Source: Catajapyx aquilonaris
Taxonomy: Eukaryota
Assembly (NCBI GenBank): GCA_000934665.2
Contig: KZ538658.1
Span: 1-56,095 of the forward strand
Direction: 5' to 3'
Length of the DNA: 56,095 nucleotides
Below are positions 1 to 56,095 of the stretch, piece after piece (position 1 is the first letter of the stretch; each line of letters begins with the position of its first letter). The notes under the pieces were generated by a model. The model saw nothing but the letters and a program-made list of their open reading frames with translations, did not search any database and was not told the origin of the DNA. The translations under genes and the position numbers were made by a program.

Positions 1-640
1 CTATGTGCTTTTCCTACTGTTCCTTGAATGTATGGATACAAACCATTCTGGACTACTCCTGCGGCTTGTGGTTGAGGATCCTCTGGAGGGCCAACATACA
101 TGACACCATCATTTTCCGCTCCTGAAGGGGCTACCATGTCATGCAGTCCACCACCAGCACTTGGGCCAGCAACATCAAGTTGGCTATGTTGAACAGCAAC
201 TAGAAGAGTAAACTATTATTGAAAAAAACACATTGACACTTCTGACGGCATAGTTACTGCCAAACGGTAGCTGACCTTTTTTCATGTGGTGGACTGGTGG
301 TTGCATGCACTGCACACTCCTCTTCTTAACATCATCTCATCCTTCCACTTGCCGCACTGGCTGCACTTGGTATTCCTATTCCGCATCATTATTACCTTAA
401 AATGATTCAAGGTTCATTACAATTATATGTGTGACATCACTGTACTTATTAAAACAATGATACAAGTTTCTTGTATTCATATCTCTGTGTGCGTGTGGGC
501 AGCCTGTGTGTGTGTGCTGTGAATGTACTTACTGCGAGACTTACTGCCACTGACAGTGAGAGATAACTCCGGTCCTCCTCTACGACACCAACACTCCGAC
601 AGGTGATCCGAACCGACCGAGTTCCGCCGCGGTTAGGGGT
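1..640 (-). pseudogene. Decayed multi-exon ORF of unknown function (possibly transposon cargo), running off the window edge
   Basis: caaaATGG start at 640 and exon-like blocks (~640-533, ~395-276, ~200-1) with GT/AG borders. In-frame stops in the first two blocks; the last is open (AVQHSQLDVAGPSAGGG...). Confidence 0.3.
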
Positions 641-719
641 TGAGGTATGGCCTACTCATCCTTCCTACGCCACGCGCCATTTTGAGTCTACTTATCTGGC
701 CACCTGCACGGGCTAACGT

Positions 720-1030
720 GCTGGTTTGCATTTCGCATGACTGAGGTTTCATGGTGGCATTGTACGACAGGCGAAGTTCTCACTGCATTTTTACGGTGTA
801 AAAACCACATGAATTGTCCTGTTCGCAACTTACCTTCGCGTTTTCCTTATGGCATGATGCACCATATGGCAAAGTTGCACAATGTGACGTTTGAAGACGG
901 CGCTAGAAGGTAAGAGAGAATGCAAGTTGCTGACACGACAATTCCTGTGGTTTTTACACCGTAAAAATGTAGCAAGAATTTTAGTGCGAGCAATACCACC
1001 ATATATGACGTCTCCGACATGCGAAATACA
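720..1030. repeat. Diverged inverted-repeat pair
   Basis: catttttacggtgtaaaaaccac (~786-808) versus gtggtttttacaccgtaaaaatg (~947-969), with weaker complementarity extending outward. Confidence 0.6.
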
Positions 1031-1258
1031 CTCGGAAATACAAAGCTAGTGATGGGCCGAAAATAGCTACGCTGCTATTAAATAGCTGCTAAGTCTAAAG
1101 TAGCTGGCTATTTGAACTAATATTTACAAACCAGCTCGTTGGCGCGCGCATGTTGCCAAATGATGAATTCAATGCCGTAAGGGTTGCGGGCTATTCAGGA
1201 TCACATTAATAAGATCCTTGGTGTGATCAATGAATCTATGCATAAGAGGTGATATAGT

Positions 1259-1651
1259 AGGGTGTATCTGAACTCAGTGCCCCGACGTATATGACTGCCT
1301 TCCTAGCCACCAGAGGATCGATTTAAGTATAGGAGTCCTATGTCTGGGCAGCCTCGTTACTGAGATACACTCTTTAGCGATTTTTGCCTAATCGCTCCTT
1401 CTGACTTTTAAATAGAATTTTCTGGTGTAACTAGCCAAAGAGGCCTTACCACCTGTGGGAAACAAACCAACAAAGTCCCGCCCCCAGACCTTCCAGAGCC
1501 TTCTGACTGGGGGAGGGTTCGATGGGTGGCCTAACCGACAGGATATTTTGTACTACATGTTTGCGGCCAATTATCTCCGTAATGCGACAGCCAAACATAA
1601 TGACTAGGAAGGCAGTCATATACGTCGGGGCACTGAGTTCAGATACACCCT
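1259..1651. mobile_element. MITE with ~48 bp TIRs (Tc1/mariner-like)
   Basis: agggtgtatctgaactcagtgccccgacgtatatgactgccttcctag at the left end and its reverse complement ending ...gatacaccctg|ta at the right end. Confidence 0.8.
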
Positions 1652-1964
1652 GTATGTAGGCCTACATATTTCCATGAAAATAAGGTAGTTTTTGTGATAA
1701 TTCTGGAAAAACCCCATATGTCACAAATTTCAAATTAAGATTATGATCATTTTAAATAACATTGTAGTGTCTAATTTGCATAGTTGAATACAGATGTATG
1801 TCATCATCACTACAATAAAAAAACAGACTGGCTAAGGCAATAATTAGTACGACCCATGGGCAGTTTTTTTGTTTCCTGAAAAATTGTTGTCCCTTGACAT
1901 GTGGGATTCTTCCGAGAAACCCCTAAATTGCAACTTGAAATAAGAGAAAATTGGATATACTAAC

Positions 1965-3327
1965 AGCACGGTTAGCATAAGTCTGGATCACTTTGCTGAA
2001 CTTTGTGTTCCACTTCAGCTTGAGTTGAAGTTGATTACCATCCTCCTCTCGTTCAATGTTTATGGCTAAATATCCGTCATAACGGTTCTTGATAACCACA
2101 TAGCCCTGCACATAGAAATGGAAGAAAAAGAAAATGGAAGAAAGAATGAAGGAAGGAATGAAAGAAAAAGAAAATGGAAGAAAAATGTTAGCATCACCTG
2201 ATGGGAGGGGGTTGCTTGATGATTTTGGGAGTAATATTGGTAGCTGCACATATGCTTTTCACTACTTGTAACTATACATGGCAATGGGAAAAATGATTCA
2301 CATTTTCTCAAATTTGCTGTGTCACAGATAGTGTTGTGTAGGCCAGAAAAACTGGCTTGGTTTTTGGGCTGTTCAGGTTTTTCGCAAGTCTCGTATTACA
2401 GTAACAGGAAAGGTTGGTTGTTTTTTTTTTTTAAAAAAAAACTTAATTTTAATAATACAAGACTGCATATATGAACTTTTTCGTTTTTAAACAGGATTGA
2501 TTTTAACCATTATAAACAGCATGTCATTTATCTCTTTTTCATTTGCAACATCTAGGCCTATATAATTGGAAATAGCATAGCATGTATGTGACAGGTGAAA
2601 ACAGTTTTGTACTCTACAAAGGGTAACTGCTTTAACAATTATGTTGAGTAATTTTGATGGTAATTTTCAAAAAGTTGTTGTAATATTTGCCGGAATGCTA
2701 CACTTGGTCTCTGCTGATCCTATTACTATCCTCACAAAACCTTTCCCATTACAATAAGACGTAGGCTCCTTTGTACTGCGTACATTCCTGTCATTTGGGG
2801 ATGCCTAATGAGAGCAGAAATGATGGGGATTCATTGGGTGGAATTTTCCCCTTTTTGTCAACAGTGACTTAGCAGTGAACTTTGCAGCCATCACTCCAAG
2901 ACAAGTCTATTTTGGGCCATATTGGTTGTGCAAAAGGTCAATGACCTTTCATAGAAGGGTAATTGGAGGGTTCCTCTCACATCAGCCGTGTTTCTCGCCT
3001 TATTAGCAGAATGTTAGAGAGACCCGAGGTCCTCTCTAACACACTGCTTCTTAGCAGTAACTGTGCTTAGCAGTGAAACAAATATTCCATAAATGCCACT
3101 GGAAATATTGTGGGTGGAGCTTCTTAGCAATAGCTAGCAGCATGTTAGCAGTAATAAGGCAATTTCTTGAACAGACAATGGTTCCAGAGATGAATTCTAG
3201 AATGTCGATTGACTCTACAGTCTACATGTTTGTCCGAATCATAAGTTAACACACCCTGCATACTCACCACGGCTACTTCCTGGAAGTTGTTTCGAACCAG
3301 GAAGCACTCGTCCCTCGACTCGTCCAT
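1965..3327 (-). CDS. Divergent SUMO-like / ubiquitin-like protein, 5' two exons (3327-3268, 2105-1965); C-terminal exon not found in window
   Basis: MDESRDECFLVRNNFQEVAV|gtgagt joins in phase 0 to cag|GYVVIKNRYDGYLAINIEREEDGNQLQLKLKWNTKFSKVIQTYANRA|gttagt. The second exon resembles SUMO INLKV.GQD..VQFKIK.HTPLRKLMNAYCDRA. Confidence 0.5.
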
Positions 3328-5212
3328 TCTTGTTTACAGCGGTTTACAGGCTGTGCTCTCAAAGTATATGAGTGTGGTTGTTCAAAAACACCTTAACTAC
3401 TACTCCGGAAAAAACCTATCTCTTCTTAGAACAAAAATTAATATTTGTTTCCAGAGGAACCTTGCAGATCCGATTGGAATTCTTTTCGAATACAAAATTC
3501 CAGGGTTGCCAGGTCGGAAAATTGCAACACGCGATTGTTGAAATAATTATGCTTTGGCAAACGAATGAAGGATTGGCCGATTGCAATTAGAAGTTTTAAA
3601 AAGAGATTGAAAAGAAGGCTTCGGAGGTAATTGTGCAATAACTAGCGGTGTTGCCACAATAGCGGGAATTTCAAAATGACAGTTTTTCCATAGCTGCAAA
3701 ACAGTTTTAACTTATGTCACTTTCCCTAAATGGGCTTGGCCGGGGTTTCTATTACTTCAAGACAGGTGCATGCATGTAAAAAAAATTAAATTTACTTGAA
3801 GACGCAGTCAAAAATGGGAATTTGGAGTTTGCCGAATTTTACGAGTTGACCTCTGCCCCCCCTCAAAAGGTGGTCACAGGGTCATTTTGAGCAGGTAATT
3901 TTAGGCGCGACTTTCATCCCTTGGGGTGGGCTATCAATGCACCGAATTTTAAGAAAGTCGGTGAGTGGCACTTGGAATATAAAGTGTCTCTTGTTAGTGC
4001 AGATGACAATATAATTATTTTGTAGTGCAATTTGCACTTTTGTATCCGAGTATTTCGACTGCTGGAATCAATATCTGGGCATACCACCTGAGCTTAGAAT
4101 GGAGAAGTACAGTATTTTAAATAAATGCAGATGGAAGCATGATTTTTCGGAAAACCTCATACATTGAAGCCCTCTGAAAGGTGTCTTGAACCTGCCAGAT
4201 TCGCTCGTTTACCAGCGTGCATATTCCTGTAATATGCGATGGAGAGAGAGACAGTGACACTTTTTGAATATGTGACTTCAAATGTGCTTAAGATAGTGGG
4301 GAACGAAAAGAAAAATATCAACCAAACCGTGGCCCATTTTAGTCTATAAATTATGTTGCATATACAGTACCAGTATATTGTAATGTGTGTTAAGATATAA
4401 CTTAAATTAAAATTATTATTTTCCGATAATAATGACAAAAATTCAATATTCAAAAATTTTAAATTCATATAACTCAAAAACCGTTTCCTCGAGAAATATT
4501 TAGCAAATACATGTGAAATCAGAGCAGAAAAAAATCGTTAAGAACCACCCTACAAACTCATTGTTGCAACAAAAAAAACTTACATTTTTTGCCGAGTGAT
4601 ATCTTTTAAATCTCCAAGATCCCAATCTAAAACACGCACCATTTGTCCTGTGACACATTCCAAAGGTTTATTTTTATACAGTTGACTCCGGAGATAACAG
4701 CCCTGGCTATAACAGACTCGAAATAATTGGGGAACTAACTGTAAGTTCTTCCGCGCATTTAAACAAACACACATGATGTAAGTGGATTGTTTGAGCGACA
4801 TCTTTACGCTGGAAATAAGCCATGTTCCTCAGGGGTCCGAAATACATACAAATCCGACTTATGGACATTTTCAGAAACGTAACCCCATTCGTAGACTGGT
4901 GACTTCGTGTATTTTAATATGTTCACACAATCACACTATGAAATACAGTTTTACGCAAATGTGTGTGTGTGGGAGGGGTCACAGGTTACTTTGTTATTAT
5001 AAAAGGGGGTCACGACTGGAGAAAGGTTGGGAACTACTGGGTTTTTATAACCACATCCTTGGACAGGGGTAGTGGCCACAGACGTGAAGAATATGCCAGT
5101 TTATTTCATGTAAAACATGGCAGGTTTGAGTTTCAAACTTGTAATTGAAAGAATAAGCTCTTTGTACCTAATAGTACATATAATTAAGAAAATATTGATA
5201 TTTAATAAAAAT

Positions 5213-5507
5213 ATTATAATAATAATTCATACCCCGTTATCAGCTGGCGGCTCTTTAGCGGGGGAGTTCATCCCAATTTTGTTTTGACTGGAACTCTTTG
5301 CTTTCATTTACTTTGCTTTTTGGGGTAGGATAGGGACGGAAGGAAGCGGCTGTGGAATATTATTTAGGGAGCAATCCTGGAATTCTCCTGGGGGGACCGT
5401 GGGAAACCACAGAAAGCCACGGTTAGGATAGCCGGCCCCGGGACTCGAACCCAGGACCCCCCGTTTAGCAGTCGAACACCTTATCCACGCCACCAAACTG
5501 CTTTGGT
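5213..5507 (-). mobile_element. tRNA-derived SINE (family A)
   Basis: Minus strand has a tRNA-like head with B-box gggttcgagtccc, the body ggtttctgtggtttcccacgg and an (att)n tail. The same sequence recurs at ~36.8, 47.5, 48.2 and 52.1 kb. Confidence 0.85.
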
Positions 5508-6213
5508 GAAAATATTGATATTTATTGTACTGCTTACCTACATTTACCAGGCGCCATGCACATGATGCTTCACTTAATGCAGTGGTTCCCAACCTTTTTC
5601 CATTGTGATCCTATCTACAACCTTTCCTTGACCCGGCGACCCACATGANCAGTCCAATCTCGTTTTCCCCCCCAAATTTTTTATTACCAAAATGTTTCAA
5701 CCAGCTACAGTACAACACTTATGTAGATTTGAGTTGAACTTACCCCCACAATTCCCTTATTTTCCTTATAGATAAAAAAGTTATGTACATTCCTTTTTCC
5801 TGGCCTACACCGTGACCCTTAAAAACATGCTGGCAACCCAATTTTGGGTTGGGAACCACTGAGTTAATCTGATGTTCAGGGCAGAATATATGCATTCAAG
5901 CACCTCCCACCATTCAAGTCCTGGATCTAGGACAGTGTGTTGCAGTTATGAAAGAGGGGGCCTGTGGCCTGAGTACAGTGTAATTCAAAATTTTATTGGG
6001 ATGCATTCTCATACTAAAATCATCCCTAAAATAAATTGTGCCAGGGATGTGTCACCTTTATGAAGTCACAGAAAAACTATTTTCTTCTTTATTCAGTAGC
6101 ACCATATGACTAGGTTATGATACAAAGTGCACATTTAAAAATATTGAATCACCATCTTCCATTTGGGAATAATGGGAATGTACTCAATATATTATTATTG
6201 TGAGTCAAGATGG

Positions 6214-7217
6214 CTATTCAGGTTTTCCCTTTATCACAGGCTCCTTCACATAGTCGTCATATGCCACAGAGAGGTCCTCCAGCATGCTCTGCATAACCTG
6301 GAAAGGTACAACATCAGGAAGTGTAGTAGGTAATAATGTTAACAGCTTGCAGAGAAGATTATGTGGTTAACTTGTTAATCACTTTCTGGAGCATGTCACT
6401 GTTTTAAGTGACCCATCAGCATATATTTATTTGTTTAATAATTAATAACTATTAAGTCAATATATTTCTCGGGTGCCTTTTGGTCACCTGTCTCCATCAG
6501 AGTGCATCATTTTCACTAGCGACTAACACCTAAATATATGTGTGTGTGGATATCCAGTAAGTAACTTTACCCCGCTGGGATCATCCAGTGCATTGAGGCT
6601 GCAAGCATACAGCATCGCAATTTCCATCGTCTTCTCCATTGACGCTGACTTGCTTATTGGCTTATCTCCGGCCTTGTACTGCTCCTTCTCAACCCTCTTC
6701 TTGGCACCTGCCTCCACTTCCACTTCTTCAACAAGTAAAGATGAGGCACCAGCATCGAGACCTATCTGCTTGCCCTGCTTTTCAGGAGGGTTCGGGATCT
6801 GCGTCAGGTACCGGCTGTCTTCCAGCACATCCTTCTGCTGGACAAGTCCCTGCCTCCTGTACCGGGATGCCCTTCTGCATTTCTCCTGCTGCTGGTCCGG
6901 TGTCAGGACTGGTTCCTTTCCATTCGCCCAGTCCCCGACATACTCCGTCATGAGAGGTTCATACGCCTTCTCCTTCCCCCGGTTTGTCCTCACTTTGGGA
7001 CGGACTGAGGCCTTCCTCTGCCGCTAAAAGGGAGTGTGATTATAATATGGCTCTCGTCTTAGGCTGCAAAATGCGCCCTAATTACCTCCCATTCAACCCA
7101 TGCGGCGTCCTTTTCCTGGTGTTCTGTTGGGGTCACAGATTTGGTCAGGAGAGCCGCTGATGCCTCTTCATTCTTCACGCTACCAGACCACCAGCTCATC
7201 CCTTCTCCTCCGGCCAT
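6214..7217 (-). CDS. Orphan 3-exon gene, ~222 aa charged protein (exons 7217-7086, 7023-6571, 6297-6214)
   Basis: caaaATGG start, canonical GT-AG introns both in phase 0, and a continuous frame MAGGEGMSWW...VEWE|RQRKAS...DDPSG|VMQSMLEDL...KPE*. No domain recognised. Confidence 0.55.
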
Positions 7218-7811
7218 TTTGTTCACCTATGATGCCTGTGATGTTGCCAGATGAGAAAACAGGACGCGGAGTGGGCAATGGCAGGGTTGCCAACTGTCGT
7301 GTTTCCCAACATGGCCGAAGGAGGGCGCTTCTGGAGATTCGGAGGCGCCAATAAAATTCAAAGTGTGCGAACAGGGTGGTGGGATGTGGACCTCTCTGTC
7401 ATGGTAATTTTTGCCCATCTTTGGCCTTGTGTGAAGGGACAAAACAATACTATGGTTGAACGAAATTTTAGTGCGAAGAGTTTTCTCTCGTGATGTCCAT
7501 AATTCGTTTTGTTTGCAAGTATGGCGACTCATGAGGTATTGTGGAGAGCCACGTGGTGAGCCGTGCTGGTCGCATCTCTTGCCCCTTCTCTGCCCTGCCC
7601 CCGGGGCGGGGGATCGGAGGAAGTGGGGCCCCCATCGGCCCCCCATTCTTGCCCCACCAGCCAGGCTCATCTTCACAAGGACAGGTACGGGGAAGTATCT
7701 AAAAAATATCGTCGCCTGACCACACTTTTTTCTTTCTTGAAAGTTGACAGCTCTTGATGGTGGTGGATTCCTTTACAGTATGTGTTCCTATGTTTCAATC
7801 CTAATGTATAG

Positions 7812-8340
7812 ATGGAAGGGTTGACTGGGTGTGCAACCAACAGGGGCTGCGGTGGTCTAAGTCGATGTCCAAGGGCAGCATCTTTGAAAACTGCAGTATT
7901 GGTGCTCCCAATGTTCTATATTTTATGCTAAACTTCTCAAGAGGGCACTTGGACTATGGCTTCCTGGATTCTGAATTGGGTGAAGGACAGGCTGTAGCTT
8001 CTCCAGTTGCTAAAAATTCCCAATTCCCATCGTTGGAGGATATGTATGAGGAAGAAGGGAGAATTTATTGGAGGTCCTGGACATGTAGAAGTTGTCGAAA
8101 TCGACAAAGCGAAAATTGCTAATAATTATAGTGTTTGCTCTCTTTACTTTTTCAGATGCTTTAATTTTTTTTCTACAATCCAATGTGTCTTTCTTCTTCG
8201 GGAAAGTGGAAGTATCACAAGGGCATGCATGAGTGTTGATGGGCATTGCTATGGATAGTGATGGTCATTGAAGAGGATTGGAGAAGTCCAACATTCTGGG
8301 TATGTAGGAGGCAGGTTCTGCATTTTTATATTCCCTGACA
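7812..8340 (+). mobile_element. Degenerate Merlin (IS1595/ISXO2-like) transposase
   Basis: DGRVDWVC...SMSKGSIFEN, IGGPGHVEVVEIDKAKI and GKWKYHKG fragments match Merlin motifs (SIRKGSFFE; IGGPG..VEIDESKF; GKRKY.RG). Frameshifted. Confidence 0.7.
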
Positions 8341-8859
8341 ACAGGAGAGAGGGGCCAACTCTAATAAATTATTGACATCATTAAAAAAACACTGTTGAGC
8401 CAGGAACATGGGACATATCCTAATGCTGTTTCACAAATTCGGAGGTTTAATCCAACAAGCCAGTTATTTGTTAATTTGTCAGAGAAGTGCTAAAAGGTAA
8501 TTTGAACGAGTTAATTAAATGCAACCTTTTTTACATATATTATTTATAACACATTTAAATAATAACCGTGTTTTGAATTGTATTTATTGCGATTGGTCCG
8601 TTCGAATCTGTTCGAATTTTAACGGCCGAAAGGAGTTGGAAATAAAGTTGTTTATTTTTTTGGACAGCCACCCTGCTTGTGACGTCACAATATTGCTAGT
8701 CTCTGATTGGCCGGCTGGTTGACATCCAACCGCATCCAACCAATTACCGCACCGGATTAGCTCTGAATATATTATCTAAATTTAATTTGCCAACATTTCA
8801 TAATATTATTTAATTCATTTAATTATTAATTTCAGTAGATCTGTGTGTTCCACATAGCT

Positions 8860-10770
8860 TGGATATAGTGCCAACCCTGGAAATTCGAGCCGAACATAAC
8901 TGGCCCCTTATTTCTAACCCACTAACCCAGGCTAACCCTATAGCCATATTGCACAATACCTTGAGGAGAAAAATATCGCGAAAATATCAAAAAGACAAAA
9001 TTAGGCTTTTTTGGTTAGTGGAAGTAGGCAAAACCCAACAAACACATATTTCAAATGAAAGAGAAACGCGAGAAGAGAGAATGCGACTATGTAATTAATT
9101 TTCCTCTGAAATGTAACCAGAAAAATGTGTGTGGCATTCCATCCGTCACATGTCCACTAATTTGGGCCCTTGAAAATTTTTGGTATATCTGCAGCACATA
9201 TCTATTATTTTCTTGCGAGCCATGCATGAACCATGATTGAAACTGAACATATTAATTCTTGTATGGGTCCCAACCGTCACAACTCCTGTCACCAAATATG
9301 ACTGCTGTTACGCAAGTACATCACTAACTGTTGGAGTAAAAATGCTGAGAATGTGACCAATGGAATGCCACGCACATTTTTCTGATTACTTTTTTAGAGG
9401 AAAACTAACTCCATAGGCGCATTTTCCTCACGTTTCTGTTTCATTTGATATAATATACACGTACTGGAGGAGTTCATAAAGTTCGCGCATTTGGGTTGAA
9501 GGAAATGAGAGAAACGATTCAAATTGCACACAGTCATGTATTAGTCCTTCTCTCTGTATGAACCCTGCAAAGCCACACATTTTCCACAGTGATGCACGAC
9601 TTGTGCGACACCGGCGACACCATTATTGCCTAAGTCGACACTTCGCACTTGAAAAAAGTTTTCAACCTCGGTAAGGCTAAGGAAATGCTGACGATGTTCC
9701 TCTCCGAAGATGGCGATTTTTTCAACAGACTCATCATCACGGACGAATGTTGGGTGTACCACTACGACCTAGAGACCAAATTAAATAACAAGCAGTGGAA
9801 ACAATCAGAACTCTCCACCGCCGACGAAGGCCAGAATGCAGCTATCATCTGGGAGGTTATGCTCAGCAGTGTTTTTTTTTTTTTAAATTCCCACGGATTT
9901 AATCACGATCCATTAGGCACGAAAAGGTCACACCATCACAGGGCAGTATTATCAAGACCTCCTGTAAAACCTGCATCACCAGATCAAGTGGAAGAGACGA
10001 GGAATGGTGACGCAAGGTGTGCAAGACAAAGCACCTGCTCATTCTGCCCATGCAACTGGGGCACTTGCTGGCCAGTTGGGGTACAATAATCTGCCCCATC
10101 TGCCGCATTCACCGGACCTCGCCCCTGGAAACTTCTTCCTCTTTCGTCACTTGAAGAAACCACTGTGTGGGAAGCATTTTTGCAAACGTCGATCACAGAG
10201 GTCGAAAACAATATTTTCAAGCACAAAGTGTCGACTTCTAGAATGATGGCGTCCCACAGATCGTGAATCACTGGGGAAAATGTGTGGCTTTGCTGGGTTC
10301 ATATACTAGAGAGAAGGCCTAATACACGTGTGCAATTTGACCCGTTTCTCTCATTTCCTTCAATCCAAAGCAAAGGCGCGAACATTATGAACTCCCTCGT
10401 ATGCTTATTGGGTTTTGACCATTTCTACTAACTGAAAAAGATATCCGAAAAAGGTCTTATTTTCAGCCCTTTTCAAATATTCGCGATATTCTCCCTTCTA
10501 ACGGGTATTGCGCAATATGGCTGAAACTTGATATGTAGTGTTATGGCGTAGGTGTGTACAGACGTAATTTATTTCACCAAAATCCGAGATTGTCTAGCAA
10601 CATTTCGGCCCACTTGATTCAGAATGACCCCTAACCAACTGAAAGTTCCAAGTTTTAAAACTATATATCTCGAACACCGCGCCTGACAGCACAATTTTGA
10701 GTGCAGATTTGGAATCACTATTCACGTCTTCAGAAAAATCTATCATGGAATTGGCTTGGAATTGGCCACC
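8860..10770. mobile_element. Unclassified non-autonomous element, interrupted by a mariner; related copy at ~12840-13740
   Basis: Shared blocks such as gtcaccaaatatgact...cgcaa.tacatcac and gcaatatggctgaa...tttcaccaa.atccgaga occur in both places. Confidence 0.5.
9462..10401 (+). mobile_element. Internally deleted mariner element
   Basis: Long imperfect TIRs (gagttcataa...gaaggaaatgagagaaacg / reverse complement). Transposase fragments FFNRLIITDECWVYHYDLETK..QWK and HSPDLAPGNFFLFRHLKKPL. Confidence 0.85.
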
Positions 10771-11080
10771 TCTATTTTAATTCGTACGTGCTGTACACAT
10801 TTGAATGTTTTCATCCAAGTCGAATTTTGTCTGAGAGTATTTTCCCACCTCTCATAGCACCATGCAGTGTTGCCAGTGCTTGAGCTGTGATATCTTATCA
10901 AATTCCTCTGTCACTTTATAGCGCCCCCCCATAGGAAACAATGCAAGGCTTAAGGGGAAAAACAAACATCAGCTGCAGAAAATCTTATCTCTCTTCTCAG
11001 TGTGGCAAGCACAAGTATGTTGATAGTACAGTTTGAGGCTGTTTCCTACTAGGCTGGACAACTGAAGTTAATGCTCTACA

Positions 11081-14000
11081 ATGGAGGCGAGAGGAGAAGA
11101 GCAACGCAAAGAATTTGAACGCATGCTTAAAACGAATTACTTGGAAGACAAGGAATTGGTGAAAGGAGACATATGGTGAGTGTCATTAATACTAACAATA
11201 GCACTTATATCAACAGATGTCATATGTAATCCTGCATTTTTATTTTCAGGTACATGTTGAGCAGTCAGTGGTACCAAAAGTGGTTGTCATATGTGGACAA
11301 TAATGATTCAGGTGCTATTCCGGGGCCAATTGATCATAGCTCCATATTGAAAGGTGTGTCTTGAAACCATTGCAAGCAACTTTCCATTCATTGCTAATTA
11401 ATTGCATTTTGTTTTAAACCAATAATACACTGATATTATTTTGTTATCATAAATTTATTATGGCCCAAAGAGGATGGTTCTGGCGATATTAGAGAAGGAT
11501 TGATACCTGGAAGAGACTATACGCAGATTCCAAGGAAAATGTGGGACTTTTTGATAGTGCGATACAGATTAATTCACGGACAACAACCTATCAAGAGGAA
11601 GGTACAGTGAACTAATATGCCTGTTCATTTTATTTGATAGCACCCGTGATAAGCTGAAGGCTTCCTTGGGTTGTATGTTGCAGTGACTTCATGCCATTAT
11701 TTTATGACTACTTCGTTCCCATTTCTTGCATGATGCATACCCATGACAGGTGATTGAGTTCAAAACAAGTGGGCAAAACCGACTTCAGGTTGAAGTATAT
11801 CCAATCCAGGTTAAGTTGTGCCTTAATGTCCACACATGCACCCCAGTCATTCGCAAGTTTAGCCGAGTTGACACGATTGGCAAGTTCATGCGATCCAGTA
11901 ATGATAACACTGCTTTTGGTGATTTTTTTGGCAATCTTTTCAGCTGTGGCTGAGGAGAAAGGTCGGAAAGAGTTTGGCATTCCACATGACGTAGATACAC
12001 GTGTGTTTTACCGATATGCAAACAGCAGTGTCGAACAATTGGTTCGCAAGGATGTGACTATTCAGGAATTGCAACTGTATCCCACTCCGACTCTTATTAT
12101 TAAGATGAGGAATCCAGATGGAAGTTGGCCAAGGGATGATCCCAATTGGTAGAGGAACTTGCGGAATAATTGCAGTAGTTACTAAAATATTAAATTGCTT
12201 CCTGCGCACAGGAACATGGACATTATGGAACAAAATGCTCAACATGTAAAAGAAGATGAAAATCTCTGCCGTTCTGCACTCGAACTGCGACAATACGTGG
12301 TGAAAATGGAGGCCCGACTGAAAACAAACATAGAGCATCAGTTGGAAGCTGGAATTAACTCAACAATAGCACAGATTAAAAAGCTGGAGTTGCTGAGCAC
12401 TAAAGATGAAAGAGCATACATCGGCATGTGGAAGAAGAGTTTGGCGCAAAATTTGGCAGGTACTATTAGACCTCCAAAGACTGTGCAGGGTATTTACAAA
12501 AATAATACGTACCAGCAAACTTCTAATTTAAATCCCAGGTCACTAGAGTTCGTTTTATAAAGAAGTAGGCCAATAATATTTGGTCACAGCTGCATCTTTG
12601 GCCTGTTGAGGCAATTAGTTTTAATTTTTTAAAGTACAGTAGGTCATGTCCCGCACACAGAGCCTGCTTTAATACTTTAATATGTCTTGGCAACTGGTTA
12701 CAGCTGATGATTGCTTGCAATAAAAAAAAAACCTTCACTATAACATTTATATTACGCTTATATAAATGACAAAGCAAACTTACGGTAAAGGTTTTGTGCC
12801 AGGCTCTATAGGATTCTTCTTTAGCCAACCATTTACTTGACGCTAATTACACTGTTCGACAAGGGTAAATTTTCCCGGGTTATGATATGTGTTTCAATAA
12901 GTATTTTTGCTGCTGATTCCAAATCTGTAATTAGAATAATTGTGCTGGCAGGCACAGTGTTTAAGATATACTGCATTTAGTGCAATAAATGCAGTATATC
13001 TCAAACACTGTGTCTGCCAGCACAGTTCTAAGTGCAGATTTGCAATCAGGGAGATAAGTACTATAATAATCACTATTCACATCTTCGGAAAGAGCAAAAA
13101 GGTTTTTTTTTGTCTGACGGCATATCTGCAAAACATGTCTATTATTTTCTCGCGAATCATGCATGACCCAGGCCTCTAACTTTACATACTGAACCTTATG
13201 TCCGTCACAACTAGAGTCACCAAATATGACTTGATGTAACGCAAATACATCACCGAGGTCACAATAATATTCTTGAGCATGTGAATGAGCAAGTGACCAA
13301 TGAAATGCTATAAATATTTATTTTTACATTTTAGAGGAAAACATTACTAATTCCATAGGCTAATTCCACTAACCGAAAAAATTCTTTAAAAAGGCCTCAT
13401 TTTCAGCCATTTCCAGATTTTTGCAAATTTCTTCCTCGTCATCGTATTTCGCAATATGGCTGAATCTTTATTAGCAGCATTACGGAATAGGTGAGCACAT
13501 CTGTGATTATTTTCACCAAGATCCGAGACGGTCTAGCAACATTTAGGCTCACTTGATTCGGCAAAACCCCTAGTAAACAGTTCCAAATTTCAAAACCATA
13601 TATCTCAGAAACTGTCCCTGACAGAAACCTTTTAAGCAGATATTCGGATTCAGCGCAGAAATTACAATAGGAATCACTATTCACAACTTCAGAAAATAGA
13701 AAAAAGTGTAATTTTGTAGGACAGTGTTATCTCAACTGTAACTATAGGATGGTCCAACCATGTGGAACTTTATGTATAATCCTCACAGCCACTAGTGACC
13801 TGGACTTACGTACATGAGCTTGTTGGTTGAATTAATAAACACCCTGCGTAACTGCTAAAATCAATTAGAAATGTGCAATGTAATTTAATTATGCAATTTG
13901 ACATTTCCCAGAAATGCAAGATCAGTGGACCAAATTACCCAAAATCTTGCTGAAAGAAACGGGATCGCTGCGAGAACATGTATCAGCTGTTGAGAAGAGC

Positions 14001-15686
14001 CACAAGGCAGCGCTGCAGTTGCTCGAGTCCAATGCAAAGTCACAGATTAGGAAAGCCAGAGAATCTGTCTTGAATAAGTTCCAAGAGGTTGCTGACTCAG
14101 ACCTTGAATGCAGCATTTGCAAGGAAATTATTATACAGGTTTTATGGTTTTATTGATTTCTGTGTGTTTTGTATATTAGTGCAACCTTTGAAAACTGGAA
14201 TTTGTTTACTAGAGCCATCACTTTTAAACATTCATCACCAACAATAACTACAGCGACCATAAATATTGTCAATGGCAAATCATTGATGCATTGCATAAAA
14301 TATATACTATGTGGGTTGTTTCATAAGTCATGCCGCGTATTTTTTAAATTCAAAAACGGTAACACATACAGAGATGACCTTTGCTGAGTTTTGAAGCTAC
14401 GGTGATTACAATTTGATCTGGCATATAGATGTCACCCAGATCGCGGTGGAGGCAGGGAAACAATAGGGGATCGTGACTCCCCCACCGCACCATCGCCCTA
14501 AGAATTAAGGCCTGAACCTGACGTGCTTGGAGCTGTTGGACGCTGTATGGTGCAGGACACTCGGAGATGGACAACACTGTAGCTTGCTTTCGAGTGTGGG
14601 ACAAGTCAGAGCACTATGCTGAGGACTCTGCAAGACTGAAAAGTCTCAGGAAGTTGGCATCCTCAATGGTTCCTCACCATCTCTTTGAGGTGCAAAAGTG
14701 CCACCATTTCGCCTTCGCTTGGAACTCGATCGCATTGCTGAGGGTGATGGTTTTTTTCAAATGGTTTGTGGCGATGGATGACACATGCCTCCGGTTATAG
14801 TGCTCGAAAGCAAGCTCCAGTGTTGTCCATCTCCAAGTGTCCTGCATGCAGAGTCCAACAGCTCCAAGCGTGTCAGGCTCGGCCCTTCTTAGGACGATGG
14901 TGCTGTTGGCGGGTCACGATCCCTTTTGTTTCCCTGCCTCCCCCGCGATGTGGGCGACATCTATAAGCCAGATCAAATTGTAATCGCAGGAGCTTCAAAA
15001 CTCAGCAAAGGTCATTTCTGTATACCGTATTTGAATAAAAAAAAATACGCGCCATGACTTATGAAACAACCCAAGAAGGCCTATAATAGGCCTACTTGGG
15101 TTGTTTCATAAGTCATGTCATGGTGTCATTGTTAATAATTAACAATGACACCATGACATGACTAGATTCTAGTGTAATTGGTAAAAATGGGAAGGCCATT
15201 TCAAGGCTAGGGGGATTTCAGTACTGTATTTTATTTGTTAACATTGCGTGCTTTCTTTGCTAAATAATAACAGGTGATAATAACTGGTCTATTCTTCACC
15301 TGCAGGCGGTAACTCTAAACTGTGGTCACTCCTTTTGCGAGTATTGCCTTAATATGTGGAGAGAACGGGCTCCTCAATATGACTGTCCGTTGTGCAGGAA
15401 GCCGGTCGAGACATGTGTCAGATCTGTCATGATTGACAGCTTCATTGAGAATTTTATTGATGCACTTGGTGACAATGAAATTAAGACAAACAGAAACGAT
15501 CTGAGGGCTGCACGTTACAATGCAGGTAAGTGGCATATAGCAATCTTCACATGGCATGCAAGCAATATTTTAAAGGGAAACTTTAAAAACATTTAAAGGT
15601 ACTTAAACCACATAGGCTTACTTTTTGCTTCCTGGTATCAGTATTAAAACATTTTATTTGCAGGCCCAGAGGAAAATGAGAATTAA
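11081..15686 (+). CDS. DUSP-UBL + coiled-coil + RNF8-type RING chimeric E3 ligase, paralog 1 (~460 aa; exons 11081-11175, 11250-11353, 11471-11601, 11750-11879, 11944-12148, 12212-12459 or 12489, 13912-14138, 15306-15525, 15664-15686)
   Basis: Spliced frame is open. USP15-like motifs: KGDIWY, WYQKWLSY, PGPIDH, GQQPIKRK, VEVY, FSRVDTI, NPDGSWPR. RING: DLECSICKEIIIQAVTLNCGHSFCEYCLNMW...CPLCR. Intron 4 uses a GC donor. Confidence 0.85.
12840..13740. mobile_element. Second copy of the unclassified element family at 8860-10770 (intron 6 of paralog 1)
   Basis: Shared sequence blocks with the 9.1-9.4 kb and 10.4-10.77 kb regions. Confidence 0.5.
14312..15073. mobile_element. Foldback MITE with ~270 bp TIRs, inside the RING-splitting intron of paralog 1
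   Basis: tgggttgtttcataagtcatg... at the left and ...catgacttatgaaacaaccca at the right, with arms complementary throughout. A partial TIR copy and small hairpin follow at 15095-15162. Confidence 0.85.
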
Positions 15687-15762
15687 GGATCACTGGATGA
15701 AGCCTAATGAATATTGTTGTGCCATCTACAATTGCATGATAAATGTAATTACATACTTATGC

Positions 15763-15934
15763 ATAGCGTTGGATTTCCCACTAGGCAGAGTAGGCAATTG
15801 CCTAGGGGTGGCCGCAAGCTGGAATATAATTTTTTTAAATAAAATAAAACAAAGGCGGCGACATACTTAGGGATGGGGGGCGGGGATCTCAACTGCCTAA
15901 GGGTGGCCAGGGGGTGGGTGGTAAATCCAGCGCT
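15763..15934. mobile_element. Small TIR element in the 3' region of paralog 1
   Basis: agcgttggatttcccac ... gtaaatccagcgct inverted ends; internal tgcctaggggtggcc repeat. Confidence 0.5.
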
Positions 15935-16316
15935 GTGTATACATAGGATTCCAACTCTACTTTTAAATCATACTTGCTGTATTACTGCTCTATTACTGCT
16001 TAACCATCCTTCCTGGAACGTCAGATAAAGATGGCTTTCGCTTGGCATTTCCTTTTTTAAATTTTTGAGCACGAATACAGACTTTCCATTCGCCCTGCTA
16101 TCCCGTACCATGAACTAGATCAGGAGGTTATTTGATACAGCTACAAAAGAAGAGCAATTTGTAGTATACTAGTCAAAAAACAATGAAAGCCCAAAATACG
16201 AACACCTAATATTGTTTTATTTAATCACAGTGTAACTGTAGCAGGAGAATATATGGCCCTTGTCGCTTAATGTTATAGTGGCATTGGGAATTTCCAAAGC
16301 CTTTATTTGTCTTGCT

Positions 16317-19179
16317 TTATTTAGGATGACCTGAAAATTTTCAGTAGCATTAATGACAAAGATGCACACATTATTATTGTCATAATAATTTATGAATTAC
16401 ACAGAAGTGAATGTTGCACTCAACAATGTAACGTACGATTCTCCCTCTCCTCCACCATGCATTTTCTTCTCTCCTTTTGATCAGAAGGCAGTCGACTGAC
16501 CATATCCTCAATAAGGCCATCTATTACTAGGGAAGATATTGCACTAGTGATCTTTCTTCTGCACAGGGGACATTCGGCACTCTTGGAACGCCACTGTGAC
16601 AAACAGTGGCAGCAGAATGTATGGGAACAGTTGATAGTAGTTGCCTAAATTAAAGGGTAGGAGTCATGATGGGTACACATGTACAGCACCAGGCTGAAAC
16701 ATGAAAATGTCCAAATTGACCTTTACAAATAGCTCACTGCATATGCTACATTGCAAGTGACATTCTATCAAGTTTTCTTCTTGGCTGTGAGAAGACGTCG
16801 CAGAAGCACTTTGGTTGTTGCCATCCAACATGCCACTTTCTGCAACACTTTCATTGTCGAACATCATATCCATATGCATTGCATTGAGCTGTATTTGAAG
16901 ACTATCCAGTTTACACATCAGCCATTCTATATGTTCACTGCTTCCTCCTCTTTCAAGCTCAGCTGTAAGTAATAATCAACAGTGCGCTAATATAGTAGAA
17001 TCATTGGTCACTTTGGCATCAACATAAATGTGGTGAAATCTGTCTACTAGAAAACATGGACACACTGGAAAGTTGTCCCTTACTCAACTTATATTTTGGT
17101 CCCTGGATAGGTTTTTAAAAGCATATACCAGGGTGTAGGCTGTGACTTGGGACATGCTTCTAGGCATCTAGGGTGTGTAGGGGAAGCAATTTGAGATTGG
17201 ACACCCGTAGTCAGAAACTCATCCCTACGGAGTCATCCCATTGTTGTAACAATCCATTATTGTTGTGTTTTCCATTGTGCTCCTTGTTTAGTTGTTATAA
17301 ACAATTTCATCCAAAAATTGAAATATTGTTACAAGAATGGACCTTTGAGGCTTTCTCTCCTTTGTGATGGGTTTCCAACCATGGGTGTCCAATCTCAAAT
17401 TGCTTCTCTAGGCAGCCCCTACACATCCCAGAAGTCTCTCCCAAATTACAGCCTACACCCTGTATAGAGCATGTCGCACAACAGAAATAAACCTGTTCTG
17501 TACATGGAATAATTTCCCTGTAGAGGTTTCTCCGAAAGTACAATCAGCACAAAAATGATAAAATTAATAAACATATTTGAACCCAGATTGTTTTCGTATG
17601 ATTAATTAAATAATGTAATAACTGACTGCATAAAACATAATATTGCCATGTCCTAACCTCAGTCAACCTTACATCATTACATTCAACGCTTTTCGTTGAA
17701 TTCAATTGCAATAGTCTTGACCATCCAATGATACTTTACTTTTCCCTAAAATAGGCATATACCTGTATGACCACATACTCTTCAAACCCACCATTGAGCG
17801 TTTGTTCTAGTTGAAGTTTCTCATTCTCTAACGTGGACATCTTGAGGGCTTCTTCCAGTCCAGTATCTTCAGGCTGATTATGTTGCTGCTTTACCGTTAA
17901 ATTACCATCGCTAATTTGGTTGTTCCTTAAACCGGATGCAGAGGTGGTGCTATCATCCAGTTCATCAATGGGCCAATTTCCATGTTGGTTTTGAGTTTCA
18001 ATGACAACCACGTCACCAGACTCCACGCCTGAGTAATATGCCCAAAAATTATCATCATCTGAATTATATTCACTGAAGTTATCGCAGGAATTTGAATTTT
18101 GTAACTTCCAGATGCGAATCACTACATCAGATGGTATGTTGAAGGTAACTCTTGCCTCGTCCTTAATTTTTCCTGGGAAAATAGTTAACGAATGACTGTG
18201 TGAGTGATCCTATAATGACACGAATGACAAGTCAGACAAAATATATGGAAGACAGTATTTCACTTACTGATGGTGTCTGTCTTACTAAATTCTTTTGAAA
18301 CTCTGAATTCTTCTCTCCCATACAGGCATAGGAAGATCTTCATTAGGTATACCTCTACTTCTCTACAAAGCTTGCCATAGAGTCCTATTTCGATAACCTA
18401 AAAATAATCATATCTAATGTGTTATTAATAGAGCAATCAGTCCATAAAGCCACAAAAAAGATATCGAGGGAATGTCTGGACAATTTACACTTGCTTTTCT
18501 GATAATTGGCGATTCCCCCGCATTCAGGCCATACCATGACACCAATTGATCCCATTGTACTTTTGTCAGTAACTTGTAATGAATGTCCTGTTCCAGATCT
18601 TCCTTCATATCTCCACTTTCTAAAAATGATAAGAGGAATAGAAATGCAAATCATTGGGTCACCGACATTTTTTTATTAATAAAGCCAAACCATATCACAT
18701 GAATGAATGCGATTAGATCTTGAGAATTATTTCTAATGGCATGCAACTGGAAGGTAATTTGAACGTGTAGGGAAGCTAACCTGTGATAATGCTTAAGTTG
18801 CTGACTGGTCCCGGCCTAAGAGACATCCTCACTTGGTCTCCCCGAGAATCCACAGATTCCAAACTGATAAATCGTTTCCACTTGTTCCACCATTCCAAGC
18901 TCAGCACATACCTTTTATAACGAAGTACTGTTGATCATGACTTGACTTCAGCGATAATTACATACGGTATATTCCTCACCATTCCTCTCCAGGAATGAGA
19001 TGAACACATCTCTGCTGATTCCGAAACCATTCTCGTTGATCTGACAGACATAAATCCAAATGTACAGATCCTTGCATCACCCCTGACTGCACTCCTGTTG
19101 CCATTCTAATTTCTAAATGAAGCCCATATCTCACATTATCGCATGAACTCATGAAACCTTTACTCTCTGATACTCGCAT
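16317..19179 (-). CDS. DUSP-UBL + RNF8-type RING chimeric E3, paralog 2 (~450-476 aa; exons 19179 or 19104-18980, 18911-18781, 18619-18495, 18397-18268, 18172-17792, 16962-16721, 16644-16437, 16330-16317)
   Basis: PGEEWYVLSLEWWNKWKRF, PGPVSN, WYGLNAGESPIIRK, EVEVY, FSKTDTI, QHGNWP; HLQCSICSELFVK|ATTINCSHTFCCHCLSQW...CPLCR. Exon phases are all compatible. Without the last micro-exon the stop is at 16420. Confidence 0.82.
17129..17462. mobile_element. MITE in intron 5 of paralog 2
   Basis: cagggtgtaggctgt ... acagcctacaccctg TIRs, plus an internal inverted block gcaatttgagattggacaccc. Confidence 0.8.
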
Positions 19180-19325
19180 CTTATCAATGTTGACACATGC
19201 GTCAAAAGCTGCTAGTGCCAGTGGTTTCCAACCTTATACCAACTGCAACCCCCTAAACATGTTTCCATAAATGTGCGACCCCCCCCCCCCCCNCCCCCAT
19301 TTCTCCCCTCCCCGGGCCTCAGGGT

Positions 19326-19500
19326 GACACGGTGGTGTAGTGGTTAACGCCACAGCCTTCCACCTCTATGGTCCCGAGTTCGATCCCCGCGTCGCGTCGG
19401 ACGGAGGACACTTATGTGGAAGAGTTTCGATTGGTTCTCGCCGTGTTTGCGTGGATTTTCTCGGGGTTCTCCCGTTTCCTCCCACTACCAAAACCCATCA
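19326..19500 (+). mobile_element. tRNA-derived SINE-like fragment
   Basis: ggtggtgtagtggttaa A-box and gagttcgatccc B-box, followed by a SINE-type body (gattttctcggggttctcccgtttcctccca). Confidence 0.6.
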
Positions 19501-20423
19501 CACGAATGCCAGATAGCCTTGCCTTGGCACAACCAACAAACCTTAGTCAGGCAGTTGAGACGGAGGAGGCCAGGCTGTCGTGCACAAAGAGGCACACTTG
19601 TCGAAAATGTCAAAATCACTCTTTTTGGCAACAAGTCGTCATAGGTTTGACAAAAGGACGAATTCAACATTTCCATAATTTTACAGGAGAGCGAAAAGAA
19701 ACCTGCAAACCGCTATACAAATACATAAGATGGCGTTTGGATTTTCCGTTCTAACTCTGACGCCACTAGTCTTGTCCCATGTGCTCGTTGTTTTGTCAGA
19801 ATGTGACCCAACACTCTTGATGGTGCTGGCAGAGGCCATAACTAAATTTTGACAAAAAGTCGAATTCATCATTTTGTCAAATTAACGACATTATTAGGTT
19901 ACTTGTAGCAGTTCAACATAGTAGCTACTAAATGGGCTTTCCAGAAGTAAGCCTATATGTATGAATCTGTTCCAAATCCCCTCCCCCTACCCCAAGGCGA
20001 GGTCACAGGGGCCAGAGTCAGCTAAATTTTCCATTGATGAAAATGTGGGTTAAATTCTGAAACACAGAATGTTTAAAAATCAGGGCTACACATTTTATTT
20101 GCATTCTTCCTATACTCACGTATGACATGCACAGAGAGCAGTACAATATACTAGTGGATTTGACGTGCCATCGCACAAGAGAAGGTACTGAATCAATTTT
20201 ATTGGAATTATCATGATTACGTATCTTTCCTCCACATTACATAACTGTGTAACTGTGGAGAACTGTCAGCTAGCTGTCTAGATTGAATCAGATTTGTCGT
20301 CTTCCTATCCCCTTTTTGTCCACAATAATTTGGATGATATAAAATCAGAGTTCACTGGAATAGGGTATTTTGTCAACATGCTGTATAGGTGGCACTTACA
20401 AATTACCCAAGAGGTCCATTTAA

Positions 20424-23338
20424 TTAATCTTCTTCCCTCTCCATAACAATGCACATTCTCCTATCTTGCTCATCACCCGAAAGATTCTTGACGATGTCCT
20501 CTATGAAACCATCTATTACCCGAGAAGGGTAAGCAACTGTGACTCTTGACCTGCATATAGGGCACTCATCCTTTTTCCGCCGCCAAAGCATGATGCAATG
20601 TCGGCAGAAAGTGTGAGAACAGCTTAGAGTCATTGCCTGAAACACAATTAATGTAATTTAGAACTCAGAACAATTGCAGTGCAGTACAAAAACGGTTTGA
20701 AATGTCATTACATGAATAAAAAGCTCATTGCATATGGTGCACTGCATGTGGGTGTTCACAAAGTCGTGAATTTTTTTCCGAGACAATCCTGAAAGATGAT
20801 GTCTATCTTCCTCAGAAGACCCTTTCTTCTGAGCTTCATTTCCACCAACAAGACAATCCAGCTTTGCTTGAACGCACTCCAATTTAGTCATTAAAATCTC
20901 TAGCGTCTCACCTCTTTTATCTTCCTTTCTCTCGAGTTGATCTGTAGAAGACACAAGATCATTATGAGCCATTACCAAACTCACAATCGTAATGCGAAAT
21001 ACGTATTCTACCAGAAGAATTACAGATATGATTTGTTACCATTAATTTTCTTCGCTATGGTACATCGTACGTGCTCCAATCGAGATATTTCTAGAGTATC
21101 TTTCAAGTCATCACTCTCGGTACTGTTTTCAACTTCCACCTCTTCCTCACTTGGCCAAGTTCCCTCTGGGCTTTTGACTTCCACTGCCACTGTGTCTCCT
21201 AAATGGATACCAACATAGTAGGCCCGCAAACCTTTTGGCAAAAGCTGGTACTTTAAAGGAGAATAAGATATTTGCCACAGGCGTGTCTCTGTGTGTTCTG
21301 GGATACCAAATGATCGCTTTGCTTCCTCTTCGATGAATTCTGGAAGACAGTCAGTATTATAGGAGAGTTCTTATCTATTGTGAAAGATAAGAGCAAATGG
21401 TTGTGACTATTACCAACAGTGTCTGCCTTGCTGAAGTACTTATTTTTTCGGTCATTTAGGTTCCTATACCGGCACAATTTTACTTTTAAGGCATACACTT
21501 CCACTTCAGTCCTGTGTTCACCAAAGTCATTGTCGCAGTAAGCCATGTTAATTACCTGAAATAAAATATTTTGTAGTCGTTTGAGTATATAATATTCTGA
21601 CTATAATTATGAGACCTAATTCCAGACCGCCTGCGACATTTTCACCAATACGACCGTAAATATAACAGATGCTGTAAGTGGCATATATTATATTCCAGTT
21701 ACAGCACTTATGGAACCATACAGTCATAATATGGCCCATGAAGGAGAGTGCAATATACAATAGTTTATCATGCCTTGAGATTAAAACTGTCGTTTGAACA
21801 ATGCAATGTAACGGGGTTCAATGGAGTGTTCCCATTATATGAAGCTTTCCAAAAATAACTTAATATTATGCAATAAACCTACTATACCTTCCTAAGGAGG
21901 GGTTGCTCTCCTTCCTTTACACCATACCAATGCACCATTAATTTCCATTGTGACTTGGATATGACCTTAAAGTCCACATCCTGCCTCAATCCTTCCTTAA
22001 GGTCACCATCCTCTGTGGGAGAAAGTATTGGTTATTAAAATACCAATACACAAAATTTACGTAAAATATATGACGAAGTTAACAATGATGCTGTGGAATG
22101 TTAATGAATAATATAATAGTGATATAATTTTACATACAACTTACATATAACTTACCAACATAGTATACCTACATGTAAATTTATTCTTTTACATAATGAC
22201 TATAAGAGAATTGGCTGCAAGAATACTGACCTGTGACAATATCATTATTGCTGACTGGTCCTGGTCCAATAATCCATTTCATGCAATCCAGCATACTGCC
22301 GGAAATATCCAAGCTTATATATTGCTCCCATTTTTTCCACCACTTATTGCTCATTACACACCTGAAATATTGGCAAAAAGTGAATTGAGCCCATGTCACA
22401 TTGTGTCACTCGAGGTACTAAAATACTGTGCGAATTAATTGGGACAACATAAGAACTTTTGTTTTATTTGGTTTTTCTAGATACAATATTCGCGGCTGAC
22501 GGAAGTGACTCCTTGCAAACTGCTCAGGAATGTGACCTTGACCATGCAGGACATATTTGTGATAATTTACTCGTAGTTTATCTGTGGTTTATATGTGGTA
22601 GTTTCATCTTCCTCCTGGCAGATACAACTAAATTCCGAACGAGTGTTAGACACCTGTGTAGATCTACGTGCATAGTTGTCTAGTATAGTGTTGAAAAACT
22701 GAGATTTCATGTAAGAATCGTGCTAAAATTTTAGCCCTTAAAGAAAGCACTTCAATGAGTGTTCGTGATATTTCGGCAGCCACAAGGGTAAGCAAATCTA
22801 GTGTTTCCAGTTTAATGAAAGTCTACAATGAAAGTGGACCAATACCAGCAAAACGAAGGGAGAGATGTGGACAAATCCGTAAAACAACACCAAGAACAAA
22901 AAAGTGGTCATGTCAAAATATACTAAAAATCTTGTAATACAATCATGCATCAAAGGCATGTAATAAATGCGTAAAATTAGGAAATCGAAAGTTGTCCCAA
23001 TTAATACGCACAGTAGGCTACTATACTAAAATAACACAAATAAATGCTAATAAAAATTACATTGCCAATGTCTGTGAACTGTAGATATAACATATCCTTA
23101 AAATCTGCCTGAAGCGTGTGGATGTAGCCAGTGTATTTTGATGTGTGACCTAACTAAGCAGTAGTTAGGGTATGTGCTTATCTGCTTATCACAAAAATTG
23201 CAAAGCTACAACATTTTGGCTAGTTCAATTAAAATTGTCAACAAGGTAATATTCTCACCATTCGTCTCCTGGAAGAAGCTTCCCACGGGCTTGATGAATC
23301 AATTCTTTTTGCGTTCCTAATCCTGTTCCTTCTGCCAT
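20424..23338 (-). CDS. DUSP-UBL + RNF8-type RING chimeric E3, paralog 3 (~406 aa; exons 23338-23259, 22361-22231, 22012-21888, 21555-21414, 21339-21040, 20941-20712, 20636-20424)
   Basis: Starts MAEGTGLGTQKELI...PGDEW (USP15 begins MAEGG...GDTW). WWKKWEQY, PGPVSN, WYGVKEGEQPLLRK, EVEVY, FSKADTV, FGIPEHTETRLW, PEGTWP; HMQCTICNELFIH|AMTLSCSHTFCRHCIMLW...CPICR. All GT-AG, phases consistent. Confidence 0.88.
22424..23015 (+). mobile_element. Deleted Tc1-like element in intron 1 of paralog 3
   Basis: TIRs tactgtgcgaattaattgggacaac / gttgtcccaattaatacgcacagta. Internal HTH remnant MSVRDISAATRVSKSSVS...CGQIRKTTPR. Confidence 0.8.
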
Positions 23339-23988
23339 GGTCAATCTTTTCCAATAAACCTCTCAGCCAGACTGGCCTATAGGCAACTTCAACCTGACTT
23401 CTTATCTTAATCTTATCCTTCCGCATTTCCCCACCCTTAACCAATCAGTGTAATCAGTCATACTGGGGGAAAAACATCTTGTGGTGGAACAACCCTCTCT
23501 CACACGTGCATAGTAAACTACTGTATTGTTAAAGCCTGCCTGATACACTCAATCGGCGGATATTTTAATACTACCGACGTCAAATTTTTACCCAATCATT
23601 CTTCTAATTCCCAATGACGTGGTTCTGTATTCAAATCCCTGGTGGCAGGAACTTACTTGTTATTCCAATATCCCCAAAGCAATATGTTCATTGCAGAATA
23701 GGAAGTTAGATAAACTCGGATCTTCTAGAGTGTGTCAGTTGTACTGCTATCTTACAACACATCCCAGTGAGCACTGCTGCAGCTCCTATTTAGTTTCAAG
23801 CATAACCTTTGTTGCAGGAATCATGGTGGAATCCACAAAATGAGATGAAAAATTATTGTGGGTGCGTTATTTCGAGAAGTCTTTCCTATTATCTAGGAAG
23901 ATATCACACGGACACTAACAAACAGAGTAATGCCTAAGGGAGATAATATGAGTGTCTGTGTGTGTGGGTGTGTGTGTTTATATACAGT

Positions 23989-25062
23989 ACTAGCAGGTTA
24001 CCCGGCGTTGCCCGGGTATGTTGGGGTGCTGGTAAAGATAGGGGTACATATCTGTGATAGATTACCTGCTCGTCTTATAGCGTACAGTCGACACGGATAT
24101 TCTGATTGGATGTGTAAAAGGAGGAATGCGGATGGAGTTGGCCCAGGAAAAGACTGCACAGCCATGTGTTTTTTCCCCTGCATTTTTGACCCCTTGACCC
24201 CCCCCCCCCCCAACCCCACTTCACACCCCCACCTCGTTCCATATGTTTGCTCTGAATAACTTTAGAAATGTACGTACAGATGTATGATGGGAAATTTTGT
24301 TTTCAACACGGAGTAATATTTTGCAAATACTGTATTATTTATAATGGTATTTACTTTGTCTGGAAGTCTACTTTCAAATCCCACAAAATCCCAGAATTAC
24401 CATACGATACGAAGTCACGTGAGGTGGCCAATTAGCGTAATTGGCGGATGCGTTGAATTTACGGAGATGGTTTAATTTGCTAGGTATTGTGGCATAAGGG
24501 CATTTCCTAGGGGAGACAAAGTGGCGCTGCGGAAACGTCGGGTTCGATCCCATCAGCCCGGGGTTCCCGCCTTCATCCCGTGCAGAGTTGGGTCGTCTCT
24601 GGCTTCGTTTTGGGTGGAATCTCCTCAGACTAATCCACCCGGGGGAGTTCACAAAATGTACCGTTTGAGAATTGCACTTGCACCTTGCACATCCCCTCCC
24701 AGTCACCCTGCCCGTGGGCCCGGACGCTACGTCAAAAAGGTTCAATCCAGACGAAATAAAGGTTCCCTCCCTGCGGTACAATTCAGGGAGGTAAATAGCT
24801 AAAAATATATAGGCATTTCCATGGGAATGCAAATTGGTTTATTGTTATTGATGTAAGCTAATTGTTGAGGCAGGAATATGCGTGTTGTGGGAGTTAGGTA
24901 CATTTTCGGAAGCTGAAACATGCGGCGTTAGATTCCTTGGAAAAAGTAACCCCCGATATGCTAATTTAAGGAGGTGTAAGGGCCTTCCCCTGGATTTCTA
25001 TAAGGGACAAACATTGAAACATCCAAACTCACAAACTAACAATCAAGCTTCCTTATTTATAG

Positions 25063-25066
<4 letters not shown>
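23989..25066 (+). mobile_element. Helitron/DINE-like non-autonomous element containing a SINE (family B, ~24518-24790)
   Basis: 5' actagcagg-ttacccggcgttgcccgggt hairpin; 3' aaacatccaaactcacaaact...ttatttatagat. Internal gggttcgatccc head is shared with 46905-47241. Confidence 0.55.

Positions 25067-25067
<1 letters not shown>

Positions 25068-25139
<72 letters not shown>
25068..25139. repeat. (AT)n microsatellite
   Basis: Perfect AT dinucleotide run of about 70 bp. Confidence 0.98.
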
Positions 25140-25140
<1 letters not shown>

Positions 25141-28100
25141 GTCAAGCGGGACACTTTCCGACAAATCTTTGAGGACCTTGACCAAAATTAAGTGACATGT
25201 ACTACTCATCGACCTATGGAGGAAGCCAAATTATTATACCTCTGGGTTGCGTGGTTGCGTAACTACAGGGTGTCAAATGTGCCCATTTTCGAGCATTTTT
25301 GCTACGTTCGCGGTCACTTTGACGGCCATATCTCCTAGATACCTAGAAGGTCAGGTCAAATATAACATTTGATATGTGCATTCGAAGGGGAATTTTACGC
25401 GCTATGAGATGGTCGTGTTCATTTTTAAGGAATCCAAAAATGTAAAGTCAAAGATAGCGCCAAAAACTTTGATTTTGACATTGCTTATTAATGGCTCCCT
25501 ACCACTTCTTTTGAATGGCACTTAAAATGACAAGGGCAATGTTTACTTCACATTTCCGAAAAATCGGGAGAACCCTTTTTCGATATTTGCCGACAATAAG
25601 AACTTTTTTTGGTTCCAAACGCCTCCCGTAATATAGTCACCTCATTTGGTGGACCATAACTCAGAGAAGCTCATGTCAAATCCCATATTTGATATGCGTA
25701 TGCGAAAGGTATTTTTATGCTCCAGGAGATGGTCTTACCCAAAATTGAAAAATCCAAAATTTAAAGTCAAAGATGACGCCCAAAACTTTGATTTTGATAT
25801 TGCTTATTAATGGCCCCGTACGATATCTTTTGGATGGCCCTTAAAATGATCAGGGTAATGTTCAATTGACATTTCCGCAAAATCTGGAGAACCATTTTTT
25901 GATATTTGCCAAATATAAAAATATTTTAGTCGCAAGACGTGTAGCGTAAGAGTAGTCGCACCTCAGTATTAGGAATGAAATAGTTAATAATTACTCCGAA
26001 TGTGTTGCGTTAAATATTCATGTTGCACATCAGAAGAATTCCATATTCTAGCGCTCTATATTATAGCAATTTTAGTGACATACTAAAAAGATAAGTCGCA
26101 TAAAGTCAACAGAAACGCCCATTTTTAAGCGCCGGTATTAACTTTATGGGGATTATCTTTTTATTAGGCACAATAGCGAAATCGGTATTTGTTATATTCT
26201 ATGTAGTGCTAGAATCAGGCATTCTCATGATGTGCAACATGAATATTTAACGCAACATATTTGGGACAATTTTGTAACCTGCGCCTTTTGTGTTGTATTG
26301 GCTCCCCTTGTCGGCGGTGGGGGGATTGGCTCCACTGACCGGCGGGGGAGCGAGAAGGGAGAAGAGGGACTGCTGGGAAAGAGGACAGTTGTGTGTGTGT
26401 GTAACCCAGGGTGAGAGCCTTTTCTGAGCGGACAATAAACAGCCCCCAGTTGATTGTAGCCTGCACTAGAGCTTTGGACCTACAGAACTCCTCAGGGCCA
26501 TTCAAAGCTGAAGCTCATCACGTGAGAAATGGCTCATGTAAAACATAATGATGTCTACTCAACAAACTCAACCATTTTACTTCAAGTGGACTATTGGAAA
26601 ATATAAAGCATTAGAAGCAGAGAACAAAAGTAATTCACAACCATTTACTACTGATGGGTGTTTATTGTCTGCTCAGAAAAGGCTCTCACCCTAGGACTTG
26701 TGACCTTGATAGGTTACCTTCTATGCCGATTCCATAATCAGAACAATACTGCCTCGTTACTCTTTGCTTTAATGCTCAAGGTAGGATTACAGCACTCGTT
26801 ACAGCTCACCTCAGGGGAGACGACGCATCATGCGTTCGCCCTACTCGGCTGCTCACACTCAACTCTTGGACGGAAATAAATTTATCATGACCCCAGGCTA
26901 GGTGTTTTCCTTGCCATATACATTAACAAATTTGCCTACTGAATAGTCATTGTTGGTGGCTCTCTTAATAGTGTAGTGGTCCCCTTGCCACCAGCAGGGA
27001 CCATGGCCAGACGAGGCAGTGCACGAGTTCCAGAAACACGTCAGTTCTATCTAACCTTTTATTCTAGACTGACTCAACACTCTTCTTGTTGCTACACAAC
27101 AACACAATGTAGCCAATAGGGCCACTACAATAGAGAACTTCCATGACACTGTGATTACATCAGTTCGATCAGGACAATAGCCGAGATAAAGTGAGATATG
27201 GCCACTATTTTCCTGACCATCACCTTTGGGACGAAGCTCCATCTCCCACTTTCTTGGTTCAGACCCACCAGTTACCAAAGTTTTATCCTACCTGTATGTA
27301 CATATTCTGAAAGGCCAAGACCGCTACTTTCAGGAAGTGAAAACCAGAACATCCTATCTTGAATAGACACCAAACAGTATCCTTTTTTCAGAACCCTTGC
27401 AAATGCTGGTTTTTGCTCGCCGCAGCGAAGAAAAATGAGTATAAATCCAAGATGGTGGCAGATAAAAAATTAACAAAAATAGTTTTGAGCAAGTCAATAT
27501 CAAGGCTACCTGTGGTGAAAATGTAAAAAATTAACTAGATGGTCGAGCAACCACCCTGGCCCATTTCACATGGAATGACTCAAAATGAAGCTGGACATGA
27601 CTGGCCGATATTTCCGAAAACTCTACGAGACCGAATTTGGTCTTTCACGCGCTAGAAGCCGAAACGCAACCCTTCTGCATGCGCGTGGACCAGCCAGCCC
27701 GCCTTTCCGCGTGTATCCAATTCTAGCGCGTGAAAGACCAAATTCGGTCTCGTAGAGTTTTCACAAATATCGGTCAGACATGCCCAGCATCATTTTAAGA
27801 GTCATTCAAAAAATCTCAAAAATGTCCAAGTTTGATAAAAATCAAAATCAAAATTGGAAGGCCAATTTTTGACTTAATTTTTGATTCTCGTAATCATAAG
27901 TATGACCATCTCATAGAGCGTTAAAATAGGTATCCGACGCTCACATCAAGTTTAGGATTTGTACGTATCCTCTTGGAGTTATGGTAATCCAAGTGACTGC
28001 ATGCGAAGCAAAAATCCATATAAATTGGTAGATTTCGCACCCTGTAGTTATGCAACCACGCAACGCAGAGGCATAATAATTTGGCTTCCTGCATAGGTTG

Positions 28101-28171
28101 ATGAGTAGTACATGTCACTAAATTTTGGTCAAGGTCCTCAAAGATTTGTCGGAGAGGTGGCCCGCTTGACG
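25140..28171. mobile_element. ~3 kb region bounded by ~130 bp inverted termini, with internal ~330 bp duplicated unit, nested hairpin MITEs (26406-26694, 27575-27805) and a MATH fragment
   Basis: cgtcaagcggg...tttgaggaccttgaccaaaat...aactacagggtg at the left and its reverse complement at 28040-28171. Confidence 0.65.
27130..27300 (-). pseudogene. MATH (SPOP-like) domain fragment
   Basis: KWEMELRPKGDGQENSGHISLYLGYCPDRTDVITVSWKFSI matches the MATH pattern W.L.v.PKG....dylSLYL.......v.akfkFSI. Upstream in-frame stop; no BTB part seen. Confidence 0.65.
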
Positions 28172-29338
28172 TGGAATGCCTCATATACACTATATGGACT
28201 TATACTAAACCAGAATCGGTGGTCAACAAAGTGTGGGGTGGCTATACACAAAACATGAAGGTCACAAGTCTTTCAGAATTTACTTTTAATAATTATTAGT
28301 GGATTAAGGAAACATATTGGCTCTCATTACACAACATCCATTCTAACTAATGAAAGTGGCTCTTACTTTCTAGGGGATTCCTGACTCTTGCAAAAGCACG
28401 TAGTACTGTAGGACAGGATTTCCTTACTGATAACTACAAATTACTGTGGTTTGAACGGAGCCAGAAGAGATTTGGAAAGGTTGTCCATGATAATGTGCTA
28501 TCTGAACTGCTGGCCGGATTTGTAAACTTGACTGCGTGTGTTCGCGTCATTAGGTCTACGTCATTGATGTAACTAACGTCATTAGAATTATTATTTTTGG
28601 AGCAAAAGTAGTACAGCAGTCACGGGCAAAAATACGGGAAAGACCATGCAGGGGATCAGGGGCTCCAATGACGTCAATGTAAAATCTGTGATGTCTATGT
28701 TCCAACGAATTAAGTTTATTACGGCACAGGACACATCACGATAATGGCGTGCTCTGCGCATTGGACATCATTGGTATTACACTGCTGGTGATTGGACCGG
28801 CAGGAATTTTTAAAATCCGATATTTTGGCACAATCATGTCAGAAAAGTTTATTACAGGTTGAAGATTATGAATAGGGAACACTGTCTATTTCCGCCATTA
28901 TGGCTGCGTTGTGGGCTAGCCCAATATTGCACTAAACCATTCGATTACAACCTAATTTGCAGTAGTTTTTCACCTTGTACTGCTTTATTAGGCCTGCAAG
29001 TGTTGCGTTTTGTGTCCGTGCTGGACATGACTATACCTAGGTACTCCTGGTTTTACGCCAATTCATTTATGCCCTTTCGCATTAACTCCTGTCTCAGAAT
29101 TAGGTACCTTTGAAAATTTTAAATAAATCGGAACTTCTACTTACCTGAGATAATTATTATCGCAGATCCATTCAATTGATGGATTTGTCACTGTAAGAAT
29201 CACACTATTCAGATGGAAAATATTCCTAGTATGTGGGTCGCTTTAGTTACAGGAAATTTCGCTCGAAGCTGTTATTTTTTGTAGCTTGTTGCGCCCCGAG
29301 GCAGATGCCCTATTATATAGAAACTGCTATAATATATA

Positions 29339-30348
29339 CAGGGTGGACGAAAAGTTTCGGACCCCCCCAGGTTTTTAAACCCTACTTTTCACAGCGTCTT
29401 TTCACATCTTTTAAAAGTCCACAAGCAGTTCTAATGTACGTACACTATCTTTTGAAGCATAATCTTGAGAACATCTGAGCACCTTCGCTCTCGCAATTCC
29501 ATTAATAACTTCGCCTCTGTGGCTCATCTAAACATCCTATCTGTTTTGCGTTTATTTTGCTTGTTGCCTTGGAGGACACATGGTCATATTCTGCGTCAGA
29601 TAAGGTTTTTATGACCCTTTTCCATGAGTTCCCCTTCATGCAAATGTTGTGAACTTACTCCTGACCTTATTTCTCGCATTGGTCCATAACCTGGTCCAAT
29701 AAAAATTTGAAAAGGAATGCATGAAATGGCGGACCCGGATGCATTACTTTCGAATTGGTACCATCACATTTGTCTCCATTTTTACTTTAAAATAATTTTT
29801 TGGTGGGAAAGGACAGTAAACAGTCCTACCTTGGTAAATTAATCAACATGACACATCCTTTCGTTCACGTCCTTTCGCACCAAAAAATTATTTTAAAGTA
29901 AAAGTGGAGACAAATGTGATGGTACCAATGTGAGAATTCGAAAGTAATGCATCCGGGTCCGCCATTTCATGCATTCCTTTTCAAATTTTTATTGGACCAG
30001 GTTATGGAACAATGCGAAAAATAATGTCAGGAGTGAGTTCACAACATTTGCATGAAGGGGAACTCATGGAAAAGGGTCATAAAAACCTTATCTGACGCAG
30101 AATATGACCATGTGTCCTCCAAGGCAACAAGCAAAATAAACGCAAAGCAGATAGGATGTTTAGATGAGCCACAGAGGCGAAGTTATTAATGGAATTGCGA
30201 GAGCGAAGGTGCTCAGATGTTCTCAAGATTATGCTTCAAAAGATAGTGTACATTAGAACTGCTTGTGGACTTTTAAAAGATGTGAAAAGACGCTGTGAAA
30301 AGTAGGGTTAAAAAACCTGGGGGGGTCCGAAACTTTCCGTCCACCCTG
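29339..30348. mobile_element. ~1 kb near-perfect foldback element (arms ~470 bp), TA-flanked
   Basis: ta|cagggtggacgaaaagtttcggaccccc ... gggggtccgaaactttccgtccaccctg|ta. Arms complementary except for a few substitutions and indels; ~65-70 bp spacer. Confidence 0.92.
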
Positions 30349-30656
30349 TATATTCAACCACCTAGTCACCTGGATATGGCACCCGGATAGGGGCGCAACC
30401 AGCTACACAAAACGAACTACTTCGGGCTATATGAGCAATAACAACTATACAATGACCCTGATACTTGGAACAATCTGTATACTGTATACATTATGTTCCC
30501 AGGTATATCAGTGATATCTAGACATGCCTTCTTCGACAAGTGATAGTGCCTTTATTAAAACACCTATACAAATGAGAAAAGAACACACACGTTACTACTG
30601 AATTTCAAAGCTACTACATATTTCAAAAATTCTTTTACTTATAAATAGGATTACGC

Positions 30657-33600
30657 CTACTGCTCTCCTGGCATTTCATTCTGGGAACGTCTCTCACGAT
30701 CCATTTCAGTACTGCTGGTATTGGATGATCTTGAAGATGTATTATCCTGTCTGCAATATTCTGCAAACATACAAATATTATTATTTTTACTATTATCATT
30801 ATATTTAATCTTTCAAACAACAATACAATTCAACAAGTAGTGAGCCCATACCTGCATTCCTGTCATTGATAATAGTGTCCCTCCTTTGCTTCACTTCTGA
30901 GGAAAGCTTCTCCATGACCTTATCTACAAAGCTGTCTAATGCAATGGACCGTGCCTGAATAGTGATCTTATTCCTGCATATAGGACACTCACTGGATTGC
31001 TTTCCCTTACTCCACTCATCCAAGCAGAATTTGCAAAACATGTGACTGCAGTTTAATGTGACTGACTGGATAAATATTTCATTGCAAATGCTGCATTGGA
31101 GCTCAGATTCCAGTAGGTTCTCAAACTCATGGAGTACCATTTGCCTTGTAGCTATTGCAGACAACTTCACCCTCTCTAAGATTTCCTGCCTTTCATTTTC
31201 AATCAGCTTCACCTCAGCCTGCATCTGATCTGATTTGTCCAGAAGGTGTGCAATTTTCTCCATGTGCTCTTCTGTTACTTGGTCTTTATTCAGCTCAGCT
31301 GTTGAATAAATCAAATGATGTGTGTCAAGCTTTATTACTATTTTTATAGATATTACCCTCAAGCTGCATCTCCACTTCCTCCATTTTTTGTTTCAAAAGC
31401 GACAGTCTGATTTTTAATTCTTGGTCTTCTGCTGGGAATATGTCAGGTTCAGTTACAGTACTGGGCATGGGTGGACTATCAGTTTCGACAAACTGGGCCA
31501 ACCCTTCAGCATCATTTACTTGCAGTGTGCTGCTTTCCTCTTTTATAACAACAACAGTTGAGTCCTTAGTTAATGACGAAGTAAGGAGTGTGGTGTATTT
31601 ACGAAGGCGAGTACTATTGGAGTCATTCATACAAATTCGTGTGACCATTTGATCTGATATATTAAATGCCTTGCGTGCTTCCCTGTCGACACTCTCTGCA
31701 AATCATAGAGGCTGTATGTTAAAAATATGACATTGGGACTACTTATGAACAAGTATAGTAAAATAAAAAGCCATAAATTATTTTTGTTGAATAGCACAAC
31801 ACTTGCCAAGACTATCAGTGAAGCTGAAGTTTCGAATTATTAAGTTGTCGAAATCTGGGAAAACACATATCCTGAGCTGCAAGGGGTAGACTTCCACTTC
31901 CAATTGGTCCAAAAGAGCATCCTTGTGACGCACTACCTGCTCAACATATTCAGATCATACTAAAACCTGATGAATATGACAATGCAACTTGCCTTCCTCC
32001 TGATAGGTTGCTGATGTTCCACAGCACCATACCACATCACCAGCAATGTCCATGCATCTTCATGAATCAGAATGAAGTCCTGTTCATTACACAAGTCCTT
32101 CTTCAGTTCCGCAACTCCGTCTACTCAGAGGCAAAGCCAATATAATAACAACCACTAGGCACAAGAGTAACTTCAAGTAATTATGTAGGCTGCTGAGGAC
32201 AGGAAAAAACCTAACAAGCTAAGTTTGCAGTAAATTTCAAGTAGGCCTATCTCTACATTAATTGGTTCCATCCAAGGAATCAGTTCAGAAATCTGCTGTA
32301 AGCATGTCATTAACCCTCAAGGTAATTCAAGCATATATCACATCAGTGTCCTTTATAAAAGATGGATTTATTATTAAAACTTTGATGCTATTGGTCAGGT
32401 TTTAAAATCCTGACAGCAGCCCAACCAGAAGAATTAATAATTGTTTTTGTAGCCAGTCTAACCTGCAAGAATGTTGGCGTTGTCAATTGGCCCAGGACGA
32501 CCTTTGTTACTTCTTCTTAGGTGAAACAGGTCTGCAAAGTAGCTCTTACCCCTGCTTCTGTTCAAGCCAGCATATGCTTTCCAATGCTTGAACCACACGA
32601 AGTCTAACACATACCTTTAATAAGGCCAATTGTCAATGTACAGTCGCCGACATATTGATTGAATCACTTGCGAGCCGATTTCTAACGTTATCCTGGATAT
32701 TCAGAGCAATACCGCACAACATCTTGCGAAATCCAGTCAGGCGACGCGTCGCCTCACTGGATTTCGCAAGATGTTGTACGGTATTGCTCTGAATATCCAG
32801 GATAACGTTAGAAATCGGCTCGCAAGTGATTCAATCAATATGTCGGCGACTGTACTGTACCATATGCAATTCACCCTTTAGCATGGTGCATTAATAAATA
32901 GCATACCATTCAACCACTGTAAGTAAAAAGGCAGTAGCTGCCATTATATCCAAGGGGTTTACCTCTCACCTGTAAAGTGTACACTGGAGTACCAAATTCA
33001 TGGAGTACCAAGGAGTAAGGTACCTAAGGAGTACCTGGGAGTACCACTCGCAGGAGGTGTACACTGGAGTACCGAAGTGGTTATCCCCTTGATTATATCA
33101 CCTTTGAAATAAGTGTAGTAATATTGCATAAGCACATGGAAGTTAGTGCACTTCTGCATGAAAGCAATAATTATTATAGGCTACTACTGCCTCTTTAAAA
33201 AATTCCAATGGGACATAAGTACTCGTATTATGAGTTGAGGCTATGGGAGGAAAAAACTGTTCTCAGCCATTCACAGAAACTAAATAGAATCTTGATTTAG
33301 CCAAAGCCCAGAACACATTTCTTTCTATGGGTTGGAACAGAAGTCATGGTATGTACAGTGCACCCCACTTATTTGGACCACATCAGGGCCACAGCATTTG
33401 GCCCAATAAAGCGGGGGTTCGATTAACCGGGGTTCATGTGAAACAACAGGAAAAAAACACAAAAAATTAGACTGCACTACCAGCTTTAATCCTCAAAAAT
33501 CGACAGGTGAAGGTAAAATAATTGTATAAAAGTGACTGTGTCATGCAAATGTCATGGAAGTGCAAAGTACTGTACGACTGTACAGTAATGTTAGTGCTCA

Positions 33601-36370
33601 CTCCGCTGTAAAAATTGTCTAGTAACACCTGCTCGGGTTCTTGTTTTTGACTTCATGTTAACAAAGTCCGCACAGGTGTCGAGTGCAGTCACAGGACCAT
33701 CGTCATTCCCTACTTGCATAAAAAATCGCCTGAAAACAGCCACAGTATTCCGTGCTTCTGTAGCTGTCCCTGGAATGGGCGCAGGTGTTTCATTCTCCTC
33801 ACTTTCTTGGTCATCCTCCTCCTTTTAGTACTTGGCCGCCACTTGATCAATAATGGCATGTTCCGTCCCAGATGCACTACTGTAAATGACTTAGGAATGG
33901 TCCCTTAATCATAATAAGCCCTACAGGCGTTATGTGCAGTACAGTAGTATAGCATTATAGCAACCAAACTGGTCTGACTAACCGGGGAAATCACCAGCTA
34001 TGCGGGGAAAAATTACATTGATGGTATTGATTCGATTCTGGTCCTGGCGATTCGGTCCAAAAATGCGGGGGGCCTGATAAACTGGGGTACCAATTAAGCG
34101 GGGCGCACTGTTTTTTTCTTTTTTTCTTTTTTGAACACCTAACCCTTTGCAGCGATGAACCACTACATTACTTTGGATGGCTCTCAGAATTATGTATTTG
34201 TTGTGATAAAAAGAATATGCAAAGGAAGGAGAGATTGTCAGAAACAAAAGAAGAATGACACTCCCCCATCACCCTAAATAATGGGACACAAAGGATCCCA
34301 ACATCAAATTGCTCTCAATCATTGATTGTATCTCAATGCAGGCTGATGCAGCTATAAAGATTGTGCCCAGTGATGTGCTTTATTTCAAATAAATCCATTT
34401 GAAATGGAAATGCAAAATGCAAAATGGGTATCTTCCATTTTGCATTTTAAATGCATTTTGTGGAGCCCCATTTCCATTTTAAATGGGCTTTTAATGCATT
34501 TTTCATTTTAAATGCATTTTTGAAATTCAGCATTGAAAAAATTATATTGACCTTTGGAGTGCTGTGAATAATTTTGTGCTTTTTCACCCATGGATTCTAT
34601 CCATCATCAACTCCTATCCCCCCCAGCCCCTACATAGCCTACATAGCATTAAGTTGTGTAATTGAGTAATATAAACACATGTAATTCTAAACTTTTGTAC
34701 ACAGAAATCACATCTCGCACTGGTTTAATACATTATTGAGATCTATGTTATTCTCCTGTAGGATATGTAATGACCTAAGGTGGGTATGAGGTCCAGTTAG
34801 GTCAGACTCAGTCTGTTAAGCTTATAGGTTGTGTTGTAAGGAAATTTACTATTTTCTTGTGCTTCTTATGTCTTATCTTTATGTAGGTGGCAAAAAAGGT
34901 TAAACAACTTTGTAAATTTATTTATATGACAATAGAGGAATGAGTTGTAATTGACAAATATGGAAAATCCGCAGCGTTTTCGGCGTTTGAGTCTAACAGA
35001 GGTTGGACAAAATAATAGGGACACCTGCTAAAGGAGGTTGAACGTACCGTGTCTGTTTTATTCAAAAACGGGAACTTGAAAAGTTGCAGATATGACATTT
35101 ACTGAGTTTTGAAGCTCTGTCGATGTATATTTGTCTGGGTATGCAGATTTTACAAAAGTCACACGAGGAGGGGGGTAACAAAATTCGAATGACATCTCCC
35201 GGCTGCAATTTTCGACCAGTGTCCCTCCCTTTTCATTTGCAAATGAACGGAGTTACAGATTTTTACTTTTCTGGGTACTGATGTTCAATTTATGTAACTG
35301 TGTGGCGTGGGTTGGATAATGGAAACCCATGTTACAGTTAGTCGTATGTGTACACTACAATTTCTTAATTACTATGGTGTTTGCCTACAATACAGCCCAA
35401 ATCCTTCTTCCAGTGGACACATTCAAGTTTTGAAGTCTGTAGCTGCCTCAGATTTAGTGCTGGGGAGTGCTATTTCTCTTGACTCCCCACCCTCTCTCGT
35501 ATCTTTTTGGGCCATCTGTATACCATACAAAGTGACATCGATAGAGCTTAAAAACACAGTAATGTTCATGTATGTAACTCTCCTCATTTTCAAATGAATA
35601 GGGTGGGACACTGGTCGAAAATTGTGGCTGCATGAGGAGGTGTGTTCGACTTTCGTTTCCCCCCTCATCTCGTCATTTATCTGCATACCTTGTCAAATCA
35701 TCGACAGGCTTCAAAACTCAATAAAATATATTTGTCTTTGTAACATTTCCACTTTTCGAATAAAGTCGACAAGAACTTTCAACCGCTTTTTGCAAGTATC
35801 CCTATTATTTTGTCCAACTCCAGCACATAAATATCGATTAATGACTCAAAAAAATCTTTACATAATTATGATTAGCCTATTTGTCACTATTTCTCGTGGC
35901 ACCCCTGGTGATTGCTCGCGGAACCCCGGTTGAGAAACGCTGCCGGAGTAAATGGTCTGGGGCCCCATCACATCGGGTGCAAACGCATTGCATGTGCAAA
36001 TGGTCAATGCAAAATCATGTGGGCACTACTACTGGAGGTACCAATCATTCTGGCAAGGCCATCGATGGTTATGCGGTGATCTTTGAAAGCTTACTACGCA
36101 CCCTTGCTGAATGCCTTGTACCATCGGAATGTTGTGGGACACATCTTCACCATCTCTTAGCATGTCATACGCCATCGCTGTTATCTTCAAATGGCAGCGA
36201 AACCTCGACAGTGAGGCAGAGCGGAGGCGAATATGAACCTAGGTCTACTTCCAGTGTCATCTTTGCCCGAGATCGTGGCATATTCGAACAAGAATTGGTG
36301 TTCTAATACTTATATCTATTCTGGACATGTTGCCATTCACAGCAAGGCTTGAACGAATCTATTTTTTAAA

Positions 36371-36426
<56 letters not shown>

Positions 36427-39093
36427 GCTTTACCCCATTAGAGGGAACAGAGCCCTTTTAGGGGGGTGGATTACAACCGTTTTTCGTTACGAAATTTCTT
36501 CGCATTTTTTTCTCTCCGGTGCAGGGGTCAGGATAGGGCAGTGGTTTCCAACCTGGGGGTCGCAGGCAGAGTCGCGAGCCTTTGTTAAACATTTTTTTTT
36601 GAAATTTCTGTGCAAATTGAACCATTTTTGCGGCCGTAAGAGTGTATGTTTTCTGGAAATGGGGCAGTTGTAGAAGGGGCTGGGGGGNNNNNNNNNNNNN
36701 NNNNNNNNNNNNNNNNNNNNNNNNNNNNNNNNNNNNNNNNNNNNNNNNNNNNNNNNNNNNNNNNNNNNNNNNNNNNNNNNNNGGGGGGGGGGGGATACGG
36801 GTACCAGTGCTGCGATGTCTCAAATTGGGGGTCGTATCCAGTCCCCCAGCGGACCAAGCTACAAGACCCCCCACCGACACCGCACCTCCTCATGGATGGG
36901 ACAATAAGGATAGGAAAGGAAGGAATTGGCTGGGGCCTATTATTTAGGAAGCAACCCCAGAATTCTCCTGGGTGGACTGTGGGAAACCACAGAAAACCAC
37001 GGTTAGGATTGCCGGCCCCAGGGCTCGAACCCAGGACCTCCCAATTAGCAGTCGGACGCCTTATCCACTCCACCAAACTGCTTCGGTTGGCTTGAACTAA
37101 TTCTATTTATCACACAAAAAATCAGCCTCAATTTGTTTTGACTGGCCCTCATAGTCCTCACAAATAAAGTATCACTGTATGTGCACTGTTCCACTTACAC
37201 ATTTGCCGTTTCACCAAAACCTGGGGTGGGTGATTTCACCTTAAAATATTAATTTTTGCCATTTTCTGAAAGTGGGTTAATGTGCCCTTTCTCCCTAATG
37301 CCGACGATATGTACTGTACCTTATACATTCATACTGGCATCTCTGGGGCACAAAATAATGTCTGTCATGTGTCAACTGAGTGAGAGAATGAGCCTTGGTG
37401 GGCAGGTTCAAGTTATCACAAGCTGCAATTTTAAGTAACCAGTTTATTCCATTAATTCCATAGATTTTGGGAATATCGGATTTTCCCCCCGCTAATTCCA
37501 GAACTACATACGTAGGTCTGGGGTCGCCTGAGGGGCAGTTGTCCATTTTATTTTCCTTATTTGATCCAAAAAGGGAGGGGACCATGTTACCCATGGCATT
37601 TTGTTGCAACAAATTCCTTTCACACATGCAAGCAAAATAATACAGGATTCTTAACTGTAAGAAGACAAAATGAATAAAACCTTGGAAAAAGGGGACTTAT
37701 GAAGCTCCCTGAACTTTTCTCAATAAGTTATTAACATTAAATAAAATGATAACATATTCTATACATTCATGCAACCAAGTAGCCCTTGTACTTGAGAAAA
37801 AAAATGCTCATAATGTACAGTAAAACCTTGATATAATGCTCTCCTGCATTTAGCGCCCCTTTTTCCGGTCCCTTGATCATTCATTCCCATAAGGTAAATT
37901 TTCCCGCATATAACGCTATCCCGTTTATAACGCTACTTTTGGCCGGTTCCTTGAAGAGTGTTATATCCTCCTCAGACCGGAGAAGAATTTTTAACGCAGT
38001 GTCAATTCCTATTGCATTTTCTGAACATTTTCCCATTAAGAAACGATAAAAATTTTTAGTTTCAAAATATAGACAAAAATAGTGACAAACAACCAATGAG
38101 AACATTAGGATCCAATTGGTGCTACAAAAGCAGAATGGATGAAAGCTGAAAATTTAAATACCGCTTAATGGATCACTAACATAGTGCTCTATCCTCAAAA
38201 CAATGTTTTTTAAATTCATTTGTGGAATTCGTGGTAGCAATTCCTCTCAGAAGACAATTAAAGATAAATGAAATTATTTTTGAACGCCACCACTCCAGGG
38301 ATGGGGCTTGCTCCTTCCCTTCTTACCCGCTAGAGTGGTACCTTGCTATTCTAGATTTCAAAACTGAACAGCATAGTGCAAAGCACACTTCCTTATGGGT
38401 GTATAGGTACAGGCACTTAAAGAAAAGTCACAGCCCATTCAGCTAAAAATGCCATTTTGCGGATGTCCATTTAAATGAGCATTTGGTCTCAGGAAGAAAA
38501 GAAAATGACGCAACAAAGATTGTCACAGAAACATCTTTTCGTATTTCCTAAGACACATTCCTTGCAAATCCTAGGACATTCACTGCATTGCGAAAATCAC
38601 ACTCTAAATATGAGTAAAAAAATAAAACTGATCAGATGAGCGCCTAGCTTCAGCAGCGTCATCCGCCATTTTTATCCGCGATTTAATTTTCGCGGCCCAA
38701 GTCAGATATTCAACACTAGGTGGCTACACCTATTGAGGCGAGATTGTAATCATAGGATACCAACAGATTACAGTTCTGTTGGCATCACTAGTTGGTGCCA
38801 AAAAAATCTTTTGCTGGTGTCGACATATGTCGACACCAGGTCTCAGGAGGATATCGAGGTTTTCCTGTATTATGGGACATACTTAGTAAGTAGTTACTTG
38901 TTTCTCCAAGTGTCACATCTTGAAATGTACCAGTTATGAAGAGATGTGCTTCATAATAACACAAATCCTGATAAGATCATCTAAAGCATTCTCACCAGTG
39001 GTCTCCTTCTACCAGTGTTTTCTTCAGCAATCGGCTGATGAGATCTTTTTGAAGTGAGATGAACTGAGCATCAAACTTAGTATTTTCTGCCAT
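30657..39093 (-). CDS. DUSP-UBL + coiled-coil + RNF8-type RING chimeric E3, paralog 4 (~465 aa; exons 39093-38996, 32614-32463, 32120-31993, 31936-31807, 31695-31357, 31298-30852, 30760-30657)
   Basis: MAENTKFD...LLKKTLVEGDHW|YVLDFVWFKHWKAY...PGPIDN, WYGAVEHQQPIRRK, EVEVYP; ESELQCSICNEIFIQSVTLNCSHMFCKFCLDEW...CPICR...LSSEVKQRR (RNF8 has LSSEVKERR). Introns 3 and 4 have GC donors. The 6.4 kb intron 1 spans an assembly gap. Confidence 0.82.
32638..32855. mobile_element. Loopless 218 bp palindrome (TA-flanked hairpin MITE)
   Basis: ta|cagtcgccgacatattg...ggcgacgcgtcgcc...caatatgtcggcgactg|ta, only about two mismatches. Confidence 0.92.
33355..34111. mobile_element. pogo/Tigger-like non-autonomous element
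   Basis: cagtgcaccccactta ... taagcggggcgcactg ends, with subterminal taaccgggg repeats. Confidence 0.6.
34997..35823. mobile_element. Tc1-like MITE with long imperfect TIRs
   Basis: gttggacaaaataataggga ... tccctattattttgtccaac, with inner inverted blocks (aattttcgaccagtgtccc). Confidence 0.7.
35960..36200 (-). mobile_element. Mariner transposase N-terminal remnant
   Basis: Minus-strand fragments FRWYKAFSKG and DHRITIDGLARMIGTSSSSAHMILH resemble the mariner HTH region. Confidence 0.55.
36372..37089 (-). mobile_element. SINE family A (long variant) spanning the assembly gap, with (TAT)n at 36372-36425
   Basis: tRNA-like head at ~37010-37089 (gggttcgagccc on minus); body shared with the 5.3 and 47.5 kb copies. 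Confidence 0.7.
36688..36781. other. Assembly gap (N run) flanked by poly-G
   Basis: Run of n characters. Confidence 0.99.
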
Positions 39094-40119
39094 TGCATGG
39101 GGCTTCAAGGACACACTGAAGTTGAAGACTAGGGCACTTTTAAAAATCTTATCTTCAAGCAACTCAATTGCTCATTTTCACATGTTTGCAAAAGACTGCA
39201 AACTTCCACAACTGATAACAACAAAGATAAAATGGTATTTCTCCTTTTATCTTCTTTGCCAATATTCTGCTATTTGCATAATATTAAAATAAACATGACT
39301 TCATAATGCAAATACAATTTGTTACATTATAATGTACCTAATTGCAAAAATTGTTTTGTATCATTTGATTCTAGGAGACTCAAGTAAAAAAGGAAATATG
39401 TCATGGTTAAGGTTTTAAACAGGAATAGACAAAAAAAGGTAAAATTCCAACTATCAAAACAAAATGTTGGTAATAGGCAAACCAAGGGGACAGACATTCT
39501 TGAAAAAAATGTATAAATTTCACTCATTGTCAGACCCCTCAGGAAAACCAGAAATATTGTACTCAATATCTTAAGCTTATTTGGACGGTGTTATCCAATA
39601 ATGAATCAACCCACAGAACCCACAGAACAGTTTTAAGGAAAAGGGCATTGAATGTCATAGTATATGTTCATGGGCTGAGATCAATTTGACATTTTTGTGG
39701 ATTGACCCATTATTGCATAACACCATCCATTTTGTACTGTATAACATGGCAATTAGCACCACAAACACTGGGATACTGATTATGACTTAGAAAAATATAG
39801 AAAAATCACATTCTTAAAGCTTCATAATTCCACGATCAAAAGAGTGCATGGAGAGACTATCACAGCTGATTCAATAATACCGAACAAGTATAACAGCCTT
39901 GTGCAAATATTAGGTGCAGTCAATAAAAAATGAGCCGTATTTATTGTGGAAAACTTAGCCAAATAGGTCAATTGGCATGGATAACCTTCAAATCTTAAAG
40001 AAAATGATGTGCATGACAGCTAGAGGGAGCAGGTGTCACATCATGTGATCAAAAGGGAAGCAACCCACGAAAAGCGTTGTCCAGTCAATAAAAAAAGTGC
40101 TGAAGGGTTTATGAATATA

Positions 40120-40385
40120 ACATTTCACCTTTTTTAAAAGAGTATTGCCCATGATGATTTAGACGTTTATTCCAATGAGATGCAAGGAGTACAATGGCCT
40201 GATCATAGAAGTCCTTGGGTTTGTTACTAGAACCACATCTGAACTCTCTCCATCACTTCATTTTCCGCCTGGAATCGGCATCAGTGCAAAGCTTTCTTCG
40301 GTTCACCAAAAACGCGAAAGTCCCAAGGTTGACAGGTTGGTACGACTGTCAGATTTGGTGACTGAAGATGGTCCATAAGTAGCCA
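40120..40385 (-). mobile_element. Mariner transposase C-terminal remnant
   Basis: Minus-strand fragments RFQAENEVMERVQMWF and DFYDQAIVLLASHWNKRLNHHGQY resemble the mariner C-terminus. Confidence 0.6.
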
Positions 40386-40580
40386 GTAACTCGCCGAGCA
40401 GGCGGGAGAGTAGCCTGCTGCACATGCTCACCACCATCTGAATCGGTTTCCCACCAATTTTCAGGGCGAGTTGGAGGGCGAGTGGGGAACTGCGCAAGCG
40501 TAATCCCCTACTCAAGCGAGTAACTCGTAACGTGTGGACCTTGCTTTGGCCCCGACGGCCTGGCACCGTCAATCATCATC

Positions 40581-40615
<35 letters not shown>

Positions 40616-41060
40616 NNNNACCCCCCCCCCCCCCCCCCCCCCGCCAAGACCTACTTGTATTTTTAAAGGTCATCCCTGCCAATCAGCGTGATTGTCTGTC
40701 CCACAAGTTTTCCACAATAAATCCGGCTTGTATTTTATTGACTGCACCTAATAGAATTTCATCACATAAGATTCAGTCTTCATTCAGTCTTTAAAAAAAT
40801 TAAATGAAACCTTTGGCATGATTATCACAACATGGAAAAATTAGGTGTGTTCCTTACCACAAGTGCACTATAAAAAATATAAATATAGACGTACAACTGT
40901 TGTATGCCAACAGCAGTATACAAGAAGCTGGTACCGGTATCTTGAGGTTTTTTTAAATATCTTCTGGTAGTCATGTTTTCTATGTGGCATGCTTCGCCAC
41001 ACCACCTGAAATAATTATGAGTATTAAACTTCACTCAGATCAAAGAAGCACTAGAGACCT

Positions 41061-41175
41061 GGGGTGGAATTTTCGTCCCACTGATAGTTACTGCTAACTT
41101 AGCAGTACCAGAGTGTTGGAAATGGTACCGCTAAGGTAGCAGTAACCTAGCAGTGGGACGAAAATTCCACCCCTG
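41061..41175. repeat. Hairpin MITE
   Basis: ggggtggaattttcgtcccactg ... cagtgggacgaaaattccacccc. Confidence 0.8.
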
Positions 41176-42089
41176 ATTGACTAGCACTTTTCAAGGGTTT
41201 TCATCAATTTCAGTAAAGATCAAAATAATTGCATGTCTACTTAATACAAGATTGCAACAATGCCCATTATCATAGCAACTTATTGCAACACTCATCATTG
41301 TTGGTTATAACAGTAGGTTAGAATGGTAATGCCTAATATTGCAATCGGGGAGAAGATTCCCTGCACAGGGTTACCCAAAACTGCAAAATGCTAAATTGGT
41401 ACCATCTTTTTAAGCAACATAGTACATGGGGCTAACAGTGGATTCAGATGGCACATGTTGGCAAACTCAGGCGTATAAAATATACTGGGTGAAGAAGAAA
41501 CAACGTTGTAAAATGTCCTGCTGATAATAGACAAAATTAATGTGTATTCTTAAATATGGGTGCTACAAAGATCCTTCCAGGATTGCTTTTACTGTTTATG
41601 ATCCTTTTTAGTTTAGGATCTGGCCTTGAAAGTAAACAAAATTACCGCTAGAGACAATTGACTTCCAGACCACCCATCTTGCAGTGGCATTGTAAATAGA
41701 GGCAAACTGTTTATAACCTGAGGGATTCGTGAAAATATGTTTTCAGCATCATAAATAAGAACCATTGAAGAGCACGGGCCCTCCTCTGGAGCTGTATCCC
41801 TCCCCTTCCTCCAAAAAAATCGGCGGTAGCATAAGGGCATATCCGGATAACACATCGCGCCACTTTGATTTGTAACTTTTTACATCGAATTTGAAAGCAG
41901 AGCCCTCTAAACCCCCTGTAAACTAATTTTGACGCTAATTCGCGAGACCCACGGCCTGTAGAGGCGCTGAAGTCAAATCCAAGATGGACGACAGCGGGGG
42001 TACTCGAGCAGGCAGCAGACAGGGCATGAGCTTGGCAAGAGGCAGGGAGAGCAGCAGACAGGGCTGAGCACGCGCTATGTGGGCAGGGA

Positions 42090-43070
42090 GGGGGCCAGGG
42101 TGGGGGCCAGGGTGGGGGCCAGGGTGGGGGCCAGGGTGGGCAGGTGGGGCAGGCCCCGGGCCGAGGCAGAGAGGTAGCCGAGCCGGTACCTACGCAAATA
42201 GCTGGGAGAGGGCTCGGCTGTATAGGGGAGTGGGTCCAGACGTGCATGGTGACATTTGGGAATTAATTGCGGCCAAACTAGAGGTTGGAGGAGGGTGACA
42301 ATGCCCCCGTCATCGAGAGGAGATTTCGATTGTTCCGACGACGTCCGCAATTAAATAAATATCACAGGTTATTTTACAGGGGAATTAAATAGGAAATATC
42401 TCGGCAGCTGGCAGGCTGCTGTAACCGTATGGGTCCAGGGGTGCATGTTGACCTTTGGGAATTAATTGTGTCCAGACTAGAGGTCGGAAGAGGGTGACAA
42501 TGCTTCCGTCGTCGAGAGGAGATTTCGACTGTCCCGACGACGTCCAATTTAGTATTACAGACCGGGCGGCTAATTTACGGGGGAATTAAATAGCTTATAT
42601 CACGACAAAAACCGCTGGACAAAAGAGGTCTGCGGTCTGCCTCTGGGTCCAGAATGCAGAGTGACCGTTGGGAATTAATTGCGGCAAAACTAGGGGTTGT
42701 ATGTGTGTGACAGTGCCCTCGTCGTTGAGAGGAGATTTCAAATGTTCCAACCGTATTTGCTATAAATGCCCACTGGTTATTTTACGGAAGAATTAAATAG
42801 GGAATGTCCCTAGAAATCTCTGGACGAGAGAGGTCTGGCTGACTGTAACCGTATGAGTTCAAAATGCAGGGTGATCTTTGAGAATTAATTACGGGCAAAC
42901 TAGGATTCGGAAAAGGGTGACAGTGTCCCCAACGTTGAGAGGAGATTTCGATTGTCCTGACAATGTCCATAAGTAAAATAAATTCCTACGAGTAATTCTG
43001 CGGGGTAATTTAATAGCTAATTTCTCGACAAAAAGTGGGGCTTTGTCTCTGGACGACGTGACGCAACGAC
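42090..43070. repeat. G-rich 12-mer x4 followed by four diverged ~200-210 bp tandem units
   Basis: gggggccagggt x4 at 42090-42137. The motif gaattaattg...gggtgaca.tg...gagaggagatttc recurs near 42258, 42457, 42670 and 42880. Confidence 0.85.
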
Positions 43071-43892
43071 TGATACTTATGGACGTCGCGACGTCCACAA
43101 ATAGCAGTCCCGCTCATAAATAATGGCATGACTCTATGGACAATGCTCATCCACAATGCCCAGCAGTTTTCCCTACCTTATTTCGACGTGACCCTAAGGA
43201 TAACCTTTTCTGGATCTCTGGTTACTCGTATGACCCATCCCGAATTTTAAATAAAATTTTTAATGAAGGTACCAAAATGTTCAACGGTAAACTAAACAAC
43301 GAGCTGACGTCAAGGTTTCCACGGAAATATCCTCACAGGAGACAGAACAATACTATGAGTAAACAGTGTCAACAAAAAAGCAACAATGTAAGAAACGATG
43401 ACGTCAGATCATCGTTTGGTTTTCTGCAATATACAAGGCTTTACGTAGAATTCATGTGAATTTTCTCCCTAAAATTTTCCCACTTTGACTTGTTTTTTTC
43501 TTGTCTTTTTTTACCTTATTTTGATTCCCCTTTCCCCGACTTCCTTGAGACACTTTATAAACATGCAGGTGACCCAGGGGTTGGAAACAGGATAAACATT
43601 TCGCCCATATATCGAGTCATACCATTCTAGCTAAGAGTGGCAGCAGGTGGCAGGCTACTGATACATAAGAACTTCGAGTTACATCCCACCACAAAACATA
43701 ATTTGTCACTTGTCACCACTTTACTCCCTTTTTCCTCGTTCCCACGCATGGCAGGACTAGGAGAGCAACCCCCCTTGTCCGCCATGAATGAGCTTCCGAG
43801 ACAGCCGCCAGGTGTCAGCCACTTCTACGGGTCTTCCCAATACTGTATATCTGTTCAATTCTCGCACATGCTGCCTGCCATATTGTATCAAG

Positions 43893-44063
43893 ACCCATTC
43901 ACACAGGCCGTCGACGGTTTTGGTTTTGGTTTAGGTTTTGGACCAATCAGAGCGGGCCCTCACGGTAACCATGACGCGTTGTTTACGTGAGGGCCCGTTC
44001 TGATTGGTCCGCGGAGTCGACGAGGCCAAAAACCTAAACCGTCGACGGCCTGTGTGAATGGGC
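43893..44063. mobile_element. Hairpin MITE (Tourist/Harbinger-like ends)
   Basis: cccattcacacaggccgtcgacggttt ... aaaccgtcgacggcctgtgtgaatggg. Confidence 0.75.
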
Positions 44064-44788
44064 CTTCAGCCATTTTAAATTTTAAATTTTTTGACATCGG
44101 ATCTGAAATCAGCGCCATTGAAATCCATTACATAAAAATTTCTGCATGTTTGGCCGTGGATTTAATTATTATCGGAGCCGAGATCGAAGGGAGCAAGCTC
44201 GGTGGCAGGAAAATGCCTTGGTTTGTTACCGTCCAAATAAATACATGAAGGCATGGTATTGGGCAGAATCTTTGCACACTGCTGTATTGCGTGACTCCCA
44301 CGGAGGTTTGCAAGTTTGACACTCCAAGTCATTGGTATAAGGTGCGTACGGGAATTTTTTGTAATTTTTGGTAACGAACCAAAGCTTTCAGATGACTCTG
44401 GTTAGTTACTGAAACTGACGCACACAAAGATCACGCTCTGACAATTTAAGCACATCAATCGAAAGAGGACATCAAGCTGCATCCAACAGACACACTTGAG
44501 AAGTGATCGAATGAATGGCAACGCGTACAGAGGCGCCAAAAGCCCCCAGACACCCAGACACCAAAAGGCCGCCGGCGCGCACAGGTGAAAGTATGAGCAG
44601 CTGGTGCCAAAGAACAGCAACACTGGGCGGTTTTAAGGTTGGCCTTTTTTAGTAGAGATATTGAGCATCCGATTGATGTGATAAAACGCGGTATTCAACG
44701 AAAAAAATAATTGTCGCTTCATGTCCGCTCTATCGCAAAAATGCCCATATGGTAACATTTTAAAGAAGCCAATATGTAATCATCTCAC

Positions 44789-47748
44789 CTTGGCGTTCAT
44801 GGACCAGCTGCTTTCTTCTTGTTTTCTGCTCATTCGACAACTGGTCAACTATTCTCTCAATGAAGCTGTCCACAATACGACAGGGTATTTGTCCTGTGAT
44901 CGGGTTGCGGCATATGGGGCAGTCTGCCTGCTTCTTCCTCCAATCACCAATGCACTTCAAGCAAAAAGTATGGGAACAATGCAGAAGAGTCGCCTGTAAA
45001 GAAGATTTCCCAAAGAAGTTGTAACTGTCAAGCTTATTCAATAATGGGCAGATTATGATGTTTATAAATAATGTAGTTTCTGGAATCTCAGTTTACCACT
45101 ATCTCTGTCATAGTGCAGGTAAAAAAAAGAGTACAGGACAGGTGAAAAGTCCTATTACCCTATCTCCTCAGGCCTGGAAGGCTGTGGCCTTAACCATTAC
45201 ACCATCATGCTACCACGGTCAACTTGTTATTTTGTGCCACCTGAGGCATCACCATGGTGGTGCCTGAGGTGGCAGGTAACATTGTTATGAGTTTCACACT
45301 GGTGCACCAGTGAGAAACTCATAACAATGTTAGATATTTTAAATTATTAATTTATATTACCCCATTGGGAGAATCGGCACTCCATTAGGGGGGTGGAATA
45401 CCACCATTTTACCACTCAGTTTTTCTATCATTTTCTTCACACACCGTGCAAGGGAGAAAGGGACATGGGGAAGGGAATAGGGATTTTTGGGGAGGGGACA
45501 TAGGTGCAAGTGCAATGTCTCAAACTGGGTCATGTGCTGTCCCCCAGGAGGTTAGGTTGCCAGACACCTCCAAGGTGCGGGTCAGAGCTCCTGACACTGG
45601 TTATACAGTTGAATCCCTCTATAACGAAATTGAAGGGAACCAAATTATCTTTCGTTATATAAAAAACGCGTTTAAACCTCACTTTTTCCTATATTTAGGC
45701 GTTATATTAAGCCCTGGTAGCGGGAAAAAGTTAAAAAATTCTTCCACGCTAAATTAGATTATCTAACAAAGCACAGAGCAAAGTCGACAACAATAAGCTA
45801 CAGCAATTTGGCTGATCAGCTAACCCACAGCGCCGGCTGCCACAATCTCCTGCATGTAGTAGACCCAAGGGGGGAAAGACGAAATGGTGGGGAAAGATGA
45901 TAAGGAAAGGTCAGGCTCTTATCTCCCGTGAATATTCCCAGGTTTCAACCACCTGCCTCCTTCCCTGGTGGGGCACGTGTTAGCAATAAATCCAGTGGGC
46001 AGCTCTGAGTCACTGCGCGACAACCCCCCCCCNCTTGAGAATCCTTTCCCTTCCATTAGGACCCCAAATTATCAACTTTTGGAGGGAATGTGTAAAAAAA
46101 GGTTGAATCCGGAACACACAGCTGGTGATTTATGGCCAAATTTGCCAACTTCCGGCTGTTTTTGGCCGAGAGGTGGGACTGGCGGTGCAAATTTTTTTCG
46201 TTATATGCGAACCGAAACCGAAAATCCTTTTGTTAAAAGGGGATATTTTTAACATGGGTTTATATGGGGCCTCTGACGGTCACAAATTTTCTTTCGTTAT
46301 AAGCGGATTTTCGTTATATCCGGATTTGTTATAGAGGAATTCGACTGTATACCATCTGTGACGGGACTGTATGTCAAGTTCAGCCCAGATCCTTCTTCCT
46401 GGGTGAATGGGCATGCGGGATGTCCATCTCTTCTCAGTTGTTATACCACCCCCCAGTACCCCTCAAGTAACTGGTTTGAGGGGCGTTCGGAAAGTCTTTA
46501 CACTTTTTTGGGGGGCCAAAATACAGGGCACATATACAGGTCGGCAGACAGGCACATATTATCAATAGAATCCTCCTGGAGCCGAATGCACTGGCACCAC
46601 GGGTGTGGCAACCTCTTCAGGCCCTCCAGGAACCACTTTTAGGAGGTGCGGCGCACCCACTCGCGGATCACTGCTCGCAGTCAACAGCACTGTCAACAAT
46701 GTCCACGAAATGGCATCGGCGAAGATTTTTTACTTCTCTGGCTTTGTCTCGGGTGGGACTCCTTAGACTAACCACCTGGGGGAGTTCACAAAATGACCTC
46801 ACCCATGACAATGCACTGTACTTTGTACATCCCCTCCTAGTCACTCTGACTGTGGGCCCGGGCGATTCACTATCAGGTCCTGATGTATACTAATGCATAC
46901 AGGGGAGGCGGAGTGGTGCTGCGGTAACGTATGCGCCCACGGATGTTAAGGTCCCGGGTTCGATCCCAACCCGGGGACACCCCCTTCGTCTTGTGCAGAG
47001 TTCAGGGTCACCTCTGGCTTCGTCTCGGGTGGTATTTCCACAAACTAAACCACCCGGGGGAGTTCACTAAAAATGGCCACATTAAGACATTGCACTGCAC
47101 CTTGCACATCCCCTCCTGTCATCCTGCCCATGGGCCCGGGCGTTTCGTATAAAGGCTCCAATGTACTTACCATAATAAATAAAGGTCCGTGCTGCATACC
47201 TCAGATGAGGTCAAGCACTACCCCGGATTATTATTATTATTACTAATGTATATGAGTAATAAAGGTCTGTGCGTGCCATATAACTCGTAAAGAGTTTGTG
47301 CACTACCTGGATTTTTGTTTTTGTTTTTTTTTTTTTAAATTACACCCTTGAAGCCTTCAGGCTTATATAGGGGGGAGGTTTTTCGACCATTTTCAATCTC
47401 TCCGGTGCTAGGATGGAGGGGGGGGACAGTGGTGCAAGTGCAATGTCTCATGGCGGAGGCCGTGTGCAGTCCCCCAGAGGGCTTAGGTTGAAAGACGACC
47501 CTCTGGGTGCGGGTAAGAGACCTCCCACAAACACCGCACCTCCTCCAGTGTGGGACATGGATAGGAAAGGTAGGAAGCGGCTGTGGCCTACGATTAGGAA
47601 ACAACTCCGGTATTCACCTGGGGGTGACCGTGGGAAACCACAGAAAACCCCGGTCAGAGTTGCCGGCCTGGGGATTTGATCCCTGGACCTCCCGATTTGC
47701 AGCCGGATACCAAATCCCCTCCGCTACCACTGCTTCGGTACTACCTGG

Positions 47749-47806
<58 letters not shown>

Positions 47807-49753
47807 ATTATTATTATTATGTGTGCCTATCTGTCGATCTGCATGTGCCCTGTATTTGTGGCAAAAAAATTAAGTGTAAAGACTTTCCGAACGCCCATCG
47901 TAATAAACTGTCTCTGATTCAGAAGTTTATTTTAATTCTTCTAATCGAACTCCACTCTCACTCCTACAGATATTCTCACTCCTGACTCTTCTATTCTTCA
48001 CTCTCCTTACTCTCTCCCCACACCTGGTCAACCACTCCAATTCCCAAAACCATAACAACTCTCAATAAGCAACAATGGCAATGCTGCCAACACTTGCACA
48101 TACCATGCTTAATGTACACTTGCACACCTGAATGAGTACCCCTATTTCATAAGGATAGATGTTACTAACACATAATATATGTTACCACCAAAGCAGTTTG
48201 GAGGAGGGGATATGGTGTCCGACTGCTAATCGGGAGGTCCTGGGATCAAATCCCGGGGCCGGCAACTCTGACCGTAGTTTTCTGTGGTTTCCCACGATTC
48301 TTCCAGGAAAATTCCGGATTGTTTCCGTAATTAATAGGCCACAGCCGCTTCCTTCTGTCCCTATCCTATCCCAAAGAGCACAGTAAAACAAAAAATAGGC
48401 AGTAAAACTGCAGAAAACTATTCTTCCTCTGGGTGAGATTAAAAGTAAGAAACAAGTCCATAGGTGGGGGTTGGTTCGTGTCATGGGGATGTGTGATAAT
48501 CATATTTACTTCAAAACATTCGTGCTTTGGGGCTGGGAAGAATTAGGCAGATATCGCTTTTATGTACTCCTCCGACTCTCATCCTCTGCCTAATTCTTCC
48601 CAGACCCAAAGGACGAATGTTTTGAAGTAAATATGATTATCACACATCCCCATGACACGAACCAAGCCCCACCTATGGACTTGTTTCTTACTTTTAATCT
48701 CACCCAGAGGAAGAATAGTTTTCTGCAGTTTTACTGCCTATTTTTATTTAATTCTTTTCATCATCAGAATAAAGTGAAAGGGTGGTTTAACCTAACCTAA
48801 CCTAACCTAACCTAACCTAACCTAACCAACCAACCAACCCCCCTCCCAAGTATATCCGGTCTCGGAACAGAAAGGGAGCGAGAGCCACAAAACTGACACT
48901 TTCGAAATCGCCTTGTAGCTCAAAAAGTAAAGGTTTTTCTCAAAAAAAGGTAGGCAGGAGGGCACCCCCTGGGAACATTGCGGTTCGAATAACAGATTGC
49001 ATGACCCTCTACGACGCACCGTTTAGGCTGTACCCTGGTGCGACTAACGACACTTTTTTGAACTTTGACCCTGGCTAATGACCCCGGTAATGGCCCTAGT
49101 TGTTGTTTATCTATCTAAAGTTTGAAACTGGAGGGAGCGGAGTGTAAATCTTGTTTCCGATTTGAAATCGATTAACCCGATCGCGAGTTATGAAGTCAGG
49201 AAAATAGCATTGGGATCGACCCGATTCCCTACTATTCATTTTAAGCGGGGTTGCGCCGCAAAGCGGCGCAACCGGCAGGTGGAGTTGCCGGGCCCCTGCC
49301 AGTCGCCCAGCTTTGCTGGGCAACTGGCAGGGAGGAAGAATAGAAAAAGCAACGAGTTCCAGGCAAAACAAACTTCCCCCCTAAAGAGCCGATGGCTGAT
49401 AGCGGGGTATGAATTATTTATAATGTATGTTACCCACCTTTATGAAGAGCTCATTGCAGATGGAACATTGGAACTCTTCATCAACGGTTTTTTCCATGTT
49501 ATCAGCGAAGCTTTTCGCTGATGTGGATATTCTCGAATTTCGTTTTACCAGTTCTTCATTAGCCTTTGTCAATGTGGCTATTTTATTGTTCAGAAATTCA
49601 ATGTGTGCAATTATTACTCTTTTTTTGCTTTCATTGCGAATCTCATCATTCTCCGCTTTCTTCACTGGAGGTAAGTCTGTAGGACTTCCCTTCCTCTTCT
49701 CCTGCCGTCCAGCTGTCATGCTGGATTCCTTATCAGGATATCCCATGGCTCTC
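44789..49753 (-). CDS. RNF8-like coiled-coil + RING gene without DUSP-UBL or FHA (core exons 49753-49438, 44993-44789; possible upstream exon 50685-50611 and terminal micro-exon 43423-43404)
   Basis: MGYPDKESS...KSFADNMEKTVDEEFQCSICNELFIK|ATLLHCSHTFCLKCIGDWRKKQADCPICR...LSNEQKTRRKQLVHERQ. Same phase-0 RING intron as paralogs 1-3. 5' end unresolved. Confidence 0.78.
45605..46348. mobile_element. pogo/Tigger-like MITE
   Basis: ta|cagttgaatccctctataacgaa ... gttatagaggaattcgactg|ta, with repeated ttcgttata subterminal motifs. Confidence 0.75.
46905..47241 (+). mobile_element. tRNA-derived SINE (family B)
   Basis: gtggtgctgcgg...gggttcgatccc head, body shared with 24518-24790, (att)n tail. Confidence 0.7.
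47330..47719 (-). mobile_element. SINE family A (long variant); adjacent (ATT)n at 47749-47819
   Basis: Body ccgtgggaaaccacagaaaacc shared with the other copies. Confidence 0.7.
48391..48745. repeat. Foldback with ~160 bp arms and ~30 bp loop
   Basis: aaaaataggcagtaaaactgcagaaaactattc ... gaatagttttctgcagttttactgcctattttt. Confidence 0.9.
48788..48827. repeat. Interstitial (TAACC)8 = (TTAGG)n insect-telomere-type tract
   Basis: Eight tandem TAACC units. Confidence 0.9.
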
Positions 49754-49842
49754 CTGCAGCAGAAAAACAAAATAGGAAAGTAATTCAGCGTTTCTAATTT
49801 GCATGTTCAGACTTGATCTCATCCCTAAATTTCAAAGTTGGT

Positions 49843-50592
49843 AGGGGAGACTGGGGCACAGTGGACCACTTTTGCACATTTGAATTATTATATACCTACT
49901 TGTGATACCTACACACCCAATATTTTCAGGCATGGTGGAGGTACTCCTTGGTAATATAAGTCACTACTATATTCACAGGCAGTGCCATCCTTTTGGCTTT
50001 AAAAAAAATTAGAAGCGACCCCCTGCAAATGGTCCACTGTACCCCGATAGGTGGGGCACAGTGGTCCGGAAGTGATTGGGACCCCTAATTCACACAAGAA
50101 GTTTATTATCATTGCCTAACTTTTTTTTTTTACAGCTGTTCATTTCGGGACACAGTGTGCATTTCGGGACACAGTGTGCATTTCGGGGCACAGTGGTACA
50201 TGGACCACTGTGCCCCGCAAACGACTGGACCACTGTGCCCCGGACAGCAGCAACTGACATAATGTTATGATTGTAACTTCGATTGCAAGTTAGGCTTACC
50301 AAACATCCGGTATTCATGGACAAAGGGCGGCACTATTCCGCAAGATTTTTATATCAGGCTCATGCCCAACATCTACGCCTGAAGTGGCATTTAAACTGTG
50401 GGTTAGTAATTTACTTCACTTATCTTCAAATCGATTTCGCTGGATATCTATCGATCGATCGATCGCTAGCCATTGGCAGCCATGTTGGCAGGAGCATGGC
50501 AGTGACTTGTTTCACGACGTACCAGATGAAAAAAATTTGGCGGCTTTTTCGATTTTTAAAATGGAGAAGTCCACTGTGCCCCAGTCTCCCCT
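49843..50592. mobile_element. MITE with TIRs and internal gg(g/a)cacagtg repeats
   Basis: ggggagactggggcacagtgga ... tccactgtgccccagtctcccc. Confidence 0.8.
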
Positions 50593-50749
50593 AATTGACA
50601 AGTAACATACTTCAGTCTCCCTAGTCCACTAGGACCAAACAACACACAAGCCACCCCATCCTTGGAGACTAACATCAATACTGCCCTGGTAAGGAATTTG
50701 AAGGCCAGGTGGGATGATGTCACCGTCCGTGAATTGGTGTATGTACTAT

Positions 50750-50858
50750 CAGTCCAACAAGAATTGTCGCAGCGGCAGCGCACAAACTACAATCTACAAG
50801 CACAGGGACACGAGAGACTGTAGTTCGTGCGCTGCCGCTGCGACAATTCTTGTTGGAC
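50750..50858. repeat. Short hairpin element
   Basis: gtccaacaagaattgtcgcagcggcagcgcac ... gtgcgctgccgctgcgacaattcttgttggac. Confidence 0.85.
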
Positions 50859-51131
50859 ACCAGGTACTGTACAAGCTAAATCCCTGCACATTGGGAAAAA
50901 TTTCAAAATCCTAGCTAAAAGTGAAAAAATGGGCATAATCACATATTCCAGTCCAGAACTGCATAAAATACTTTTTGACCTACAGTAGGGGCTTTAGTTA
51001 TGATGATTGTATGGGAGGTGAAGAGCAGAAGTTTTTTTGCTTCCATAATACCACATGCCCAAATAGCACCATTAAACCCAGATATACCTGAAAAAGTTTT
51101 TGTTGAATTTTTGAACTTATATGGTTTTTAT

Positions 51132-51512
51132 TACAGGGTGACCATAAAGCCTGGAACCAATGGCATTATTATTTTCTGATTACAGGTGAGCTGTAACACT
51201 GATGAAAGATGACTGGTGTTAATTATTCTTTGTGGACAAGAGGGATGGATGCAGAAGGATGTGGTGGCTGAGTTCAAATGAAGGCTTATGGAGAGGTCAA
51301 TAAGCTATAATACATGTTGGAAAATTGCTAATTGGCTTATTGACCTCTACTGATGTCTCCTATTTAACTGAGCTGCCACTTTCCTCTGCACCCATCCCCC
51401 TCGTCCACAAAGAAGAATTAACACCACTTGGTCATCTTTTGTCAGTGCCATAGCTCACCTGTAATCAGAAAACAGTACCACCATTAATTTCATACTTTAT
51501 GGCCACCCTGTA
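51132..51512. mobile_element. Foldback MITE (Tc1/mariner-like, TA-flanked)
   Basis: tacagggtgaccataaag ... ctttatggccaccctgta, with inner arms (ctgattacaggtgagct, ttctttgtggac). Confidence 0.8.
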
Positions 51513-51642
51513 GGTCATAATAGTTCCCAAAACACAACAATATCGATATAAAACATTTGTCTGAATGCTTGTTTGTAAGCAACTAGCTGTTCCCTCTCAT
51601 TATGGGATGCTAGGAAAATTGTAACATAGTATGACTATAATA

Positions 51643-52360
51643 CAAGGTGACCCACTACCTACTTCACCTGGCATTTCTTGAATAACTTTAACACAAATGA
51701 AGATATCACAACGAAATTTGAACTGAACTACCCTTACTACGTGAGAAAGGAAATCGCATCACAACATGTGCTGGAAATGGCCACCATTTGCTTCCAGGCA
51801 GGGCTGAATGCGACACTCCAAATTTTGGAAGGTCCTGGTCAGCATATACTGAGGCACTGCTTGAATTTCTTGGATGATGTTTACTTTCAAGGTGTTGATG
51901 AATAGTGGTTTGTTTCGGTATGCACGCCACACATCACATATCAGCTTGGCTAAAATTAAGTCCTTTTTCGGCGACAGATTCATTTCGAAGGGACTTTGGC
52001 CACTGTGTATGCCCCATCTTCCGCTGCCTGATTACTTCTTGTGGGGCTATGTGAAAGGGTGTGTGGACCGAAACAAACTGTGACCCATGAACCGAAGCAG
52101 TGGTGGCGGAGGGGATATGGTATCCGACTGCTAATCGGGAGCTCCTGGGTTCGATCCCCGGGGCCGGCAACCCTAACCATGGTTTTCTGTGGTTTCCCAC
52201 GGTCCCTCCAGGTAAATGCCAGGGTTGTTTCCTAAAATAATAGGCCACAGCCGCTTCCTTCCGTCCCTATCCTATCCCCAAAAGCGAAGTAAAAATGCAA
52301 AGAGTTCCAGTCAAAACAAAACTGCCCCCTAAAGAGCCGCCGGCTGATAACGGGGTAGGA

Positions 52361-52419
<59 letters not shown>

Positions 52420-52934
52420 ATGACCCATGAAAGAAACATCATCCAAGAAATTCAAGCAGTGCCTCAGTATATGCTGGCCAGGACCTTCCAAAATTTGGAG
52501 TGTCGTATTCAGCCCTGCCTGGAAGCAAATCGCTGGTTGAGATTCATGTTGGGTTAACTCCACGTTTTCATTTTTTTCAGGATAGTCATATACATATTCA
52601 GAGCTGAATAATTCTGGTCACTTGTGGACTTGAACGAAACTGTTTCCAACTCTCAGAAGGTTTATGACGCCGTTATTACAACCTACGTTGGGTGGATATG
52701 AACGAACATAACACATCCAATGTCAATCCGCTGTTGGCTCGATTTCCTTGAAAAGTGGAGATAACCGAAGATGATTCTCAGCCCGCGAAATAGTGGCCAT
52801 TTCCAGCACATGTTGTGATACCATTTCCTTTCTCACATAATAAGGTTAGTTCAGTTTAAATTTCATTGCGATATCATCATTCATGTTAAAGTTATTTAAG
52901 AAATCCAAGGTAAAGTAAGTAGTGGGACACCCTG
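51643..52934. mobile_element. Rearranged Tc1/mariner-superfamily element whose long inverted arms carry the transposase C-terminus
   Basis: Inverted ends caaggtgacccactac / gtagtgggacaccctg. Fragments WPLCMPHLPLPDYFLWGYVKG (degenerate WPPRSPDL.P.DF.LWG) and QNLECRIQPCLEANGGHFQHML. Confidence 0.8.
52092..52415 (+). mobile_element. Full-length SINE family A with 16 bp target-site duplication
   Basis: aactgtgacccatgaa (52076-52091) and aactatgacccatgaa (52416-52431) flank a tRNA-like head, body and (att)n tail. Confidence 0.92.
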
Positions 52935-52936
52935 TA

Positions 52937-53547
52937 GTTGTTGATTACATTACCATGGCAACAGTGACATTCAGAAATATCAACGGTGTCATAATATTAT
53001 CACAAATGATCAGCTCCCTGCAGCTCCCTACCTCGCCCTACGGGGAAGGGCGGCAGCTTAGTTGCGCTCCCCCCCATGGGAGAATGTTCTATTTGGCACT
53101 GGCATCGCTCCTCAGAGCACAACACTTTGACGTCACGTTTGGGTCACGTTCGGGCGGACGCTTTCCTGAACCAACCCAAACCGGCAATTGAAATGTATTA
53201 TTATCCAAGGCTATGCTTTAAACCGATTCAAACCTTCAAATAAGGTGACCAGACTGGCAGACGCAGATGTCCCGAAACCCCCCGGTCATCGAACCAGCGG
53301 ATGGATCGAACACAATCAAATGAACCACTGATAGACGGTGCGTGGACCCATGGATCGAACAGCTGTCCGCCAGCCACTCGAACACGGACCGTTGTGTTCC
53401 TTGGTGGACGCCAGCGCCAAATCAGCCAGGCCCGTGCGGTGCCCGTGCGCAACTAAGCTCACGCAAAGGGGGAGGGAGTTGCGAGACCTTATGTATGCGG
53501 CCTTGCAAATGATTGATTGTTGTTGATTGCATTACCATGGAAACAGG
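52937..53547. promoter_or_regulatory. Two RFX X-box-like motifs in a duplicated ~28 bp unit, upstream of the RING-only gene's coding exons
   Basis: gttgttgattacATTACCATGGCAACag (52937-52964) and gttgttgattgcATTACCATGGAAACag (53519-53546); RFX consensus is GTTGCCATGGCAAC. Confidence 0.3.
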
Positions 53548-55869
53548 GTGTGCAAAGAATGGGTTGTAGTGTATGAACAATAATCAATCATGATTGCCAT
53601 GGTTGCCCTCAGACAAGAAAAATAAAAACTATTCTTCGATGTCCATATCAACATCATCTTTCATATGTTTTCTTAGTATTACAAACAATAAATAACTCAT
53701 AACACTAATCAATCAATAATAATTAATTACCGTACTCATCTTCAGAACATGAAGCTGCAGCCATTTTTTTCTGAGTTAAAATTCAAACACCTCTAGCAAT
53801 ACTGAGCAAGTTTGAACTTGCATCATTAGCTGCGTGCTTATTGAAGCAGCGGTGTTGTTTGCTTATAGCTCTATTTAGACTTTGTCGGCCTGCAGCACAT
53901 GCTGCGGAGTGTGCCAGATGCCCGCCACTCTTTGGCCACCTTGAAAGCATCAGTGACTATTCAGTATTGCCAGCTCTTTAGCAGATGAAGAACTGACACA
54001 TTAAATTAAAATACATCTGTGCAGTCGTCCTCTATGGAGGATGTTTGGCAAATCTGGGCTAAGTTCATCATGGTGTGTAGAGGTTCTTATGGGATGTGGT
54101 AAAACATGCTTCCAATTAGAGTACATTGTATAAACTTTAACTTAAACATTAGCCTACATAAAAACTGAACTTTGAATAGGAACTTGAATTAAATGCATGA
54201 AAAAAAGAGTTCATTAAAAATTTCAATATTTTGCACAAACACAGTTAAAAACCTTTCACCAGCTTATACACCACGTTTTCGGACCTGGAAATAGTGACAA
54301 TAACACCCTCATCAGGAAGAAGCCATGTTTGCCCCTAATGAAACATGACATCTGAGTTTGAGCTGTTTAGGTACAATTAAAGCTACCATGAGGGCCACCA
54401 TTTTGAAAATAATTACTAAGGTACAGTACATTTTATACGTACATTTATACGTACATTTTATGTACAGGTGAAACCATTCTTATTTTAGGTTGCCTACATG
54501 AGAACTGCATGTTAGATTTGTTATGTTGTCAGGTGGTCCTGAGATATCTCTACTTATTTACTGTTGAAGGCCACTATTTAGAACGTATTCTTCCAGATAA
54601 TTTTATGTGGAAGATAAATTTGGATTATTTGATGTCTTCTCCACAGTACACAAGTTGGGGAATCATTAGTGTTGCAAGTTGCGCTTGAGCTATCTATACC
54701 TATACTAAATATAGTATTGATGCCACCATTTTGTTGAAACAAGCTAGGCGAAAAAATAGTTCCCAAGTTGAGTTTTGGTAAGCTTTTTAAAATTCTGCCC
54801 CACTGTGCAATGACTTGCATGCTGATTGACACAATGACATCAACCCCTTTCAAATACCCTACTACACTGTACTCCTGATTATCTGGGTGTACTATATACG
54901 CCAAATTGTTTCATACCCTGGGGGTATGAAACAATTTGGCATATATAGGACATTAGATGATGCAACAAAAATGAACATTTTTCTGTCCATGAAAATTCAT
55001 CGCCATTTTCGTATTCCTTAGGTCACTCGTAACTCATAATGACCATTCATTTTGTCTTGGATTTGTTTTTGACCTTGGTGCAGTCAAAAAACCACAATCA
55101 TCAAATGACAGGGGTGAGACGCAAAGTGTTCTATCTCTACTATAGGGAATTTTTCAAAGTGACATGTGCTGCTTTTTTAACATGTCCGATGCGGTTGAAG
55201 GAAGGCCAGGCGACTCAAGCCGTATGAATGACTCCCACATTGAGTTTGGGAGGACAAGGAAGAGAGCCAGGTAAGTGGATGAGTCGCTACGACAACAAAG
55301 GCTGCAAGGTATGTGGATGCCGATAAGTACAATGATATATCAAGAAATCTCAGCACTTCTTAGGCAACAGTCTTTACCTTGCTGATTTATGATTTCTGAA
55401 CTCTCAATTCATCAAGAAATAGCGCCTGCAAAAGGCTTTACATCACGAAGATAGAAAAGCGTTGCAATGTAATGGTCGGAACTTCCTTTTCAGGGGAGAA
55501 AGCAATTATCACGTCAATACCTCCATGGCTCCCATTCTATAGCTAAACCAATCCGGTGGTAAGGTGGACAACTGTAAATGTCCCAGAGAAGCTGCAAAAG
55601 AGCAGGGTGGGTGATGCAGGGCTCACTGATATGAAAAGTTACTCGTGGTACATTATGGTAACTCTTGGAAGGAGAATATTGATTTAAAGCATTAGTATAG
55701 TCAATAAGTTCCCGTCCCGGCCGCGGGAGGCCGGCAGGTGACACGGAGACAGGTGCTGCTGTGGTTGGCTGTGAGGTACATAAGCAGTCACCAACCTGGC
55801 CAAGAGTGAACTCGGTGGGCTGCGTAATAGCTGCGGTACACAGTCGAAAAATGTCGTTCACCATATCAG

Positions 55870-56095
55870 GCACGTCCAAGGCGGACGAACGGGCGGTAAT
55901 TCAGTTCCTGTGTGCAGAGGGAGCGGGACTGAAGGAGATTCATACACGCATGAGGGCTGTGTATGGAGACACTTGCGTGGCGTACTCGACAGTGAAGGAC
56001 TGGGTACGCCATTTCCGCAGTGGTCGACAAGGCGCTTGTCCATCAACATGATTGCTGAGCAGGCATGCAAGCACCGATCACTTTGAACCAACCCC
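55870..56095 (+). mobile_element. Mariner transposase N-terminal HTH fragment, truncated by the window end
   Basis: ERAVIQFLCAEGAGLKEIHTRMRAVYGDTCVAYSTVKDWVRHFRSGR is a typical mariner/SETMAR-like HTH. Confidence 0.8.

What the first reader, a model, noticed from the sequence alone, without database searches (positions are those of the whole stretch)
11081..39093. Tandem family of chimeric deubiquitinase-head / ubiquitin-ligase-tail genes (DUSP-UBL fused to RNF8-type RING)
Seen: four genes (11081-15686 +; 19179-16317, 23338-20424, 39093-30657 -) each splice into an open 400-480 aa frame of DUSP, UBL, a variable linker/coiled coil and a C3HC4 RING. The first four introns have the same positions and phases (2,1,0,1) in all copies. 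Established: DUSP-UBL is the N-terminal interaction module of USP4/USP11/USP15 (in USP4/USP15 it binds SART3) and is normally followed by a USP protease domain; RNF8 is FHA + coiled coil + RING. Here the protease and the FHA are both absent. Inference: an exon-shuffled E3 family using a deubiquitinase's address label to add ubiquitin, possibly opposing or competing with USP15-type enzymes. I do not know this architecture from any described family.
Basis: partly seen in the sequence, partly recalled or inferred. Interest (0 to 1): 0.93.

Follow-up and report, generated by a model that had tools for sequence, protein, structure and literature searches.

The report
Deubiquitinase head fused to RNF8 RING
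Four neighbouring animal genes each join the DUSP-UBL module otherwise known from ubiquitin-removing enzymes (USP4/11/15) to the coiled coil and RING finger of the ubiquitin-adding enzyme RNF8, and one copy is seen as a single spliced transcript.

Summary
I rebuilt all four genes. Each splices through GT/GC-AG introns into an open frame of 476, 477, 406 or 446 aa, with introns of phase 2,1,0,1 at the same aligned positions.

- **Head:** it matches only USP4/USP11/USP15 DUSP-UBL structures.
- **Tail:** it matches human RNF8 coiled coil plus RING at 99.5 bits, against 54 bits for the next family. All eight zinc ligands are kept.
- **Missing domains:** no FHA or USP protease exon turned up.
- **Transcript:** a 1448-nt intron-less contig in run X5 joins gene 2's UBL, coiled-coil and RING exons. 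Depth arithmetic shows it also covers the DUSP exons.
- **Elsewhere:** none of the 150 nearest RING relatives among 1.84 billion representatives has a DUSP-UBL head. 71 of the 103 scanned carry FHA.
- **Literature:** a 2014 paper states that DUSP occurs exclusively in USPs.
- **SART3:**

Verdict: a real, probably undescribed domain-shuffled RING E3 family. E3 activity and partners are untested, and absence from other genomes is not shown.

The parts
11081..12148 (+). g1 head: exons 1-5 (11081-11175, 11250-11353, 11471-11601, 11750-11879, 11944-12148) encoding DUSP and the USP4/15-type UBL
   Evidence: Pfam DUSP on exons 2 and 3, Ubiquitin_3 on exons 4/5. Splice sites and phases 2,1,0,1. Intron 4 has a GC donor.
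12212..15596 (+). g1 tail: exons 6-8 (12212-12459, 13912-14138, 15306-15596) encoding the helical linker/coiled coil and a C3HC4 RING split by a phase-0 intron; stop at 15594-15596
   Evidence: Pfam RING families on the last exon. All 9 invariant RING columns kept. X5 contigs lie on 12211-12426 and 15395-15667.
17792..19179 (-). g2 head: exons 1-5 (19179-18980, 18911-18781, 18619-18495, 18397-18268, 18172-17792) encoding DUSP, UBL and an acidic linker; the likely true start is the second ATG at 19104
   Evidence: Model. Ubiquitin_3 on exon 5. The listed pieces of the X5 contig include 17792-18171, and bin depths fit exons 2-5 exactly.
16301..16962 (-). g2 tail: exons 6-7 (16962-16721, 16644-16420) encoding coiled coil and RING, plus 3' UTR to about 16301 with AATAAA at 16321 and 16307
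   Evidence: X5 record 12 lies on 16301-16643 and 16720-16962 with 0 other letters. Poly(A) signals. RING Pfam hits.
21040..23338 (-). g3 head: exons 1-5 (23338-23259, 22361-22231, 22012-21888, 21555-21414, 21339-21040) encoding DUSP and UBL
   Evidence: Model. Ubiquitin_3 on exon 5. Alignments A3-A6.
20424..20941 (-). g3 tail: exons 6-7 (20941-20712, 20636-20424) encoding coiled coil and RING
   Evidence: Pfam RING families. RING columns kept.
31357..39093 (-). g4 head: exons 1-5 (39093-38996, 32614-32463, 32120-31993, 31936-31807, 31695-31357) encoding DUSP, UBL and linker; intron 1 is 6.4 kb and holds an assembly gap
   Evidence: tblastn with the other copies. Splice sites read from sequence. 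Model open. Introns 3 and 4 have GC donors.
30805..31298 (-). g4 tail: a single last exon encoding coiled coil plus an undivided RING and a C-terminal helix
   Evidence: 99.5 bits, E 2.1e-27 to human RNF8 chains 4orh/4whv/4ayc. Best database relatives are FHA+RING proteins. Long N-terminal helix in the single-sequence model.
44760..49806 (-). Fifth RNF8-like gene (partial): coiled-coil exon within 49806-49441 and RING exon 44996-44760, with the same phase-0 RING intron; head not found inside the window
   Evidence: tblastn hits. All RING columns kept. No FHA, DUSP or UBL exon found at 49.8-56.1 kb.

Best explanation
This is a tandem family of at least four intron-bearing animal genes. Each encodes a dimeric RNF8-type RING ubiquitin ligase in which RNF8's N-terminal FHA phospho-reader is replaced by the DUSP-UBL module of the USP4/USP15/USP11 deubiquitinase lineage.

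**Shown**
- The exon structure and the open frames.
- The identity of both halves.
- The absence of a protease exon and of an FHA exon.
- An intact set of RING zinc ligands and near-invariant E2-side residues.
- One spliced transcript-like contig (g2) running from the DUSP exons to the RING exon.

**Inferred**
- One exon-shuffling event joined the exons for DUSP-UBL to the coiled-coil/RING exons of an RNF8-like gene. Vertebrate USP4/15 encode that module before their linker exon 7. An RNF8-like gene still lies next to the array.
- The fused gene was then duplicated as a whole and the copies diverged to 31-50% identity.
- The tail works as in RNF8: coiled-coil dimerisation, E2~ubiquitin recruitment and ubiquitin transfer.
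- The head supplies the target or partner. That partner is not SART3 through the canonical hairpin.
- Partner candidates are whatever the DUSP-UBL surface binds in this organism. They include the catalytic-domain insert of the organism's own USP4/15-type enzyme, which human USP4's DUSP-UBL binds in trans.
For: - **Models:** 4 of 4 are open over 6-8 exons, and 24 of 24 introns have GT/GC-AG ends with shared phases.
- **Head identity:**
  - The DUSP half-exon profile matches USP11/4/15 at 53-49 bits; the next hit is at 16.6 bits.
  - The UBL exon profile matches USP4/15 at 57-53 bits.
  - The linker plus UBL N-terminal exon profile matches USP15 at 43.6, USP4 at 40 and USP11 at 15.5 bits.
  - The VEVY motif is invariant in 4 of 4 copies. 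It holds USP4's DUSP/UBL interface residues E134 and Y136 (PMC4243247).
- **Tail identity:**
  - RNF8 scores 99.5 bits against 53.9 for the next family.
  - 71 of the 103 best RING relatives scanned carry FHA.
  - 9 of 9 invariant and 10-12 of 13 near-invariant RNF8-family columns are kept in each copy.
- **Transcript:**
  - X5 record 12 (1448 nt, 0 mismatches) lies on 16301-16643, 16720-16962 and 17792-18171.
  - Its depth of 16.7 times exon bases per bin reproduces the observed bin depths: 13.8 expected vs 13.8 observed, 11.27 vs 11.2, and 8.54 vs 8.52. The contig therefore also covers exons 4, 3, 2 and 95 nt of exon 1.
- **Congruent head and tail:** g2-g3 is the closest pair in both, and the g2+g3 tails are sisters with SH-aLRT 94.
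- **Trans action of DUSP-UBL:** binding and activation of the USP4 catalytic domain in trans are described in PMC4243247 (passages).
Against: - No enzymatic or binding data exist.
- Only g2 has a contig spanning head and tail. g1 has two short contigs.
- X5 is not on record as RNA, so a processed retrocopy of g2 elsewhere in the genome is not formally excluded.
- The copies are very divergent (31-42% identity in the head). Part of the head's ancestral function may be lost; the SART3 hairpin is not conserved.
- The tail tree does not resolve whether the window's tails form one clade.
- The whole genome is not held. The canonical RNF8 and USP4/15 orthologues, and the true family size, are unknown.
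Confidence: 0.65

Rival explanations
1. The proteins are made but are not ligases. They would act as non-catalytic regulators: the head titrates DUSP-UBL partners or activates/inhibits a USP4/15-type enzyme in trans, or the tail heterodimerises with genuine RNF8 through the coiled coil and poisons or retargets it.
For: DUSP-UBL added in trans binds and activates the USP4 catalytic domain (PMC4243247). RNF8 is a coiled-coil dimer in the solved structures that the tail matches. An RNF8-like gene sits next to the array.
Against: All zinc ligands are conserved in 4 of 4 copies despite 34-50% tail identity. So are the near-invariant Ile in CxIC, the Trp, the Pro, and the Arg after the last Cys. A mere dimerisation handle would not need them.
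Confidence: 0.15
2. A decaying or neutrally drifting lineage-specific gene array: transcribed at low level but without a selected function.
For: Divergence between copies is high. Repeats and transposon fragments fill the introns and spacers. Contig depth in X5 is low, and no contig was seen for g3.
Against: At 31-50% identity, four frames of 406-477 codons over 24 introns remain open with intact splice sites. The motifs that define DUSP (W..W, PGP), the DUSP/UBL interface (VEVY) and the RING are all kept. This pattern is expected under purifying selection, not decay.
Confidence: 0.12
3. Gene-model artefact: separate small DUSP-UBL genes and separate coiled-coil/RING genes lie side by side and were joined wrongly.
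For: The models were built by hand from sequence. No annotated protein of this genome was found in the databases.
Against: One contig joins g2's exons across the supposed boundary. The same order, strand and compatible phases recur four times. No stop codon or poly(A) signal is needed or used between the halves.
Confidence: 0.03

Closest known systems
RNF8 (FHA - coiled coil - C3HC4 RING E3 ligase)
   Same: - The last 125 residues of g4 align end to end with the human RNF8 coiled-coil/RING construct (4orh, 4whv, 4ayc) at 99.5 bits.
- The nearest proteins in 1.84 billion representatives are mostly FHA+RING proteins, 71 of the 103 scanned.
- All zinc ligands are kept, and so are the family's near-invariant residues, including those of the helix after the RING.
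   Different: No FHA domain. The N-terminal half is DUSP-UBL instead. No FHA exon was found in the window with 100+ RNF8-type heads as tblastn queries. The linker/coiled coil is shorter (88-136 aa).
USP4 / USP15 / USP11 N-terminal DUSP-UBL module
   Same: - DUSP (PF06337) is followed directly by the Ubiquitin_3-type UBL (PF14836).
- The only solved structures matched are USP4/11/15 DUSP-UBL.
- The linker is USP4/15-like in length, not USP11-like.
- The VEVY interface motif is kept.
- The DUSP C-terminal half ending QP.xRK lies in the third exon here. The same peptide lies in mouse Usp4 exon 3 (primer given in PMC4624187).
   Different: - No USP catalytic domain follows. The g2 transcript contig goes straight from the UBL exon to the coiled-coil and RING exons.
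- No UCH hit appeared in 137 other ORFs of 75 aa or more.
- The SART3-binding hairpin residues are not conserved (0 of 4 copies have the Phe-Val pair).
CHFR and other FHA-RING or RING-coiled-coil E3s (e.g. TRIM)
   Same: A modular RING E3 with a separate recognition domain and a coiled coil.
   Different: TRIM21/TRIM5/TRIM25 RINGs score only 28-40 bits against 99.5 for RNF8. Domain order (recognition module N-terminal, RING C-terminal) follows RNF8, not TRIM. CHFR was not among the listed matches; the comparison with it is from recall.

Membership tests
RNF8 family | N-terminal FHA domain that reads phospho-threonine | tested here: not met
   The heads are DUSP-UBL. tblastn with the first 170 aa of the RNF8-type representatives longer than 300 aa found no FHA exon anywhere in the window. 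No FHA Pfam hit in 137 other ORFs.
RNF8 family | C-terminal coiled coil plus C3HC4 RING with RNF8-specific flanking helices | tested here: met
   g4 tail vs RNF8 chains 4orh/4ayc: 99.5/98.5 bits, E about 1e-27, alignment over residues 24-148. The next family scores 53.9 bits. 9 of 9 invariant columns are kept in all copies.
RNF8 family | Ubiquitin-ligase activity with UBE2N (Ubc13) or UBE2D-type E2s | not testable with these tools
   Only residue conservation could be checked. That the Ile of CxIC is the E2-contact residue is recalled, not from a call.
USP4/USP11/USP15 deubiquitinases | DUSP domain followed by Ubiquitin_3-type UBL | tested here: met
   Pfam on exon translations. Exon profiles hit only USP4/11/15 DUSP-UBL chains in the PDB.
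USP4/USP11/USP15 deubiquitinases | USP (UCH) catalytic domain with Cys and His boxes | tested here: not met
   The g2 contig joins the UBL exon directly to the coiled-coil and RING exons. The models end in a RING. No UCH hit in 137 other ORFs of 75 aa or more at E <= 1e-4; shorter exons would be missed by that scan.
USP4/USP15 SART3-binding subgroup | Linker beta-hairpin G(L/M)FVKH with Phe127, Val128, His130 | tested here: not met
   Determinants from PMC4914101 (passages). The aligned window residues lack the Phe-Val pair in 4 of 4 copies. g2 is the nearest, sharing 4 of the 7 positions of GLFVKHC.
RING-type E3 ligases in general | Eight zinc ligands in C3HC4 spacing | tested here: met
   Pfam zf-C3HC4 and related families. 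All Cys/His columns present in g1-g4 and in the fifth gene.

The most novel reading that the evidence does not exclude
These are the first DUSP-domain proteins outside the deubiquitinases. They would be natural 'anti-USP15' ligases whose DUSP-UBL head docks in trans on the catalytic-domain insert of the organism's own USP4/15-type enzyme, as the isolated USP4 module does in vitro. That would build an E3-DUB pair, or mark the DUB and its bound substrates with ubiquitin. It would also show that DUSP-UBL is an autonomous, portable interaction module and not a USP-specific regulatory appendage.
Probability: 0.2. Interest if true: 0.8.

Novelty: new variant of a known kind. Interest (0 to 1): 0.6.

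Why it matters
The function of the DUSP domain is still poorly defined, and the literature treats it as exclusive to USPs (PMC4243247). Here evolution has moved DUSP-UBL onto a ligase and kept it in four diverged copies. That gives a direct way to ask what the module binds on its own. It also gives an example of a ubiquitin 'eraser' targeting module reused by a 'writer'. It further shows that RNF8's coiled-coil/RING cassette can be re-aimed by swapping its reader domain. The practical reach is limited until the family's taxonomic spread and activity are known.

Tried and rejected
- **Own genome:** not held. Family size and the canonical RNF8 and USP15 genes could not be sought.
- **Word-index searches with head exon alignments:** A3 and A4, longer proteins, gave no hit at E <= 1 among 357 and 7977 candidates. 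This is weak evidence, because even USP11/USP4-type proteins were not retrieved.
- **The listing of cluster members:** switched off, so the taxa and names of the RING relatives are unknown except P0002 (a crinoid protein).
- **ESM Atlas** (after two unanswered tries, 48 and 54): only USP-type UBL clusters (scores up to 0.82) and plain RING clusters appeared. No DUSP+RING cluster. These are leads only.
- **Pfam on all 150 relatives:** I scanned the 103 that fitted under the residue limit (mostly the best-ranked) instead. The 47 left out were covered only by my phmmer check.
- **Tail phylogeny** (152 rows, 92 columns): unresolved apart from g2+g3. It neither shows nor excludes a single origin of the window's tails.
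- **Sequencing runs:** no RNA holder listed.
- **Complex prediction** for a tail homodimer: the queue was full at every try. Never run.
- **Single-sequence AlphaFold model of the g4 tail:** mean pLDDT 64, with the RING below 50. It shows only the long N-terminal helix and was not used for a fold search.
- **Literature searches** for DUSP with RING/E3/RNF8: no description of the architecture. I saw listings and abstract starts only, and subscription journals are not covered.
- **dN/dS:** considered and dropped. The copies are too diverged (synonymous sites saturated).

Full report
**What is there**

The window is eukaryotic DNA of about 40% G+C with short introns, repeats and five N gaps.

I rebuilt the four genes by scoring donor/acceptor pairs that keep the frames open. 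I read the junctions from the sequence and located the two small DUSP exons of the fourth gene by tblastn with the other copies.

All four models are open: 476, 477, 406 and 446 aa. Of the 24 introns, 20 have GT-AG and 4 have GC-AG ends.

When the proteins are aligned, the first four introns fall in the same columns with phases 2, 1, 0, 1 in every copy. Further shared features:
- A phase-1 intron precedes the coiled-coil exon in g2-g4. g1 has one nearby, plus an extra 63-nt phase-2 intron.
- A phase-0 intron splits the RING in g1-g3 and in a fifth gene, but not in g4.

For g2 the second ATG (19104) aligns better with the other copies' starts.

**Identity of the two halves**

Only unbroken window sequence may be sent to the search tools, so I tested the domains exon by exon.

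Pfam found:
- DUSP in g1 exons 2 and 3;
- Ubiquitin_3 in the UBL exons of g1, g2 and g3;
- C3HC4-type RING families in the last exons of g1, g2 and g3.

Profiles built from the four copies of each head exon matched only the DUSP-UBL structures of USP11, USP4 and USP15 in the Protein Data Bank:
- 53-49 bits for the DUSP half;
- 57-53 bits for the UBL exon;
- 43.6 (USP15), 40 (USP4) and 15.5 (USP11) bits for the linker plus UBL N-terminal exon.

The single last exon of g4 (163 aa) matched the human RNF8 coiled-coil/RING constructs at 99.5 bits, E 2e-27, over residues 24-148. The next family (RING2/BMI1) scored 53.9 bits and TRIM RINGs 28-40 bits.

Against the alignment of RNF8-type relatives, all nine invariant columns (eight zinc ligands and one Pro) are kept in every copy. 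So are 10-12 of the 13 nearly invariant columns.

**What is absent**
- tblastn with the N-terminal 170 residues of the RNF8-type representatives longer than 300 aa found no FHA exon anywhere in the window. The four heads found no further DUSP or UBL exon outside the four genes.
- A Pfam scan of the 137 other frames of 75 aa or more found no UCH and no FHA. It found only two transposase-type HTH hits and a sub-threshold MATH hit.

**Transcript evidence**

Five public runs hold the DNA. None is on record as RNA.

Laid on 11000-30999, run X5 (kind unknown) gave a 1448-nt contig:
- It lies, with no mismatch, on 16301-16643, 16720-16962 and 17792-18171.
- These are the 3' UTR plus RING exon, the coiled-coil exon and the UBL/linker exon of g2. 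The two introns are removed where I had placed them, give or take one ambiguous base.
- Only three pieces of the contig were listed. But its depth (16.7) times the exon bases of my model in each bin reproduces the reported bin depths: 13.80 vs 13.8, 11.27 vs 11.2, 8.54 vs 8.52.
- The exon lengths add up to the contig length if it ends 95 nt into exon 1. The contig therefore runs from the DUSP exons to the RING exon.
- It ends 20 nt after an AATAAA.

Two short X5 contigs lie on g1. One breaks from the genome at 12211/12212, my acceptor for exon 6.

The DNA run X1 covers the genes at about 30-fold with introns in place. Because X5 is not labelled as RNA, a processed retrocopy elsewhere is a formal alternative.

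**Relatives elsewhere**

The g4 tail found three FHA+RING proteins in the word-indexed database at 43-44% identity, one of them from a crinoid. A full HMMER pass over 1.84 billion representatives found 5994 proteins at E <= 0.001 and 670 at E <= 1e-10.

Of the best 150:
- None, nor either of the two extra proteins, was hit by any of my four spliced heads with phmmer at E <= 10 (0 of 152).
- Of the 103 I could scan with Pfam, 71 carry FHA. No DUSP, Ubiquitin_3 or UCH is among the 25 of 29 families listed.

Searches starting from the head failed technically, and the Atlas gave no DUSP+RING cluster. The architecture was therefore not found elsewhere, but its absence is not shown.

In the literature I found no description (listings only). 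Clerici et al. 2014 state that DUSP domains 'are found exclusively in USPs' (PMC4243247, passage).

**Origin**

Pairwise identities are 31-42% in the head, 22-32% in the linker and 34-50% in the tail. g2 and g3 are the closest pair in both head and tail, and they are sisters in the tail tree (SH-aLRT 94). This congruence fits one fusion followed by duplication of the whole gene.

The fusion point lies in the intron after the UBL exon. In vertebrate USP4/15 the next exon (exon 7) encodes the flexible linker after DUSP-UBL (PMC5343593, passages). The peptide QQPIVR lies in the third exon of mouse Usp4 (primer in PMC4624187), as its counterpart does here. These two points suggest that the head's introns were inherited from a USP4/15-type gene. 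I could not compare intron positions directly.

A fifth RNF8-like coiled-coil/RING gene with the same RING intron lies 5.7 kb beyond g4 on the same strand. Its head is not in the window.

**How it probably works**

The tail has everything the RNF8 cassette needs at sequence level. Its N-terminal 60 residues fold as one long helix even in a poor single-sequence model. By homology I infer a coiled-coil dimer that recruits E2~ubiquitin. The head should supply specificity.

- SART3 binding by USP4/15 depends on the linker hairpin GLFVKH/GMFVKH, with F127, V128 and H130. USP11, which lacks it, does not bind (PMC4914101).
- The aligned residues here lack the Phe-Val pair in all four copies.

The VEVY motif, with the DUSP/UBL interface residues E134 and Y136 of USP4, is invariant. 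The two domains are therefore probably still held in the USP4-like arrangement.

The isolated USP4 DUSP-UBL binds and activates the USP4 catalytic domain in trans through its insert. Docking on the organism's own USP4/15-type enzyme is therefore a concrete alternative partner. It is speculation.

**Verdict**

This is a new variant of known kinds: an RNF8-type RING E3 with a deubiquitinase's DUSP-UBL module in place of the FHA domain. It is expressed for at least one copy. E3 activity, partners and taxonomic spread remain open.

Noticed in passing
window 44760-49806 (-): A fifth RNF8-like gene. One exon encodes a helical stretch ending in the first RING Cys pair (within 49806-49441). A RING exon follows (44996-44760), split by the same phase-0 intron as g1-g3. 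No FHA, DUSP or UBL exon was found upstream within the window, so its head is absent or lies beyond 56095.
   Followed up: partly
window 11880, 18494, 31992, 31806 (donor sites): 4 of the 24 introns in the four genes use GC-AG instead of GT-AG, three of them with the donor context G|GCAAGT. From recall, about 1% of animal introns are GC-AG, so this share looks high. The g2 case lies inside the stretch covered by the X5 contig by depth arithmetic only.
   Followed up: partly
window 27054-27287 (-): An open frame between g3 and g4 has a sub-threshold MATH_2 hit (E 2.1e-5, 25.2 bits against a cut-off of 32). It may be an exon or a relic of a MATH/TRAF-like gene.
   Followed up: no
window 22695-22934 (+), 55701-56048 (+): Transposase-type helix-turn-helix frames: HTH_23 inside intron 1 of g3, and the HTH_48 of Mos1-type transposases near the window's end.
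   Followed up: no
window about 5311-5610, 36585-37106, 47451-47826, 48159-48499, 51937-52266: A short interspersed repeat recurs on both strands. It is recognisable in translation by a shared peptide pattern in the ORF lists. DNA run X1 reaches depths of thousands at several repeats in 13-30 kb.
   Followed up: no
window 29502-29763 and 29934-30189: Two nearly identical segments in inverted orientation give the same peptides on opposite strands. This is probably a foldback or inverted-repeat element between g3 and g4.
   Followed up: no
window 15596-16420: g1 (+) and g2 (-) converge. Their stop codons are about 820 bp apart and their apparent 3' ends (15667 and 16301 in X5 contigs) about 630 bp apart. 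g2-g5 all lie on the minus strand, so g1 is an inverted member of the array.
   Followed up: no
window 42084-42140: A 12-nt tandem repeat of 4.8 copies lies inside a G+C-rich stretch that translates to Pro/Trp- or Gly-rich repeats.
   Followed up: no
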